A stretch of 64,000 nt of DNA from Psammoneis japonica. Its lineage: Eukaryota. Each line of letters begins with the position of its first letter. The first letter of the stretch is position 1. Below the pieces are notes generated by a model. That model saw nothing but the letters and a program-made list of their open reading frames with translations. It was not told where the DNA came from and did no database searches. Made by a program: the position numbers and the translations under genes. The stretch covers positions 124,001 through 188,000 of the forward strand of contig QPGO01000009.1 of the NCBI GenBank assembly GCA_008632985.1, read 5' to 3'. This document shows, one piece after another, positions 1 through 64,000 of this stretch.

Positions 1-61
1 TCTCAATGACAGGGTCAATCGGATCCTTGACTCAGACTGTCACGCTGCAAACCTCAACAAT

Positions 62-2657
62 GTGACCGCAGCAGCTGCTCATCTAACTCCTGAAGAGCAG
101 AAGCAGCTGAACTTCCTCTTAAAAAGATTTGAAAACCTTTTCGATGGTTCTCCAGGCAAATGGACCGGGAAACCGGTGGATTTAAAGTTGAAATCGGGCG
201 TGAGTCCGCATCATGCCAAACCATTTCCCGTGCCACAAGCCTTGGAGGCGACTGCTCGTAAGGAGGTTGAAAGACTGTGCAAGTTGAAAGTCTTGAGAAA
301 AATGGGTTGTTCTGAATGGGCGGCTCCAACCTTTGTTCAACCCAAGAAAAATGGCAGAGTTCGGTTCTCGTCCGACTTTCGAGAGCCAAACAAGAGGTTG
401 GTTCGTGCTCCGTTTCCTCTGCCCAACATTCAGGATGTGCTGCAGAAGCTTGAAGGCTTCATGTGTGCAACGTCCCTGGATTTGAACATGGGATGCCATC
501 ATGTCGAATTGACGCCGCGCGCACGTCGCTTGTGCACGATCGTCATGCCTTGGGGCAAATGTGAGTGCTGTAGACTCCCGATGGGAATCTGTGGAGCTCC
601 AGATGTTTTCCAAGAGCACATGAGTGAGCTCATGGCAGGTCTGGAGTTCGTCAGAACTTGTGTTGACGATGTGTTGTGTCTTGCAAAAAGTGATTTTCAA
701 GACCACCTCAAGAAGCTTGAAACGGTGTTCTTGCACCTGGAACAAGCCGGATTGAAGGTCAACGCCGAGAAGTCCTTTTTCGCCAAACCCGAAGTAGACT
801 GTCTGGGCTTTCATGTCACCCGCAAGGGCATCAGCCCGATTCCAAAAAAAGCAGAAGCGATTCACGCGATCGCAACTCCCAAAACTCGCAAGGAATTGCG
901 ACGCTTTGTCGGCATGATCAACTGCTGTCGAGACATGTGGCCTCGACGATCTCATGTTTTAGCTCCCTTAGCCAAACTCACTTCTACCCAAGTAAAGTGG
1001 CAATGGACCAAAACAGAACAAAAAGCCTTCGAAAACATGAAGCGCATCATCTCCAAAGATGTGCTGTTGTCACACCCGAATTTTAACATGCCCTTTGAGA
1101 CATGTGCCGATGCTAGCAAATCTCAATTGGGGGCGGTTGTTACTCAGAAAAACCGACCAATTGCCTTCTACAGCCGCAAGCTGAATGGAGCGCAGACGCG
1201 TTGTGCTACAACGGAAAAAGAGCTGTTGTCCACAGTGGAGACGTTAAAAGAGTTCCGAAATGTGCTGTTTGGCCAACAGATAAACATGTGCACGGATCAC
1301 AAAAATCTCACACACAAAAATTTCACAACGGACAGAGTCATGCGTTGGCGTCTAATGATAGAAGAATGCAGTCCCGAAATGATGTACCTTGAGGGCAAGG
1401 CAAATGTTGTCGCAGACGCGATTAGCCGACTTACTGTGAAGAAAATAGGAAACCCTCAGCACAGAAGAGCTAGCTGAAAAGGTCCTGCCAAAATCCTACG
1501 ACAATGTCTTTCCGTTAAATTACAAAGTTCTTGATTCTGAACAAAAACGGGATAAAGACATTCTCTCCCAATTGTCAAATAAGACGTTTCATACGAAGAC
1601 TTTTCGTGGAGGCGAGCGAGACCGGTTGCTCACATGTCATAAGGATAAAATTGTCGTCCCGAGGACGTTACAAAAGGCAGTGATAGATTGGTGTCATACA
1701 TGCCTTCTTCACCCTGGCATAAATCGAACAGAAGAAACAATCTCACAACACCTATGGTGGTCCACCTTACGTGAAGACATACGAAAATACGTGTCGAGAT
1801 GTGAGACGTGCCAAAAATTCAAAAAGAAACACAAGAAATGTGGACATTTACCTCCCAAGTGCGCAGAATCCGCACCATGGGAACGACTGTGTGTGGACCT
1901 TGTTGGGCCATACAAAACACGTCGTAAGGGAAAGAAGAAACCCCTGGTCCTGAAATGTTTGGCTGTGATCGATCCAGCAACCGGATGGTTTGAAGTTGTG
2001 GAAATCCCAAACGAGGAGTCCACAGCTGCAGCTGGGCTGTTAGAACGAACATGGCCAAGCAGATGTCCTTGGCCATCGTTGATCACACATGACCGTGGAA
2101 GTGAGTTCATCGGACACCAATTTAGAGAAATGGCGCAAGATGATTGTGGCATTGAAGTCAAGCCTGTGGCTGCACGAAATCCACAAGCAAGTGCAGTTGT
2201 TGAACGCATGCATCAAGCACTGGGGAACATGCTCCGCACATTTGATTTGCAACATGCACCTCCAGACACTGAGGATCCTTTCGCTGGAATGCTGTCAGCA
2301 GTGGCATTTGCGGCACGTTCTGCGCATCACACCACTGCGCAAGCTGCGCCAGGACAACCAGTCTTCAATAGAGACATGATGTTCAACGTCCAACATGTCG
2401 CGGACTGGAAATTGGTCCAGCAGCGAAAACAAGAAATCACAAACAAAAATGACGCTCGAGAGAATGCTCGACGTGCTCCTTGCACGCACAGAGCAGGAGA
2501 AAAGACACTGCTTGAGAAAGACTTGCAAAAATTAGAACAGCCCCGTGTTGGACCGCATGCAATGACAACGGCGCACACCAATGGCACAGCACAGATCAAA
2601 CGCGGTGACGTCATTGACGCTGTCAACATTCGTCGAACAATGCCGTTTGACGACTGA
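62..2657 (+). pseudogene. Gypsy pol of copy A, inactivated
   Basis: ORFs 62-1477 and 1572-2657 are split by an 8-nt deletion near 1448 (AACCTGTG present in copy B). The RT YxDD motif reads CVDD (659-670). Confidence 0.9.
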
Positions 2658-2672
2658 CTCCAATGTGCAATT

Positions 2673-2683
2673 GGGGAGGCGAA
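2673..2683 (+). promoter_or_regulatory. Polypurine tract of Gypsy copy A
   Basis: GGGGAGGCGAA immediately before the LTR-initial TG. The same tract lies on the minus strand at about 3180-3190 for copy B. Confidence 0.8.
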
Positions 2684-3062
2684 TGCAATGTGCGTTGTCA
2701 TGCATGTGTTGTGTGTGTGTGTCCATGCATTGAATGAAAGTGCGCTTCAATCGCACGTCAATCGTGGGTTCGTACGAAGTGCAGATCAGTCACACAGAAG
2801 CAATTGGATGTCAAGAATCGCAAATGCGATCGTACGATGATGTTGACATCTCATGTGTCAATGTCAATCGCATCCGGACAATCTGTCGTCACGACCACAT
2901 TCTCCGAAAGGCCTTTTGTCTGCAGGAGCAGTGCAAAAGGTTTAGGCTGTTGAGAGCCCGTTCGGAGAAACCCAAAATGATTGCGCAGAAACAATTCTCA
3001 CAATTTTCACTTTTTGAACTTCACTCTGCTTTCGTTTGCACTCGTTCTTCGAGCATGGCGCA
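2684..3062 (+). repeat. 3' LTR of Gypsy copy A (379 bp)
   Basis: Starts TGCAATGTGC, ends GCATGGCGCA. Same length as, and alignable to, the reverse complement of 7598-7976. Confidence 0.9.
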
Positions 3063-3179
3063 CTTCTGTGTGATTGATCTGTGCTTCGCACGAACCCACG
3101 ATTGACGCATGATTGAAATGTGCTTTTGTTCAATGTGCAGATGTGCACATGTGGTGCGCACATGACAATGCACATTGCA
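3061..3179 (-). repeat. Truncated 3' LTR of Gypsy copy B
   Basis: Minus strand reads TGCAATGTGCATTGTCATG..., matching the LTR start, and stops where copy A's LTR ends. Confidence 0.85.
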
Positions 3180-3205
3180 TTCGCCTCCCCAATTGCACAT
3201 TAGAG

Positions 3206-6200
3206 TCAGTCGTCAAACGGTGTTGTTCGACGAACATTGACAGTGTCAACAACGTTGCCGCGTTTGATCTGCACTGTGCCATTGGCATGTGCCGTTGTTG
3301 TTGCATGCGGTCCAACATGGGGCTGTTCTAATTTTTGCGAGTCTTTCTCGAGCAGCATCTTTTCTCCTGCTCTGCACGTGTGAGGAGCACGTCGAGCATT
3401 CTCTCGAGCGTTGTTTTTATTTGTGATTTCTTGTTTTCGCTGCTGGACCAATTTCCAGTCCGCGACATGTTGGACGTTGAATGTCATGTCTCCATTGAAG
3501 ACTGGTTGTCCTGGCGCAGCTTGCGCAGCGGCATGACACGCAGAACGTGCTGCAAACGCTGCTGCTGACAGCATTCCAGCGAAAGGTTCCTCAGCATCTA
3601 GAGGTGCATGTTGCAAATCAAATGTGCGGAGCATGTTCCCCAGCACTTGATGCACGCGTTCAACAATTGCGTTTGCTTGTGGATTTCGCGCAGTTGTGGG
3701 CTTGACTTTAATGCCACAATCATCTTGCACCATTTCTCCAAATTGGTGTCCGATGAACTCACTTCCACGGTCACATGCAATTGACGATGGCCAAGGACAT
3801 CTGCTTGGCCATGTTCGTTCTAATGGTCCAGCTGCAGTTGTGGACTCCTCATTTGGGATTTCCACAACTTCAAACCATCCGGTTGCTGGATCGACCACAG
3901 CTGAACATTTCAGGACTGGGGGTTTTTTCTTTCCCTTACGACGCATTTTGCATGGCCCAATGAGGTCCACACACAGTCATTCCCATGGTGCGGATTCTGC
4001 GCACTCAGGAGGTAAATGTCCACATTTCTTGTGTTTCTTTTTGAATTTTTGGCACGTCTCACATCTCGACACGTATTTTCGTATGTCTTCACGTAAGGTG
4101 GACCACCGTGGGTGTTGTGAGATTGTTTCTTCTGTTCGATTCATGCCAGGGTGAAGAAGGCATGCATGACACCAACCCATCACTGCCTTTTGTAACGTCC
4201 TCGGGACGACAATTTTATCCTTGTGACATGTGAGCAACCGGTCTCGCTCGCCTCCACGAAAAGTCTTCGTATGAAACGTCTCATTTGACAATTGGGAGAG
4301 AATGTCTTTATCCCGTTTTTGTTCATGATCAAGAACTTTGTAATTTAACGGAAAGACATTGTCGCAGGATTTTGGCAGGACCTTTTCAGCCAGCTCTTCT
4401 GTGCTGAGGGTTTCCACAGGTTCTATTTTCTTCACAGCAAGTCGGCTAATCGCATCTGCGACAACACTTGCCTTGCCCTCAAGGCATGTTATTTCGGGAC
4501 TGCATTCTTCCATCATTAGACGCCAATGCATGACTCTGTCCGTTGTGAAATTTTTGTGTGTGAGATTTTTGTGATCCGCACATGTGTTTGTCTGTTGGCC
4601 AAACAGCACATTTCGGAACTCTTTTAACGTCTCCACTGTGGACAACAGCTCTTTTTCCGTTGTGGCATGACGCGTCTGCGCTCCATTCAGCTTGCGGCTG
4701 TAGAAGGCAATTGGTCGGTTTTTCTGAGCAACAACCGCCCCCAATTGAGATTTGCTGGCATCGGCACATGTCTCAAAGGGTGTGTTAAAATTCGGGTGTG
4801 ACAACAGCACATCTTTGGAGATGATGCGCTTCACATTTTCGAAGGCTTTTTGTTCTGTTTCGGTCCATTGCCACTTTGCTTGGGCAGAAGTGAGTTTGGC
4901 CAAGGGAGCCAAAACATGAGATCGTCGAGGCCACATGTCTCGACAGTGGTTGATCATGCCGACAAAGCGCCGCAATTCCTTGCGAGTTTCAGGAGTTGCG
5001 ATCGCGTGAATCGCTTCTACTTTTTTTGGAATCGGACTGATGCCCTTGCGGGTGATGTGAAAGCCCAGACAGTCTGCTTCGGGTTCAGCGAAAAAGGACT
5101 TCTCGGCGTTGACCTTCAATCCGGCTTGTTCTAGGCGCAAGAACGCCGTTTCAAGCTTCTTGAGGTGGTCTTGAAAATCACCTTTTGCAAGACACAACAC
5201 ATCGTCAATGCAAGTTCTGACGAACTCCAGACCTGCCATGAGCTCACTCATGTGCTCTTGGAAAACATCTGGAGCTCCACAGATTCCCATCGGGAGTCTG
5301 CAGCACTCACATTTGCCCCCAGGCATGACAATTGTGCACAAGCAACGTGCACGCGGCGTCAATTCGACATGACAGCATCCCATGTTTAAATCTAGGGACA
5401 TTGCACACATGAAGCCTTCAAGCTTCTGCAGCATGTCCTGAACATTGGGCAGAGGAAACGGAGTGCGAATTAACCTCTCACTCAGCTCTCGAAAGTCGGA
5501 CAAGAACCAAACTCTGCCATTTTTCTTGGGTTGAATGAAGGTTGGAGCCGCCCATTCAGAACAATTTGTTTTTCTTGAGACTTTCAACTTGCATGGTCTT
5601 TCAACCTCCTTACGAGCAGTCGCCTCCAAGGCTTGTGGTGCGGGAAATGGTTTGGCATGACACGGACTCATGCCCGATTTTAACTTTGAATCCACCGGTT
5701 TCCCGCTCCATTTGCCCAGAGAGCCATCGAAAAGGTTTTCAAATCTTTTTAAGAGGAAGTTCAGCTGCTTCTGCTCTTCAGGAGTTAGATGAGCAGCCGC
5801 TGCGGTCACATTGTTGAGGTTTGCAGCGTGACAGTCTGAGTCAAGGATCCGATTGACCCTGTCATTAAGACCAATCACTGCATGAGATTCCTCAACATGA
5901 TCGGCAATCAACTTAAAAACATCGGCATCGAAGAGTGTGCCAACATTCTTCACAGGAGCAGTTGCATCTTCCCATTTAATTTCTTCATTCGAGAAGTCCA
6001 ATGTCATCCCAAGACTTGACATTAAGTCGCGTCCCATGATCACATCATAACGACTCGAAGAAGAAGGGGAGTTGTCAACATGTGCCGTTGTTTCAATCAT
6101 CTCATGTTTGTCAAATTCGGGTGAGGAGAATTGGATCTTACATCGACTGTCAGTCGTGAAGAGCCCTCCTTTGGTTTCCCAGAGTTTGGTGGCGGATGCT

Positions 6201-6406
6201 TTTGTTCTGAGTTTCCGCGTGAATTTGCGCAAAATTATGGTTGACGATGTTCCGCCATCGAGGAGAACGCGTAGAGGCTTGTTTTTCGCCTTGCCTGATG
6301 AAGCATTCACATGGGCGACGACTGCTGGACTAGCATGAATTACTTTGGCCCTTTTTCTGGGCTTCCCAATGTCCAGCAGAGCGCAAGACTCCTCTTGCGG
6401 TGCAAG
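3206..6406 (-). pseudogene. Gypsy pol of copy B (aspartic protease, RT, RNase H, integrase)
   Basis: LLDGGTSS protease motif, CIDD RT motif, DASKSQLG, integrase core. Premature TGA at 3977-3979 where copy A has CGA (1884-1886). Confidence 0.9.
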
Positions 6407-7597
6407 TCATTCCTCGGAATCACTGCGCGTCATTTTTTCAAACTGATGATTTTCCTCGTCAAGGGTGTCAGAATCATGATCTTTGCTCTTGTGTTTTTTG
6501 TCATTGTTCGAAGAACTCGCTTTGAGCAATTTTTGAACTGCTTGGATCGCCACAGCATTCAATTCTTCTTTGCGAGCGGCGTCATCGTTATCGCGACGAG
6601 ACCACGTGCGATTGCCATTTGAACGGCGCCGTTTCGGGTCGGGTTCATAGTTCCCACGGCATTCTTTCGCAAGTCTTTTGATCGACCAGCACTTGTCCGT
6701 GTTGTGAGTGGATTTCTCGCACAAAATGCACCACTTCTCGGACTGAGATTTTTCGGCACCATGTTGGTGACCATTTTTGGAACCACGTTGGGAACCACTC
6801 TTGGCTTTTGATGCAGTGCCGCCACTGCCATCAGCCTTGGCATGAATGCCATCAAATGTGTCTTCTGCGACCTCCAGGCGCTCCAAGAACTCAGCCAGCT
6901 CGTCACAGGTGTGTTTCAAAATTTCGAAACCCTGGACGGTCGACTGACGCTGCCACTTTCGAGGTGCAAGGTTGAAGAGGATGTCCTTGAGCTCGTCGTC
7001 CTCGATCTTCTGTTCCTTCCCAAAGGGAGGACAGAACTTGAGATCTTCGTTGACTTCCTGGACCCAAGCAGCAATTTTGCGTGCTTTCATGGACTCCGGC
7101 TTCTTGAGATCACGACGCAAATGACGTTTCTGCACCGAAAGTGCGTTCTTGGGAAACACATGCCTCGTGAGATGTTGCAGGCATTTCTCGAAGCTTCCTT
7201 CCGCAGATTCGTCTTCAAGGTTCGCTGCCGCATTCTCGAAAGCATGTGGGGCGTCTCCTTGGAGTGACATGCGCATGAGACGAAACTTGTCAGATTGCTT
7301 CCTGACATTCTGGCCCACTGGAAGTTGATCATAGCTCTTGAGAAATTCGATGAACTTGGGGACACCTTGTTTCTTGTAGTGCTCAACATTGATGGTGCAG
7401 GTGCGGCTGTCCTTCTTCTCGGGATGAAAACGTTGCTCCATCTTGAGGTGCTGGCTCGGTTTGAGGCTCTTCGGCTCGGAGTTCGATTCCAGCGGTTGAG
7501 GGACGATTTTCTCCTGCCTCAACGAAGTTTTGGCGTTGGTTGCATGAGGTGAAAGCTTCATCTTGAACTTGTTGCCTTCTGTGGTGTGTGTGCACAA
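6407..7597 (-). CDS. Gypsy Gag-like protein with zinc knuckle (probably mutated; start uncertain)
   Basis: 396-codon ORF directly after the 5' LTR, containing CILCEKSTHNTDKC (CX2CX4HX4C). Confidence 0.8.
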   Translation of the reverse strand: MCTHTTEGNKFKMKLSPHATNAKTSLRQEKIVPQPLESNSEPKSLKPSQHLKMEQRFHPEKKDSRTCTINVEHYKKQGVPKFIEFLKSYDQLPVGQNVRKQSDKFRLMRMSLQGDAPHAFENAAANLEDESAEGSFEKCLQHLTRHVFPKNALSVQKRHLRRDLKKPESMKARKIAAWVQEVNEDLKFCPPFGKEQKIEDDELKDILFNLAPRKWQRQSTVQGFEILKHTCDELAEFLERLEVAEDTFDGIHAKADGSGGTASKAKSGSQRGSKNGHQHGAEKSQSEKWCILCEKSTHNTDKCWSIKRLAKECRGNYEPDPKRRRSNGNRTWSRRDNDDAARKEELNAVAIQAVQKLLKASSSNNDKKHKSKDHDSDTLDEENHQFEKMTRSDSEE

Positions 7598-7976
7598 TGC
7601 ACTGTGCTCGAAGAACGAGTGTAAACGAAAGTAGAATGAAGTTCAAAAGGTGAAAATTATGAGAATTATTTCTGCGCAATCATTTTGGGTTCCTCCGAAC
7701 GGGTTCTCAACAGCCTAAACCTTTTGCACTGCTCTTACAGACAAAAGGCCTTTTGGAGAATGTGATCGTGACAACAGATTGTCCGGATGCGATTGACATT
7801 GACACACAAGATGTCAACATCATCGTACGATCGCATTTGCGATTCTCGACATCCGGTCACTTCTGTGTGATTGATCTGCACTTCGTACGAACCCACGATT
7901 GACGTGCGATTGAAACATGCTTTTATTTGACACACAGATGTGCACACACAGTACGTGCATGACAACGCACATTGCA
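7598..7976 (-). repeat. 5' LTR of Gypsy copy B (379 bp)
   Basis: Begins TGCAATGTGC, ends GCACAGTGCA (imperfect terminal inverted repeat), contains AATAAA. Confidence 0.9.
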
Positions 7977-10900
7977 CAGGCACGCCTGGGCTGGTTGTTG
8001 TGCTCATCTCCCTTTGCCTGCATGCAGTGCCAAAACTCAACCTGGACAAAGCTTTCTCTGTTTGCTTGCTTTCTCACCAGCTTTTGTGCAGAGTGTCTGC
8101 CCACCACCCACAGACTTCGCTGAGTGAGTCAAACTTCAACACTTCAGCGGCCTCTTTTGGTTTTCATTGCTGGCCAGCTGTCATTGTCATGTTTTTGTCC
8201 ACATGCTCAGCTGACCACAGCAGATCCCAGAGGTGCTCTGTGCGCCCTTTGTCTTGCTGTGGACTCAAGCGCAAGGCCAGCATCAAGTGGTTGCTTTTTG
8301 CAAAATGAAAGCCTGTTGTTTTGCATGTTGTGTGCGACACAAGCAGCAGCTCCTTGCTGTCATTGTTGGATCTGGTGCAGGATCTGGTGCAGAGACACTT
8401 CTTGATGTTGCAGTCTGCATGTCATCACACAACAAAGAAGCCACTCAACACAAGGTCTCTGCCGCCATTGAAAAAAGGGTGGAGATGAGGCAGCTTGTGA
8501 AGGGGTTGTTTTTGAAGATCCAAGAGGCAGCCACAAGCTGCGCTGCACAGCCTTTGACAATGGCAACAAATGCCAGTTTGATCTTGCTGAAAAAGAAAAG
8601 CCCAGTTGCTTGCGGTGGTTGAGCATGAAGGGAAAGAAAAGTTTTTCATTGATCATTCCAGCACAAGCCTTGCAAAGAGGCAGAAAGCAAGCAGATTGAG
8701 AACACCCAAGAGGAGCAGAGAGCACTTTTGGCTCTGGAGCCAAATCCCATGCCAAGCTCAGATGGCAAAATGACCAGGGGGTGCGCTGACGAGTTGCTTT
8801 GCATGCTCTCAAGAAAGAATTGCTGGCAGCTGTTCTGAAGCTTGAAGCAAGCTTTGCATGCTCCAAAAAAAGAGCCCTGAACATCCAGGAGTCCAGCAGC
8901 ACATGAGACAAAAAATTGGGAGCCCCCTTGTCAAAACTCTCTTTCATGCCCTGATTTGGGCCTGATCAACATCCTTTGGTGCAATGATCTTGTGTCAGCA
9001 GCAGTGCTGCAACTTTGGTTGATGTTAAAAATGTGGGCAATGTGGCAAAAACAAAGCAGTGCTTTTGTCCAGCATGAAACTTCTCTCTCTCTTTCTTTCT
9101 CCTCTCTCTCCAACCACAAAGTGGTGTGAGCACAGAGTGAAAGTGTGGGGTGTTTGTGAGCAAATGAGCACAAAGTGTGCCAGCGCTGTGCCTGTGAATC
9201 TGGCAGTGGCTCACCTGCCCATTTCTGAGCACACTGCAACCCATGCTGTGCTCTGTCCCAGCATGGCACTCAGTGTGACTTGTTCCTCAATCAGCCAAGA
9301 GCATTGGAGCTTTGCACCCACCACATCATTTGTGCTTTGTGAGAGCTGAGTTGCATTTGTCACTTGCCCAAGACAACCTGCACTTCCAAAGCCAGGCTGC
9401 AGGTCAAGGGTCATGTGTTTTGAGCCAGCATTGCTCCCAGCACACTCTGTGGGCTCGGCACTCTCTTTGAGTTTCTTCAGCCCAGCACCAAGGGCTCAGC
9501 AATCTGACTTTCTCTCACACTCAGTGTGTGGAGTTAATTGGGCATGACAAGCTTGTGTGAGCTCCATCTTTGTTGTCATTCCACCTGCAAAGCAGGGCAC
9601 TGATCTTTGCTCCTGCAGCACAAGATCTGCTAAATCTGTTGAGGGCCCAACTGCAGTCTTGCAGCTCTCCAACAAAGTCCCTCACTTGACCACACATGGC
9701 ACCACCAGTTGCTCAATTGTCAACCCCAGTGCTGGTTCAGAGTTGGCACCCAAGGTTGCTGCATGCCCCAAGATGTGTTTTTGCACCAAGACTGCACTGC
9801 TGCTGTTGCAAAACACCCCGCACTGTGGCAAAGCAACAAGGCCATTTTGGGTCATTGAGATTTTGTCTGTGTGGGCTGCAAGAGCCTCTCCAAACTCTCC
9901 CTCTTCTGGGCTTGTTGCCACTGGTGTGTTGACAGCTTCAGCTGATCATGCAGCTCACTTGACAATTTCAAATTGTCACGTTGTGTGGGAGTTTAAAAAT
10001 GCCACCCAGAGGTGCCATTGTTTGTGTGTGGGCACACAAAGAAATGGCAAGCACCCTGTGTGTCACTCTTGCAACACATCAGACAGATGATGAGAGTTGC
10101 AGCTGTGATGAGATGCGCCAAGTGCAGACCACAGATTGCTTTGCAATGATTGTTGCCAGAATGGCAGTTGCAGGAAGGAAGCTTTTGAGCACTGCTGGTC
10201 AGGTTGAGTCCTGTTTTTTGGTGCCAGACATGGAGATGTGAGCCAGTGCTTGGTTGAGCCTGTGTCCCATGCGATGTTGCTCTTCTGCAACTCATCAGGT
10301 CCAAGCTTGTTGCTTGTGGCATGGACAAGGCACACAAGCTGTGGGTTGGCAGCAGAGTTTTTTTGGGGCTTGTTGCACAAGAGTTGAAGAGAAATGCTCT
10401 GTGAGGTTGATGGGTTGATGATCCAGGCAAGTTCATCATTGCAGCTCATCAGCTCTGAGTGCCTTGTCACAGTGTTGGCAGTGCTCAAAAGCCTTTGTCA
10501 TGGAATGTCTGACCAGCAAGAGAGTGGCCACCTGCCCGCCAACTTGCAAACCACATTTTTGATGTGGGCGAAGCAAACTGTGCTGATGGTCAATTGGTTT
10601 GATGTTCCAGGTGAGTTTGCTGATGTGGCTCATCAGCTCCAACATTGTTGTGGCACAAGCAATGCCCACAGGCATTTTTTCTTTGAATGTCTGGTGGCCA
10701 GGAAGGTGTCATCATTTGATTTGCCAAAGCAGGTGAAGCCACTGTTTTCTGCAAATCAAGGAGAAAGGCGCCATTGGGCTGACTGCTTGATGATCCAGGC
10801 GACCTCAATTGCACAGTTTTGTGAACTTGAGATCTTGACAGTGTGGGCATGCTGCTGGTTGTGGCGGTGAAAACTTCTTGCTGGGGTGCAGGCCATGAAT

Positions 10901-13900
10901 CAACTGACATGCAGCTGTGGGTGACTGTCTTCAGGAGTGTTGTTTTGAGTCTCACAATGATGCCCAGATGAGCTGGTCATGCACTCAAGCTGGCCATCTG
11001 GAGCAAACAGTGGTTGCTGGTGGCTGAGAGCAAGGTCTTAGCCACCCACTGCATTGTGAGCTGGATTCATGTGTCAGCTTGTTGTGATGCCAAAGGAGCA
11101 CCCCTTGAAAGAGAAATGCGCTGACAAGCAACTTCAGACTGTTGTGTGCACCAATGGAAAGCACCCAAATTCAATGATGCAAGTTGGAGGTGGAGCAGTG
11201 CATTGTGTCACCATGTCAGCACACACCATTCCAAGGGACCAAAAAAAAGCCAGCATCATCAAAACCTGCCAAAGAAGTGGAGCTCACGGACAGAGAATGG
11301 TGACAGAAATGATGTCCCTGCAGCGTCACTCTGGTGATCTCTCTCATTTCACTTGGAGCCTCCCAGATTGTGGACACAGGATGCAAATCAGAAGTCTGAG
11401 TCATGCTGAGAAAAAAAATGACCAAGAGCATGGGCCCTCACCAAGCAGCCCAGCAGGAGAATGATGGCAAATGGGGCTCTGTGACATGTTCCAGCCATTG
11501 CAACAAGGTCACCAACATGACCCATGGAAGCAAGCAAAGAGTTTTCTGGCTTCTTTGCAGCTCACATGCTTGCTGGAGGATTGTGGCAGGTGCACATTCT
11601 CCAACTGCAAGTGCAAATGGCAAAAAAAATTGATTTTGCCACAAGGGGAGGACTGCCACAGAACTCTTTCTGCAAGGCCCTGCAACACTCCATTTTTCCA
11701 CATCCTGGCTGTGATTTGTCTGTTTTTTCTTGTCATTCTGTTGTGAATGGTGAAAGTGTGAGTTCATTCTGACTTTGCCTTTTCCTTCATGGCAGCACAG
11801 CACTGTCAAGTGGATGATCTTCAGGGAAAGAATTTGAGCCTTGTGGCACCTGGTTTCCAGCACTTCAAATTGCAGTTTTTTGTTTCAAGCAAGCAATCAA
11901 CATGTGAATTTAGATGGAGAGATTCTGAGTGTAGATTTGTGGACCTTCACCCAGAGTTCCTGGCACAATTTCAGGAGTGACGTGGTGCATGAAATTGCGC
12001 CAACCACAGCTTTTCACAAACTGCTGGTCCCAAAATCAACAATGATTCGTTCTTGAAATCCAACAAAATCTACAGAGAAAAGCACACCTCATCATGATCC
12101 AAGCTGTTCAAGTTCCACCACTGCCAGCCCTCCATTGTCACACTGTCACATTTGAGCACATCCACCATTTTGATCTCCATGGAAGACTTTGCGCCGCACA
12201 AAATCTCCATGATCAACGTGACCACAGGCATCCACTCCTCCCTTTTTCAATTGAGTTGACATGCCTGCTTGCACACAGACATCTTTTTGTTCCACACTTG
12301 GCTGTCTGAGTCAACAGAGTGACTCATTGTCCAACAGCTGTTTTGTGTGGGTGTTTTGTCTTTTTGCAACTTACGATGGCAAAGGCACCCACATCCAATG
12401 CCAGGCCACTTGTGTTTGGAAACAAGGCAAAAAAGCTGAGTGGAGCAAACAAAAGTGCAGCTGGTTGCCTTGATGCCATTTGCATTGAGTGACTCCAGTT
12501 GCAGTCTTTGTTGCCAGTGAAGCATCGCCAAGCATCAAATGCAACAGAACAAGAAAAAGAGTCAAAACTGCCTTTGTGACAATCAACAACAGGAGTGCAA
12601 ACATCTTCAATCCCACACTGGTTGCTCACTCAAGCTTTCCACAGCATTGTTTGAATTGTTGCCCAGCAATGGGAGCTGATGTCCATGAGGTTTGTGAGTT
12701 GTGGCAATGGTCCCGGAGGGCCACAACACAGCGCACACATGCAGGCTTGGGGTTTTGGTTTTTTTTTGGGGGGGGGGGGGGGGCTTGTTTTGTCTGGAGA
12801 CATGGGTTCTTGTGAGTGTGTCACACACAGCAGTGCGTGGTGCACCGTCCAGGCCCCAGTGGAGGGGTGAGTGGCAAGTGCTTCTGGCAGTGGCAAGCAG
12901 CACTTCACTGCATGCTGCAGTCTGCAGTGGCAGAGACAAGAGACAACAAGATGTGACACATGATGGTGGAAGACATGCCAGCCACAGATGAGTCATCCAG
13001 TGATGAGCCACCACTTCCACCTGCAGCTCCTCCTGCATCCAAGTGCAGTCTTCCCTGCTGGCAGGATGCTCAAGCAACTGAGCCTGGTCAGTTCTGATGG
13101 ACAAGATGAGACTCTCTCTCTCTCTCTCTTTCTTGCATGCAATCACAGGTCAGTCCAGGTGCCAAGCAGCTGAAGTGTTTTAAGTTCAATTGACCATCAA
13201 TTCTCAGTGCTTTCCAAATCTGGGCCCCCACTTTTTTCATCTGGGGGACTCCCCCTTTTGTTGAAAAATTCTCCCCCCAAAACCCCAAGCCCACATGCAT
13301 GCAACAGCGCAATCATTGACATCCTTGGCTTGGTGTGCAGTCAAGGTGCACGCAAATTGTCACAGACAAAGTTCTGTGTGCTGCGCACATTGAATTGCAG
13401 CAACAGACAAAGATGTGGTTGGACAGGAGCAGTGCAGATGCACTGTGGCCATTGATCTGCTGTGTGTCAACTCCAGATGCTGCACAAAATGAACAGCAGA
13501 AATGTCCAGCAATGTTGGTGGTGTGACCAGAGGGTTGGTCATTGTTGACACATCATTTGTTTGCACACACAGTTTGACAACAAAGTTTGAAGACATTTGC
13601 CATGCCATTTTGTTTCAGCATTGGTGGTGGGGGGGAGTGGGAGTTGTGGGGGGGTCAATCACAGTGGCACTGCTGTTGTTTGCATCTTTGCACTGAGTTT
13701 TTGCCATGAGCATTGTGAGTGGGTCCAGCTGAAACTGGCTGGCAGATGACAAAAAGTTGACAAGAACCATGATCCATGGTTGCTGGTGCAGCAGCACCTC
13801 TTTGCAAAATGCAGTGCCGGGGCAGGATGACAGCTCTTGCCATGTGTCCTCTTCACCCACAACAGATGCCGCCAGCACCTCTTTGAGTTTTTTTTCATGT

Positions 13901-14555
13901 GCTTGCACATCATGGACATGTGAGTCATTTAGAAGTGACAACAACATGCTCACAACACGAGTCAATGCATTGACTCATTTCAATTGCCAATGACAGGCAA
14001 TTGAGGTGAGCACATTTGAGCATGCACGAGCAATTTGTGTCAGAACTTTGCGGCTTGCTGGCTGTTCTCATCTGTTCCCAACCTTGCAGCATGGATTGCA
14101 AGCACAACTCTGATGCCATTGCTGTGCTGCCTTGGCGCAGAAGCCAAAAAGTGAGCTTGAGACGCACCTTCATGGTGAGTTGTGAGTGCAGGTTCATGAC
14201 ATTGCCAACAGTCATCAGCACTCATTCACTGCAGCATGTTTTCTGTCTGCCCTCCAAGAGCTGTGTCACACCCCAATGTTCCAACATGCTCCTTTGAATG
14301 GCTGGCCTCATGTGCACCCATCAAAAGAGAACAACAGTTGGAAGCCATGCTGCCCAACACTGCATCAACTGCTTTGTCAAGAGACCTGCAGCTGACGCCA
14401 TCCAACTCTGCCAACAAATGATGGCTGCCCTCATTGAGCGAAGCTCTCCTTCACATGCCCAGCCTTGTTCACTTCCAGCATTTGGCCCATCTCTTCTCCT
14501 GTTGCACAAAGCTTGCCCCCCCATGTTTCTTGTTGGCCCCGCACCACATTGAATG
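7977..14555. repeat. Degenerate TpA/CpG-depleted repeat-derived DNA, family unassigned
   Basis: Almost no TA or CG dinucleotides. (CT)n tracts at ~9080 and ~13110. 13990-14400 resembles modules at ~22.1 kb and ~52.3 kb. Confidence 0.5.
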
Positions 14556-14738
14556 AATGCTGATGTGGTGTTCGTGGCCTGTGCCACAGCACTCTTGCCC
14601 TTCTGTCATTGCCACACTTGTGTCTGCACTGCATCTCCCATGCAATTGGACGCTGTTGTCACTGTGACCCAAACACACGTCCACAGTTGTTCACCCACAC
14701 ACTGACCAAACACAGACCACTCCACTGGGATTCACTTG
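14556..14738 (-). repeat. 3' LTR of the Copia element (ends approximate)
   Basis: Direct repeat of 20692-20876 (AATGCTGATGTGGTGTT...CCACTCCACTGGGATT). Confidence 0.8.
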
Positions 14739-17700
14739 GTCCCTGCAAATTGGCAATGCTTTGCCAGCTCATCTGCTCAAAACATCCTCTCACAGAGAGG
14801 CAAAACACAAACCCAATTGGCCACCAGCCAGTCTGGCTTGGGAGGTCACAAGGCATGAACATGAGTTGCAAGCCCTGGACCTTGGCTGCAAGGGAACCAT
14901 CATTGCCAAAAGACAAATGAGCACAACTGCCAACACTTTTCACCTGTCACAAGCTCTGTCAATGGATCTGCCAAATTCGTCTCCGCATCTTCCTTTCCAA
15001 CTCTCACAATTCCAGCTGCAACTGCCTCTCTCACTGTGTGACAGTTGACTGCATTGTGCTTCTTGTGCAATGCAGATTCTGGGACACTGATGTTCTTCAC
15101 CACACCGTGGTTGTTGCAAAACACATTCAACAATCATGTCCTCACAAGTGCACATCACGACCAACTCACTGCCAAATGCAGAAGACTCAACTGCATTCTG
15201 CCACTTGCTGAACCACACAATTGGAAAATTGTTCACAAAGACAACTGCGCACTTTCTTGAGGGGCTGTGCAACCAATCCTTGGAATTTTCTGCAACTTTG
15301 CAGGCCATCTTGGTCATGAAAAACTTTTTGAGTGCTGCATCAAAAGTGCCCTCTTCACCACAGAGCAGCGCTTGCGTCATGCTGGCTCCTCTCCTTTGTT
15401 TGTGGACGTGGCCATTGATCTGTCAGCATTCTTTCTTAAACTCACAGGACAAGCAGCTGGGAATGCGAGATGCCATTGAAGTGGGCTCCTCGTCTGATGC
15501 CACACGAAGAATCATTTTGCAGGTTTTCATTGCATGGGCAGTGCCAGAGTGTGGCCTGCATGCAATGACATTTCCAGCATGATTTGCATCAACAAAAGCA
15601 TGCACAGTCGCCGGGTTTCCACACAGCTCAGGCACCTCAGGTGGCAACTCTTCTTCACAGAATGCAGTCCAATCTGCCACACTGTTGAACACAGACTCAT
15701 CAATCTCAGGACTCTTGGGATCAAATCCAACCCCACCTCTGCCCGGATGCTTTTTCACACATGCAAATGCATGGCACAAGGCTTCCATGTGACCTTTCCT
15801 TGGATTCGCCTGATGTTGAGAAAGCAAAGACACTTCAAACAAAATGACAACGTGGCCCAACTCAATCATCCATCTTGCAATTCCAACAAGCTGCAAATGC
15901 CGGGACATGGAGTCGGGGCCCAATTTGTCCGTCACACCCAACTCTGGCTTGTGCTTTGCTGGGAATGGATCCTTGCTTCACACTGTTCTTCAAGACTGCA
16001 CCATCCCTGTCCTCACTTGACAGATCTTCCACTGTCTTGATTGTGTTCTTGATGCGGTCCTCAGGTGAACTGGCCCAAATCATGCGACTGTCTTGTGTCT
16101 GAATCTTCTCTGTCATTGCTCCCAAACAAGTCTCAGGTTCTCCTTCACTCCCAGGCTTGATCTTGCAATGCTCGGCAACAGACTTGACAACTGACTTGCC
16201 TTGATGCAACATCATCAGTGCATCATCCACACACACCAATGGCATCTCACAGTGCTTGTGCCCGTCTTTGCAAACTGCTGCTCACAAGGCTCAAATGCAC
16301 ATTGGGATCCGCTCATGTCGGTTTGAAACCCACATCTCACAAAGCAGAAGAAAATGTCAATTGCCATGAAAACCCTGCACTTTTCAATCCGTGAAGTGCT
16401 CTCACTGCAACCAATGCACACCCTTTGAACTTGTTGTCACACTCAGCTCCACCTTTGAACCATGTCTTCTCTGCACACGGTGCACTCAAACAAGCACTCT
16501 CCAAGTCGATTGCAGCAACATCCACATTGTTCAAGGCTGCTGGCACAAAAGCAATTCGTGCACTGTCCCTCAAGACAATGCTTGAGTGCGTGATTGAATC
16601 CAGTGCTTTTGCAGTGTGACCTCCAGCTGCAAACCTGGCCTTGCAGGTGAAATCCATCTTGACGTGAAACACCACATGGCATTGCATCTCTTGACATCCA
16701 CACAGCTTCTGACTCTTTCCTTCATGGACTTGTTGTGGAGTTTTGCCATTGTGCTTTTCCCATGCCACCTTTGCCTCAGTCATCTCCTTGTCAATGGCTC
16801 TGGCCCAATGGTCTGTCCCTGTCCCATGATCAATGTGCAGTGCTTCATCAACACTCTTTGGCAACTTGACCCCAAACTTGTGAGTGATTCACCAGCACTT
16901 TGACTTGACCTTTGACACAATGTGGCTTCATTTCCTTGGCACATGGGGTGCCCACCAAGCAAACACTGGTTCATTGGCAATTCTGTTGGCCACTGCATGC
17001 TCTGCCACTTCAACAGGATTAGAGTCCTTGACGTCTTTCAATTTGACCCAGTCAGAGCTGCCGTCCTTCCATGCCATCAGTGACTCCCAACCTTTTGTCA
17101 TCTTCTTCTTCTTGCTTTGACCTCCTGCAGTCTCAACTGTGCCATCATCCTTCAAAATTGCTTCCCACATCATCCTGTGGTCTTGAACTTCATGCAAAAC
17201 AGAGCACTGATGACCCTCATTGTTGACCTGAGCGGGCATGTTCTCAGCTGTGACATCTGTGTGCTCGATTTTGCACTCTCTTGCATCAAACAATGGGCTC
17301 TGATGTCTCCATCCCATTGGTTTGCCATCATGACCTCTTGCTCTCATTGCAACTGCACCATGCCTTTCTCCTTCTGTTCCGACATCCACCAGGATTAGCT
17401 CCATGCCAAGGCACTGGTCCATGGCTTCCTCGTCATCATCATCAGGGCACTCTTGTCATCTGTCAGCATGTCACCATGTTCTTTGTCATCTGGCACAACA
17501 CCTCCTTCACACTGCACATTGCACAATCATTGAAACAGAAGAATGCTGGGACTGCCTTGTCTCCTTCAAGCACAAAGTTCATGTCATCCAATCATTTTTT
17601 CAGAGCTTCACTGAGCTCATTGATCCATTTTCTTTTGTCCAACTCAACACAGTCTGCCTGCACAACTTGCTCCATGGAGGTTTCAGACACCAACTTGCTG

Positions 17701-20672
17701 CTCTCAGTCACAATCCAGCGACACATGTCCAACCCGACTTCATGTGATGTGCCAAGCCATCTTCCAAGCCGCCCAGGATCTGCAGTTGCACTTGGCTTCA
17801 AATCCGGTCTATCCTGCCACCAAACCAGGTCACAGAATCCAAAATCTGGGTGCTCCCTAATCTCTGGTGTTTGTCCTGTCACTTTTTCACATCTGGCTTT
17901 CCTGTCTTGACCTCGTGCCATTCTTGACAGCAACTCAGGTTCATGTGCTAGACCAAAATCCCACAATTGCTTTGGAGCTTTCTTCTCATTCATTCGCAGC
18001 CTCCAGTGCTCAGCCAAGAAACCTGTCTCCCATTCTGCTGTGTGACTCTGGTTCTTCCTGCCTTGTTCTGAGTTCCTGAGCTGTGTGCGCATGCGTCTCA
18101 CATGTTTCACAAAATCTGCATTCTTGCCAGTGAATTCTCCTGCCTCGTCCGTCAACAAGAACTTGGGCGCTCCAACATCGTCTGTGAACTCAACTGACGA
18201 TTGTCCTGCTTCCAACTGAGCTGTCATCAGGGTGACCTTTACAAACTTTCCCTGAGTGCAATCATTGGCACAAGTGTTGCCAAGAATGGACTTGACTTTT
18301 GAAATGAGGGTGTCAGCAAACCATGTCCCTTTTAGTCTCTTCCAGTGCAAATCCAGGCAATCCACATGAACACGCCTTGACAATGGCTGCATTGCTGTCC
18401 TGACACCTCGCTGAGTTGTGACATTGAGAGTGTCCTTTGCCGCATCTGGGCCAACATTCCACTTCCATGCTGGCTCCTCTGCTGTGATCTTTGAGTGCCG
18501 ATCCTTTGCACAATGTTCTGAGACTTTCTGTTCCAACCTGTCAACGTCCTCCCTGCAGGCACACTCAATCTTTGCAGATGCAATCATGCGGTCACAAAGT
18601 GTCAGAAGGTGATGAGTTGGGGAAATGCTTGCCACAGCCTCCTCAACTTCTCCCCACCATTGGACCGCTGCAGACTTGTCTTGCCCTGCTCTTGACTCTG
18701 ACATCTCTGACTTTCACATGTGGGGTGCCAATGATTGGATGGCCTGCATCTCCTGTTGCTCTCTGGTCTCATTCAGAAAACCCCCATGTCAACTTCTGAT
18801 GGATTCCAAGTGTCACCTGCAAGTGAGACAACTGGCAAATTCTGTTCCTCCCATTCTGTGGGCACTCAAGACTCAAAAGACACAACTGTCCCTGTGGCAT
18901 GAAAAGGCACAAAGGCTTCTTCCGTTGAAACACCAAAGCTGTCTTGGGGATTGCAAGGGTTGTCATTTGCCAAGACATTGCATGCTGTTCCATTTGCTGT
19001 CTGAACCATGACATCTGATCACCAACCAACAAATGTTTGGCTGCAGCATCAGGATCTGTCAAAACAGCACAACATTGAGCAACTGGAATTTGTTTGACCA
19101 GATCACATGATTCAAGGAATGGACTCACTTCACACATTTCATCAGTGGTCTCCATCAACTTCCAGTTCACTCCTGCACAACACATGTCCCCCACAAGCAA
19201 AGCCCCTGCCTGGGCCTCCATCATGGGACATTTCCGACATCTTGCACTTTGAACAATGCTGGGCCTCTAATTGGGATGCACCATGCAAACAAGAAACTTC
19301 AGCAGAGAAAAGAGGGCACACACACCAGGAAAGTTGCCAGGACGCTGCTGGCTGATCACAGGAATGCAAGCTTGCAGCCAAACATTGTTGATCTTAACCC
19401 CTCTCTGGAGAATCTCAACTTTTTGCCCTTCTGTCTTGCCCTGGTCCTCATCCTTTGCCAAGGTTGCAAATGCACTGGTGAGTTTTGCTGTGTGCTGTTC
19501 AAACAACAGGCGATGCTTGTTTTTACAGTGCAATGACCTGATGTTTGCCAATGCCAACTGAGTGCACTTGCCAAGCTCTCCCTGTCCATTGCAATGGTCT
19601 GTCCATGCCCAAAAAAGGCATCTCTCCCATTCTTTGTGCCGCTGTGGGCTTCAATCCAAGTCATTGCTTCCTTGTTTGCCATGTGAGCTTTCAACAAATG
19701 ACACACAGTGTGATTGTCCTGGTCAAATGCCACCCCATTCAAGCTCAATTGATGCACATGCTCCTCAACTGTGTCAACGAATGTGGCCGCTGCTGCTGCT
19801 GGCCTTGCCATGCAACACAATGGCTCTTTTAATGCCCCAACGTTCTGTGAGACAAGAGGTTCAAAAATGCATCCTCCATCACATCAAAATCATCCGACTT
19901 GAATGCCGGCAAGGAGCTGACCAACACTTTGGATTCAACCATGTCTTTTTCAATGTGCTTCTTCTGGCAAGGCAGCATCAACTGGTGCTGCCTGATTGAA
20001 AAGTGCTGAATCCAATGCAAGGCTGTGCTTCTGATGATCACAAAGCCACCAGCCCAAAGCTTGCAAGTTCTTAATTTGGACAGTGCCAAGTGTTGCTCTC
20101 CCATCCTGGTTGGCATGACTGCCAACCCTGTTTGCCATGTCTTCCATGTCCCAGTCACCTTCCATTGCTGCAATGTTTTCCAGTGTCACAAGTCCATCAC
20201 AACACACCAAGCAAGCTCTTGCATTGATGTTGGCAATGCCACATGTCTGCAGAACATCATCAACATCCACTGCATGGACAGGAGACTGAACGCTCTGCGA
20301 GCACCATGGTGACAGGTCCACACAGTCAACTGGCAATGGGAGGCCACCCCATGCCAATTTGTCTGAGTGGTGAGCACACACTCTGGGCATGCCACCGCCC
20401 CCACACTGCTCTGTTTGACGCCTCTAGCACACATTGAAAACCAATTGATTCACAAGTGTGACACCATTTCAACCACAGCAATTCTCATGGTTGGTTGGCA
20501 TTTGTTGCAAAATCTGATGTTGCCCGATGCACACACGCAAAAACCAGCACTGCTTCTGTGGCTGACACCCATGTGGTTCTGCACAGCAGCAACAAATGGC
20601 CACATGTGTTGTTTTGTTTCACACCCGTGTGATGACAATTCCATTGTGCTCAGATGCTCAACAACAGACCAT

Positions 20673-20684
20673 GGCTCTGACAAA
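20673..20684 (-). promoter_or_regulatory. Probable degenerate initiator-Met tRNA primer-binding site
   Basis: Minus strand TGTCAGAGCC next to the 5' LTR matches the core of the canonical TGGTATCAGAGCC with one TA->TG change. Confidence 0.5.
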
Positions 20685-20691
20685 GCAAACA

Positions 20692-20876
20692 AATGCTGAT
20701 GTGGTGTTGCGGCCTGTGCTGCAACACTCTTGCCCTTCTGTTGTTGCCACACTTGTGTCTGCACTGCAATTCCCATGCAATTAGATGTTGTCATCATTGT
20801 GACCCAAATGTGTGTCCACAGTCATTCACCCACACACTGACCAAATGCAGGCCACTCCACTGGGATTTGCTTGACA
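20692..20876 (-). repeat. 5' LTR of the Copia element (ends approximate)
   Basis: Direct repeat of 14556-14738; begins TGTCAAG on the minus strand. Confidence 0.8.
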
Positions 20877-20879
20877 TGT

Positions 20880-22520
20880 CCAACACCTGCAGCACCTCCT
20901 TGGCTGAGTTGGTGGGGTGGCTGTCAACCCCCAGTGCAAGCTGCCAGTGTGGGTCCTTCAAGACACACCAACCCTCATTTTAGAGGGTGCCTTCCATGAG
21001 CAGCACTGCCAACAACTTGCTCCTCTCTTTCTTCTGAGTGTCCTCAGCATCCGTGCTGAACCCATCTTCTTTCTTGGCAATTTCTTCTGGGACAACTCTG
21101 CTGCAGGACCCTCCCACCATCTCAGCAGCACTTGCAAGCTAACTGCAATGATCTTGAAGTGCCTCTCTTTCATCTTGATGAGCGAGCATCAGCCAGCTGG
21201 TGCTTCCAAGCCTCAACAGCCTGAGTGTGCAAGTAGATTCTCTTGGCTGCATTGACCAAGATCAGCTTGTTGCATTGACCAAGATCAACTTGAAAATTTC
21301 CAACAGCACCACCATGTCCCACTCTGTTGTGGCCCTTGCAAACTCCATCACTCCTTTGACCTTGTGATGGATGGCCTTTGTTCACTGTCCTGCAGTTAAA
21401 AAAGAAACACCCTTGCCTTCTGCATCTCACAGATTGTGCCCCATCTCATGTGGTGACCACCTCATTTCCCCCCAAAAAGCCCCATCCTTCTCTGATGCTG
21501 TTGCCTCTGATGGATGCTTCAGCTCATCCAGTTTGTTCTCCTGCCTCAGAGATGCCAGCAGCTGTGTCTCCAGCCCAGGTGCTCTTCTGACATGCTTGCT
21601 TGTTCTCCTTGCAGTCTCCATGTGCCAGTCGGCCTGTCAACCTGACTTGGCAATGGCGCCACATGCCTGCTCCTTCAAATCTTTCATGCTTCTGTGCTCT
21701 GCTGCATCCTTGCCCATGTCAATGCTTCTGCTGGTCCAACACAACATCGCCACACCCTCTGTTGGCAGACCCTTGCAGCTTCCTCACAGCAAGGTCCTCC
21801 AGAGGCTGTTTCTTTGCCTCCAGTCACTCCTTCAACCAGAGCAACAATTCTGCAATGACTCTTGTCAGCTCAGCAAACTCAAATGCCATGATTGCTCACA
21901 CCAACCAAGTCTTGGATTCTTCTTGATTTCCCAGCCAGCCTTTTTCACTTCTGTGTTGGAACTTCATGGCCTTCCCACTGATCTGCGCCAGTCTTGCTGA
22001 TTCCCAAACTCACCACGTGGACTGCAAACACAGCTCCAATGCTGTCGCCATGTTGCCCTGATGCAGAAGCTGAAAAATGAGTCCAAGCACAGACCCACAT
22101 TCATGGCAAGCTGCAAATGTGGATTTGCAATGTTGTCAACAGCTGCCAGTGTTCTTCCACTGTGACATTGTTCATCTGTCCTCCAAAAACTGTGATGTGC
22201 TCCAATGTTCCCACAATTGAGCATGTGTGAAGCACAGCAGCTGGACCAAATGCTGTCATGAGGGCTGTCAACCAGCAGCTCTGGCAGCTGGAGCAGCCAA
22301 GTGTGAAAGCTGAGCCGCCAGCACCAGCAGATTGGCTCAAACTAATGATGAAACAGGCTGTGTTTTGTGCTGCTCAGCAAGGGAAGAACAGTGGCTCTCC
22401 ACTGCTCTCCATGTCTTTGATGCTGAGAGAAAAGTGACTGGCAATTCAAGTGAGCACATTTGAGCTCATTTGAGCATGTTGAGTGCATGTGAGCACATGC
22501 GAGCACACATGAGCACATTT
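20880..22520 (-). mobile_element. Degraded gag-like repeat fragment; related copies at ~43.6-44.2, ~46.6-47.0 and ~51.1-53.2 kb
   Basis: Shared peptides LRQENKL(D/E)EL.HPS.ATA (21.5 and 51.8 kb) and shared DNA GCTGAACCCATCTTCTTT.TTGGCAATTTCTTCTGG (21055 and 52841). Ends in ~10-bp GAGCACAT repeats. Confidence 0.6.
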
Positions 22521-25500
22521 TTTTAAAGCACAGCTGGCGGTGATTGAAGCACAGCCAGTGGCGACATTGGCGAATTTTGTGATTACATCAGCAGAAATGG
22601 CGACATGAGACAAGTGAGTTTTTTCATTTCAGCAAAGGTTTGCAAAACTCATTGCTGTGTGCACACCTGTGGGGGTGGCATGAGTGCCACAGCATCTGTC
22701 CTGGCATGTTTTGCACATGACTGCAGCACTTTCCAGTGGTTTTTGCTGTCAGCACTTTGTGCTGGTGTTGCCAGCAAGCACTGCAGTGTTGTCAGGAAAA
22801 TTGAGCCAGCCTGCTCCAACAAGATTGACACCCCTGAACTGCAAGAGTGCTCCCTTCATTCATGAGTCATGAGCACAAGCACAAATGCCATGTGGCTTGT
22901 CTGAGAGGAAAATTGAGCCCCGGTTTTCTCCCTTGTTCTTTTTGTCACTGAGTCAGAGACAGCACAGCACCCAACAAATGACAAGAGCAGCATCAAAGGG
23001 AATGGGGGGTGATGATTTGATGTCCATTGCAACAAAAGCCACAACATTTTTTAATGACATGCAACGACAACATGGGAAACAAACTTGTTGCTGCTTCTTT
23101 GCACTCAAAATGAATGGTGCATGTTCAGTGCATTGCTGGACTCATCACCCTTGCCAACCAAATTGACAAGTTGCACACATTGTGAGCAGTGCTTTTTTGT
23201 GTTGTTTGTTGCAGCACACATGATCAGGTGCCAAACCCACTGGGGCCTAAATTTGGAAATCCTCTTGCTGGCTGACAAACAGACCACATTCTGGGAAAAG
23301 GTGTGTGAGCATGAGCACACAAATTTGTCAGTGACAAATTAGCCCAATTTGTCAATTGGCCCAGTTTGTCACAACAAATCAAACCTGTTTGTGGTGACAA
23401 ATGGGTGTGACTTGCAAATGAACAAATGTCTTTTCCTCCCCCAACAAATGCCCAAGTTTGAAAATCAAGAACACGCCAACTTCACAAGTTTGACACCCAT
23501 GAAGCACTTTGTTCAATGTTTGCAACCAGCTGACTGAGAATTGATTGGTTGGCTGGCATTTTCAAATGCCTGATTTGTGATGCAGCACTGCAACTCATTT
23601 TCAATCCACCACCCAAAATGCAGTTTTGCAGCTGGGAATCGCTGTGCACTCTGACGTCAAACAATGCAGCTGCGCCATTTGTTTTTGTCCACTGAACCAC
23701 CATCAACTCCAGTTCGTGTGTTTCCACACAGCTTGCTGTGTGGTCTCCCTCATTGTCCAATGTGTCAAGTCCCCCCCCCCCCCCACTTGTTTTCTGCAGC
23801 TTTCCAGATTCACCCTGTGCAAATGCTCCCATCAGCCAAGTTGATGTCCACAACCCAGTCCTCGAAGAACTTGTTTGCCCTTGGCAACCACCCCCTGCTC
23901 TTCCTTGGCATCTTGCATCACTTCCCACTGCCTGCACTTTCCTCTGTGCTGGCCAGAGTGGCCTGCTGTGAAGTGCTTGAGTCATCTCATGCACTGTCTT
24001 TGTTTACAATGAGCTCCTTGTTGGGCAGCTCCATGTGGCTGTTGAGCTTGTTTGTGACTTCTGTCAAAGTGGACAGCCAACCCTTTGTTTGCCACTCTTC
24101 TCAAACTTTCTTGATGTTGTCATTTTACTTCTTTTGGGACTTTTCCCTTGCCTTCTTGAACTCTTCCACCACTTCTTGCACAGCTTCTTGTTCTGAGGGT
24201 CTTTCTCCAACAGAGCAAAAAAGTGCTTGAGAAATCTTCACCATTGTGCTCTGCTGCAGCCAGGGAGGGCATGTTTTGTTTTCACACAAGCCCTCTCTTC
24301 CCGCAGGGCTTCCCTCATCATCAAGCTCTGCACCACAATCCATGTTGTTGCTCTTGTGCTCTGCATGCTGCACATCAAAGTTGTCACATCAAAGTCATTC
24401 TTCAGCAGCATGTGGGCAAATGTTCCAACACACAACACACACATCCTCTTGTTTTAAGCAAGGCTCTTCTTCCAACATGCTTCTCCCATGACAGGACACA
24501 ACAGGCAGCTTCAGAGTGCAGCGTGCAGTGTTGGATTTATCAACCATTCTTGGAATTGCTCTGGCAATGACAGCACACAACTGTTGTTGTCACAGCATGT
24601 GCACAGCACTGCATCAATGCAAGTGGCAAATGGCACAACATTGATGTCAGTGTTGAATGTTGACAAATGAAAAGAATTTGTGACACTTGCAGTGAAATCT
24701 GTCCTGCTGTGCCTGCAAGCATTGGATCTCTTAGCCACCAGCCACTCCTGGTGCAACCTGTCTTGTTTTGTTTTCATCCACAGGGGTTGCAGGCATGTCT
24801 TCTGCTGCAGCTCTAGCAGCTCTGCAAGCATGCCATTCACCAAGGTCAGCACACAATTCTGGGTGAAGTCTTGGCACAGTCATGTCAAGTGCAAATGTGG
24901 TGCTCAGAAGTGCTTTTTCTTTGACATGGTGTCTCACCTTGATGATGTCTCTGCCAGCCTGTTTGTCATTGACCATCCACTCACTTAGTCTCACTTGCCT
25001 GTGAGCTGCAGTTTCCATGTTCCCTTTTTTTGTGGCGCCTTTTCCCACCATTTGGGTCAGCGATGCAGGTTCTCCTGCATGGTTTTGCAAGGTGAGCCCC
25101 CTTTTTTGTGCTTCTTGTGATCTGAAAAACAGTGGGTTGATGTGCTGCTCCAACTGCGCATGAGCCAAGTTGTGCACAAAAACAACATTTGAAAAATTTT
25201 CACGTGTCTCTGACTTGTGACCAAGCTTGCACCACCAAAAACACAGATTCACCCAAATGTTGATGTTTTGCAAGACTTGCAAGACTTGTGTCAGTGTTGC
25301 AATGTTGTTGTTTTTGTGCTGTCAATGTTTTTCATTGCAGCAAGTGAGTCACAGCGGTGGTTTTTGGCAAAAATGTTGAAGATTTGTGTGCACTGGGTGT
25401 TTGGGTGTTAACACAAAATGTGTTTTTGCTGAACGCTCTGGCCAGAGTGGGCACTCTGCCTGCAAAGGCTTCGTCGCACCCATGCTGCAGTGCTGTCATG

Positions 25501-25562
25501 CAATCAGTGTGTTGAGTCTGCTCAGAAATTCATGATGCATGTCCCATGAGAACTTGAGTGCC

Positions 25563-25656
25563 GCTGAAAAACATTGTTTGACTGTCCATGCTCTGGACAC
25601 CAGTGTCAAGCTGAAAAACATTGTTCAACTGTCCATGCTCTGGACACCAGTGTCAA
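25563..25656. repeat. 47-bp tandem duplication
   Basis: GCTGAAAAACATTGTT(TG/CA)ACTGTCCATGCTCTGGACACCAGTGTCAA twice; the copies differ only by a TG/CA swap. Confidence 0.85.
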
Positions 25657-26699
25657 CCAACTGCAAAGTTTTTTGCAACAATCAGATTGCAGACAGTTGA
25701 TTCTTTAACTGCTCATGCTCTAGACACCCATGAAAGCCCATTGGCACAAGCATTTCTTGTCAAAACACTTGACACATGCAATTCACATGATTTGTGTTTG
25801 TGTTGGTTGCTCAATGTCTTCAATGTCAAATTTTGATGAGCCAAATTTGAGAAAGCTTGCCCAAGTTTCAAACACAGTTGAGTTGTTGAGGACTGCAAAG
25901 GTGCTTGACAGCAATGCATGAGATCCTTTTGCAGGCCTCTTTGCACTTCTTGTTTGTCCTTCTGCAAACCAGATGGCTTTTAAATCAGCACCCAGCACCC
26001 ACTGAATGAGTCCATTTCAAACAAGTCAGCACACTTTGCTGCAACAAATCCCCATCCATTCATGTCAACAGCAGTTTGCCCCTGCATTTTGCTCTTGACA
26101 TCTAAAATGCCACCACCATTGCCATCACAGGCCCAATGCAAGCTGGCATGTTGATGGCACTCTGCACAAGTTGGGCATGCTGTCCCAAGCCACAGCACTG
26201 CTCCTGAGCTGCCAGCAAGCAGAAGAGCCCCAGTCATCACCCCCCAGCCAGCTTGGCACGGCCACTCCCAGCACCTCCTTGGGTGATGCCATTGCTGCAT
26301 CTGGTCCTTGCAAAATGGCAGATGTGCCAAACAAGATTGCTGGTGGTGATTTTGAGCTCAGGGCTCCTCAGATGTCTGGCAAGCATTGGTGATGATGATG
26401 GCAGCATCTCGGATGATGAAGAAGACAAAGCTTGTCTTTTTGAAATGTTCCTTGGCAATGGCACCTCCTGAATGTTGGTGTCCAATGCAGGTCAATTGAT
26501 GGGAGCAGAGCCATCTGTTCTCAGTGAGAGCATTGTTGGGGCGCAGCTCCCCCTTTGCAGAGAAATCCTCTCTTGAGCTGACTGCACTCTGTGACAACTC
26601 CGGCACCACTCAAGGATTTTGTGACTTGCTGCTCACCCTTCTGCAATGTCTTAGAAGAAGTTTGACATTTCTGAGTCTGTTTGGCATTGGAAGCTGGTG

Positions 26700-27110
26700 G
26701 AAAACCTGCAAAAGAAGGTGTGCATGCTGAAGCCTGACATGCACTTGACAGGTGGGTGCCGAGTCACTCGTTTCTGCACACAGGACATGTTGCAAGACCT
26801 GCTTGCCCACCCACTTTTTGACAATGAGCACAGCCTCAATGTGAGCCAGTTGATTCAGGAACAACATCTGGAGGGCTGCAACATCTGCAAAATTGTGCCC
26901 AACAAGCAGCACTTTGACACACACACAACAATCTCCCCAAAGACTTTGACCAAGAAAAAGACTTGCTCCTTGTCATTGGCTTGCATGCAGACCAGAGAGG
27001 AGCTGATGCCTGTCAATGCTGTCCACTTGAGCCTTGGCTCTTTGGCGTCCTTGTTGTGAAGAGACAAGCTTGCAAACACCCATGTCATTCTCTGGGTTCT
27101 GTCTTGGTTT
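26700..27110 (+). pseudogene. Possible Plavaka-like transposase remnant
   Basis: DMLQDLLAHPLF...IGLHADQRGADACQCCPLEPWLF resembles the LYxDxTxxD....LEPxxF block as I recall it, once Tyr->His/Cys is reverted. From memory only. Confidence 0.4.
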
Positions 27111-29918
27111 CATGCCAAGTCTGGACAAAAGAGGTTCTTCTGGCTGCTGTGCTGGTGATTTGGGCAACACAATTGATGAGGGTCATGGCACAACTTGTCT
27201 GCCAATGTGCGGGCACACCACAACATGCTGTTTTTTTTTTGCTGGAGGATTTGATGCAGCTGCAAAAGCGCCCCTGCAACATGAGGATGATGCAGGCTCT
27301 CCTTGCTCAGAGTCCAATTTGTGGCAACCAGATTTCACAGGACTGCCTGCGTGGTCAGAGAGCAACCAACAAAGGTGGTGCTGGTCATGTCAACTGACTG
27401 TGCATGTTTTCATTCACAAATGCCTCTGACAGATTCCTCCAATGATTGCACAATGGACTGTCTTGCACTCCATTGCCAACATTTTTTAGCTGCACCACAC
27501 AGCTCTTGTTGCTGGCACACTCCACTCCAAGAACCTCCCAGGCTCATTTGCCAAACTTTTTGATTTGCACCTTGCAATTGCAGGGTGGTGGAAGATCAAA
27601 ATGTTCAGCATGCATTTTGTCATGGCAAAGCTGTGCACAATGAAAGGCATCAGCAATCATGGCCTTTGTTTGTGCCAGCAACTCTTCTTCCTTGTTGTTG
27701 GTTTCAAATGCATTGGGCCCACACAAGAGGGGTGGCTCTGAGCTGCTGTTGGCTCCAACAATCCAGCTCTGTCCACAACAACCAAGATCCACTCAACAAC
27801 TCACTTCCAGCTCTCCAGCAACTTGGTTGTCATGCTTCTCATTTCAGGCACCATGCTCCAAAATCAAATGGCCAGCCAATCCAAAATGTGGAGCTCACAA
27901 GCCTTGAAAAATGTTTTTTTAAGAGTGTGCGTTTTGACTGGGCGCAATCTTTGTTGCTCATGGTGGGACCTTGCTCAACTTGTGCAAATGCTGCTCAGGA
28001 TTGGGGGCCCATTTCATGGACTTGAAGGAATGTGTGGGGAGACAGAAAGGTTGGCAAGCAGGCAGAAGTTCAACAGAAAGTGACAAAAAATGAGCTCACG
28101 GTCATTGGCATCCTTGACGGGGTTGCCATCTTTGTCCACACCATCAAGAGAACATGAAAAGTCCAGCAACAAGCTTTGGTGCAGCAGAGCCCACATTTGT
28201 GTCCCAAAGATTGGCCAACTGTGTTGCTGATGGCAATCACTTGCTCCAAAAAACATCAGCTCAGTGCAAAAGTCACATGAGGTGCACACACTCTGAGGAA
28301 AACACAAGTTTTACAGCTGCAGCCATGTTGTCTGGTGATGTGGCTGTTGTCTGTTTGTTTTTCTGAAAGCTTTTGGGTGCCAGCAATGTCATGGCAAATC
28401 TGTGCTGTGACTGTGCTTGTGGCACAGCAGCTGTCACATGCGTTGTTGCCAGTTTGCCATGCACTTGGTGATTGCTCCTCATTGAAGCAAAACAAAAGAT
28501 CTTTTTGCCTCCCCAAAATGACTGTGCTGGCAAAGAACAGTCATCACAAAGCCAGGCACAGCAGACAAAAATGACAGCACAGCAGCTCTCTCATTGTTGG
28601 ATGCTTTCTGGGTTTGTGCATCTGCCGCTGCAAGAGCAAGCTCAAAGCTTGGTTTGCAGCTCACTTGTGTGTTTTGTTTGACAGGTGGGTGAGCCCCGCT
28701 GGCACTCCATGAGATTTTTTGGTGATGGGTCCACCAGACTTGTGCAGCACATGTGTTGGGTGACATGGCTCCAAGCGCCAAGTGGTTTCTGAAGCCCATC
28801 ACATGATGACAACTTTTTCTGGTCAAAGCTTGAAACAGAAACTCCAAAAATTCATTTTGTTGCATTGAATGTTCCACACACACTTTGGATTTGTTGCCAG
28901 TTTAGTGAGTGCATTTGGCAGTGCACTGCACTCTCTTTGTTTCTTTCTGTCCAACATTCTGCACTCTATTTGAGGTGCTTGTTTGGGTGCTTTGTGTGCA
29001 GTCTTTGACTGTGGGGCAATCAACTCAGGAGGTGGTTGCCACCTGGGTTTCAGCTCCAACAGCTGGAGTTGTCCACCAAGTGCAGCAAGTCTGACCCATC
29101 TGAGTTTTCATCAAGTTCTGGCTCCCTTGCACAATGGTTTGATTCTGCCATTGTTGGAGGGGCCTGAAGGATGCAATTGTTGAGATTTGGCATTGCAGGG
29201 GCATGGCCAGATTTGGTGAGTGCAGTGCCTTTTGAGCGCCAGTCTTCACCAGGTTCTGTGCATTTTGCCGCACGCATTTTGCAGCAGTCTTCACACAAGT
29301 GCAGCTGTTGGTTTTCACTTTTCCTTTGGTCACGACCAGCACTCCTGCTCATGATTGTCATCCTGTCTGGTGGCAAGAATTTGAAAAGTGCTGCCAGCTC
29401 AAGAGTGGCAGGGTCAAGCAAGTTGAGCAAAGTTGTTGTTCACAACAGCAGCAACATCAATCACAATGACACGGCACAGGAATCTCTTCCCAACACAATG
29501 AAGAAATGATGTGAGATGCAGGGGGCAAGTGCAACCGGAAGAAGTGGATTTGTGATGGTGACCAGCACACACAAAATGGAGCTCAAAATGCTGGCAAATC
29601 AAGTTCTCATTGCATTGAAAATGCTTGCCATGACAATGTGAGACACTGGCAACCTCATTGAAACAATCAAGCAGAGATCCGAGCCACAAACAGGGATGAG
29701 CGGCAATGAAACAATGAAGTGATGATGAAATGGCCAACGACACGTAGTCGACAAGCGCTTTACTCAGGATAGAGATTTACTGCGTCACTCTCCACAACAG
29801 AGCAGGTGTAAGACCATCCACTCTAGATGCCATTAGGCGGCCGAGATGCCAACGCACTAGATAGGAACCTAGATTCTGCAGCGACAAACTCCTGCTTGCC
29901 ACTGATCGACACGCTTAG

Positions 29919-31826
29919 TTACTTTTCCGCCCACACAAACGCTTGGAAGACACGAGGATCGAAGTCGCTCTTCAGATCATCCCAGTCGTAAGCATTAATA
30001 TACGATTTGTTCTCCGGACTCAACTTGGAACACGCAAACCACCGTAACGTTTGCTTAAGACCCTCCTCGTCAACGCATCGTATTCTTGCGGCGTGAGGCG
30101 TGTAATTTGAAGCATACCTGGGCTCATCGAAGATAGCGAAGGACGAGGAAGGTGACAAGTCTTGCGGTACGGCTGGCATTCTTCTACTCGATGATATGGA
30201 GTGCTCCCTCGATCTCATTTCGTCAGGCCCTTGTCGTTCTTCTGAAAGAAAGCCGGAATCGCTGATGCCTTCATCAGAGAAAGACCCGTTTTTTAATACT
30301 TCCTCCATTTGAAATGGATTTTTACTCAGCGTGTCTTCATATGGCAAGCTGTCAATAAAGTCAAACCAGGGTGTAGGCTGCTTCGTTTCCTTCCCATTGG
30401 TGACAACGCTTCTTTCTCCACGGTGCAGCCTATGAATCGCCACAACGTGCTCATGATAAAAAAGCGTGGCAGCCATGCGCTTGCCTACGAAACGACCATC
30501 AGGCCGTACCAACGCATCGACAAAGGCATCAATGTGCTCTGAGCTTAGAATATTTCCACCTACAACCGTCACGAACTGATCTTGAGAAAGTAGTTTTCTC
30601 TGGATGAAAAAGTCGTGCACATCGGAGGGAATGATGAGTGCATCCTTGGTCAAACCTAACAATTCCCGCACTTCGGATAGAATGGTCGGGGTTTCTTCGT
30701 CAATCACGTGACGAATTGCCTCGTCTGGCAATCCGGTATCCACAAAAGTGCCAACATCGTGGTTGTGAAAATGATGGATGCAAAGCAGTGGAGCAATTAC
30801 GGTGCAACCATTGATGCTGCCCGCTAGGCGTCCCTGGTATGTGTCAATCCTCGAGATACGAATTCTCCGCGCGTCACAGAGTCGACTGAATTTCACGAAT
30901 GCCTCCATGCACAATGATTGTACATCCAATCCGGAAATAAGGTCCTGGTTTTGAGGCAGTGACGCCGGAGGAGTGGGAAGCACTGCTGCTGGTTTAGATG
31001 ATGATGAAAGTTGCAGTCCACTCAAAAATAAGGCCTGTTCCAATTCCAGTTCTGAGTTCGTTCGTGATAAGGGAAGCTGAACAGGTAAATCTATGTCATC
31101 GAGTTGTTTTCGATCAGTTGGGCAAATAGCCGCAGTGATAGTATCAGAGTACTCCAATAAACTACCACACAAGCTGAAAGTGCTTGAGACATACTCGTCG
31201 TAATCTACTGAATAGCGAAGGTCCTTTTCGACAGCTCGTCGCTCACGTTCATATTGTTGTAAGGAGATTGCGTTGTCGCGTTGCTCCTCTGCTAATCGCG
31301 ATAGCTTCGCAAGCCTTTTCTTCTCTCGTTCTTCTAGCTCGGATTCAATTTGCTCCTTGAATGCTGTTTGCTCCTGTTTCAAAATGTCTTCTAGGACATG
31401 TGTGACACGCACTGCATCATGACTGCTCTTGAAACGCTCTCCCTCGTGCCTTTTCGAGTAAAAGTACCCATGCTGAGGTATTTCCAGCAGGGCCGTCTCG
31501 ACGAATTGCATACCAATCGCATAGGCGACTCGGTATCTGTTCTGTAAATAGAGAGATTCGAACGCATTCAAAATATGTTCGTTCAGCTCATAGTGTTTTG
31601 ATATGGATGTTCCTTTTGATAGCAGGGACGACTGAGTTCTCTGAAATAGAACAGGTTCAGATCGTTGACGTGTGACGGCAGATGACGGCGGGTGCGACAT
31701 TGAAGCTATATTTCTCCGACGAGGGTCGACCGTCTTCGTATTTCCACTACTTGATTCAACTTTTCTTATTTCGTAAGAATCGCCCATAGTAGGGAGGGAT
31801 TCTGGCCCGGTACCTCGTTTCCACAT
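29919..31826 (-). CDS. Intact protein: USP8-dimer/MIT-like N-terminal region, UIM-like helix, papain-like Cys-His-Asp C-terminal domain (putative)
   Basis: Uninterrupted ORF of more than 620 codons with normal Tyr, TA and CG content. Candidate ATGs at 31826 or 31787. Motifs: AYAIGMQF..L.EIPQHGYF, ELELEQALFLS, YQG..SINGCTVI, HEHVV, WFDFIDSL. Confidence 0.8.
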   Translation of the reverse strand: MWKRGTGPESLPTMGDSYEIRKVESSSGNTKTVDPRRRNIASMSHPPSSAVTRQRSEPVLFQRTQSSLLSKGTSISKHYELNEHILNAFESLYLQNRYRVAYAIGMQFVETALLEIPQHGYFYSKRHEGERFKSSHDAVRVTHVLEDILKQEQTAFKEQIESELEEREKKRLAKLSRLAEEQRDNAISLQQYERERRAVEKDLRYSVDYDEYVSSTFSLCGSLLEYSDTITAAICPTDRKQLDDIDLPVQLPLSRTNSELELEQALFLSGLQLSSSSKPAAVLPTPPASLPQNQDLISGLDVQSLCMEAFVKFSRLCDARRIRISRIDTYQGRLAGSINGCTVIAPLLCIHHFHNHDVGTFVDTGLPDEAIRHVIDEETPTILSEVRELLGLTKDALIIPSDVHDFFIQRKLLSQDQFVTVVGGNILSSEHIDAFVDALVRPDGRFVGKRMAATLFYHEHVVAIHRLHRGERSVVTNGKETKQPTPWFDFIDSLPYEDTLSKNPFQMEEVLKNGSFSDEGISDSGFLSEERQGPDEMRSREHSISSSRRMPAVPQDLSPSSSFAIFDEPRYASNYTPHAARIRCVDEEGLKQTLRWFACSKLSPENKSYINAYDWDDLKSDFDPRVFQAFVWAEK

Positions 31827-32999
31827 CAAAGAACGAAAGGAATTCAACTCAGCCGAAAGTGGACGCAGAAGTTTTGGTCTGTGAGCGACGGAATGGTATC
31901 TCAAAGACAAAGGACTTCACATCAACACTCTGGCAGTGACATGTGTGACTCTTCACTGCAATTCAAGCACCGACAGTTGTGGTTCTCGTCTTTCGGGCCA
32001 TTGCACCAAGATTGACCCGCTATCCGGGGGGCCCCGCGTTTTTCCTATGATCGGGTATGTATGTACACCCATGGCCCAAGCACTTACTGTACTCGTTCAC
32101 GAGCACATGAGCGGAGTTCGGGGCCCGCTGCGGGGGTGCCGTCTTTTTTCCGAAAATCGCCCCGCTATCCAAAGGCCTCTACCGGTACGTAGCTACTCTA
32201 CCGTACTCTCTAGCTAGAGAGAGAGTGAGAGGGAGCAGATGACAAGCGTTGAGCGTTGAGCGAGCGTTGAAAACCCACAAGCGCCAACTTTCTGGATGAT
32301 GCGTTCACAAACAACGCAGTCACAGACATTGGAGTCATTGCGCCAGAGAAGTCTGCCTGACCGTGAGGTTTCCATGTCATCCCTCGTGTCAATTTGATGT
32401 GAATCTGACAAAACATTTGAAATGACAAAATGGAGTCTCTCGAGGTGACCCACAGCTCACCAAGCCAGCTGCTGAAACGCAAAATTCGGTCACAAACTGG
32501 TTTGTGAGCACAAATGGCTTGAATTTTTTCATGACTGAAAGAACGTGCCGGAGTCTCTGAGCACTTCATTTTTCGCCTCAAACGAGCAGGTGCTGCTGCT
32601 TCGACAGCCGCAAGTCTGCAGGCGATGCAAGGCAACAAACCGGCCACAGATTGCTGTCGTACAAAGAGCTGTGCGATGTTTTGTTTGTGAGGAAAGGCAG
32701 TGCAATCACCCAAAAAGGTTGTTTTTGTTGAGATCTTGTGATGCATTGTCATGAGCTGCCATCACAAGAGGGCAGCTTCCTTTGAAATGATGGCTTCTTG
32801 TCATTTCTCGTGTGCCGCGTCTTTTCTCAGTCAAAGCAAAAAGAGCACCTGCGCCTTGGGTGTTGCACCAGAAAATGTTGCCCGGGCTGCATGGGCAGTC
32901 ATGGAGAGCAACAAGGCTGTGCCGCCGCTCACGGTGTGGCGATTGTGCGGGTGCTCAGAGCCTGTCGTGAATTTTGCAATGTCACAAATTTTTGATTTG

Positions 33000-35900
33000 G
33001 CAGCCAGCTGGCTTTGTGCATGAGTGTGGGGCCGCGGCGTGGCTTGGAAGTGCACAGGGTCTGTTGCAGCTCTCCCTCTCTCCCCCCTTCACACCCCCAC
33101 CAGATGAACTCTGGCTGGCCAGCCTCACCGCAGCGGGGTTTGGCCAGGTGGGAGCAGCAGGAGCCCTTCTGTCACTCTGCCAAAGCAGCAGGGGGCAGGC
33201 CAGGCAGTGCCAGAAAGAACAAAGCTGCTTGTTCCTCAGCAGCACACACCTGTTTCTTTGAAAGAGGGAAGCTGAGAGCAGCCAAGGGCCTGCACCAGCA
33301 CACAGCACGCTGGCAGCTCTCCATTTGGCCCCAGCGGCAAGATTCTCAGCATGGGGTGGAGCTGCTCCAAAGCCCCAAACAAGGCATGTCTGAGCTCCCA
33401 GAACACGGGGGCATTGGCAGCCAACCTTGTGGCAATGTGAGTGGCTCAAAGTGCCTGGGCAAACAAGTGGCCAAATTGCGGGGGTGCTCAAAGAGCAGTG
33501 AATTTGGCAACAATGCTGGGGGAGGGGAGCAGATGCCCCAAGTGGCAGCTGTCACAACAATGCATCGCCCCCTGCTGGCAATGGACTGCTGCCTGCCTTG
33601 CCCCTCAAAGGGCAAGATTGTTGTGCTGCTGAGTCATTGTGGGGCTGCCAGGGGCGCCCCCAAAAAAGTGGGCCTCCAGCAGCTGGTGAGGGCCACAGCT
33701 CTCCCCATCTGAAAGAAAAGGGGGGGCATGGTTTTTGTGCTGCTGGTGATTGGTGCAGTTGTTGCTGATGACAAGCTTTCTGGGCTGGGGTGAGCAAGGC
33801 AGTGCAAGTGCTGCAAAACCCTCTTTTCATAAAAAAAGCAGATTGTGCACTTGCTGTCTGGGGATGCCGTTGATGCCAGAGATGTGTGGGGGGCAAGGGG
33901 CAAGTGCCCTGAGTCCAGTGCTGAAGTCTGGGAAACTCTTGACACTCCAACTGGGGAAATTCAGTCCATGCTCAAAAGGTTGCCCAGCTTGCCTGCCAGC
34001 CACATGTGTGTGACATGCCACCCCATGGCCAGCGGCACAGCCTCAACTGTGCAGGCAGCCCCAGGTGCTGAGCTCACCCACTGCCCAGCTGGATTTTTCT
34101 CACATGCTGGTGCTGAGCTCACAACTGCTGAAAAACTCACTTGTGCCAGCTGGCGGGCTTTGCTTGTCTGCTGGCAGCAAGTTTCCACTCCTGTTTGTGG
34201 TGGTGTGTTTCATTGTGGAGGGCTTGCCCACATTGCTTGCATCACATGCAAGCAGCTGCAGTCTCCCAGCAAAGCACTGGATGGCAACATCTCTTGCAAC
34301 TTTGGTGGGTGTTCCCCCCTTGTGGGACAAAGCACAGGTGGCTTTTGTCTGCTGGAAGGTGGGTTGTTTTTCCAGAGTCAGAGCTCAGACAATTGTTGCT
34401 TGGGTTGGCTAGCTGCAGCCAACTTTTTTGTTTGTTGGTCTTGGTGGCAGGAGCTTCAGGACTTGTGTGATGAAAATGTTCACAGCCATGACTCAGAAAC
34501 TGAGAAATCAGGGCAGTGTCATGACACAAAAGCCAGGGCAACAGCAACACACCCAACAGTTGACAATTGCTTGGCAAAAGACAAGAGAGGCACACACTTG
34601 CTTGATTTGGCTGACAATTGTCTTGCCAGCTCAGCACACCACAGGCTGCAAAACTGAGCAACCACAACAAAAAACTGACACTCAAAACAGGCATGCCAGA
34701 GGCTTGATGATGCTTTGCTGACTGAGATGTGCAGTCCATTGTTGGTTGCTTTGCAGCACTTGTGAAGTGCAGATTTTGCATTTTGTTTTGCAGCATGTCA
34801 CTTGCATTGAAACATCAGCTGCAGATTGGAGCTTTCACCAGCGGTTGTCCCACAAGTGTTTCCCACCAATGGCAGGGCTTCTGACTGCTCTGACAGCAGC
34901 TCTGCATCTCCAGCAAAGGAGGATGTTTCTTGGAGCAGCTTTTGACCAATCCTCTCACACCTGCTCTCACACATTGCAATGCCCAGCTCTGTCCAGTCAT
35001 GCAGCCCCTCCCAGTCTTTCCAATCAAGGTGTTGCCATCCCCTGCAATGTGGATGAGTTGGGATTCCCCAACAACAACTCTTTCCATGTTGGTGCTGATG
35101 ACATTGGCCAAACTGATGCAACTGATCCCAGTTGGCTCACAGGCAAAAGACTGACTGTGTGACTGTCCACCATGGTTCTTGGAGTGATGCCTGGTGCCCA
35201 CCAAAGACTGCCCTTGGAGTCAGCCATGGGAGGAGCTGGGGCTTGTGAGCATCTCAATGATGTCCACACCACCAACATGAGCACCAAGTTGTTCTCAATT
35301 GGGAAAATTGTTTGAAAAGTCATGCTTGGCTTTGACAGCTCCAAGCCCTGCCGCTGATGGTTTTCACTGGCTTGGTGCAAGAATGCATGTGGTTGTTGTT
35401 CTCATTTGAAGTGCCAGCTTTGACTTTTCCAAGGTGGCTCACCACAGCCCGTGCAAACCTCATTTTGTTTGTCAATCAGCTTAAAATGTGGTGACTTGGC
35501 AATGGCATGTTTTCATTTCATGTGCCAAGACAGGTTGGTGTGGATTGGCAGCACCAGGAGTTGTTTGTGGAGCCAAACTGTCATGGCAGATTGCCCACAC
35601 TGTGCCAAGGAAATGGGGTGATCAACCACATCTTTTTGTGCAATTTTCACATTGCTGTTTGGCCCGCCATTTTTCTCTGCCAATCAATGAGCACCTGGCA
35701 GTCATTGTGCACTCCAGTCTGCTGTTTTTGAGTGATGCATTTGGCCTCATTGCCCAACAAATCATGTTTAACTCTGGGATGCTTTGTTTTGACAGAGCAA
35801 TGGTGGCAAGCCAACAGAAGTCCAAAAGTCAGCAGCAGCTCAACCAGAAGACTGGGAATTTCTGCTTGAAGAACTTGAGCAGAACAGAGCAGAAAGAGTG

Positions 35901-38900
35901 CTCCCAAACCTGCAACACTTGAAGGGACAAATTGTGGTCTGCACCTTCTTGATGCAACCGTTGAAAGCTGCTGCACAATCCCAGCCAACTGCACAGAAAA
36001 GTGGTGGTCAAAGCAAATGACAATGCACAACCAGCACCTTTGGACACAGCAAAATGGCACAATGTGGCCACATGCCAGTCACAGTGCATTGTGCACTTTG
36101 CACAATGGCAGTGTCATCATGCCTGCTCCATCACTTCATGTCATCCTGCCTTGTTGCAACATCCCACAACCTGCCAGGCACCAAGATCACACCAGCCACA
36201 GAATGCTGAGAAATTCATGGCTCTGTGGAACTCTGTGCATTTCCAGTGCAACCCAACAATGCTGAGCTCAGAACTCAGCTCCACATTGGAGGTTTGCTCA
36301 CAACTCTGACAATTGACTCAAGAGAAAGCAACGCCATTGCAAAATGCCAGCGTTTGCTTGTGCTTGTCTTGTTTGTCATGGCACTTGCTGTCATTGTCAT
36401 GGGGTCTGGAGCATTTGCCAATCTGCTCACCCCCAGCAGCTGCCTTGACCACATTTTGATGTGTGCTGTGAGCGTGAGCACACTTTTTGGTTGCCTTTTT
36501 TCCACTCACCACACTCTTGCCTTTTTGCACACAGACAGAGCTGACACATTTTTGTCTTGGTTGTGGGCAAGAAAAGTGGGCACATTTCAAGGAAACATGA
36601 GAGAGTGCAAGAGTGGTTTCAGGCTCATCTTGGTTGTTTGAGATGTTCCAGACAAGGCATGCACTGGCTGTGGTTTTGGGGGTTGGAGCAAGACATTCTG
36701 AAAGAAAGCACAGTGTGGTGGCACAAGGAGGCCACCCATTGGGGCTTGAGCAGAGGCGGGGCTCAGTGTTTGAACAATGTCAGGACAAGCAACAACCTCT
36801 CTTGCCAATTGTGCTCACACACCAAAGCAGTGGCAAAACTTGTGCATGACTTGCCACAGGTGTGGAAGCTGGGTTGCTCATGGGGGCATGGATGGACACA
36901 GTGCTCACCAGTGCTGCAACCCAAGATGGCTTCTTGTCAATGATCTGGGCTCAAAGCAGCAAAGCAAACTCATCTGCCATCCACAGGCATGGCAAGTTAG
37001 ATTGTGGGGCCACCTGTTGGGGCACTGGCAGATGTGAGAGCTTGAGCACCTCTTGGTCATCATTTTCTCACACAGCCATGAAGCAGAGTGTCGCAACAAC
37101 CAACAACTTGCGCACATGTTCACTGTTTGTAAGAAGAATGAATTGGGGCACTGGCCATGGATGGACAGGGCAGCCAGCCTCCACCACCAACACAGTCAAA
37201 AAGCAGCGGTGCAATGCTGACCAGCAGCCTTGCCAAGGAGAGCATTGTGTCAGTTTAGAGTTGCCCAGTGGGCCTGTCTGTGTGGTGGCATCAAAGCAGA
37301 GACAAAAACTTGCCAAGTGTCTCCACATGTTCCACCAACAAGTCCTTCAGAGAAGGTGTTTGTGACAACATCATCTCACCAGCAACTGTGCCAGGCCATT
37401 TGAGGGCCAGTGGCACTTGGCATTTTGATGGCTCAACTGGTTCAAGAGCACCACAATCTTTTGCAGAGCCACACTTTCTCCACTGTTGTGATGACAACCC
37501 CTGTTTGTTGCTGCTTCCAACATTTTTGTTCACTTTGCAGCTCCAGAATTCAGGCTCACAGTGTGGTGAGGGACAGGGCAACTTCAGACATCAAGTTGTT
37601 GAAATGGACAGATGACATTGATGAAAGAGATTTCAAAGGTGATGCTCCATCTCAGACTCACATTGTTGTGGTGCACTGTGCATTGCTTTGGAAGCAAGCT
37701 CATTGAAACAGCAGCACTTTTAAAATCTGGGAATGGCTGCTGTGACATTGACAAAAAGAGCGGCAAGCATTTGCAGAGAGCAACAAATTTGCAAAGCTCC
37801 TGTGAAAAAATGGGGAAATGTGCACCATGCCTCTTTGTGAGACAAGAGTGAAAAAGCACATCTCATGCAAAAGGAGCAGAAAAACAGTGTTCCTGAAGTG
37901 CCTGCTTGCAGCTGTGTGCCATGCCCCCCATTTCCAGCTGGCACTTTGCACATGCTGGCCTTTCCAGTTGACTTTTTCTGCCATGCCAAGTGTCTGGACC
38001 ATCTCGCACAAATGGAGTCTGTCCTGAGTGCTGATGCTGTGAGAGGGTTGTTCACTGTGAGACTTGCTGCTCATCATTTTGCAAATTGTGGCCAAGCTGG
38101 AAACCGAGGCAAACCCCGCTCAACAATGCTCTAGCCAAATGGGACCTGAGCCAACTTTTTTGACTCATTGATGCCAAATCACATGCCAAGACAGTGAGCA
38201 CAGCATGCAGTGCAAGCACTGTTGTCAGCAAAAAGAGCTCTGGACAACAACACAGAGCTTGTGTTGTGATGTGCTGTTCCAGCATGACCACTTCATCCTC
38301 CAGTGTGGACAGCTCCACTTGCCCAATGTGAAAAGCTTGGCTTCATCTCTTGCAGTCAACAAAGTGCTGCTTGACAATTCCCAAGACATCTGCATTTTGC
38401 CAAAAAGGAGTGGATGCTTTGCACATGGCTCATTTTGCATTTGCACATCACCAACAAAAGAAGAAATGTTGAAAGCCCTCAAAGAAAAGGCGTTGGAGGC
38501 CTTGCAAAGAGCGGCAGCACACAAACCAAAAGAGCAGCAAGGCAAGTCTTGGTGAGAAAGTTGGGAGGAGCAGGCATGCTGGGTGCAGGGCTGGGAGGAG
38601 CCAAAGGTGCTGAGACTTCAATGGAAAGGAGGTGGCGTGTTGATGGTGCACTGGGAGGTGTGGAGCTGGAGATGAGTTGGGTGCTGACACTGGCGGGACA
38701 TCTCAAGTGATGGCCAGGGAGAGCTGGAGGGCTTGAGGAAGAAGTGTCACCAGCATTGGTGCAGACCAGCAAGGGGGGCGAGAGTCTTGATGATGGCACA
38801 AATGGTGTCACAAGCAGCGCAGCTGGAAAGGGGGGCCTTGTGCATCTTGGGTGTGCAAAAGTGTGGTTGCCAAATGTGGTGGGGATGCAGAGCTTGTGGA

Positions 38901-39290
38901 GAAGGAGGGCAAGTTCAGAGGAGGAGAGATGATCACAGGGGTGGGAGTGGGAGTGAAGGCAGAGAGGCTGGCTGGCAAGAGGGGAGAGTGGAGAAGGAAG
39001 GGCCAGTTGAAGATCCAGGTGCTGGAGGAGATGGGGGGGAGTGGCTTGTTTGTGACAGCACTTTGTGCAAGGCCTTGGAGGTTCTGGTCAGAAACAGCAG
39101 CACACAAGAAGTCAAAGGTGGGAGAGTCCAGTTGGAAGAGGGCTGGGGTGATGAGTCAGAAGATGAAGCAGAAATGGAGGGAGAGGCAAAAGTTGGACCA
39201 GGGAGCAAGGGCATCAGTGCAGCAGGGAGAAGATTTGGTCACTGATTCATTGTCAACAACCAAGACAAGAAAGTGAAATCCGTGCATGTG
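33000..39290 (-). mobile_element. Highly degraded repeat, possibly a non-LTR retrotransposon
   Basis: TA/CG-depleted. The only recognisable motif is minus-strand GQGSCWG near 36430-36452, similar to the GQGS motif of the LINE at 49.1 kb. Confidence 0.3.
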
Positions 39291-39737
39291 TTTGTGTCAG
39301 GCTGATGTCTGATGCATTGTGCACTGATTGGCAATGCAGTGGCACCCTGCCTCTGCTGCGGCAGGCTGAAGGGAACGCCCTGCAGCCTCTAGAGAGAGCA
39401 GCTGGCCCAGCGGCAGTGTGGGACTCAAAAGACTCTCTCTCTCTCTCTCGATTAGAGCAGCACTTCTAGCTAGCTGCTCTAGCTTTTGCGACTTCAACAC
39501 ATAAAAGAGGCAAAGAACTCGACGAGGAGCAACTTGCCAGTGTCCGGCCGTGCCATGTGGCCGTGCAAGTCGTGCAGGGCATTGCTTTTGAAACACTGCA
39601 CTGCCCGAAGTACATGCATGATGGGAAACCGAACCAGGCAAAATCTGTTGATGAAATATTGTGCAGTTGCCTTACGTATTTACTATGCATGTGGATGCTG
39701 GATACCATCTCGATGCGCCTTTCCATCTCGGGCTTGT

Positions 39738-41300
39738 TCATTTCTTCTTGTGCTTTTTGCCCTTCTTTCCCTTGTTGTTCCTCTTTTTGGAAGTGGCGGC
39801 AACTTGCACTGCAGCACTCTCGGTACGCGCAAGACTCTTTCCGCTCTTCTTCTTGGAGCTATGAGACGGGGACGACGCCGGTGCCTTGGCAACAGCTTGC
39901 TCGGACTTCTTCCTTTGCTTCTTGGCACTCTCGGCAGTCGCAGGAGTACTCTCGGACTTGCTGGAGCTACTCTCCTTGGAGCTACGAGACGGGGACGACG
40001 CCGGTGCCTTGGCATCAGATTGCTCTGACTTCTTCCTTCGCTTCTTCTTGGCACTCCCGGCAGTCGCAGGAGTAGTCTCGGACTTGCTGGAGCTACTCTT
40101 CTTGGAGCTATGAGACGGGGACGACGCCGGTGCGGACTTCTTCCTTCGCTTTTTCTTGGCACTCTCGGCAGTCGCAGGAGTAGTCTCGGAATTGTTTTTC
40201 CGTTTCTTGCCTCTCGCTGCTGGTTTGGAGCTTACAGCAGTGGGTGTTTTCGCCTTGCGCTTCTTCTCTACAATCAACATTGGTTTGATCGGCTTTCCCT
40301 CCGGCACCATGAATGCGTGAAACCAATCAATCAAGCATCTCTCCTGGTACGCCGTAAAGCGGTAACGGTTGAGAGGTTCATCAGATCGAAATCGCCTGTA
40401 GAATGCAAGCATCATGGCTTGCTCCTCTTCCAGAGTGAACCCCTCCTCATTGAGGGGTTTATTCTTCTTCTTAGAGCGGTGCTTTTTCGCAGGAGGTGGC
40501 GAATCGTCGCTATCGCTGTCACTCGCGCTACTGCCACTCGAGCTACTGTCTCTGTCATTTGACGTCTCTTCTTCTTCCTGCTCCTCTTCCTGTACAACTG
40601 GAGGGGCAAGTCTCTTGCGCGACCCATTCTTGTTGGAAGACTTGTCAGTGCTGGTGGTAGTGGACGCCGGAAGGGCCTTCGCGACAGACGCTTTGGCCGC
40701 AGAAGACTTTCGTGACTTGTTGATCGACGTGACAGTGCTGTAATGAATTGTCATGCAATCCCTGCCTTCCTTTGGCGGAGAAACTACCACGGTGCGAAAG
40801 CTGGTGCCTTTACCGTGTTGTTGGTGTGGCCAAAAGACTCCAGTGTCAGTGCGCACCCAAACAACAACACGATCACTAACCCTGTTAATCGAACCATAAA
40901 AGTCAGAAAATGGATTCATGACGCCAAGAGTGGGCACTTCGGTCGCATTCACGGTGGATTCCGCCACAGTCAAGGCGACGCAAAAGGATTTGGTGATCTT
41001 TGAAGATGTTCCACTACCCTTGACGACTATAGTGGTTTGCAAACCCGCTCCGTAGTTGAGACACACAGACGATCGATCGCCCTGCTTCATCTCCGCTTCA
41101 GCCCGAGAATGTAAGCGGTATAGCCAGCTCCCGATCTCCTCGACAATATGACGAGTCCAGCCGGCAACCGACATTCCATCGTTTAGAACCAAGCTGGAGA
41201 GCACATTTCCCGTGTTGCGCCACTCGTCTTGCTCGGCCTCCGTTGGCATCAATCGGAACGTAACAAGGACTGCAGGGTTCTTTTCTTCGGCCGTCGCCAT
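39738..41300 (-). CDS. Hypothetical protein (~520 aa) with acidic/Ser tract and repetitive Lys/Ser/Ala-rich C-terminal tail
   Basis: Long intact ORF from MATAEEK (ATG at 41300), normal dinucleotide content, several KKKRRKK NLS-like clusters. Confidence 0.7.
   Translation of the reverse strand: MATAEEKNPAVLVTFRLMPTEAEQDEWRNTGNVLSSLVLNDGMSVAGWTRHIVEEIGSWLYRLHSRAEAEMKQGDRSSVCLNYGAGLQTTIVVKGSGTSSKITKSFCVALTVAESTVNATEVPTLGVMNPFSDFYGSINRVSDRVVVWVRTDTGVFWPHQQHGKGTSFRTVVVSPPKEGRDCMTIHYSTVTSINKSRKSSAAKASVAKALPASTTTSTDKSSNKNGSRKRLAPPVVQEEEQEEEETSNDRDSSSSGSSASDSDSDDSPPPAKKHRSKKKNKPLNEEGFTLEEEQAMMLAFYRRFRSDEPLNRYRFTAYQERCLIDWFHAFMVPEGKPIKPMLIVEKKRKAKTPTAVSSKPAARGKKRKNNSETTPATAESAKKKRRKKSAPASSPSHSSKKSSSSKSETTPATAGSAKKKRRKKSEQSDAKAPASSPSRSSKESSSSKSESTPATAESAKKQRKKSEQAVAKAPASSPSHSSKKKSGKSLARTESAAVQVAATSKKRNNKGKKGKKHKKK
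39810..40190 (-). repeat. About three coding tandem repeats of ~99-120 bp
   Basis: Repeated GGCACTC.CGGCAGTCGCAGGAGTA..CTCGGA and GAGACGGGGACGACGCCGGTGC, encoding SETTPATAESAKK..RKKS..APASSPSHSSKK. Confidence 0.9.
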
Positions 41301-44300
41301 GATGAGTTGGTGATTGCTATTTGAAAGATAAAGCAAGCACGAAATGGTGTGAGAATGAGGGCAAACCCAAAACACGACAAAATACCGTGTACGCGTTGAG
41401 CTCGTGTATTTAGCCGTGTTAGACAGGCACAACGATTTCTCCGTACTGGGTACGGCACGGCTCCCACGTACAAACAGTAGGAGGAAAACACGTGGATTCC
41501 TTCTCCGCTGTGACAGAAGCCACCCCCGCCTCTTTGCTTGATGTGGCAACGCTCCTTCTCGAAGCATGGCAATCAATAGAACGACAAGCATCAATCGAAT
41601 TAAGCAACTTACATGCTGATCAAGGGGAGGGGACGAGGACGTGTGCTAGTAGGGCTAGTAGTGCGCTTCAACTGTGTTCTGGTTGGGATTGTGCGTTGTG
41701 CGTTGTGCCCCTGAAGTAAGAAGAGCGAGGGAAGACAAGAATTTTTGTTGTGACGCACGAAAGGAAGTTCCTCTGCCGTAGGAATCATCCCTACGTATTA
41801 CCGGTATACGTAGAGCTCGTATCTTTTTCTTTTCTGACTATCTTACCGTGGCCCTACTGTACAGTACTGTAACATGTACGTGCTGTATGTACCGGTAAAA
41901 AGTAGGCCCTTGTCTGTGCCGCCCGTACTGTAGGGCGAAAGGAAATTCCGCACCGTTGCAGGCAACGTCGCGCGGCACGGCCGGCACTGCTGCTCGCGCA
42001 CACCGCCTGTTCCAAGCATCACACAATGGCACTGCCGTGTGTTTTCAGCACTCTGGCCGAAGACAACAACTCTCTTGAATGACCTGGCAGTGCTGCAAAG
42101 GGCACTTGAGTGACAAAAAAGAGTTGTGGCAGCCCACCTGTGTGTGGAGCACCCTCCCTGTGTGCTGGCGGCCCCATGAAAAAGCTCTCACTGCCCAGCG
42201 CCAGCTGGCAGTGCTTTTTTGTGCCTCTTTCCTCCTCTTCTCCATTTGGGCACAAAGAGGGGGGCCTCTCGCTTCTCTCAAAAGCAACCCTGCTGAGAGC
42301 CCTCTCAAGCTCCTTCTTCTGTTGCCTGCAAAAGAGCACCATCTCTTTTGGCAAGTTGCGGCTGCTCTCACACTTTTGTCATTTTGCACCAAACACAAAA
42401 GGCTTGCTGCTGCACTGTGCTGCTGCTCTCCTTGCCCCAGCTGGCTGGGAGTCATGGGCCAGCATTGCAAGAAAAGTTTCTCTTGTTTGCTTGCTCCAAC
42501 TTGTGCCCAAAAATGACATGTCTGTCAAGTTGCAGGAGAAACACTTGGTTTTCACAAGAGAGGGCAGGGTCAGCCAAACCAGCCTCTGTGCTGGGTGCAG
42601 GCTGGTGCAGCACAGCCAAGAAAGTGGCTGTTTTTTGGGCAAGAAGCATTCAGAGAGCTGCTGATGTGTCTGGCAGGTGCAAATCTGTGGCAGCCACCTG
42701 CCACAAACTTGTGCTTGTGTTTCTGCACATGCTCTTGTGCTGATGCTGCCCTTTTCAGACAGCGTTTTGCCAGGTCCCCCAACACCCTTTTGGCCACTTC
42801 TGCCATTGGCGTGCCCTCATTTTAGCATGATGCACAATGATTTTCAGCGGAAAATGACTGGCATCGGCGCCTTGTGGTTGGCGTGCTTGTTGTCTCATTT
42901 GATGATTTTTTGCAAACTCAGTGGCGCACTTTCTGCACAGGATCTGGTGCAAATTCCACGCACTTCAGAAACACCCGCCAATGATCATGACATCTTTAAT
43001 GCAACCATCTTCCATCAATGCTCGTCAGCCCACAACAACTTTTTTTCTCCCGCCAGCTGCTCAAGTCCTTCACCTCATGTGGCAAAAGCTCTGCCTCTGC
43101 TGCAGCATTTGCGAGCAGTTGCTCAGTTGGACCACTGGCGCCAGCACTTGATGACCACACATTTGCTGCACGGACCAGCTTTCCTTTGCAAGATTCGGTG
43201 TCAAATCTGCACGAAAATGACATTTTTCTGATGTCCTTCTCATCATGTCTCATCAAGGCTCCCCATTTCACACCTGCAAGTCCTGAGCACCACCCCATCC
43301 TTTCCCTGCTGGCCTGCCAACCTTGCTGCTCTGAGCAGCAAATGGCTCAACTTATTTCTGGTGTGCGCAAATGTGAAACTCGACTCATCCTTGGAAGCAA
43401 GGTTTTTCTTTCAGAGTTTGTGCTGACTTTGTGTTCACCAACAACATGTGGGCTCTCCCTCTGCTGCCATCTTCAATCTGTGCTGCATGGCCAGCAAGCA
43501 GCAGTGCTCTGTGGGTTGCTTGTTTTCCTTGTGGTGTGTTTGAATGTGCCAGCATCCACAAAAGTGGCTGTGTTGGCAGAGGCTCCACACAGTTTGGAGC
43601 ATTTTCTGCCAAATGGCTGATGCCAGCCATTGATGTCAGAGCTTTGTGGCTTGCCAATTGGTGCACATTTGGTCTTGCCATCTCCCAACTCACCATTTGG
43701 CTTGCAAACACATCAGCGGATTGTCGGTGGGGTGCAGAAGCTAAAAAGTGAGCACAAAACCCACAACTCAATCCAAGTTCTGAGTGCAAACTTGCTGCAT
43801 TGTCCACAATTGTGGGTGTGTCTTGCACTGCAACTCTTTCTGTTTGTCCTGCAAAAACTGCCTCCAACCCTGACCCAACACTCTCAGAAGGAGTTGGCAC
43901 ATTGCAGTGCTGCCACAGATGTGCATGCTCCATTGCAGCAAGCAAGCATGCAGGTGAACTCAACAGAAGAACAAAAACCTCAGACAGGCACAAGCTGCAG
44001 CACCAGAGGTGCGATGGGCATCCCGTTTGAGTTTCTTGCCATGACTTGAGAACACTCAGCAGCACTGCCACACCCCGCTCTTTCAACACTCTTGCAAGCT
44101 TCTTTCTTCTTTGCCACTCCTTCAAGCCTGTGACCAACAGCCTTTGCACATTGCCCCGCAATCATGTCAAATGCCTTTGCCTTCTGTGTCTTGCAGATTG
44201 CACTCTGCCTCACACAGCTGCTGCACTTCTTGCCCCAGCTTGCTTTGTCCTTCTCCAACACGGTGTCTCCCGATGGATGGTCTGGCTTTCCTGGCACAGA

Positions 44301-44899
44301 CGCAACCTGTTTGATGGGCAGACAGACGAATTGCCATGACCGCCCTGCCTGCCCACCACCCGCCCATCCAGAGTTCTTTTTTTTATCACGGCACAACCAT
44401 GGGCCAATCCGACACGCAAATCTGCCCAACACCACTCAAGCTTGCGACAACAAACACGGGGAATGTTTGTTTCATCAAGCAACATCCAGTTTGGGCCACT
44501 TGCAATGGGCTCAGACTCCTCTTGCATCAACGAGTTTTTTCATCTCGTGCAGCTGCTCACTCACGGCCCAACCCATCACCTTCACTTGATGACTCATGTC
44601 TCTCTTTCCAACATGATCAAGCAGCCTGTCACCACTGGCACACTGAGAGGAGAAAGTGTTGCAATTTGCACATCCATTCCACCATGCAAGATTCTCATTG
44701 ATCCCACTGTGGCCAGGCAAGTCCATTTGCATCATGGTTGCTCTGGCTTCTCTGTGACAAGAAGCACAGAACACAGAATGAGATGGGGATGCAGGAAGAA
44801 TGGATGCAACACAGGGGGGTTCTGTGAAACCTGGAGTGCGCCACTTCACTTGTGTGCGTCATCCGTCAGCATGATGATGAGAAGAGGGATGGAATGTGA

Positions 44900-45120
44900 C
44901 AGCTGGCATTCGACACATGCAGGGCACCCAGTGTTTGACAGCTGGCAGCCAGTGTTCGACAGCCACTGGTGGCATTCGATGCAACAGGGGAGCTGGCATT
45001 CGATGCCATGGGGTGGATGGCATTTGATGCCACAGGGCAGCTGGCATTCGAAAGCCAGAGCACTGGCATTCAACATGATGCAACAGCTGGTGTCAGACAG
45101 CCACTGGCGGCATTTGATGT
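44900..45120. repeat. Degenerate ~24-bp tandem repeat
   Basis: Recurrent TGGCATT(C/T)GATGC.. units, four to five consecutive at ~44968-45075. Confidence 0.7.
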
Positions 45121-46595
45121 GACACGATGGACTGCATCCAATGCAGTGCAGCAGCCAGTGTTTGACAACCAGTGTCCAATGTGACACAACAGCCAGAGTT
45201 CCCCAACGGCTTCCTGGATGACTTCTTAGATTTGCAACAGAAGCTGAGGGGATGCAATCAAAAACGCAACACTGCATGTCACATGACTTCACACAATGTT
45301 GACAGCACCTGCCACAACAACAAAACACTCAGTCGCTCTTCTCAATGCAACAAACAAACAACATGAGCCGTGAAAGCCAGTGGATGAAGCCAAATCAATG
45401 AAGCACAAACAACACTGCCAATGTCATTTGATCAAAAACCACACACTGCACACATGAAATGACTTTGTGCGACAATGACAATGCTTGCCATGGCAACAAA
45501 CATTCAAGCACACTCTTCTTGATGCAGCAAACAAACAGGACAGCCAACTTGTAAAGCCAAATCAATGAAGTGACATTGAAAACAGCCAACAACGGACGCA
45601 AAAATTGAATCCAATGCACTCAAAATTGCCTGCAGGTTGCGATGGCACACAAGAGTTCCCAACAAGGTGCCCACATGCCACATCTTTCATGTTGTTGTTG
45701 CTTGCACTGCCACTTCCACAACATGGCCTTCTTTTGCTTGCACACCACAGATGCAAGGGTGGAGCCGCACACCTTTGCAATGGTTCCTCTGAGGATCTTG
45801 CTTGCATTGTGGGAGATGATGCCGTGGGCAATTCTTCTGTCATCACTGCAAGAGGTGGAGGAAGGAGAGGTCAAACAAAAGCACCAGTGCTGATGGGCTC
45901 CTTTTGACGGCAATGGACACACACGTCTTTGAGTGGGATGTGATGGGTCGAGACGCAATGGGAGCTGAACAGGAAAAAATGGGCAAGTGCAGATGATTCC
46001 TGAGCCCGTGAAAAGCACACAATGAAGGAAGCGACTTGCCAAACATGAATTTCTTAGTCTCCACAGCATTGTCAAGAGTGCAAGTGGTGTCTGGGAGAGT
46101 CAGCATCTTGTTGAACAGCGGCAACATGAAAAGAGGATGTCGCATGTCGCCAGCAGCCATGGCTCTGCAGTGGCAAAAAAATTCTGGCTCTGGAGGGTGT
46201 CACAGCAATTCAGCATCCAGGTTCCGTCTGTGCTCTTCTGCCTTGGAGACCAGGAGATGCCAGCACCTGCATTTCTGGCCTGGACATTCTTCTGACACAC
46301 TCGCTGATCTTCTTCATGGTTTCCTTGCATCCATCTGCATGTTGTCCGGACTCAGCAATGGTGTCACATGCTCACTCCTTTGTTTCTTTCATGCTTCTGC
46401 ACTCAGCTGTGTCCTTGCCAATTTTTTCCAGGACTCACACTGGAGCTCCACAGCTCGCCGACAGGCACACACTCTGTCTTGCCAACCCCAACATGACCTT
46501 GCCATGCCCTCTTCCAGCAGACCCTCAAGATGTTGTTTCTTTGCCCTTGTCCAACTGGCTTGTTTGCTGCAAACTGCTGAGACAAGGCACACCTT

Positions 46596-46712
46596 TGGAT
46601 TTCTGTTGACCTCCCAGCCTTTGGACTCCTGTTGACTTCCCAGCCCTCATCTGCAGATTCCTCTCAACTTCCCAGCCCTTGTTCTGTGGATTCCTCTCAA
46701 CTTCCCAGCCCA
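46596..46712. repeat. Four degenerate 25-33-bp tandem units
   Basis: Repeated GATTCCTCTCAACTTCCCAGCCC-like unit. Confidence 0.7.
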
Positions 46713-47449
46713 CAAATGATGCCACTCCTTTGAGCATCATGCCACGACTGTTGGCCTCTGTGTTGGAGCTTCCTGGCTCACTGACTGTGGTGTGCACTCA
46801 GTTTTGCCATCTCCCAACTCGCCGTGTGGCTTGCAAACACATCAGCGGATGTCACCAGTTGTTGCCATTGCCATGTCAACCAGGCATGATTTGCACTGAA
46901 ACATTGTCTGTCTGTCCTGCAAAAGCCACCTCTGATGCCAATGTTCCAACAATTGAATTTTGCCATTGTCACTCAGAACCTGTTGTCAATGTGTCTGTCA
47001 TGCAGACCATGTCATTGTTGCCAAACCAGGGCTTGATTGAGAACAAAAGAAAGTTGCAAAGGGGAGGCACAGCATCCAATGATTTCCAGCGGTGCCACAG
47101 GCCTTGAAGGATCTTGCATCTCTGCAGCTCGTTGGCCGGACAGTGGCGGACATGGTCTGGTCTTTTCTGTGGGACACTCACAACTCAAACAGCAATGCCT
47201 GAGTGGGTTGCATTGGCTGATGATCTCTTTTGCATGGAGCAGTTTGTGCATGAGTTTGATGGTGGGTGTGTGGCACTTGAAGTTCTGATGGATCAAGATG
47301 ACAGGGTGTGCCTGCCAGCTGATCATGTCTGCAACCCCTCTTCCATCCATGGGCTCTGCTCACAAGTGCAGGCAAGTGTTGTGGCCTTGACTCCCAACCC
47401 GACATCACCGTCAGACAGCAAGAGGCATGCCTGGCAATTTGGGGAGGGA

Positions 47450-64000: not shown

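What the first reader, a model, noticed from the sequence alone, without database searches (positions are those of the whole stretch)
1..7976. Candidate new genome-defence system: TpA->TpG/CpA (A-to-G) hypermutation of transposons, the reverse of RIP
Seen: the sister Gypsy copies differ reciprocally at codons where one has TG and the other CA. CAT(497)/TGT(5372) in G-x-x-H; TGC(923)/CAC(4946) in N-x-x-RDMW; TGT(1202)/CAT(4667) in R-x-ATTEKE; TAC-AAA-ACA(1911)/TGC-AAA-ATG(3944-3952); ATG-ATG-TAC/ATA-ACA-TGC; TGT-GTT-GAC-GAT/TGC-ATT-GAC-GAT. Known: several of these positions are conserved Tyr in Ty3/Gypsy Pol (GYYH, YxDD, RY..TEKE), so the ancestor had TA, not CG. Inference: a process converts the A of TpA to G on either strand, independently in each copy. 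Fungal RIP is CpA->TpA and methyl-CpG decay starts from CG, so neither explains this. I know of no described equivalent but cannot search the literature.
Basis: partly seen in the sequence, partly recalled or inferred. Interest (0 to 1): 0.93.

Follow-up and report, generated by a model that had tools for sequence, protein, structure and literature searches.

The report
TpA-erasing hypermutation of diatom transposons
Two sister retrotransposon copies, and almost all the non-gene DNA around them, have had their TA dinucleotides turned into TG or CA by a mutation process that spares genes and ribosomal DNA; I found this signature reported only once before, in an unrelated alga.

Summary
Gypsy copies A (1-3062, +) and B (3063-7976, -) differ at 225 of 2801 aligned bases. 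Of these, 221 are transitions, and 64 dinucleotide sites read TG in one copy and CA in the other (chance: about 3).

Sixty intact outgroup Pol proteins polarise these sites to a TA ancestor, never CG: 36 TA, 0 CG and 16 unclear, of 52. Conserved Tyr is lost at 42 of 47 copy-sites (40 to Cys or His), while Arg is kept at 56 of 62.

B's own two LTRs differ the same way, so the process acts on DNA after integration.

The process is not confined to these copies. About 40.8 kb of surrounding non-genic DNA, including a decayed Copia element and old dispersed repeats, has TpA at 0.03 and CpG at 0.16 of expectation. Two host genes and the rDNA with its spacers are normal, and the boundaries are sharp. 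The host looks like a diatom.

The signature is not unprecedented. A 2026 preprint measured TpA-only T:A>C:G hypermutation of integrated viruses in Bigelowiella natans.

The enzyme, the base actually hit, and a defence role are all unproven. My verdict is a real, striking new member of a very recently described kind.

The parts
1..3062 (+). Gypsy copy A. Its 5' part is cut off by the window start. It holds pol (RT, RNase H, integrase) and a full 3' LTR, and it sits inside B's 3' LTR in the opposite orientation, so it is the younger copy.
   Evidence: Pfam RVT_1, RT_RNaseH, Integrase_H2C2 and rve. Inverted-repeat arms. LTR alignment. A keeps TA at 26 sites where B has lost it, against 12 the other way.
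2684..3062 (+). 3' LTR of copy A (379 nt).
   Evidence: 89% complementary to 7598-7976; alignment.
3063..7976 (-). Gypsy copy B: 5' LTR, gag, pol and a truncated 3' LTR.
3063..3180 (-). First ~118 nt of B's 3' LTR, cut by the insertion of A.
   Evidence: Against B's own 5' LTR: 118 aligned bases, 23 differences, all transitions; 9 TG/CA sites, 3 TA/x, 2 CG/x.
7598..7976 (-). 5' LTR of copy B.
3206..7597 (-). B's gag (6407-7597) and pol (3206-6406) reading frames. They stay open but are Tyr-depleted.
   Evidence: Tyr is 0.5% in pol and 0.76% in gag, against 3.87% in 120 outgroups; Cys is 3.86% against 1.33%.
7977..29500 (.). TA-free, CpG-poor 'sea', block 1.
   Evidence: 0-7 TA per kb in the 1-kb bins from 8001 to 29000. 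For the three sea blocks pooled: TA 80 observed against 2590 expected, CG at 0.159, TG at 1.86 and CA at 1.87 of expectation.
14556..20873 (-). Decayed Copia-type LTR retrotransposon inside the sea, with LTRs at 14556-14738 and 20692-20873.
   Evidence: LTRs 85% alike. tblastn is colinear with RVT_2-bearing polyproteins. TA at 0.036 and CG at 0.21 of expectation. The ORF at 17595-18713 has 0 Tyr in 373 residues.
20986..22215 (.). Old dispersed repeat. Relatives lie at 14075-14294, 43659-44257, 46254-46951 and 51151-53141.
   Evidence: 65-80% identity. Pairs differ by TG/CA doubles: 28 sites in 470 nt and 13 in 274 nt.
29600..32400 (-). Host gene island 1 (ORF 29919-31910, 663 aa). Its composition is normal, so it is spared.
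   Evidence: All 7 of the 120 listed homologues that carry an organism name are from diatoms.
33000..39300 (.). TA-free sea, block 2.
39400..42000 (-). Host gene island 2 (ORF 39738-41594). It is spared, and its upstream edge is sharp.
   Evidence: 17 TA in 41800-42000 and 0 TA in 42000-42200.
42001..55000 (.). TA-free sea, block 3.
55400..64000 (+). rDNA unit with its spacers (18S 57864-59665, 5.8S 59910-60064, 28S 60427-63828). It is spared.
   Evidence: Rfam matches. In the spacers alone, TA is at 0.97 and CG at 0.91 of expectation.

Best explanation
A DNA-level, regionally targeted hypermutation process converts T:A to C:G specifically at TpA. Each TA becomes TG or CA, depending on which strand is hit. 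It acts on retrotransposons after they integrate, and on the rest of the non-genic, repeat-rich DNA. Genes with their flanks, and the rDNA with its spacers, are left untouched. A slower CpG>TpG/CpA decay runs in the same compartment, so both self-complementary YpR dinucleotides drain into TG/CA.

In a simple model, TpA sites in the young Gypsy copies are lost roughly ten times faster than CpG sites, and a couple of hundred times faster than other sites. The process makes no stop codons; it removes TAA and TAG. Elements are instead disabled by mass missense: Tyr>Cys/His (including the Tyr of Y-x-DD), Ile>Val/Thr/Met, and Leu>Pro/Ser.

Shown here: the polarity, the TpA specificity, action after integration, action on both strands, accumulation with age, and the sparing of genes and rDNA.

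Inferred: that an enzyme does it. My split is about 45% for an adenine deaminase acting on DNA (A>I, read as G), about 25% for a TpA-preferring thymine modification such as 5hmU/5fU that mispairs with G, and the rest for something else. Also inferred: that targeting goes through a heterochromatin-like state, and that the effect amounts to genome defence.
For: 1. Spectrum. 221 of 225 A/B differences are transitions. 199 of the 225 lie in TA-, CG- or TG/CA-state dinucleotides.

2. Polarity.
- Of the 52 TG/CA sites that map to pol columns, 36 fit a TA ancestor, 0 fit CG and 16 are unclear.
- At columns where at least 80% of 60 outgroups have Tyr, the 47 copy-sites read 32 Cys, 8 His, 5 Tyr and 2 Phe. 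Conserved Arg is kept at 56 of 62.
- Among 140 unambiguous single-base changes at 915 conserved copy-sites, 77 are A>G (65 of them after T) and 35 are T>C (33 of them before A). All other types together make 28.

3. After integration. B's two LTRs were identical when B integrated. They now differ at 23 of 118 bases, all transitions: 9 TG/CA sites, 3 TA/x and 2 CG/x. The Copia LTRs differ at 26 of 182 bases, 25 of them transitions, with 8 TG/CA sites.

4. Dependence on age. The nested, younger copy A keeps TA at 26 sites lost in B, against 12 the other way. For CG the figures are 20 against 13. Across elements, TA/CG relative to expectation run 0.20/0.89 in Gypsy, 0.036/0.21 in Copia and 0.031/0.16 in the sea.

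5. Targeting. Host gene islands have TA at 0.62 and CG at 1.0 of expectation. rDNA spacers have TA at 0.97 and CG at 0.91. Edges are sharp at 200-bp resolution.

6. The sea holds old transposons and repeats that carry the same TG/CA doubles.

7. Not private to the assembly. Contigs built from public run X1 hold 51% of the sampled words of 1-8000. One 4273-nt contig matches 7983-12000 with 2 differences. The family's summed depth is 3500-25000, against about 69 for the unique flank.

8. Precedent. TpA-only A>G/T>C mutations at about 1000 times the background rate were observed directly in integrated viral DNA of B. natans.
Against: - Only 64 kb could be seen, because no genome is held. 'Genes spared' therefore rests on two genes and one rDNA unit.
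- 16 of the 52 coding TG/CA sites could not be polarised. At 4 of them (2167, 2267, 2302, 2641) more outgroups fit the CG ancestor than the TA ancestor.
- Most of the sea cannot be shown to be transposon-derived. Of 120 sea ORFs, 118 had no Pfam hit at E<=0.01, and the 274-aa ORF at 33833-34654 had no homologue. 'Targets all non-genic DNA' and 'targets selfish DNA' therefore cannot be told apart.
- In the 38 best-supported family variants within 1-8000 (classed), only 7 rows show TA in the family where the window has TG/CA. Eight rows (4 sites) show the opposite TG/CA state in the family. Two rows show CG in the family. Four rows show the window with CG and the family with TG/CA. Seventeen are other. 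So abundant subfamilies carry converted sites too, and CpG decay contributes.
- A and B share ancestry, so copy-site counts are not independent events.
- A simple one-rate model does not fit the TA/TA: TA/x: TG/CA counts of 22: 38: 64. Rate differences between sites are needed, for example with flanking context.
- Nothing here identifies an enzyme or a modified base.
Confidence: 0.8

Rival explanations
1. An untargeted, genome-wide mutation bias against TpA (and CpG). Under this reading, genes and rDNA keep TA only because selection or concerted evolution restores it.
For: The whole non-genic background is TA-free, not only recognisable transposons. 118 of 120 sea ORFs have no Pfam hit. The sea at 8-12 kb is single-copy by depth.
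Against: Non-coding rDNA spacers have TA at 0.97 and CG at 0.91 of expectation. The upstream flank of gene 2 holds 28 TA in 41600-42000, then 0 in the next 200 bp. CpG at 1.0 of expectation in the gene islands leaves no sign of decay even at silent sites. The edges are too sharp for selection alone.
Confidence: 0.1
2. Editing before integration: adenine-to-inosine editing of the element's RNA (ADAR-like, helped by the inverted A/B pair forming double-stranded RNA), or deamination of the cDNA, fixed when the element is copied back into DNA.
For: There is a sense-strand bias. Across 24 conserved Tyr columns the A/B states are CC 12, discordant 6, HH 1. Sites where only one copy changed give TG 24 against CA 14. 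Polarised changes at TpA give A>G 65 against T>C 33. The preprint's Discussion notes that ADAR favours a 5' U.
Against: B's own LTRs, identical at integration, differ at 23 of 118 bases in the same way. The older copy B is more mutated than the nested copy A. Both strands are hit. Old repeats and the Copia LTRs show the same doubles. From recall, not tested: ADARs are animal enzymes.
Confidence: 0.05
3. Classical methyl-CpG decay: the ancestor was CG, giving TG in one copy and CA in the other.
For: TG/CA reciprocity is the textbook CpG-decay pattern. 33 CG-versus-TG|CA sites exist. The sea has CpG at 0.16 of expectation. Two family-variant rows show CG in the family where the window has TG/CA.
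Against: 0 of 52 coding TG/CA sites polarise to CG, and 36 polarise to TA. Arg is kept at 56 of 62 conserved copy-sites, while Tyr is lost at 42 of 47. 122 CpGs are intact in both copies, and the pair's CpG stands at 0.89 of expectation. CpG decay is therefore real here, but it is a slower second process.
Confidence: 0.02
4. A sequencing or assembly artefact, for example a modified base at TpA in silent chromatin that is systematically miscalled as G or C.
For: The platform of the assembly and of run X1 is not on record. X1 may be the very sample the window was assembled from.
Against: k-mer contigs of X1 reproduce the TA-free flank with 2 differences in about 4 kb at depth ~69, and the run's longest contig is 315 kb. 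Other copies in the same run do show TA at sites such as 400, 1918, 3479 and 7248. The older copy is more changed than the younger one, which a miscall artefact does not predict.
Confidence: 0.03

Closest known systems
TpA-specific hypermutation of integrated viral DNA in Bigelowiella natans (Mettrop et al., bioRxiv 10.64898/2026.01.13.699255; abstract, Results and Discussion read; supplements closed)
   Same: Almost only A>G and T>C changes. Only at TpA, giving TpG or CpA according to strand. [quoted passage not shown] Leaves TpA-depleted, CpA+TpG-enriched clusters enriched in reverse-transcriptase and DDE domains. The enzyme is unknown (an ADAT2-like candidate is proposed).
   Different: There the rate was measured directly in mutation-accumulation lines and was active only in some lines; here it is inferred from sequence. 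There the targets still hold many TpA (Rho 0.45 in the giant-virus insert), and only 124 small depleted clusters were found genome-wide. Here about 40.8 kb of a 64-kb window is at 0.03 of expectation. The host is a rhizarian there and a diatom-like stramenopile here. Here it is coupled with CpG loss and shows a sense-strand bias in the Gypsy copies. The preprint's per-site context tables (supplements) could not be read, so flanking preferences cannot be compared.
Repeat-induced point mutation (RIP) of ascomycete fungi
   Same: Transition-only hypermutation of DNA that riddles transposon copies, with a dinucleotide preference. It leaves compositionally aberrant repeat-rich compartments next to normal genes. 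From recall: the rDNA array is exempt in Neurospora, as the rDNA unit is here.
   Different: RIP is C:G>T:A, mostly CpA>TpA (abstract of PMC2621366, seen in the listing). That raises TpA and creates stop codons. Here the change is the exact reverse: TpA is erased and TAA/TAG disappear. Dependence on duplication, premeiotic timing and a DNA-methyltransferase-like enzyme could not be tested.
5-methylcytosine-driven CpG decay in methylated transposons
   Same: A self-complementary YpR dinucleotide decays into TG/CA in silenced DNA, while genes stay as islands. This process runs here too: the sea has CpG at 0.16 of expectation.
   Different: It starts from CG, not TA. In the Gypsy pair it is about ten times slower than the TpA loss.
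5-hydroxymethyluracil marking of transposons in dinoflagellates (PMC11572971; passages read)
   Same: A base modification in another member of the same eukaryotic supergroup. It is enriched on transposons and silences them, and earlier work cited there found that it preferentially replaces thymine in TA and TC.
   Different: No mutational consequence is reported in the passages read. Nothing shows that this host has 5hmU. TC is not affected here.

Membership tests
TpA-specific T:A>C:G hypermutation (B. natans type) | [quoted passage not shown] | tested here: met
   221 of 225 differences are transitions. 112 of 140 polarised changes are A>G or T>C.
TpA-specific T:A>C:G hypermutation (B. natans type) | Mutated A is preceded by T, and mutated T is followed by A. 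| tested here: met
   65 of 77 A>G changes follow T, and 33 of 35 T>C changes precede A. 36 of 52 TG/CA sites are TA-ancestral and none CG-ancestral.
TpA-specific T:A>C:G hypermutation (B. natans type) | Confined to regions of foreign or selfish DNA, with the rest of the genome ordinary. | tested here: inconclusive
   Within 64 kb, Gypsy, Copia, old repeats and all other non-genic DNA are hit, while 2 genes and the rDNA are spared. The whole genome is not available.
TpA-specific T:A>C:G hypermutation (B. natans type) | Long-term footprint: TpA depletion together with CpA+TpG enrichment in clusters. | tested here: met
   In the sea, TA is at 0.031, TG at 1.86 and CA at 1.87 of expectation.
TpA-specific T:A>C:G hypermutation (B. 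natans type) | De novo rate about 1000-fold raised, and active only in some lines. | not testable with these tools
   This needs mutation-accumulation lines or pedigrees. A model on the A/B pair gives roughly 270 times the rate of other sites (my estimate).
Fungal RIP | C:G>T:A transitions, mostly CpA>TpA, raising TpA. | tested here: not met
   The direction is the opposite. G>A plus C>T make 10 of 140 polarised changes, and TpA is erased.
Fungal RIP | Triggered by sequence duplication before meiosis, and dependent on RID/Dim-2. | not testable with these tools
   No genome or life-cycle data. The repeated rDNA is unhit, and the single-copy sea (depth ~69) is fully converted.
Methyl-CpG decay | The ancestral dinucleotide is CG. 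| tested here: not met
   Not met for the TG/CA sites (0 of 52). Met for a separate set of 33 CG/x sites.
ADAR-type RNA hyperediting fixed by retrotransposition | Changes arise before integration and only as sense-strand A>G. | tested here: not met
   Divergence between the LTRs of one element is 23 of 118 bases. T>C at TpA is common (33). A partial sense-strand bias does exist.
APOBEC-type cDNA deamination | Sense-strand G>A hypermutation. | tested here: not met
   G>A makes 9 of 140 polarised changes.
Ty3/Gypsy LTR retrotransposon (the substrate) | Flanking LTRs, and gag-PR-RT-RNase H-IN domain order. | tested here: met
   Pfam RVT_1, RT_RNaseH, Integrase_H2C2 and rve in that order. LTRs. 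1020 homologues.

The most novel reading that the evidence does not exclude
Diatoms (and, with B. natans, perhaps the whole stramenopile-alveolate-rhizarian supergroup) may possess a chromatin-guided DNA editing enzyme. It could be an adenine deaminase working on DNA, or a TpA-specific thymine modifier. It would work as a reverse-direction counterpart of RIP: erasing every TpA from silenced DNA, killing transposons by mass Tyr>Cys/His missense without making stop codons, and in this species rewriting most of the genome. The sense-strand bias seen in two oppositely oriented copies would then mean that the enzyme prefers the strand displaced during transcription.
Probability: 0.4. Interest if true: 0.92.

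Novelty: new member of a known kind. Interest (0 to 1): 0.8.

Why it matters
RIP has long been the only well-described case of a cell deliberately mutating its own repeats, and it is confined to fungi. The same TpA-erasing signature has now been measured in a chlorarachniophyte and is written at saturation across a diatom-like genome. Together these suggest that a second, chemically opposite editing defence exists in major algal lineages.

In this genome the footprint is extreme (80 TA where about 2590 are expected) and the age series is clean: rDNA and genes, then young Gypsy, then old Copia, then the sea. That should make the responsible enzyme and any modified base much easier to find.

A natural enzyme that edits A:T to G:C in double-stranded chromosomal DNA at a defined dinucleotide would also interest base-editing work.

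There are practical consequences as well. In such genomes dead transposons keep long open frames, because only TGA stops remain. They will be mis-annotated as genes, and Tyr-poor, Cys/His-rich 'proteins' of this kind are already in public databases.

Tried and rejected
- Dinoflagellate host. My first guess, because 5hmU prefers TA in dinoflagellates. A spliced-leader motif search found 0 matches. The host gene's 7 organism-named homologues, out of 120 listed, are all diatoms, and the atlas's nearest cluster is mostly Bacillariophyta. Rejected.
- Whole genome. None is held, so deaminase or TET/JBP candidates, other transposon families and introns could not be examined.
- Earlier scan notes. Nothing on this genome. 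The word searches returned only phage cases that have no bearing here.
- RNA evidence. No RNA holder was listed.
- Runs X2 and X3 held next to none of the stretch.
- The family-variant table from the laid contigs shows only 40 of 1169 places, so no family-wide polarised spectrum could be drawn from it.
- Polarising the old Copia ORF with 40 homologues gave too few conserved columns. 0 of 7 Tyr columns keep Tyr, but most substitutions there are not single steps.
- Sea ORFs: 118 of 120 have no Pfam hit. The ORF at 33833-34654 has no homologue. tblastn with 172 Gypsy and Copia proteins found nothing in the sea outside 14879-20273.
- Host ORF 2: the atlas gave no usable hit.
- A 3'-neighbour rule as the cause of the Cys-over-His bias was rejected. 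The bias holds whatever base precedes the Tyr codon.
- Simple repeats and tRNA genes as the nature of the sea were rejected: 7 short tandem arrays and 0 tRNA genes.
- Literature. Six searches found no other report of TpA-directed hypermutation, and none in diatoms. The library lacks most subscription journals.

Full report
**What is there**

The first 7976 bases hold two copies of one Ty3/Gypsy LTR retrotransposon, lying tail to tail.
- Copy A (+ strand, 1-3062) is cut by the window start and ends in a full 379-nt LTR (2684-3062).
- Copy B (- strand, 7976 down to 3063) has a 5' LTR (7598-7976), gag, pol, and only the first ~118 nt of its 3' LTR (3063-3180).

A's LTR abuts B's truncated LTR, so A most likely inserted into B's 3' LTR and is the younger copy.

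**Checking the observation**

A and the reverse complement of B align over 2801 bases with one indel and 225 differences (8.0%). Of these, 221 are transitions.

The dinucleotide states are as follows:

| State (copy A / copy B) | Sites |
|---|---|
| TG in one copy, CA in the other | 64 (128 of the differences) |
| TA versus TG | 24 |
| TA versus CA | 14 |
| TA in both | 22 |
| CG versus TG or CA | 33 |
| CG in both | 122 |
| Differences outside these classes | 26 |

Placing 221 random transitions on copy A gave a mean of 3.1 TG/CA sites, with a maximum of 10 in 2000 trials.

**Polarity**

No close copies exist in the protein collection. It does hold 1020 homologues, the best 120 of which are 47-56% identical, intact-looking Gypsy Pol proteins.
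- Composition. Those 120 average 3.87% Tyr, 1.33% Cys, 2.72% His and 6.29% Arg. A and B have 0.4-0.5% Tyr, 3.86% Cys, 3.3-3.5% His and 6.0-6.9% Arg.
- Conserved Tyr and Arg. I aligned 60 outgroups with the A and B reading frames. At columns where at least 80% of outgroups have Tyr, the 47 copy-sites read 32 Cys, 8 His, 5 Tyr and 2 Phe. Conserved Arg is kept at 56 of 62.
- The TG/CA sites themselves. Of the 64 sites, 52 map to pol columns. At 36 the outgroup residue is the one a TA ancestor encodes, at 0 the one a CG ancestor encodes, and 16 are unclear. At 4 of the unclear sites a few more outgroups fit CG than TA.
- Overall spectrum. Among 140 unambiguous single-base changes at 915 conserved copy-sites, 77 are A>G (65 preceded by T) and 35 are T>C (33 followed by A). 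All other types together make 28.

**When and on what it acts**

The two LTRs of one element are identical when it integrates. B's own LTRs now differ at 23 of 118 bases. All 23 are transitions and all lie in these dinucleotide classes (9 TG/CA, 3 TA/x, 2 CG/x). One site shows all three states: TA in B's 5' LTR, CA in B's 3' LTR, and TG in A's LTR.

So the changes arise in chromosomal DNA after integration, independently in each stretch and on either strand. The nested, younger copy A keeps TA at 26 sites that B has lost, against 12 the other way. For CG the figures are 20 against 13. That is what a process that accumulates with residence time predicts.

I made a rough rate estimate from the A/B pair. 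It assumes as many unseen concordant conversions as the 64 seen discordant ones. On that model about 78% of TA sites are lost per copy, about 11% of CpG sites, and about 0.5% of other sites. That puts TpA loss at roughly 13 times the CpG rate and about 270 times the rate elsewhere. This is my own model on the counts. One rate does not fit the 22: 38: 64 counts well, so sites differ in rate. TG/CA sites are enriched in purine-TA-pyrimidine contexts (34 of 64), and surviving TA is mostly followed by A.

**Strand bias**

At the 24 conserved Tyr columns, the A/B states are Cys/Cys 12, discordant 6, His/His 1, Tyr/Cys 2, Tyr/Tyr 1 and Phe/Phe 1. One further column is covered by B only, and it reads Tyr. 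The bias toward Cys holds whatever base precedes the codon.

Sites where only one copy changed give TG 24 against CA 14. A and B lie in opposite orientations on the chromosome. The preference for sense-strand TA>TG therefore follows the element's own strand, not the replication direction.

This is moderate evidence, because shared ancestry inflates the counts. It could reflect transcription, or an added contribution from before integration.

**The surroundings change the picture**

The process is not special to these copies. I took 40.8 kb of the window as non-genic 'sea': 8001-29500, 33001-39300 and 42001-55000. Values below are observed counts divided by the count expected from base composition.

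| Region | TpA | CpG | TpG | CpA |
|---|---|---|---|---|
| Sea (40.8 kb; 80 TA observed, ~2590 expected) | 0.031 | 0.159 | 1.86 | 1.87 |
| Old Copia element | 0.036 | 0.21 | 2.02 | 1.79 |
| Gypsy pair | 0.20 | 0.89 | 1.40 | 1.45 |
| Two host-gene islands | 0.62 | 1.0 | 1.12 | 1.08 |
| rDNA spacers only | 0.97 | 0.91 | 1.29 | 1.12 |

The TG and CA levels in the sea are about what complete conversion of both TA and CG would give.

The host genes are single-exon ORFs of 663 and 618 aa. The rDNA unit holds 18S, 5.8S and 28S, and even its non-coding spacers are normal.

Edges are sharp. The stretch 41800-42000 holds 17 TA, and 42000-42200 holds none.

Normal CpG and TpA in spacers, promoter flanks and silent sites argues for regional targeting or protection. 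It argues against a uniform mutation bias opposed by selection.

**What the sea is made of**

Part of it is demonstrably old selfish DNA.
- A Copia-type element lies at 14556-20873 (- strand). Its LTRs are 85% alike. It is colinear by tblastn with polyproteins that carry RVT_2. One of its ORFs has 1893 homologues (best E 2.6e-71) and 0 Tyr in 373 residues, while the 40 homologues of 500 residues or more have 2.3-5.5% Tyr.
- A dispersed repeat family at 65-80% identity is present in at least five places.

These old pairs differ in the same way: 28 TG/CA sites in 470 nt, 13 in 274 nt, and 8 in the 182-nt Copia LTRs.

The rest of the sea has no detectable protein or repeat ancestry. Whether the target is 'selfish DNA' or 'everything that is not a gene' stays open.

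The order rDNA and genes, then young Gypsy, then Copia, then sea reads as an age series. TpA goes first and CpG follows more slowly.

**Independent support and host**

- Public run X1 holds 51% of the sampled words of 1-8000.
- Its contigs cover the unique flank at depth ~69, and one 4273-nt contig differs at only 2 positions.
- Summed depth over the Gypsy is 3500-25000, so the family has on the order of 50-350 copies at 80% likeness or better.
- X1 may be the sample the window was assembled from, so this is not fully independent.
- The 38 best-supported family variants within 1-8000 are mixed: 7 rows show TA in the family where the window has TG/CA; 4 sites (8 rows) show the opposite TG/CA state; 2 rows show CG in the family; 4 rows show the window with CG; 17 are other.
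- The host gene at 29919-31910 has 255 homologues. All 7 of the 120 listed that carry an organism name are pennate diatoms. The atlas's nearest cluster is mostly Bacillariophyta. My impression that the 18S looks stramenopile is recall only.

**Mechanism**

- Shown: DNA-level change, after integration, TpA-specific T:A>C:G, on both strands, age-dependent, region-restricted, and coexisting with slower CpG decay.
- Inferred: an enzyme causes it.

Because TA is self-complementary, the sequence cannot tell whether A or T is the base hit. The two concrete routes are these:
- Adenine deamination to inosine in DNA, as the B. natans authors propose with an ADAT2-like candidate.
- A TpA-preferring thymine modification that mispairs with G. 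In dinoflagellates, 5hmU made by TET/JBP enzymes marks and silences transposons and is reported to prefer TA and TC (passages of PMC11572971). That such a modification is mutagenic is my inference.

The consequence for an element is mass missense: Tyr>Cys/His, including the Tyr of Y-x-DD in both copies, and Ile, Leu and Val codons that contain or border TA. TAA and TAG stops are lost. Reading frames therefore stay open while the proteins are ruined.

**Comparison with what is known**

- RIP is the reverse change: CpA>TpA, which raises TpA and makes stops (abstract of PMC2621366, seen in the listing). The membership test fails on direction.
- Methyl-CpG decay fails on the ancestor test for these sites, though it is present as a second process.
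- ADAR-type and APOBEC-type editing fail on the LTR test and on the spectrum.
- The closest match is the 2026 preprint on Bigelowiella natans. There, 231 of 302 new mutations fell in two integrated viral regions, and all but one of the 231 were A>G or T>C. All of these A>G and T>C mutations lay at TpA, at about 6e-7 per site per generation (1000 times background). The activity appeared only in some lines, and TpA-poor, CpA+TpG-rich clusters were enriched in reverse-transcriptase and DDE domains.

Four of that system's five defining features could be tested here. Three are met. Regional targeting is met within the window but is inconclusive genome-wide. The de novo rate cannot be tested.

The differences are the host lineage, the targets (LTR retrotransposons and the bulk of non-genic DNA), the saturation (0.03 against 0.45), the coupling to CpG loss, and the sense-strand bias.

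Six literature searches found no other report, and none in diatoms. The library lacks most subscription journals, and the preprint's supplements are closed.

**Verdict**

The polarity inference and the idea of a TpA>TpG/CpA hypermutation that strikes transposons are supported. The claims that it is unprecedented, that A is the base hit, and that it is a dedicated defence are not established.

I rate it a new member of a very recently described kind, in an extreme form, and of high interest. This genome looks like an unusually good place to find the enzyme.

Noticed in passing
window 8000-55000 (for example 17595-18713, 33833-34654, 43388-44161): TAA and TAG have been erased, so only TGA stops remain. 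The non-genic sea is therefore full of long open frames on both strands (120 of at least 110 aa). 118 of them have no Pfam hit. Gene callers would over-predict genes here.
   Followed up: partly
proteins P0237, P0173, P0131, P0141, P0272: Some public Copia-like proteins related to the sea ORF are themselves Tyr-poor (0-1%) and Cys/His-rich. Converted transposon frames from this or similar organisms may already sit in protein databases as predicted proteins. Their DNA could not be fetched.
   Followed up: partly
window 1-7976, both Gypsy copies: TA>TG is favoured over TA>CA on the element's sense strand in both copies, although they lie in opposite orientations. Tyr columns give CC 12 against HH 1. 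TG stands at about 1.5 of expectation on the sense strand, against about 1.2 for CA. This may be a transcription-linked asymmetry.
   Followed up: partly
window 2025, 2196, 2789 and other 'other' differences: 22 of the 26 differences outside the TA/CG classes are also transitions. Several are CAG versus CAA (CTG versus TTG on the other strand), which might reflect a weaker non-CpG cytosine process or off-target activity.
   Followed up: no
window 55740-56094 and 56264-56616; 56094-56214 and 56649-56768: Direct repeats (95% and 86% alike) lie in the spacer upstream of the 18S gene. The change from TA-free sea to normal composition falls at about 55000-55600, roughly 2.3 kb before the 18S.
   Followed up: no
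window 60144-60198: A (CAGTA)n microsatellite of 11 copies lies in ITS2, between the 5.8S and 28S genes.
   Followed up: no
window 39848-40133: A 126-nt tandem repeat (2.3 copies, 92% alike) lies inside host ORF 2. It encodes the repeated Ser/Lys-rich tail of an otherwise unannotated 618-aa protein.
   Followed up: no
window 3062/3063 junction: Copy A appears to be inserted into the 3' LTR of copy B in the opposite orientation. The rest of B's LTR should lie beyond the window start. Nesting within its own family would fit integration targeted at silent chromatin.
   Followed up: partly
window 2684-2800, 3063-3180, 7860-7976 (LTR starts): The first ~120 nt of the LTR must have been very TA-rich originally: about 20 inferred TA sites in 118 nt, if concordant conversions equal the discordant ones. 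That suggests either a TATA-like U3 region or continued TG<->CA turnover after the first conversion.
   Followed up: no

Follow-up and report, generated by a model that had tools for sequence, protein, structure and literature searches.

Textbooks treat the mutational defence against chromosomal repeats as a speciality of fungi, and it proceeds from C to T: in ascomycetes, premeiotic RIP with its RID-type methyltransferase introduces dinucleotide-specific C>T changes on both strands of repeats, inactivates transposons and spares the rDNA. Deamination-type hypermutation of LTR elements is equally known from APOBEC3 and ADAR, which edit retroelements on one strand and before integration. The rhizarian alga Bigelowiella natans, unrelated to diatoms, on the other hand, has been reported to hypermutate integrated NCLDV and virophage DNA at TpA, a signature measured de novo with a ~1000-fold raised rate in vegetative lines (Mettrop et al., bioRxiv 10.64898/2026.01.13.699255). 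According to the available text, TpA>TpG/CpA transitions affect both strands of nuclear DNA there, are confined to foreign or silent DNA and are locally on or off, RT and DDE genes are TpA-poor and ADAT2 is proposed as the enzyme. These viral inserts, described in 2026, are the sole earlier report that we found; a literature search, mostly of sources outside subscription journals, returned no diatom report of a TA-erasing process, and the words 'diatom', 'LTR' and 'flank' do not occur in the preprint text as available.

The window analysed here, 64,000 nt of the diatom Psammoneis japonica (GCA_008632985.1, contig QPGO01000009.1, 124,001 to 188,000, forward strand), shares with the B. natans process, as far as its available text describes it, the near-exclusive T:A>C:G change, the restriction to TpA, the action on both strands and the sparing of host genes. 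Unlike there, the target is a multicopy retrotransposon of a stramenopile, with hit tracts saturated to ~80% and TA almost wholly lost from old DNA, and the change shows ~1-kb blocks set per insertion, a TAY context and linked CpG loss. With RIP it has in common dinucleotide-specific transitions on both strands of chromosomal repeats, inactivated transposons and spared rDNA, but the polarity is opposite: RIP creates TpA, which is destroyed here (O/E 0.01-0.13 in old blocks). Almost certainly, a chromosomal mutator of this diatom turns T:A into C:G nearly exclusively at TpA of silenced transposon-derived DNA.

The element in the window is a diatom Ty3/gypsy retrotransposon with the Pfam order RT-RNase H-integrase, direct 379-bp LTRs and 4-bp target duplications at most copies. 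Copy A resides within the 3' LTR of copy B with the 4-bp CTTC duplication at both junctions (Table 1), while the distal ~262 bp of this LTR are located upstream of the window (L031 6629-6890). The copy B pol frame has a Tyr content of 0.5% versus 3.0-5.3% in 120 homologues; the frame upstream of pol is, by its position, probably gag-like.

Table 1. Features of the window (positions refer to the 64,000-nt stretch).
Feature	Position	Strand	Remarks
Copy A, 3' part	1..3062	+	starts ~2.1 kb upstream of window; opposite orientation to copy B, nested in its 3' LTR
Copy A 3' LTR	2684..3062	+	versus its 5' LTR, 37/377 sites differ, 36 transitions
Copy A target-site duplication CTTC	3063..3066	+	second CTTC at L031 6891-6894
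Copy B 3' LTR, proximal part	3063..3179	-	LTR interrupted by copy A insertion
Block Y, internal part in copy B	3179..3676	-	integrase end, running on into 3' LTR; 94% hit in B; unmutated in some other copies
Copy B, remainder of integrase frame	3206..3976	-	in-frame stop between remainder and pol
Block X position in copy B	3926..4926	-	RNase H to integrase start; 78% hit in B; unmutated in some other copies
Copy B pol frame	3977..6406	-	RT, RNase H, integrase zinc finger (Pfam)
Copy B putative gag-like frame	6407..7642	-	411 aa stop to stop, without Pfam match
Copy B 5' LTR, 379 bp	7598..7976	-	matches the two LTRs of each of 16 further full-length copies at 87-94%
AATAAA hexamer of copy B 5' LTR	7922-7927	-	putative poly(A) signal; LTR position ~50 from LTR 5' end
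Older TA-erased DNA	8001..29500	.	per 2-kb step as far as 30000, TpA O/E 0.01-0.13 and CpG 0.10-0.27
Host gene, spared	29919..31916	-	TpA O/E 0.5-0.6, CpG ~1.0; diatom proteins as named homologues
18S-5.8S-28S rDNA, spared though multicopy	57864..63828	+	control

An earlier note on this DNA had claimed that the two LTRs of copy B differ almost only by exchanges among TA, TG and CA. The LTR strings quoted there are present on the minus strand (5' LTR 7976-7598, proximal 3' LTR 3179-3063) and the pair is real, although the 119 bp given as the 3' LTR represent only the first part of its 379 bp. Among the first 113 compared sites, 23 differ, each by a transition within a YR step (counted by dinucleotide, TG/CA 9, TA/CA 2, TA/TG 1 and CG/CA 2), which is far above chance because only 45% of the identical sites in the A/B internal alignment (1139/2507) fall into such steps. 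The distal part of the 3' LTR differs from the 5' LTR at 11/261 sites, nine of them in YR steps, and the whole pair at 34/374 sites with 0 transversions. Alignment of 18 LTR pairs, the check proposed at the time, extends the claim: 460/472 differences are transitions, 442 lie in TA/TG/CA/CG steps, and the strands are balanced (TA/TG 99 versus TA/CA 106, P=0.68), in agreement with the proposed action on both strands and without the sense-only A>G asymmetry expected of ADAR-type RNA editing. TG/CA swaps at a single site account for 96/343 LTR-pair differences, and 42/343 involve CG.

Across 20 copies, 59% of TA steps are lost versus 8% of CG steps, with a per-base hazard of 0.44 versus 0.035 (~twelvefold), so that ancestral CpG alone, which the note had named as a refuting result, does not account for the pattern; TG and CA products are equally frequent (2022 and 2019), and TA steps number 46-251 and CG steps 226-280 per copy. 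Copy A, with 83% of its TA-class sites changed, is the sole copy among the 20 with a strand skew (165 TG, 116 CA, P=0.004). Restriction to TpA is evident from the hazard of 0.005 for other transitions, and the TA hazard is ~400x the transversion frequency in the same copies (0.44 vs 0.0011); in columns where three or more copies have TA, 13 of 2714 changes are transversions. Where TG and CA are both common (n=197 columns), TA is present in 161 and CG in 17, and CG-class columns keep CG in 5095/5511 cells. The direction can be read from 18 columns at which an alignment of 60 homologues conserves Tyr and in which the 20 copies carry Y 113, C 153, H 89 and other residues 2 times, and from an RT motif that starts with Tyr in 118/120 homologues versus 5/20 copies. 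The favoured target is TAY, as change is faster where a pyrimidine is located 3' of A (hazards TAT 1.32, TAC 1.02, TAG 0.54 and TAA 0.35); among TAC contexts, change is slowest at TACG, the tRNA context of TadA (0.70 vs 0.95-1.25). Outside TA, A>G exceeds C>T (0.0076 vs 0.0038) and has the same 3' pyrimidine bias (63/744 vs 37/1104 columns, P=3e-6), a small spill-over to NAY. CA steps are without excess over AA or GA steps, AA steps (0.004-0.012) and TC-step changes are at background, and transitions are more frequent at positions adjoining TA sites than elsewhere (0.014 vs 0.005).

The claim that mutation had occurred on integrated DNA stands, but needs one further argument, as differing LTRs alone leave editing of double-stranded DNA before integration possible, which is excluded by the interleaving of TG and CA. 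The states of TG/CA sites are strand-coupled only at 2 nt (222/324, null 0.53, z 6) and show no coupling at 3-60 nt in the retrotransposon copies (z -1.9 to +1.4), which rules out strand-coordinated tracts beyond 2 nt, such as those of one-round lesion segregation or kataegis, and indicates many replication rounds in the chromosome. LTR partners within a copy agree in 152/157 non-TA marker cells versus 281/584 TA-class cells, and in the same state in 123/218 cells where both are changed; between copies, the state of changed sites is common to a pair in 60% of 26,544 comparisons. In the L034 LTR pair, TA is kept in the 3' LTR at 20/20 differences, and in the L045 pair in the 5' LTR at 25/25 TA differences. 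The change thus occurs after insertion, in each copy separately, on both strands equally and site by site over many replication rounds.

Mutation is arranged in ~1-kb all-or-none blocks, the edges of which are common to different copies and loci. Block states vary among copies within one sub-lineage and are therefore set per insertion rather than inherited or restored. Lineage markers inside spared blocks agree with the core of the respective copy, so restoration from a common donor was rejected, a donor of the same lineage remaining compatible; the idea that blocks X and Y exclude each other found no support (rho 0.01). With respect to a duplication trigger as in RIP, hit and spared blocks are equally repeated, and a 4.7-kb duplicate with 99.5% identity is unmutated, but consists of rDNA, to which RIP does not extend either. 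Across 16 copies, sparing does not correlate overall with the flank, which was considered as its cause (rho -0.29, P=0.28 on the 5' side; rho 0.32, P=0.23 on the 3' side). As a side observation, the two most spared 5' LTRs adjoin TA-normal DNA and spared 3' LTRs TA-free DNA.

Blocks hit by TA loss also lose more CpG: private CpG loss amounts to 85/2495 in hit tracts versus 3/1091 in spared tracts, and the two losses co-vary across copies (rho 0.79). The older DNA next to copy B is the end state of the TA-erasing process, and mutation is limited to foreign or silent DNA, with host genes spared. Diatom transposable elements are reported to be CG-methylated by DNMT5 (PMC9998398, available text), and deamination of 5mC there would share the TG/CA products and the blocks, but starts from CG and is ~12x slower here.

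As a whole, the observations are best explained, with a modest leaning on our side, by a TpA mutator with chromatin blocks and adenine deamination; the deaminase step taken by itself appears somewhat more probable than not. The blocks would be chromatin domains with 5mC, the latter suggested by CpG loss, to which a TadA/ADAT-fold enzyme would be recruited, converting adenine to hypoxanthine, to be read as G at replication. A single change removes TA, and sites finish as TG or CA, seldom as CG. The outcome would be a RIP-like defence of opposite polarity which strips Tyr codons from transposon genes; a defence role seems plausible, and the process may also be a by-product of silencing. The 3' pyrimidine bias counts for adenine deamination because the TadA-derived ABE7.10 favours YAY (PMC10188366, available text), and A>G on DNA with a 5' T and 3' pyrimidine preference resembles ABE7.10 and ADAT2/3. 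The fit to YAY is partial: these engineered or tRNA enzymes act on single strands, and here CA enjoys no preference and TACG is surpassed by other contexts. Family searches of the genome found TadA, ADAT2, dCMP, guanine-type, RibD and ADAT1/ADAR-domain genes and no dedicated DNA deaminase; ADAT2 carries the Asn cited for DNA editing, which is usual in eukaryotic ADAT2. One OTT_1508-like relic lies inside TA-erased DNA, with no intact relative found, the Inv-AAD family has 0 matches, as has MT-A70, for which the control was likewise silent, and several C5-methyltransferase loci are present.

The same genomic process might start on the opposite base, with a modified (e.g. oxidised) T at RTA of silenced repeats pairing with G to give T>C. 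As TAY is RTA on the other strand, all counts fit an A-side or a T-side lesion equally, and dinoflagellates reportedly place 5hmU in repeats, yet we regard a thymine lesion as unlikely. An early report of a TA and TC preference of 5hmU is cited in PMC11071213, a study that itself found no sequence motif for 5hmU, and TC-step changes are only at background here. A Tet_JBP search gave 0 matches, with a control also silent everywhere. A Y-family polymerase prone to errors, of the eta or iota kind, that misinserts G opposite T at TA in repair patches begun at 5mC damage of silenced DNA would combine the co-varying CpG and TA loss in common blocks with the raised transitions beside TA and the strand coupling of adjacent TA sites, and five Y-family loci (6 matches) exist in the genome. 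However, the WA signature of polymerase eta takes in AA and transversions, both of which are at low level here, coupling ceases past 2 nt and TA loss is ~12x CpG loss, which makes a polymerase origin improbable.

That pattern or spared blocks stem from assembly or polishing, by mixed copies, restored majority bases or a miscalled modified base, is very improbable, even if block edges recur at different loci, spared blocks hold few private changes and a second contig of the A+B locus looks chimeric inside A+B. In a short-read run, maybe of the assembly's own sample, 0.90 of sampled 31-mers of 7560-9500 are present; spared-block contigs (91-140 nt, 7-16 TA each) have a depth of 290-528 versus 20-32 for two low-depth flank contigs, the spared-block markers match their own copy, and the copy B 5' LTR with flank is identical in a second contig (1268/1268 bases). 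Differences between the two A+B contigs were, due to the chimeric appearance, dropped as allelic mutations, as were the L045 empty-site contigs as proof of a hemizygous insertion, their flank itself being of high depth. Editing of RNA or cDNA during retrotransposition, ADAR- or APOBEC-like, could draw on A>G with a 5' T/U preference like ADAR (bioRxiv 10.64898/2026.01.13.699255, available text), but unlike one-strand editing before integration the change is strand-symmetric, includes TG/CA swaps, interleaves TG and CA on one molecule and hits one LTR while sparing its partner, and such an origin is hardly credible. Ordinary 5mC deamination at ancestral CpG fits the depleted CpG of old blocks and the CG-involving LTR differences, but has practically no chance as the source of the TG/CA swaps, given the predominance of TA over CG in columns with both products, the retention of CG and the Tyr to Cys/His changes, which are impossible from CpG; it is thereby refuted as the only cause, but does operate as a second process at a slower pace.

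Following the rhizarian case, the presence of a chemistry opposite to that of fungi in a diatom, where it has nearly reached saturation, points to a system that is more widespread and more ancient. Tentatively, and with less confidence than for the present locus, diatoms and, if one extrapolates, several SAR lineages could possess a dedicated chromatin-guided adenine deaminase acting on double-stranded chromosomal DNA, a RIP of reverse polarity switched on per ~1-kb silenced domain with edges fixed by the element sequence, for permanent transposon erasure. If true, mutational genome defence would exist outside fungi and the enzyme behind TA loss would perhaps be a natural adenine deaminase for double-stranded DNA. 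Block structure, CpG link and TAY motif are testable in a group with gene-editing tools, and dating by LTR divergence as well as transposable element annotation are distorted in such genomes, as exemplified by the copy B LTRs.

The note had further held that the mutator destroys the AATAAA hexamer. Its counterparts are indeed located as described, AATAAA at 7922-7927, AACAAA at 3125-3130 in the copy B 3' LTR and AATGAA at 2733-2738 in copy A, but destruction is not the rule: the hexamer is kept in 27/36 LTRs and in 12/13 cells within otherwise mutated tracts, which places AATAAA among the most resistant TA sites.

The TA-erasing mutation of these retrotransposon copies is real. The elements are of the Ty3/gypsy class by reverse transcriptase, RNase H and integrase, carry LTRs of 379 bp and reside in the genome of a diatom, to judge by the named homologues of a host gene in the window (Seminavis, Amphora, Fistulifera and Cylindrotheca). 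Copies were searched with the 5' LTR of copy B, the minus-strand element of the window (40 of 479 candidates scored), and the fetched set, 19 element loci and an upstream stretch, was picked by similarity to this LTR and is thus tilted to close relatives. LTR pairs were available for 16 fetched loci, copy B and copy A, which is nested in B's 3' LTR; the 20-copy alignment also takes in two copies without a full second LTR, absent from the pair set, and one locus, which is B's own site on another contig, was excluded from both.

Over 6747 compared sites the 18 pairs hold 472 differences, 460 of them transitions, and 442 lie in YR steps (TA, TG, CA and CG), which cover about 45% of sites; this is the concentration for which the earlier note had proposed LTR-pair alignments as a check. 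By dinucleotide these are TA/CA (106), TA/TG (99), TG/CA (96), CG/CA (26), CG/TG (13) and CG/TA (3). Neither outcome named as refuting in the earlier note, strong strand asymmetry or ancestral CpG alone as the source, appeared; CG is involved in only 42 of 343. The 348 TA-class columns contain 2735 TA, 2022 TG, 2019 CA and 33 CG cells, and the 281 CG-class columns 5095 CG, 213 TG and 202 CA; where TG and CA are both common (197 columns), some copy has TA in 161 and CG in 17. Polarity from outside the copies is given by protein columns of homologues: at 18 tyrosine columns conserved in 60 aligned homologues the copies encode Y 113, C 153 and H 89 times, and residues at Cys, Phe and Pro columns are 98-100% retained. 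A TG/CA swap therefore means that a single ancestral TA was hit twice, independently and on opposite strands.

Editing of RNA, or of a single molecule before integration, would be expected to leave one-strand tracts. No strand asymmetry was found in the 18 pairs (P=0.68), no strand coupling of interleaved TG and CA was seen at 3-60 nt, and coupling is limited to adjacent TATA sites (222/324 against a null of 0.53); the changes were therefore fixed in the chromosome across many replications. The two LTRs of one copy agree in 152/157 cells at non-TA markers and in 281/584 at TA-class sites, and the derived state is common to copies in 60% of comparisons, about the level expected from context bias. 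LTR disagreement, strand balance and interleaving together bear out the main point of the earlier note, mutation of integrated DNA on both strands.

TpA observed/expected is 0.22 in the whole window; it drops to 0.01-0.13 in old, TA-erased blocks, and genes and rDNA have 0.56-0.89. One old block contains strongly decayed frames, copia-type in appearance. The LTR strings quoted previously were correct. Only 119 of the 379 bp of B's 3' LTR had been seen, because copy A, bordered by a CTTC target duplication, sits inside it in reverse orientation; the remainder lies upstream of the window. Copy B must be older than A, both are mutated to an equal degree (83% each), and they form a long inverted repeat with arms 92% identical. 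A second contig of this locus (G000:C419; L042, L087, L088) has flanks 99.3-99.4% identical and an A+B part about 5 kb shorter, either by deletion at the inverted junction or by misassembly. TGCA stands at 17/17 element starts listed, otherwise spared LTRs (TA kept) among them, so any change at the LTR terminus is older than this burst of copies.

Within copies, mutation is arranged in blocks. The 5' LTR, block X (RNase H to the start of integrase) and block Y (end of integrase into the 3' LTR) are each almost unchanged or about 80-95% hit, with intermediate X values in five copies (0.20-0.41) and copy A (0.53); the core is mutated in every copy (48-88%), and block edges are common to different copies. 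Six copies with common lineage markers in core and X present all four X/Y combinations, and the block state is therefore set per insertion. Spared blocks as a product of polishing, or of conversion from a common donor, are argued against by their high depth in short-read data and by lineage markers that are those of their own copy. Private CpG loss amounts to 85/2495 in hit and 3/1091 in spared tracts; transversions do not differ significantly (16/17385 vs 4/7542, P=0.47). Young transposable elements in Phaeodactylum are methylated and silenced by DNMT5a (PMC9998398), and the mutator would follow chromatin marked by 5mC. The complete rDNA unit of the window has TA intact, and its contig carries an inverted partial duplicate about 60 kb upstream; more matches lie on six other contigs. 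A 4.7-kb stretch with 18S rDNA differs from its nearby duplicate by 2 substitutions, 0 at TA, and its core has at least 8 genome matches. Upstream of the rDNA, a tandem duplicate of about 520 bp, 87% identical, has many transversions and keeps TA.

Coordinates of features; L numbers are fetched loci, L031 being the stretch upstream of the window on the same contig
Feature	Location	Strand
Copy B	window 3063-7976	-
CTTC duplication of copy A	window 3063-3066; L031 6891-6894	
Block X	alignment columns ~3050-4050	
Block Y	alignment columns ~4300-5050, continuing into 3' LTR	
Decayed frames in old block	window ~14900-20400	-
Tandem duplicate	window 55740-56770	
rDNA unit	window 57864-63828	
rDNA partial duplicate	L031 1-4715	
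Methyltransferase frames (contigs C301, C297)	L070 1069-2163; L071	- (L070)
Deaminase-dioxygenase fusion (contig C79)	L060 313-1785	-
Deaminase relic (contig C92)	L092 1453-1692	+

The hazard per base, from 19 copies with the most diverged excluded, is 0.44 for TA and 0.035 for CG, and per cell 0.005 for other transitions and 0.001 for transversions. On the A strand of hit tracts it falls from TAT (1.32) over TAC (1.02) and TAG (0.54) to TAA (0.35), and a 3' pyrimidine is likewise favoured in A>G changes at non-TA sites (P=3e-6). AATAAA, formerly thought to be destroyed, is resistant and retained in 27/36 LTRs. The 3' pyrimidine preference resembles the YAY reported for TadA-derived ABE7.10 (PMC10188366), whereas in the element copies CA steps show no preference and mutation at TACG is slower than in any other TAC context. 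Chemistry on the thymine instead of the adenine side of TA may also account for these contexts.

The process itself has been described once before: Mettrop et al. (bioRxiv 10.64898/2026.01.13.699255) measured a TpA>TpG/CpA rate of ~6e-7 per site per generation in viral DNA integrated in the genome of Bigelowiella natans and put forward ADAT2. No report of TpA-erasing mutation in diatoms was found in the literature searched; new here are the lineage, the retrotransposon targets, the saturation, the per-insertion blocks and the context motif. The diatom process operates in a RIP-like manner, but lacks the defining polarity of RIP.

Candidate enzymes from family searches, with specific names partly assigned by reading the sequences, are TadA, ADAT2, dCMP deaminase, guanine-type deaminases, RibD, two ADAT1/ADAR-domain loci, several C5-methyltransferases and five Y-family polymerase loci. 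A broken OTT_1508-like deaminase relic lies within TA-erased DNA. Another fragment lies 15 kb off, and an intact relative was looked for and not found. C5 DNA methyltransferase frames on two contigs also lie inside TA-erased DNA (TpA O/E 0.07-0.10) and are possibly borne by mobile elements and themselves mutated. At one locus a 2OG-Fe(II) dioxygenase (DIOX_N + 2OG-FeII_Oxy) is joined in one protein with a zinc deaminase domain, probably with a role in nucleobase salvage.

What the first reader, a model, noticed from the sequence alone, without database searches (positions are those of the whole stretch)
7977..29742. About 22 kb almost devoid of TpA and CpG, ending abruptly at a gene
Seen: TA is very rare from 8.0 to 29.7 kb while TG/CA dominate. 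From about 29743 (CACGTAGTCG...) TA and CG return within a few bases and persist to ~32215. The same switch recurs at ~39470-42010 and after ~55.3 kb. Inference: the process saturates in old repeats and is sharply targeted, consistent with chromatin- or methylation-guided mutagenesis rather than a genome-wide bias. TpA observed/expected could serve as a homology-free repeat detector.
Basis: partly seen in the sequence, partly recalled or inferred. Interest (0 to 1): 0.82.

Follow-up and report, generated by a model that had tools for sequence, protein, structure and literature searches.

The report
Diatom transposons stripped of TpA
In this piece of a diatom chromosome, old jumping genes have had nearly every TA and CG step rewritten to TG or CA while the neighbouring genes and ribosomal DNA are untouched, which points to a transposon-targeted A-to-G mutation process that I could not find described.

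Summary
Three blocks (7977-29742, 33101-39400, 42001-55300; 41.4 kb) have TA o/e 0.02-0.04 and CG o/e 0.09-0.22 at about 50% GC, with TG/CA about 1.9. The edges are sharp to within about 20 bp. The window is nuclear DNA of a raphid pennate diatom. It holds two genes and an rDNA unit of normal composition.

The depleted DNA holds retrotransposons. A decayed Ty1/Copia lies inside the flagged block. Two young Ty3/Gypsy copies at 1-7976 have lost TA (o/e 0.20) but not yet CG (0.89).

The direction of change is shown. Of 25 conserved Tyr codons in Gypsy copy B, 21 are now TGY or CAY. None of 37 CAN codons and none of 21 TGN codons became CGN. The two Gypsy copies differ by 220 transitions and 4 transversions, with 64 TG-versus-CA double differences. 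An element's own two LTRs differ in the same way.

So a DNA-level, strand-symmetric, TpA-specific A:T>G:C hypermutation acts on transposons. It runs roughly 12 times faster than the parallel CpG decay. The enzyme and the targeting signal are unknown. Ten literature searches found no report of it.

The parts
1..3055 (+). Ty3/Gypsy copy A. It is cut by the window start. Its 3' LTR is 2684-3055. It is inserted into the 3' LTR of copy B. TA is low and CG is normal.
   Evidence: Pfam Integrase_H2C2 and rve on 1449-2657. 1-2800 aligns to 5870-3063 at 92% identity. LTR alignment.
3061..7976 (-). Ty3/Gypsy copy B. The polyprotein frame is 7642..3206 with 3 in-frame stops. The 5' LTR is 7976-7605. The 3' LTR remnant is 3179-3061. 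TA o/e over 1-7976 is 0.20 and CG o/e is 0.89.
   Evidence: Pfam RVT_1, RT_RNaseH, RT_RNaseH_2, Integrase_H2C2 and rve. 104 homologous polyproteins. Conserved Tyr became Cys or His in 21 of 25 columns. The family is about 100-200x single-copy depth in run X1.
7977..29742 (.). Depleted block 1, the flagged region. TA o/e 0.04, CG o/e 0.15, TG/CA about 1.9.
   Evidence: It starts exactly at the outer end of the Gypsy B LTR.
14556..20873 (-). Decayed full-length Ty1/Copia element inside block 1. The LTRs are 14556-14738 and 20692-20873. Coding relics span 14879-20273.
   Evidence: phmmer: 1,893 hits at E<=0.001, best 2.6e-71. The homologs carry RVT_2. tblastn and HMM maps. 0 of 401 aligned Tyr positions are kept. 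LTR pair. Depth is about 6-8x single copy.
29743..32215 (-). Island of normal composition. It holds a single-exon gene, 29919-31916, 665 aa, a diatom-wide protein family without a Pfam domain.
   Evidence: 160 homologs, the named ones all diatoms. No Pfam family. Tyr content is 3.0% against a homolog median of 2.9%.
32216..33100 (.). Intermediate segment. TA is gone (1 TA, o/e 0.02) but CG is largely kept (o/e 0.64).
33101..39400 (.). Depleted block 2. TA o/e 0.03, CG o/e 0.09.
39401..42000 (-). Island of normal composition with a 635-aa ORF, 39738-41645, of unknown family.
42001..55300 (.). Depleted block 3. TA o/e 0.02, CG o/e 0.22. It holds several members of an unnamed dispersed repeat that is also present in block 1.
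55301..64000 (+). Spared rDNA unit. The spacer with a tandem repeat is 55301-57863. 18S is 57864-59665, 5.8S is 59910-60064 and 28S is 60427-63828.
   Evidence: Rfam. Composition TA o/e 0.86, CG o/e 0.92. The spacer tandem copies differ by 14 transitions and 15 transversions.

Best explanation
Transposon DNA in this diatom undergoes a DNA-level hypermutation. It converts the A of 5'-TpA-3' to G on either strand, so each TA becomes TG or CA.

The process is confined to transposon-derived sequence. It stops within about 20 bp of genes and of the rDNA.

It is fast. In the time two Gypsy copies gained 4 transversions in 2.8 kb, each copy lost about 80% of its TAs.

A second, slower process is the ordinary decay of methylated CpG to TG/CA. 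It acts on the same DNA. Because both processes end in the same two dinucleotides, old elements end up with neither TA nor CG.

The consequence for the elements is loss of every Tyr codon (to Cys or His), together with changes such as Ile>Val/Thr and Thr>Ala. Stop codons are not created, because TAA and TAG disappear.

What is shown: the direction of change, the dinucleotide specificity, the strand symmetry, action after LTR duplication, confinement to transposon sequence, and the relative rates.

What is inferred: the chemistry is enzymatic deamination of adenine to hypoxanthine in DNA by a deaminase with a -1 T preference (my best guess, about 0.4). The targeting uses the same signal that marks transposons for silencing, either homology or small RNA or heterochromatin. 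The process works as a RIP-like genome defence.
For: Direction of change:
- 555 columns are conserved in at least 70% of 30 homologous Gypsy polyproteins. 25 of them are Tyr columns.
- Copy B keeps Tyr in 2 of the 25. It has Cys (TGY) in 17 and His (CAY) in 4.
- The Copia relic keeps 0 of 401 aligned Tyr positions. These come from 12 non-independent queries. The replacements include Cys 106 and His 73.

Specificity:
- His or Gln to Arg (CA>CG): 0 of 37 columns.
- Cys or Trp to Arg (TG>CG): 0 of 21.
- Ser to Pro: 0 of 12. Phe to Ser: 0 of 32. Asp or Glu to Gly: 1 of 58.
- Of 27 first-position A>G replacements, 22 follow a T.
- Only 3 of 75 retained A-first codons follow a T.

Hypermutation rather than ordinary drift:
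- Gypsy A and B differ by 220 transitions and 4 transversions.
- The control duplicate in normal DNA shows 14 transitions and 15 transversions.
- 199 of the 224 differences lie in YpR steps.

Independent hits in each copy: 64 sites are TG in one copy and CA in the other. 38 sites are TA versus TG or CA. 22 sites are TA in both copies.

Action on DNA after LTR duplication: the two LTRs of Gypsy B differ by 23 transitions and 0 transversions, with 9 TG/CA doubles. The Copia LTR pair has 8 such doubles.

Strand symmetry: 88 TG and 78 CA outcomes in the sense orientation (from the counts). In the blocks, TG and CA counts are 2538/2571, 739/724 and 1482/1552.

Age series, as TA o/e and CG o/e:
- 0.20 and 0.89 (Gypsy, 1-7976)
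- 0.02 and 0.64 (32216-33100)
- 0.02 and 0.22 (block 3)
- 0.04 and 0.15 (block 1)
- 0.03 and 0.09 (block 2)

Not intrinsic to the element clade: 77 related Gypsy loci from metagenomes have TA o/e of at least 0.56, median 0.76.

Sparing: genes, the rDNA and the non-coding rDNA spacer have normal TA.

The sequence is present in accurate reads.
Against: - No enzyme, base modification or targeting signal could be examined, because no genome is held. The chemistry is inference.
- Only one window, with two young copies and one old element, carries the direction-of-change evidence.
- About 33 kb of the depleted DNA has no recognisable transposon protein.
- 8337-12338 is single-copy at 80% likeness or more in run X1. 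Restriction to repeats is therefore not proven for all of the depleted DNA.
- At 3 listed Gypsy sites the bulk of the other genomic copies carry the opposite dinucleotide (TG versus CA) to this copy. So some mutated lineages went on copying themselves, and part of the TA loss may be inherited rather than acquired in place.
- A patch (alignment positions 1401-1800) is less mutated in both copies. That could mean shared history or local protection.
- The metagenome comparison was seeded with Tyr-containing peptide patterns. It is biased towards unmutated elements.
- The 3'-neighbour preference is clear among survivors in old DNA but weak in the young pair, at 26 versus 22.
Confidence: 0.75

Rival explanations
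1. Passive decay of a mutagenic epigenetic base modification. In silenced transposons, TpA carries a symmetric, heritable modification, for example thymine oxidised to 5-hydroxymethyl- or 5-formyl-uracil by a TET/JBP-type enzyme. This base mispairs with G at replication. TpA then decays to CpA/TpG much as methylated CpG decays. No dedicated mutator would be needed.
For: TpA is palindromic like CpG, which would allow maintenance of a mark. The depletion coincides exactly with CpG depletion in space. The outcome is strand-symmetric. From recall, not from any call here: dinoflagellate 5-hydroxymethyluracil is enriched at TpA.
Against: TA is lost about 12 times faster than CpG in the same copies. 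This is my arithmetic on the counts. That is fast for a passive side effect.

The listing of the search for diatom plus 5-hydroxymethyluracil showed only dinoflagellate-focused papers. I opened none of the 15 papers that hold both terms.

For 6mA: passages of preprint 10.1101/2024.10.28.620566 state three things. The diatom Phaeodactylum has 5mC only. Eukaryotic 6mA sits at ApT in transcribed genes. Its mutagenic potential seems limited.
Confidence: 0.2
2. Editing during the retrotransposition cycle. This could be ADAR-like A-to-I editing of the element RNA, or an APOBEC-style deaminase acting on the cDNA. Copies would then be born mutated, and the sharp edges would simply be the element ends.
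For: The edges coincide with an LTR end at 7976/7977. All identified depleted sequences are LTR retrotransposons. At 3 sites the majority of the other copies share a mutated state different from this copy. So some mutated lineages did propagate.
Against: RNA or minus-strand cDNA editing should be strand-limited. The outcomes here are 88 TG to 78 CA in the sense orientation.

The two LTRs of a single element differ by many TG/CA doubles. RNA-level editing cannot produce that.

TA loss increases with age, from 0.20 to 0.02-0.04.
Confidence: 0.06
3. Native composition or selection. These elements, or this chromatin, avoid TA and CG for a functional reason, for example escape from a nuclease. No special mutation process would be involved.
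For: TA is mildly under-represented even in the normal islands, with o/e 0.61-0.86.
Against: Conserved catalytic-domain tyrosines are replaced. There are in-frame stops and frame breaks. Related elements elsewhere have normal TA. The ratio of 220 transitions to 4 transversions is a mutational signature.
Confidence: 0.02
4. Sequencing or assembly artefact. Modified bases in heterochromatin are misread as G or C.
For: From recall, not from any call here: long-read basecallers make systematic errors at modified motifs. The best-holding run may be the very data behind the assembly.
Against: k-mer contigs from run X1 reproduce 4,273 bases of the block with 2 differences. Their word depth is about 69 and their length reaches 315 kb, so the underlying reads are accurate.

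A symmetric modification misread on both strands would give CG at former TA sites, but CG is depleted.

Different copies show different outcomes at the same site.
Confidence: 0.02

Closest known systems
Repeat-induced point mutation (RIP) of filamentous ascomycetes (Neurospora; RID-dependent)
   Same: Transition-only hypermutation. It acts on both strands, at the DNA level, and is confined to repeated or transposon sequence. Copies are hit independently. The rDNA is spared. The result is dead elements and compositionally aberrant blocks next to normal genes.
   Different: RIP is C:G>T:A, mainly at CpA. It creates TpA and AT-rich DNA and many stop codons. Here the change is A:T>G:C at TpA. It destroys TpA, keeps GC near 50% and removes stop codons. 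The organism is a diatom. Dependence on duplication, on meiosis or on a RID-like enzyme was not testable. Passages of PMC9998398 say that diatoms have a DNMT4 related to RID, of unknown function.
Methylation-driven CpG decay in silenced transposons (vertebrates, plants; 5mC on diatom transposons, PMC9998398)
   Same: CpG loss with TpG/CpA gain, restricted to transposons and growing with age. This accounts for the CG half of the observation.
   Different: It cannot remove TpA. The TpA loss here is about 12 times faster than the CpG loss in the same copies (my arithmetic).
TCG-targeted RIP-like hypermutation in Pucciniomycotina and Microbotryum
   Same: A transposon-restricted hypermutation with a target motif other than the Neurospora CpA. 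This is mentioned in passages of PMC12730594.
   Different: It is still cytosine deamination (C>T) and it occurs in fungi.
APOBEC3 (G>A) and ADAR (A>G) editing of retroelements in vertebrates (PMC4866542: title and start of abstract seen in the listing)
   Same: Host deaminases hypermutate LTR elements. ADAR gives A>G and, from recall, prefers a 5' U.
   Different: Those act on cDNA or RNA before integration and leave a one-strand signature. Here both strands are hit equally, and the two LTRs of one element diverge from each other.
TadA/ADAT-type adenosine deaminases (tRNA A34 in a U-A-C context; engineered DNA adenine base editors). Recalled, not tested.
   Same: Adenine deamination preceded by T/U and followed by a pyrimidine matches the context seen here. 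Surviving TAN counts in old DNA are TAA 88, TAG 58, TAC 13 and TAT 7. In normal DNA they are 319, 348, 424 and 295.
   Different: As far as I recall, no natural enzyme of this family is known to act on chromosomal DNA. No gene could be looked for here.

Membership tests
RIP (fungal repeat-induced point mutation) | Mutations are C:G>T:A transitions | tested here: not met
   The changes whose direction could be determined are A:T>G:C at TpA. Tyr (TAY) became TGY or CAY in 21 of 25 columns. A slower CpG>TpG/CpA component also exists: 7 of 43 Arg columns became Trp, His or stop.
RIP (fungal repeat-induced point mutation) | The product is AT-rich with TpA excess (high TpA/ApT index) | tested here: not met
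   TA o/e is 0.02-0.04 and GC is 0.49-0.51 in the blocks. This is the opposite of the RIP product.
RIP (fungal repeat-induced point mutation) | Transition-only, both strands, copies mutated independently | tested here: met
   220 transitions and 4 transversions. 88 TG and 78 CA outcomes, and 64 discordant TG/CA sites.
RIP (fungal repeat-induced point mutation) | Triggered by sequence duplication | tested here: inconclusive
   The Gypsy family is at about 100-200x and the Copia at about 6-8x single-copy depth. But 8337-12338 is single-copy at 80% likeness or more. The tandem spacer repeat and the rDNA are not mutated.
RIP (fungal repeat-induced point mutation) | Premeiotic timing and dependence on a RID-type DNMT | not testable with these tools
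   No genome is held. There are no crosses.
Methylation-driven CpG decay | CpG deficit with TpG/CpA excess limited to silenced repeats | tested here: met
   CG o/e is 0.09-0.22 in the blocks and 0.92-1.06 in the islands. Arg CGN became TGG, CAY or TGA in Gypsy B.
Methylation-driven CpG decay | 5mC present on the affected DNA | not testable with these tools
   There are no methylation data. 5mC on diatom transposons is reported in PMC9998398 (abstract and passages).
Pre-integration editing of retroelements (ADAR or APOBEC type) | One-strand signature relative to the element's sense strand | tested here: not met
   88 TG and 78 CA outcomes in the sense orientation.
Pre-integration editing of retroelements (ADAR or APOBEC type) | Edits made on the RNA are shared by both LTRs of one insertion | tested here: not met
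   The Gypsy B LTR pair has 23 transitions including 9 TG/CA doubles in 119 bp. The Copia pair has 8 doubles.
Ty3/Gypsy LTR retrotransposon (1-7976) | RT, RNase H and integrase in that order, flanked by LTRs | tested here: met
   Pfam RVT_1, RT_RNaseH(_2), Integrase_H2C2 and rve. LTRs.
Ty1/Copia LTR retrotransposon (14556-20873) | RVT_2-type RT with the integrase upstream, flanked by LTRs | tested here: met
   Collinear tblastn and HMM matches to RVT_2-bearing polyproteins over residues 13-1353. The element's own RVT_2 hit is below the Pfam cutoff, at 21.2 against 31.6 bits. The LTR pair is at 14556-14738 and 20692-20873.

The most novel reading that the evidence does not exclude
Diatoms, or at least this lineage, possess a genome-defence mutator with a chemistry not known from any natural system. 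It would be a transposon-guided enzyme that deaminates adenine, or modifies thymine, at TpA in chromosomal double-stranded DNA on both strands. This would be the first RIP-like system outside fungi and the first to run A:T>G:C. Such an enzyme would be a natural counterpart of the engineered adenine base editors.
Probability: 0.4. Interest if true: 0.93.

Novelty: new variant of a known kind. Interest (0 to 1): 0.86.

Why it matters
If it holds genome-wide, several things follow.

- Transposon-targeted hypermutation would not be a fungal peculiarity, and it could use adenine rather than cytosine chemistry.
- It points to a concrete, findable enzyme: a natural DNA-directed adenine deaminase or a mutagenic TpA modification. 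That is of obvious interest for base editing.
- It makes an open question directly testable, namely how diatoms control their abundant LTR elements beyond 5mC.
- Dating of diatom LTR insertions from LTR identity with a single clock would be badly wrong in such a species. This practice appears in passages of preprint 10.1101/2025.10.24.684338. Here one element's two LTRs differ by 19% with no transversion.
- TpA o/e would flag ancient transposon DNA that homology searches miss.
- Gene finders will see long spurious ORFs in such DNA, because TAA and TAG are absent.

Tried and rejected
- Whole genome: none is held. I could make no search for deaminase, TET/JBP or DNMT4 genes, and no genome-wide test.
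- Expression: no RNA holder is listed for 26000-33500.
- Pfam on 130 ORFs of at least 110 aa from the depleted blocks gave one sub-threshold RVT_2 hit, which led to the Copia element, and one chance-level CBL hit.
- HMMs built from the Gypsy and Copia homologs found no further copies in the window.
- tblastn with 12 Gypsy-type polyproteins hit only 1-7976.
- ORF 44340-45119 (block 3) has no homolog among longer proteins. Shorter or similar-length proteins were not searched.
- The ESM Atlas gave nothing for the 635-aa ORF. The two island proteins are unrelated to each other.
- Looking for Tyr-poor relatives among database homologs, as a sign of the same process elsewhere, was uninformative. Homologs have normal Tyr content, and too few Tyr columns were available.
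- A scan of viral contigs with the mutated Gypsy protein found nothing.
- I tried to determine the direction of change with the majority letters of other genomic copies. Only 29 Gypsy-region sites could be used, out of 40 listed and 2,338 not shown. The majority copies are themselves mutated, so this failed.
- A 3'-neighbour preference could not be established from the young Gypsy pair, at 26 versus 22. It rests on the survivors in old DNA only.
- Earlier findings of this scan: nothing for this genome or for this sequence. The word hits were unrelated phage or organelle cases.
- No tRNA genes.
- timed out and was rerun with faster alignment settings.
- UV photoproducts and mismatch-repair signatures were considered from memory. 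I dropped them because they would not be confined to transposons.

Full report
1. THE OBSERVATION

Dinucleotide counts in 1-kb windows, a Poisson HMM on 100-bp bins and region totals confirm the finding and sharpen it. The window has three compositional states.

Normal state (TA 35-57 per kb, CG 53-63 per kb):
- 29743-32215
- 39401-42000
- 55301-64000

Doubly depleted state:
- 7977-29742: 54 TA, o/e 0.04; 188 CG, o/e 0.15
- 33101-39400: TA o/e 0.03, CG o/e 0.09
- 42001-55300: TA o/e 0.02, CG o/e 0.22
- TG and CA o/e are 1.8-1.9 and GC is 0.49-0.51 in these blocks.

- 1-7976: TA o/e 0.20, CG o/e 0.89
- 32216-33100: TA o/e 0.02, CG o/e 0.64

The edges are steps. The last TA before the flagged block is at 7952 and the next is at 9026. 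There is no TA in 29300-29744. Then 15 TAs occur up to position 30000. Such TA-free runs have P about 1e-8 to 5e-20 at the normal density.

Contigs made from the reads of a public DNA run (X1, word depth about 62-70 for single-copy sequence) reproduce 7983-12255 with 2 differences. The composition is therefore in the reads, not only in the assembly.

2. WHAT THE DNA IS

The organism. The 665-aa single-exon gene at 29919-31916 (minus strand) has 160 homologs. All the named ones come from raphid pennate diatoms: Seminavis, Amphora, Fistulifera, Cylindrotheca and a Bacillariaceae sp.. It has no Pfam family.

The rDNA. 55301-64000 is an rDNA unit. It holds 18S (57864-59665), 5.8S (59910-60064) and 28S (60427-63828), plus a spacer with a tandem repeat.

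The Gypsy copies. 1-7976 holds two Ty3/Gypsy copies tail to tail.
- Copy A is 1-3055 on the plus strand, with an LTR at 2684-3055.
- Copy B is 7976-3061 on the minus strand. Its 5' LTR is 7976-7605. Its 3' LTR was truncated by the insertion of A.
- Both have RT, RNase H and integrase domains.
- The flagged block begins exactly at the outer end of B's LTR.

The Copia relic. Inside the block, a 373-aa ORF (17595-18713, minus strand) has 1,893 homologs at E<=0.001, the best at 2.6e-71. The long homologs are RVT_2 polyproteins. Collinear matches cover 14879-20273. A 183-bp LTR pair sits at 14556-14738 and 20692-20873. This is a decayed full-length Ty1/Copia element.

Other repeats. A further unnamed dispersed repeat links 14.1, 21.0-22.2, 43.6-44.3, 46.2-46.9 and 51.1-53.2 kb.

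Unidentified DNA. The rest of the depleted DNA, about 33 kb, gave no protein homology.

Copy number. Summed contig depth at 80% likeness or more in run X1:
- Gypsy family: about 100-200x single copy
- Copia: about 6-8x
- 21010-21676: about 15x
- 8337-12338: single copy

3. DIRECTION AND SPECIFICITY OF THE CHANGE

I aligned copy B's polyprotein frame with 30 homologous polyproteins (P0121-P0150) and took the 555 columns where at least 70% of them agree.

Tyrosine columns. Of 25 Tyr columns, B keeps Tyr in 2. It has Cys (TGY) in 17, His (CAY) in 4, and Phe and Ser in 1 each. So TA became TG or CA, not the reverse.

Controls:
- His or Gln to Arg (CA>CG): 0 of 37
- Cys or Trp to Arg (TG>CG): 0 of 21
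- Ser to Pro: 0 of 12
- Phe to Ser: 0 of 32
- Asp or Glu to Gly: 1 of 58

Codon boundaries. Of 27 first-position A>G replacements (Ile>Val, Thr>Ala, Met>Val, Lys>Glu and similar), 22 follow a T. Only 3 of 75 retained A-first codons follow a T.

CpG decay is also visible but slower. Of 43 Arg columns, 27 are kept, 3 are Trp, 3 are His and 1 is a TGA stop.

The old Copia relic keeps 0 of 401 aligned Tyr positions. These come from 12 overlapping queries, so they are not independent. The replacements include Cys 106 and His 73.

Tyrosine content:
- neighbouring gene: 3.0% (homolog median 2.9%)
- Gypsy B: 0.5% (homolog median 3.6%)
- Copia ORF: 0% (homolog median 3.2%)

4. A HYPERMUTATION, ACTING ON DNA, INDEPENDENTLY IN EACH COPY

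Gypsy A (1-2800) and B (5870-3063) are 92% identical.
- They differ by 220 transitions and 4 transversions.
- A tandem duplicate in the normal rDNA spacer differs by 14 transitions and 15 transversions.
- 199 of the 224 differences lie in YpR steps.

Dinucleotide pairs between the two copies:
- 64 sites are TG in one copy and CA in the other
- 38 are TA versus TG or CA
- 22 are TA in both
- 122 are CG in both
- 33 are CG versus TG or CA

The TG/CA doubles are what independent hits on an ancestral TA produce. An origin from CG would explain only about 1 of the 64 (my arithmetic).

At 23 conserved Tyr codons shared by both copies, the states are TG/TG 12, TG/CA 6, CA/CA 1, TA/TA 1, TG/TA 1 and other 2. 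This fits independence, given the TG bias at TAY.

Rough rates from these counts (inference, small numbers):
- Each copy kept about 22% of its TAs and about 88% of its CGs.
- TA is therefore lost about 12 times faster than CpG.
- With only 4 transversions in 2,796 sites, the TA rate per base is of the order of 10^2-10^3 above background.

Outcomes are strand-symmetric: 88 TG and 78 CA in the sense orientation.

The two LTRs of the same element, which are identical at insertion, differ by 23 transitions and 0 transversions in 119 bp, with 9 TG/CA doubles (Gypsy B). The Copia LTR pair has 8 such doubles.

This excludes editing of the RNA. Together with the strand symmetry, it argues against cDNA-stage editing.

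TA loss deepens with age while CG loss lags. The series of TA o/e and CG o/e runs 0.20/0.89, 0.02/0.64, 0.02/0.22, 0.04/0.15, 0.03/0.09. This fits continued or repeated action in place.

5. SEQUENCE CONTEXT

The 83 TAs that survive in the depleted blocks are, strand-collapsed: CTAA 32, TTAA 21, GTAA 10, CTAG 10, ATAA 4, CTAC 3 and ATAG 3. There is no ATAT, GTAC or ATAC.

Counting both strands, the surviving TAN counts in depleted versus normal DNA are:
- TAA: 88 versus 319
- TAG: 58 versus 348
- TAC: 13 versus 424
- TAT: 7 versus 295

So an A followed by a pyrimidine (T-A-Y) is removed most completely. This agrees with Tyr>Cys (17) outnumbering Tyr>His (4).

In the young Gypsy pair the effect is weak, at 26 versus 22.

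6. TARGETING

Spared sequences are the two genes with only about 180-350 bp of flank, the non-coding rDNA spacer including its tandem repeat, and the rRNA genes. The depletion is therefore not a property of non-coding DNA as such.

It is also not intrinsic to the Gypsy clade. 77 related loci from metagenomes have TA o/e of at least 0.56 (median 0.76), and no 1-kb window is below 0.25. Some of them show CpG depletion alone, for example L013 at 0.12. One caveat: the search seeds contained Tyr, which favours unmutated copies.

I could not test whether the trigger is repetition, small RNA or chromatin. The single-copy status of 8337-12338 at 80% likeness is compatible with very old, independently scrambled elements. 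TA and CG scrambling alone gives about 11% divergence between copies. But this does not prove that the stretch was ever a repeat.

7. MECHANISM

Shown: a TpA-specific, strand-symmetric, DNA-level A:T>G:C hypermutation in transposon sequence, with slower CpG decay superimposed.

Inferred, and my commitment: enzymatic deamination of adenine to hypoxanthine in DNA by a deaminase with a -1 T and +1 pyrimidine preference. It would be recruited by the transposon-silencing machinery and would act as a RIP-like defence. It kills elements by missense changes (every Tyr, including the RT active-site Tyr) rather than by stop codons.

The main rival is passive decay of a mutagenic TpA mark such as oxidised thymine. 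It fits the palindromic target, but it has to explain a rate about 12 times that of methyl-CpG decay.

6mA is unlikely. Passages of preprint 10.1101/2024.10.28.620566 report three things. Phaeodactylum has 5mC only. Eukaryotic 6mA sits at ApT in active genes. Its mutagenic potential seems limited.

An artefact is unlikely. The sequence is in accurate reads. A symmetric misread would give CG at former TA sites, and CG is depleted. Different copies also differ at the same site.

8. COMPARISON WITH WHAT IS KNOWN, AND NOVELTY

The process works like RIP. It is transition-only, hits both strands, is confined to transposons, spares the rDNA and produces compositional blocks.

It fails the defining chemical features of RIP. 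RIP is C>T, gains TpA and becomes AT-rich. This process is A>G, loses TpA and keeps GC. So it is not RIP in the strict sense.

Ten literature searches and passages of five papers turned up no report of TpA-targeted hypermutation in diatoms or elsewhere. The library lacks most subscription journals, and I saw no supplements.

PMC9998398 (abstract and passages) notes that diatoms carry a DNMT4 related to fungal RID, of unknown function. This is a lead only for the cytosine side.

I rate the finding as a new variant of a known kind. There is a substantial chance that the chemistry is categorically new.

9. LIMITS

- The evidence comes from one 64-kb window. Two young copies and one old element carry the direction-of-change evidence.
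- No enzyme or modification data are available.
- Part of the TA loss may be inherited from already mutated source copies. At 3 listed sites the bulk of the other copies carry the opposite TG/CA state. A patch at alignment positions 1401-1800 is under-mutated in both copies.

Noticed in passing
window 57864-63828 (rDNA), 55745-56768 (spacer repeat): A complete 18S-5.8S-28S unit lies directly beside the transposon nest. Its spacer holds a tandem repeat of about 500 bp (copies 87-94% identical) with an ordinary 14:15 transition:transversion spectrum. So this repeated DNA is exempt from the TpA process.
   Followed up: partly
window 29919-31916 (-): A 665-aa single-exon protein with 160 homologs. 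All the named ones are from diatoms, and there is no Pfam domain. This is a conserved diatom family of unknown function.
   Followed up: partly
window 39738-41645 (-), repeat 39848-40194: A 635-aa ORF in a normal-composition island. It has an internal tandem repeat, is Lys-rich (10.7%), and gave no Pfam or Atlas match. It is unrelated to the other island gene.
   Followed up: partly
window 1101-1800 and the matching part of copy B (about 4070-4770): A patch of about 600 bp of the Gypsy element keeps far more TAs than the rest, in both copies. In alignment positions 1201-1800, copy A has 26 TAs and copy B has 14. There are no TG/CA doubles in positions 1401-1800. This could be local protection or shared history. 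It is unexplained.
   Followed up: partly
window 3055-3061: Gypsy copy A ends 5 bp from the truncated 3' LTR of copy B. So A inserted into B's LTR (nested insertion). Both copies are nevertheless about equally TA-depleted.
   Followed up: partly
window 14131-14294, 20960-22190, 43659-44257, 46254-46951, 51158-53211: An unnamed dispersed repeat family (65-86% identity between members) lies inside the depleted blocks. The Copia element appears to have inserted into one member. Depth at 21010-21676 is about 15x single copy in run X1.
   Followed up: partly
Copia relic 14879-20273: 28 of 401 aligned Tyr positions are now Arg (TAY>CGY, both bases changed). No CA>CG or TG>CG change is seen in the young Gypsy copy. 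This may be a slow second step or alignment noise.
   Followed up: no
loci L013, L014 (metagenome contigs): Related Gypsy elements from other hosts show strong CpG depletion (o/e 0.12 and 0.26) with normal TpA (0.62 and 0.59). CpG decay without the TpA process therefore exists elsewhere.
   Followed up: partly
window 42801-43200, 44301-44600, 52901-53300, 54801-55300: Short patches inside block 3 keep CG (35-40 per kb) while TA stays absent. They are probably younger fragments nested in older ones.
   Followed up: no

Follow-up and report, generated by a model that had tools for sequence, protein, structure and literature searches.

Regional hypermutation of TpA steps has been described in the alga Bigelowiella natans, where its targets are integrated NCLDV and virophage sequences (Mettrop et al., bioRxiv 10.64898/2026.01.13.699255). 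According to the accessible text of that preprint, the change was observed de novo, its rate rose about 1000-fold in some lines only, and ADAT2 was put forward as a candidate enzyme. The main text gives no flank or 3′ rule and makes no mention of diatoms; Fig. 2B and Table S2 could carry such a rule. The adenosine deaminases that might be compared with this process have known targets in RNA. Bacterial TadA, in the sections available, needs TACG, within YTACGAA of an RNA stem-loop in tRNA-Arg2 or mRNA, and a C>T change at +1 of the hokB site abolished editing (PMC12255301). For TadA-8e, a UA motif is given with no clear preference downstream (PMC12296453), and mRNA editing by fungal Tad2-Tad3 is described as favouring A or G at +1 (PMC11156358). 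Our literature search gave no match for the 3′ context of such editors, and none of the matches listed dealt with diatom TpA hypermutation, most subscription papers lying outside the search. Here we describe TpA loss in a 64,000-nucleotide stretch of the Psammoneis japonica genome (contig QPGO01000009.1, positions 124,001 to 188,000), referred to as the window.

Results

TpA loss is confined to blocks of dead repeats

TpA loss in the window is regional, with observed/expected ratios (o/e) of 0.02-0.04 in three saturated blocks, whereas ORFs and rDNA have 0.49-0.91. The first block (7977..29744; the next TA is at 29745) consists of decayed repeats with 54 residual TpA, 41 of them YTAR, and has a TpA o/e of 0.04 and a CpG o/e of 0.15, measured on 7977-29700. 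The second (32217..39389) has a TpA o/e of 0.025 on 33000-39200, and since its left edge (32217-33000) holds 34 CG and 1 TA, TpA loss there reaches past CpG loss. In the third (41933..55107), the TpA o/e is 0.02 on 42000-54800. Where TpA is depleted, CpA and TpG rise to an o/e of about 1.9. Two minus-strand ORFs served as internal controls, a spared host ORF at 29919..31916 (TpA 0.58, CpG 1.10) and another spared ORF at 39738..41645 (TpA 0.49, CpG 0.96), and the plus-strand 18S-5.8S-28S rDNA unit (57864..63828) is undepleted, with a TpA o/e of 0.91 on 57000-64000. Judged by base composition, the domain edges are sharp, and genes and rDNA were spared.

The recognizable remnants belong to Gypsy and Copia elements. 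Two Gypsy LTR elements, inverted to each other and about 92% identical, precede the first block; contigs of this family have a depth about 100 times single copy, in keeping with many copies across the genome. Copy A (1..3062, plus strand) is partly mutated and retains a partial pol and an LTR at 2684-3055 (TpA o/e 0.25, CpG 0.89), and copy B (3063..7976, minus strand) comprises an LTR at 7605-7976, gag-pol and a truncated second LTR (TpA o/e 0.18, CpG 0.89). Within the first block, a dead Copia-type pol remnant lies in several frames on the minus strand (14900..19300). It has relatives that include a Nitzschia inconspicua reverse transcriptase, and its four long ORF pieces contain no Tyr at all. 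Pfam scans of 41 of the 132 ORFs in the window returned only retroelement domains and weak matches, none of them to a deaminase family.

Surviving TpA steps are mostly YTAR

An earlier note on this DNA had proposed that the surviving TpA sites are mostly YTAR and that this reflects a preference for 5′-TAY. Enumeration of all TA steps in 9000-29000 (n=54) agreed with its first point: 41 are YTAR (TTAA 16, TTAG 14, CTAA 7, CTAG 4), 11 YTAY, 2 RTAR and none RTAY. The YTAR share is far below this in the genes and rDNA of the window (137/579, 24%; Fisher p 2.5e-14), under a local flank null (23.7%, p 9e-16) and in 73 intact related elements (2457/15008, 16%; p 7e-22). All seven 6-mers cited in the note were found; five are exactly where it put them, and the other two lie one base upstream of the given position. 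Its "few exceptions" do exist but number 13 of the 54, and its example of AATAAA->AATGAA is a real pair located in the LTRs at 2684-3055 and 7605-7976, outside 9000-29000. YTAR also makes up 13 of the 17 survivors in the third block and 61 of 80 in the three blocks pooled, again with no RTAY. When survivors with a TT or AA flank are left out, 28 of 38 are still YTAR (local background 1650/8035); homopolymers are not the only cause of the excess. Across NTAN tetramers, survival falls from 32% for TTAA to 0 for ATAT, GTAC and ATAC/GTAT, which refutes uniform depletion. About 80% of YTAR sites have nevertheless been lost too, so that the preference is, as the note had held, not absolute.

Adenines followed by a pyrimidine mutate faster

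Survivors alone are compatible with either TAY or RTA as the rule, and we therefore polarized codons of the dead Gypsy and Copia elements against homologous proteins, roughly 35-57% identical, keeping columns of 8 rows or more in which at least 60% agreed; the two Gypsy copies have ancestral sites in common. Conserved A-initial codons had changed to G in 62/72 cases after T and in 23/352 after A, C or G. Among those following T, the T|G state was found in 49/117 with a 3′ pyrimidine and 13/94 with a 3′ purine (p 8e-6), an effect present in each of the three elements separately (p<0.04). The -2 base had no influence in the same test (30/110 versus 32/101), and the RTA model, in which a purine at -2 sets the rate, was rejected. 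Tyr and Ile codons likewise gave 27 TAY-consistent and 8 RTA-consistent changes (p 0.002; 8:2 in Copia alone, p 0.11). The dependence on the 3′ base thus bears out the preference for 5′-TAY.

By context, A>G was seen in 25/60 TAT and 24/57 TAC (about 42% for TAY), 10/62 TAA and 3/32 TAG. Fitted rates for TAT and TAC were 3.5 versus 2.9 and 1.35 versus 0.82, and a model allowing only C at +1 fitted far worse than one allowing either pyrimidine. Under a decay model, the TAY rate ratio was 3.1 with the window as baseline and 4.1-5.3 with the relatives, in agreement with the 27:8 direction ratio; a gain-loss equilibrium model fitted nearly as well, with a ratio near 19. These data show that A before C or T mutates faster than A before A or G, by about 3-5 times under the decay model.

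Further downstream, a pyrimidine at +2 would add about 1.6-2-fold, an effect only partly shown and not seen in the direction data (28/67 versus 21/50), and the +3 base has no effect. TACG is not favoured and is probably relatively spared: 12 TACG survive in Gypsy copy B where 30.6 are expected, against 1 TACC where 31.8 are expected; TACG is over-represented among the survivors of that copy (12/24, p 0.003); and it is retained in both Gypsy copies at 8/22 sites versus 6/78 (p 0.002), or in at least one copy at 12/22 versus 32/78 (p 0.33). One test points the opposite way, with TACG edited in 6/9 cases versus 18/48 at codon junctions (p 0.15).

Both strands were changed, independently in each copy

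The two Gypsy copies differ by 248 transitions and 7 transversions. CA in one copy faces TG in the other in 66 columns, in addition to 45 differences of TA versus TG or CA, and both outcomes occur within a single copy (41 TG and 30 CA in copy A; 42 TG and 43 CA in copy B). Comparison of the copies shows that both strands were mutated and that the copies changed separately, after duplication. No strand-coordinated runs were found (31 versus 35 expected and 41 versus 41.5 expected), and no significant coding-strand bias at RTAY (31 TG versus 22 CA, p 0.27). Differences at AA/AG (17/824) hardly exceeded those at GA/GG (7/672, p 0.15).

Related elements provided the baseline. TpA depletion was seen in 0/67 Copia-like metagenome loci and 0/6 Gypsy-like loci of a viral collection (whole-locus o/e 0.51-0.94), but the loci were picked up by exact matches to conserved peptides, an approach that would often miss mutated copies; they are therefore a baseline only and do not argue that other diatoms lack the process.

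Discussion

We tentatively favour, at somewhat less than even confidence, a host mutator of silenced transposon DNA, probably an adenine DNA deaminase with a T-A-Y-(Y) target, that would disable mobile DNA. Such a process would turn A:T into G:C at the TpA steps of chromosomal DNA wherever transposon domains are silenced, giving TpG or CpA depending on the strand, and YTAR would outlast other contexts because it is slow on both strands. The lesion may be an adenine deaminated to hypoxanthine by a zinc-dependent deaminase recruited to heterochromatin, and replication would then turn the hypoxanthine into a lasting G. The accompanying loss of CpG from these blocks could be a separate, slower decay of methylated CpG. 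An adenine deaminase is a plausible agent. Deaminases that work processively on single strands often produce clusters of strand-coordinated changes, and the absence of such clusters weakens the deaminase reading. It is weakened also by the fact that sequence alone gives the same footprint whether A or its paired T is the damaged base. The occurrence of the same TpA>TpG/CpA change de novo in B. natans counts for the proposed process. A more far-reaching version, which we consider doubtful, is that of a natural genomic-DNA adenine deaminase of non-TadA specificity, which would be guided to the chromatin of silenced transposons, recognize T-A-Y-Y and be impeded by a neighbouring CpG that may be methylated; it would be a natural A>G DNA editor and a counterpart of RIP with reversed polarity, maybe SAR-wide.

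If thymine were the damaged base, an enzyme would modify T in 5′-RTA, for example by oxidation, and the product would mispair with G to give T>C. Formally, this cannot be told from A>G in TAY and fits every count, and oxidised thymines can pair with G; we know of no mutator that acts on T and yields almost only transitions, and consider the explanation unlikely. UV photoproducts at TA, which are neither transition-specific nor region-specific, were rejected on such general grounds only. It is very improbable, and largely refuted, that loss was uniform and that the YTAR survivors are TAs formed anew, sites kept by selection or mistakes of the assembly. Some of them may stem from slippage or new mutation, given a TT or AA flank in 42/80 survivors versus 1229/9264 locally. 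However, the 3′ effect appears in direction data that make no use of survivors, one or both Gypsy copies retain TA more often at YTAR columns than at others (25/35 versus 44/100), and selection would preserve Tyr codons (TAY), the opposite of the pattern. Assembly error is ruled out where checked: of the 23 TAs in 9000-20000, 14 sit in contigs of run X1 whose differences from the window are fully listed and all fall elsewhere, although X1 may come from the very sample behind the window.

Editing of retroelement RNA from A to I before reverse transcription would explain the 5′ preference, as ADAR (PMC10661471) and fungal Tad2-Tad3 (PMC11156358) are both described as favouring a 5′ U. It is hardly credible given TG and CA outcomes within one copy and blocks of mixed repeats, 13-22 kb long, changed whole; moreover, the UAG that ADAR is reported to prefer (PMC10661471) is among the slowest contexts here. 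A Pol eta-like error-prone polymerase resynthesizing methylated or heterochromatic DNA, and placing G opposite template T, is a rather unlikely source. Pol eta mutates WA motifs, with a TA hotspot on both strands according to the available text (PMC7884765), and the scattered, non-processive changes would suit it, but AA is barely affected where most TA is lost, and transversions are too few. Finally, an ordinary TadA or ADAT2-ADAT3 tRNA deaminase might act on DNA with a relaxed motif. The strict 5′ T and the A>G polarity fit this explanation, as does the TACG result at codon junctions; amphioxus ADAT2 is cited as a DNA editor in the B. natans preprint (bioRxiv 10.64898/2026.01.13.699255), and one engineered TadA variant is described as preferring YAC (PMC13109818). 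The equality of TAT and TAC, the survival of TACG in Gypsy copy B and the +1 purines reported for fungal Tad2-Tad3 (PMC11156358) all argue against it, and we regard it as improbable.

The pattern in the window can be read as the fingerprint of a DNA mutator that mismatches the known target of bacterial TadA. An RNA enzyme was the starting point from which today's A>G DNA editors were engineered, and to our knowledge evidence for natural ones is thin. The flank rule (TAT ~ TAC >> TAA, TAG; TACG not favoured) is a quantitative yardstick for candidate enzymes and can be compared directly with the B. natans mutation list. Transposon dating and annotation will be distorted in such genomes, because Tyr codons become Cys or His.

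Among known systems, bacterial TadA, as far as it is described in the text available, has in common with the diatom process the change of A to G (I) after a 5′ T/U and the acceptance of C at +1. The earlier note's likening to TadA holds for the 5′ T, but neither a need for C at +1 nor a preference for G at +2 was found, and the link is weak; TadA acts on an RNA stem-loop and needs TACG, whereas in the diatom DNA is changed, TAT is hit as much as TAC, TACG is not favoured and no effect of the -2 base is seen. Fungal Tad2-Tad3 (PMC11156358) and ADAR (PMC10661471) also convert A to I with a 5′ U preference in the accounts available, but on RNA and with a purine or G preferred at +1 (UAR for Tad2/3), the opposite of the pyrimidine rule and both-strand changes seen here. 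Ascomycete RIP, as described in the sources available, likewise disables transposons through transitions at one kind of dinucleotide, on either strand; it changes C to T at CpA and so creates TpA, which the diatom process removes. RIP senses repeats by homology; the likeness seen here lies in the dinucleotide transitions. The closest known system is B. natans, the single alga and single preprint in which our literature search otherwise found targeted TpA hypermutation. As far as the preprint's accessible text describes, both have regional TpA>TpG/CpA transitions in foreign or mobile DNA, restricted to TpA, leaving TpA-poor, CpA/TpG-rich clusters. B. natans belongs to Rhizaria, another supergroup, and the diatom case concerns LTR retrotransposons that have lost about 96% of expected TpA, near saturation and overlapping CpG decay, and thereby extends TpA hypermutation to a second supergroup.

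Residual TpA and the layout of the window

Most TpA sites that remain in the depleted DNA at 9000-29000 are YTAR (pyrimidine-TA-purine), as the earlier note had observed by eye: 41 of 54, the rest being 13 mixed sites (YTAY or RTAR) and no RTAY (purine-TA-pyrimidine). Across the three depleted blocks together, YTAR makes up 61/80 survivors and RTAY again none, compared with 137/579 TpA in the window's intact DNA and 2457/15008 in 73 unmutated related elements. Tetramer survival is graded, from 15-32% for YTAR through 1-5% for mixed sites to 0 for RTAY. TT or AA flanks are common among survivors (42/80), and the YTAR bias persists when these are removed (28/38). The pattern is real and far beyond chance. 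In 9000-20000, 14 of the 23 survivors sit in contigs of run X1, possibly the source sample, whose differences fall elsewhere. Mixed survivors on the + strand of 9000-29000 are skewed (11 YTAY vs 2 RTAR, p 0.02); over all blocks the skew is not significant (13 vs 6, p 0.17).

In the three blocks (~8-29.7, 32.2-39.4 and 42-55 kb), TpA stands at 0.02-0.04 and CpG at 0.09-0.21 of expectation, with CpA and TpG both at ~1.9, while the rDNA (18S, 5.8S and 28S rRNA genes, 57864-63828) and two ORFs between the blocks have normal dinucleotide values. The host gene at 29919-31916 (-) has no Pfam match; its closest Atlas cluster, at 0.91, is mostly from Bacillariophyta, and 41% of the cluster's members carry USP8_dimer, a possible link that serves as a lead only. 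The rRNA genes mark the window as eukaryotic, and this cluster, together with Nitzschia inconspicua proteins among the Copia relatives, makes a diatom its most likely source. Neither Pfam nor the Atlas cluster comparison gave signs of a deaminase in this gene. The spared ORF at 39738-41645 (-), also without a Pfam match, has a Lys/Ser-rich C-terminus built of ~123-126-bp repeats. Upstream of the rDNA, a ~520-bp duplication (55740-56770) differs by 14 transitions and 15 transversions with normal TpA, and so escaped the process; an unusually TpA-rich (CAGTA)n tandem repeat in ITS2 (60140-60200) is likewise unaffected.

TpA loss precedes CpG loss and reaches beyond it. The inverted pair of Gypsy copies at 1-8 kb (Gypsy A, 1-3062, +; Gypsy B, 3063-7976, -) represents an earlier stage than the saturated blocks, with TpA at 0.18-0.25 and CpG still at 0.89, and the edge zone at 32217-33000 has 1 TA and 34 CG. 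Two other edges have also lost TpA and partly retained CpG (29000-29744, 0 TA and 10 CG; 54500-55450, 4 TA and 35 CG). The edge at 32215 is abrupt, and two of the five TAs left in the three zones are TACG on one strand. Since DNMT5 methylation of diatom transposons is documented (PMC9998398), decay of 5mC is the likely cause of CpG loss in the blocks. Three related loci (L050, L051, L053) have CpG o/e of 0.21-0.34 and keep TpA at ~0.6; thus, CpG decay without TpA erasure occurs elsewhere.

Nature and direction of the base change

Between Gypsy A and Gypsy B there are 248 transitions and 7 transversions, including 45 differences of TA vs TG/CA and 39 of CG vs CA/TG. In 66 columns, one copy has CA and the other TG, which indicates that each was mutated separately, on either strand; TG and CA outcomes follow in random order along a copy. 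The copies abut end to end, the second LTR of copy B being shortened to 119 bp, and the contig depth for the family (~8000 vs 69) suggests, as a rough figure, ~100 copies. The 808-aa Gypsy frame at 3977-6403 (-) has 4 Tyr and 31 Cys, with the reverse transcriptase motif CIDD where homologues have YIDD; this element is dead. Relatives of the Copia pol remnant (14900-19300, -) include Nitzschia inconspicua proteins and P0149, which is low in Tyr (1.7%), raised in Cys and His, and perhaps itself partly mutated.

Because YTAR lacks both TAY and RTA on both strands, survivors cannot separate a 3'-pyrimidine rule from a -2-purine rule. Direction was read against 159 homologous proteins, counting only columns covered by 8 or more homologues, in 60% agreement, whose neighbourhood was in frame. 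Conserved A-initial codons have become G in 62/72 cases after T vs 23/352 after other bases. At codon junctions, coding-strand A->G occurred at 49/117 sites before Y vs 13/94 before R (p 8e-6), as seen in Gypsy A (14/36 vs 2/26), Gypsy B (17/39 vs 5/28) and Copia (18/42 vs 6/40), and the -2 base had no effect at these junctions (30/110 vs 32/101). Where Tyr codons follow Y or Ile codons precede R, outcomes were TAY-type in 27 cases and RTA-type in 8 (p 0.002); leaving out Gypsy A gives 18:7, and Copia by itself 8:2 (p 0.11). The preference for 5'-TAY targets put forward from survivors therefore stands, now backed by direction of change as well as survival. Its decay-fit Y:R rate ratio is 3.1 on the window baseline and 4.1-5.3 on that of the relatives; a gain-loss equilibrium model, which puts the ratio near 19, is almost as good a fit, and the 27:8 outcomes favour the lower values.

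Candidate enzymes and known systems

An adenine DNA deaminase that would be recruited to silenced chromatin and act on TpA there is the reading we tentatively favour, at somewhat short of even chances. Stramenopiles are reported to possess their own deaminase-Tudor fusions (PMC3239186). RNA editing is very unlikely, given the strand symmetry of the changes. A thymine lesion at RTA would leave an identical footprint, and we give it a low probability. A Pol eta-like polymerase, whose model has its mutation hotspot at WA (PMC7884765), is slightly less probable again, since AA is near background and transversions are few.

In Bigelowiella natans, integrated viral DNA undergoes de novo TpA>TpG/CpA hypermutation according to a 2026 preprint, which puts forward ADAT2 as the enzyme (bioRxiv 10.64898/2026.01.13.699255); the preprint's main text contains neither a flank rule nor any mention of diatoms, and TpA hypermutation in diatoms was absent from the literature matches listed. 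That ADAT2/3 itself acts here is unlikely, on a par with the thymine lesion.

The attribution to a TadA-like enzyme in the earlier note is not supported in detail. TACG is obligatory for bacterial TadA, whose editing of hokB was lost when the C at +1 became T (PMC12255301). Here TAT junctions are edited as often as TAC (25/60 and 24/57, vs 10/62 for TAA and 3/32 for TAG), and a C-only +1 model fits much more poorly. Purines at +2 are enriched in survivors (106/160, p 3e-6), an effect absent from the codon-junction data. In Gypsy B, 12 TACG sites survive of 30.6 expected, similar to YTAR-type sites; TACC has 1 left of 31.8 expected and TACT 4 of 36.2. Both Gypsy copies retain it in 8/22 columns vs 6/78, a looser column test being non-significant (p 0.33), whereas 6/9 TACG junctions are edited. 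TACG is thus no favoured target, and its sparing, which either methylation or sequence might bring about, is likely, though not settled. The order TAT = TAC > TAR is matched by none of the systems compared: bacterial TadA demands TACG, TadA-8e on RNA has no clear downstream preference (PMC12296453), one engineered TadA variant prefers YAC (PMC13109818), and both fungal Tad2/3 and ADAR favour a +1 purine.
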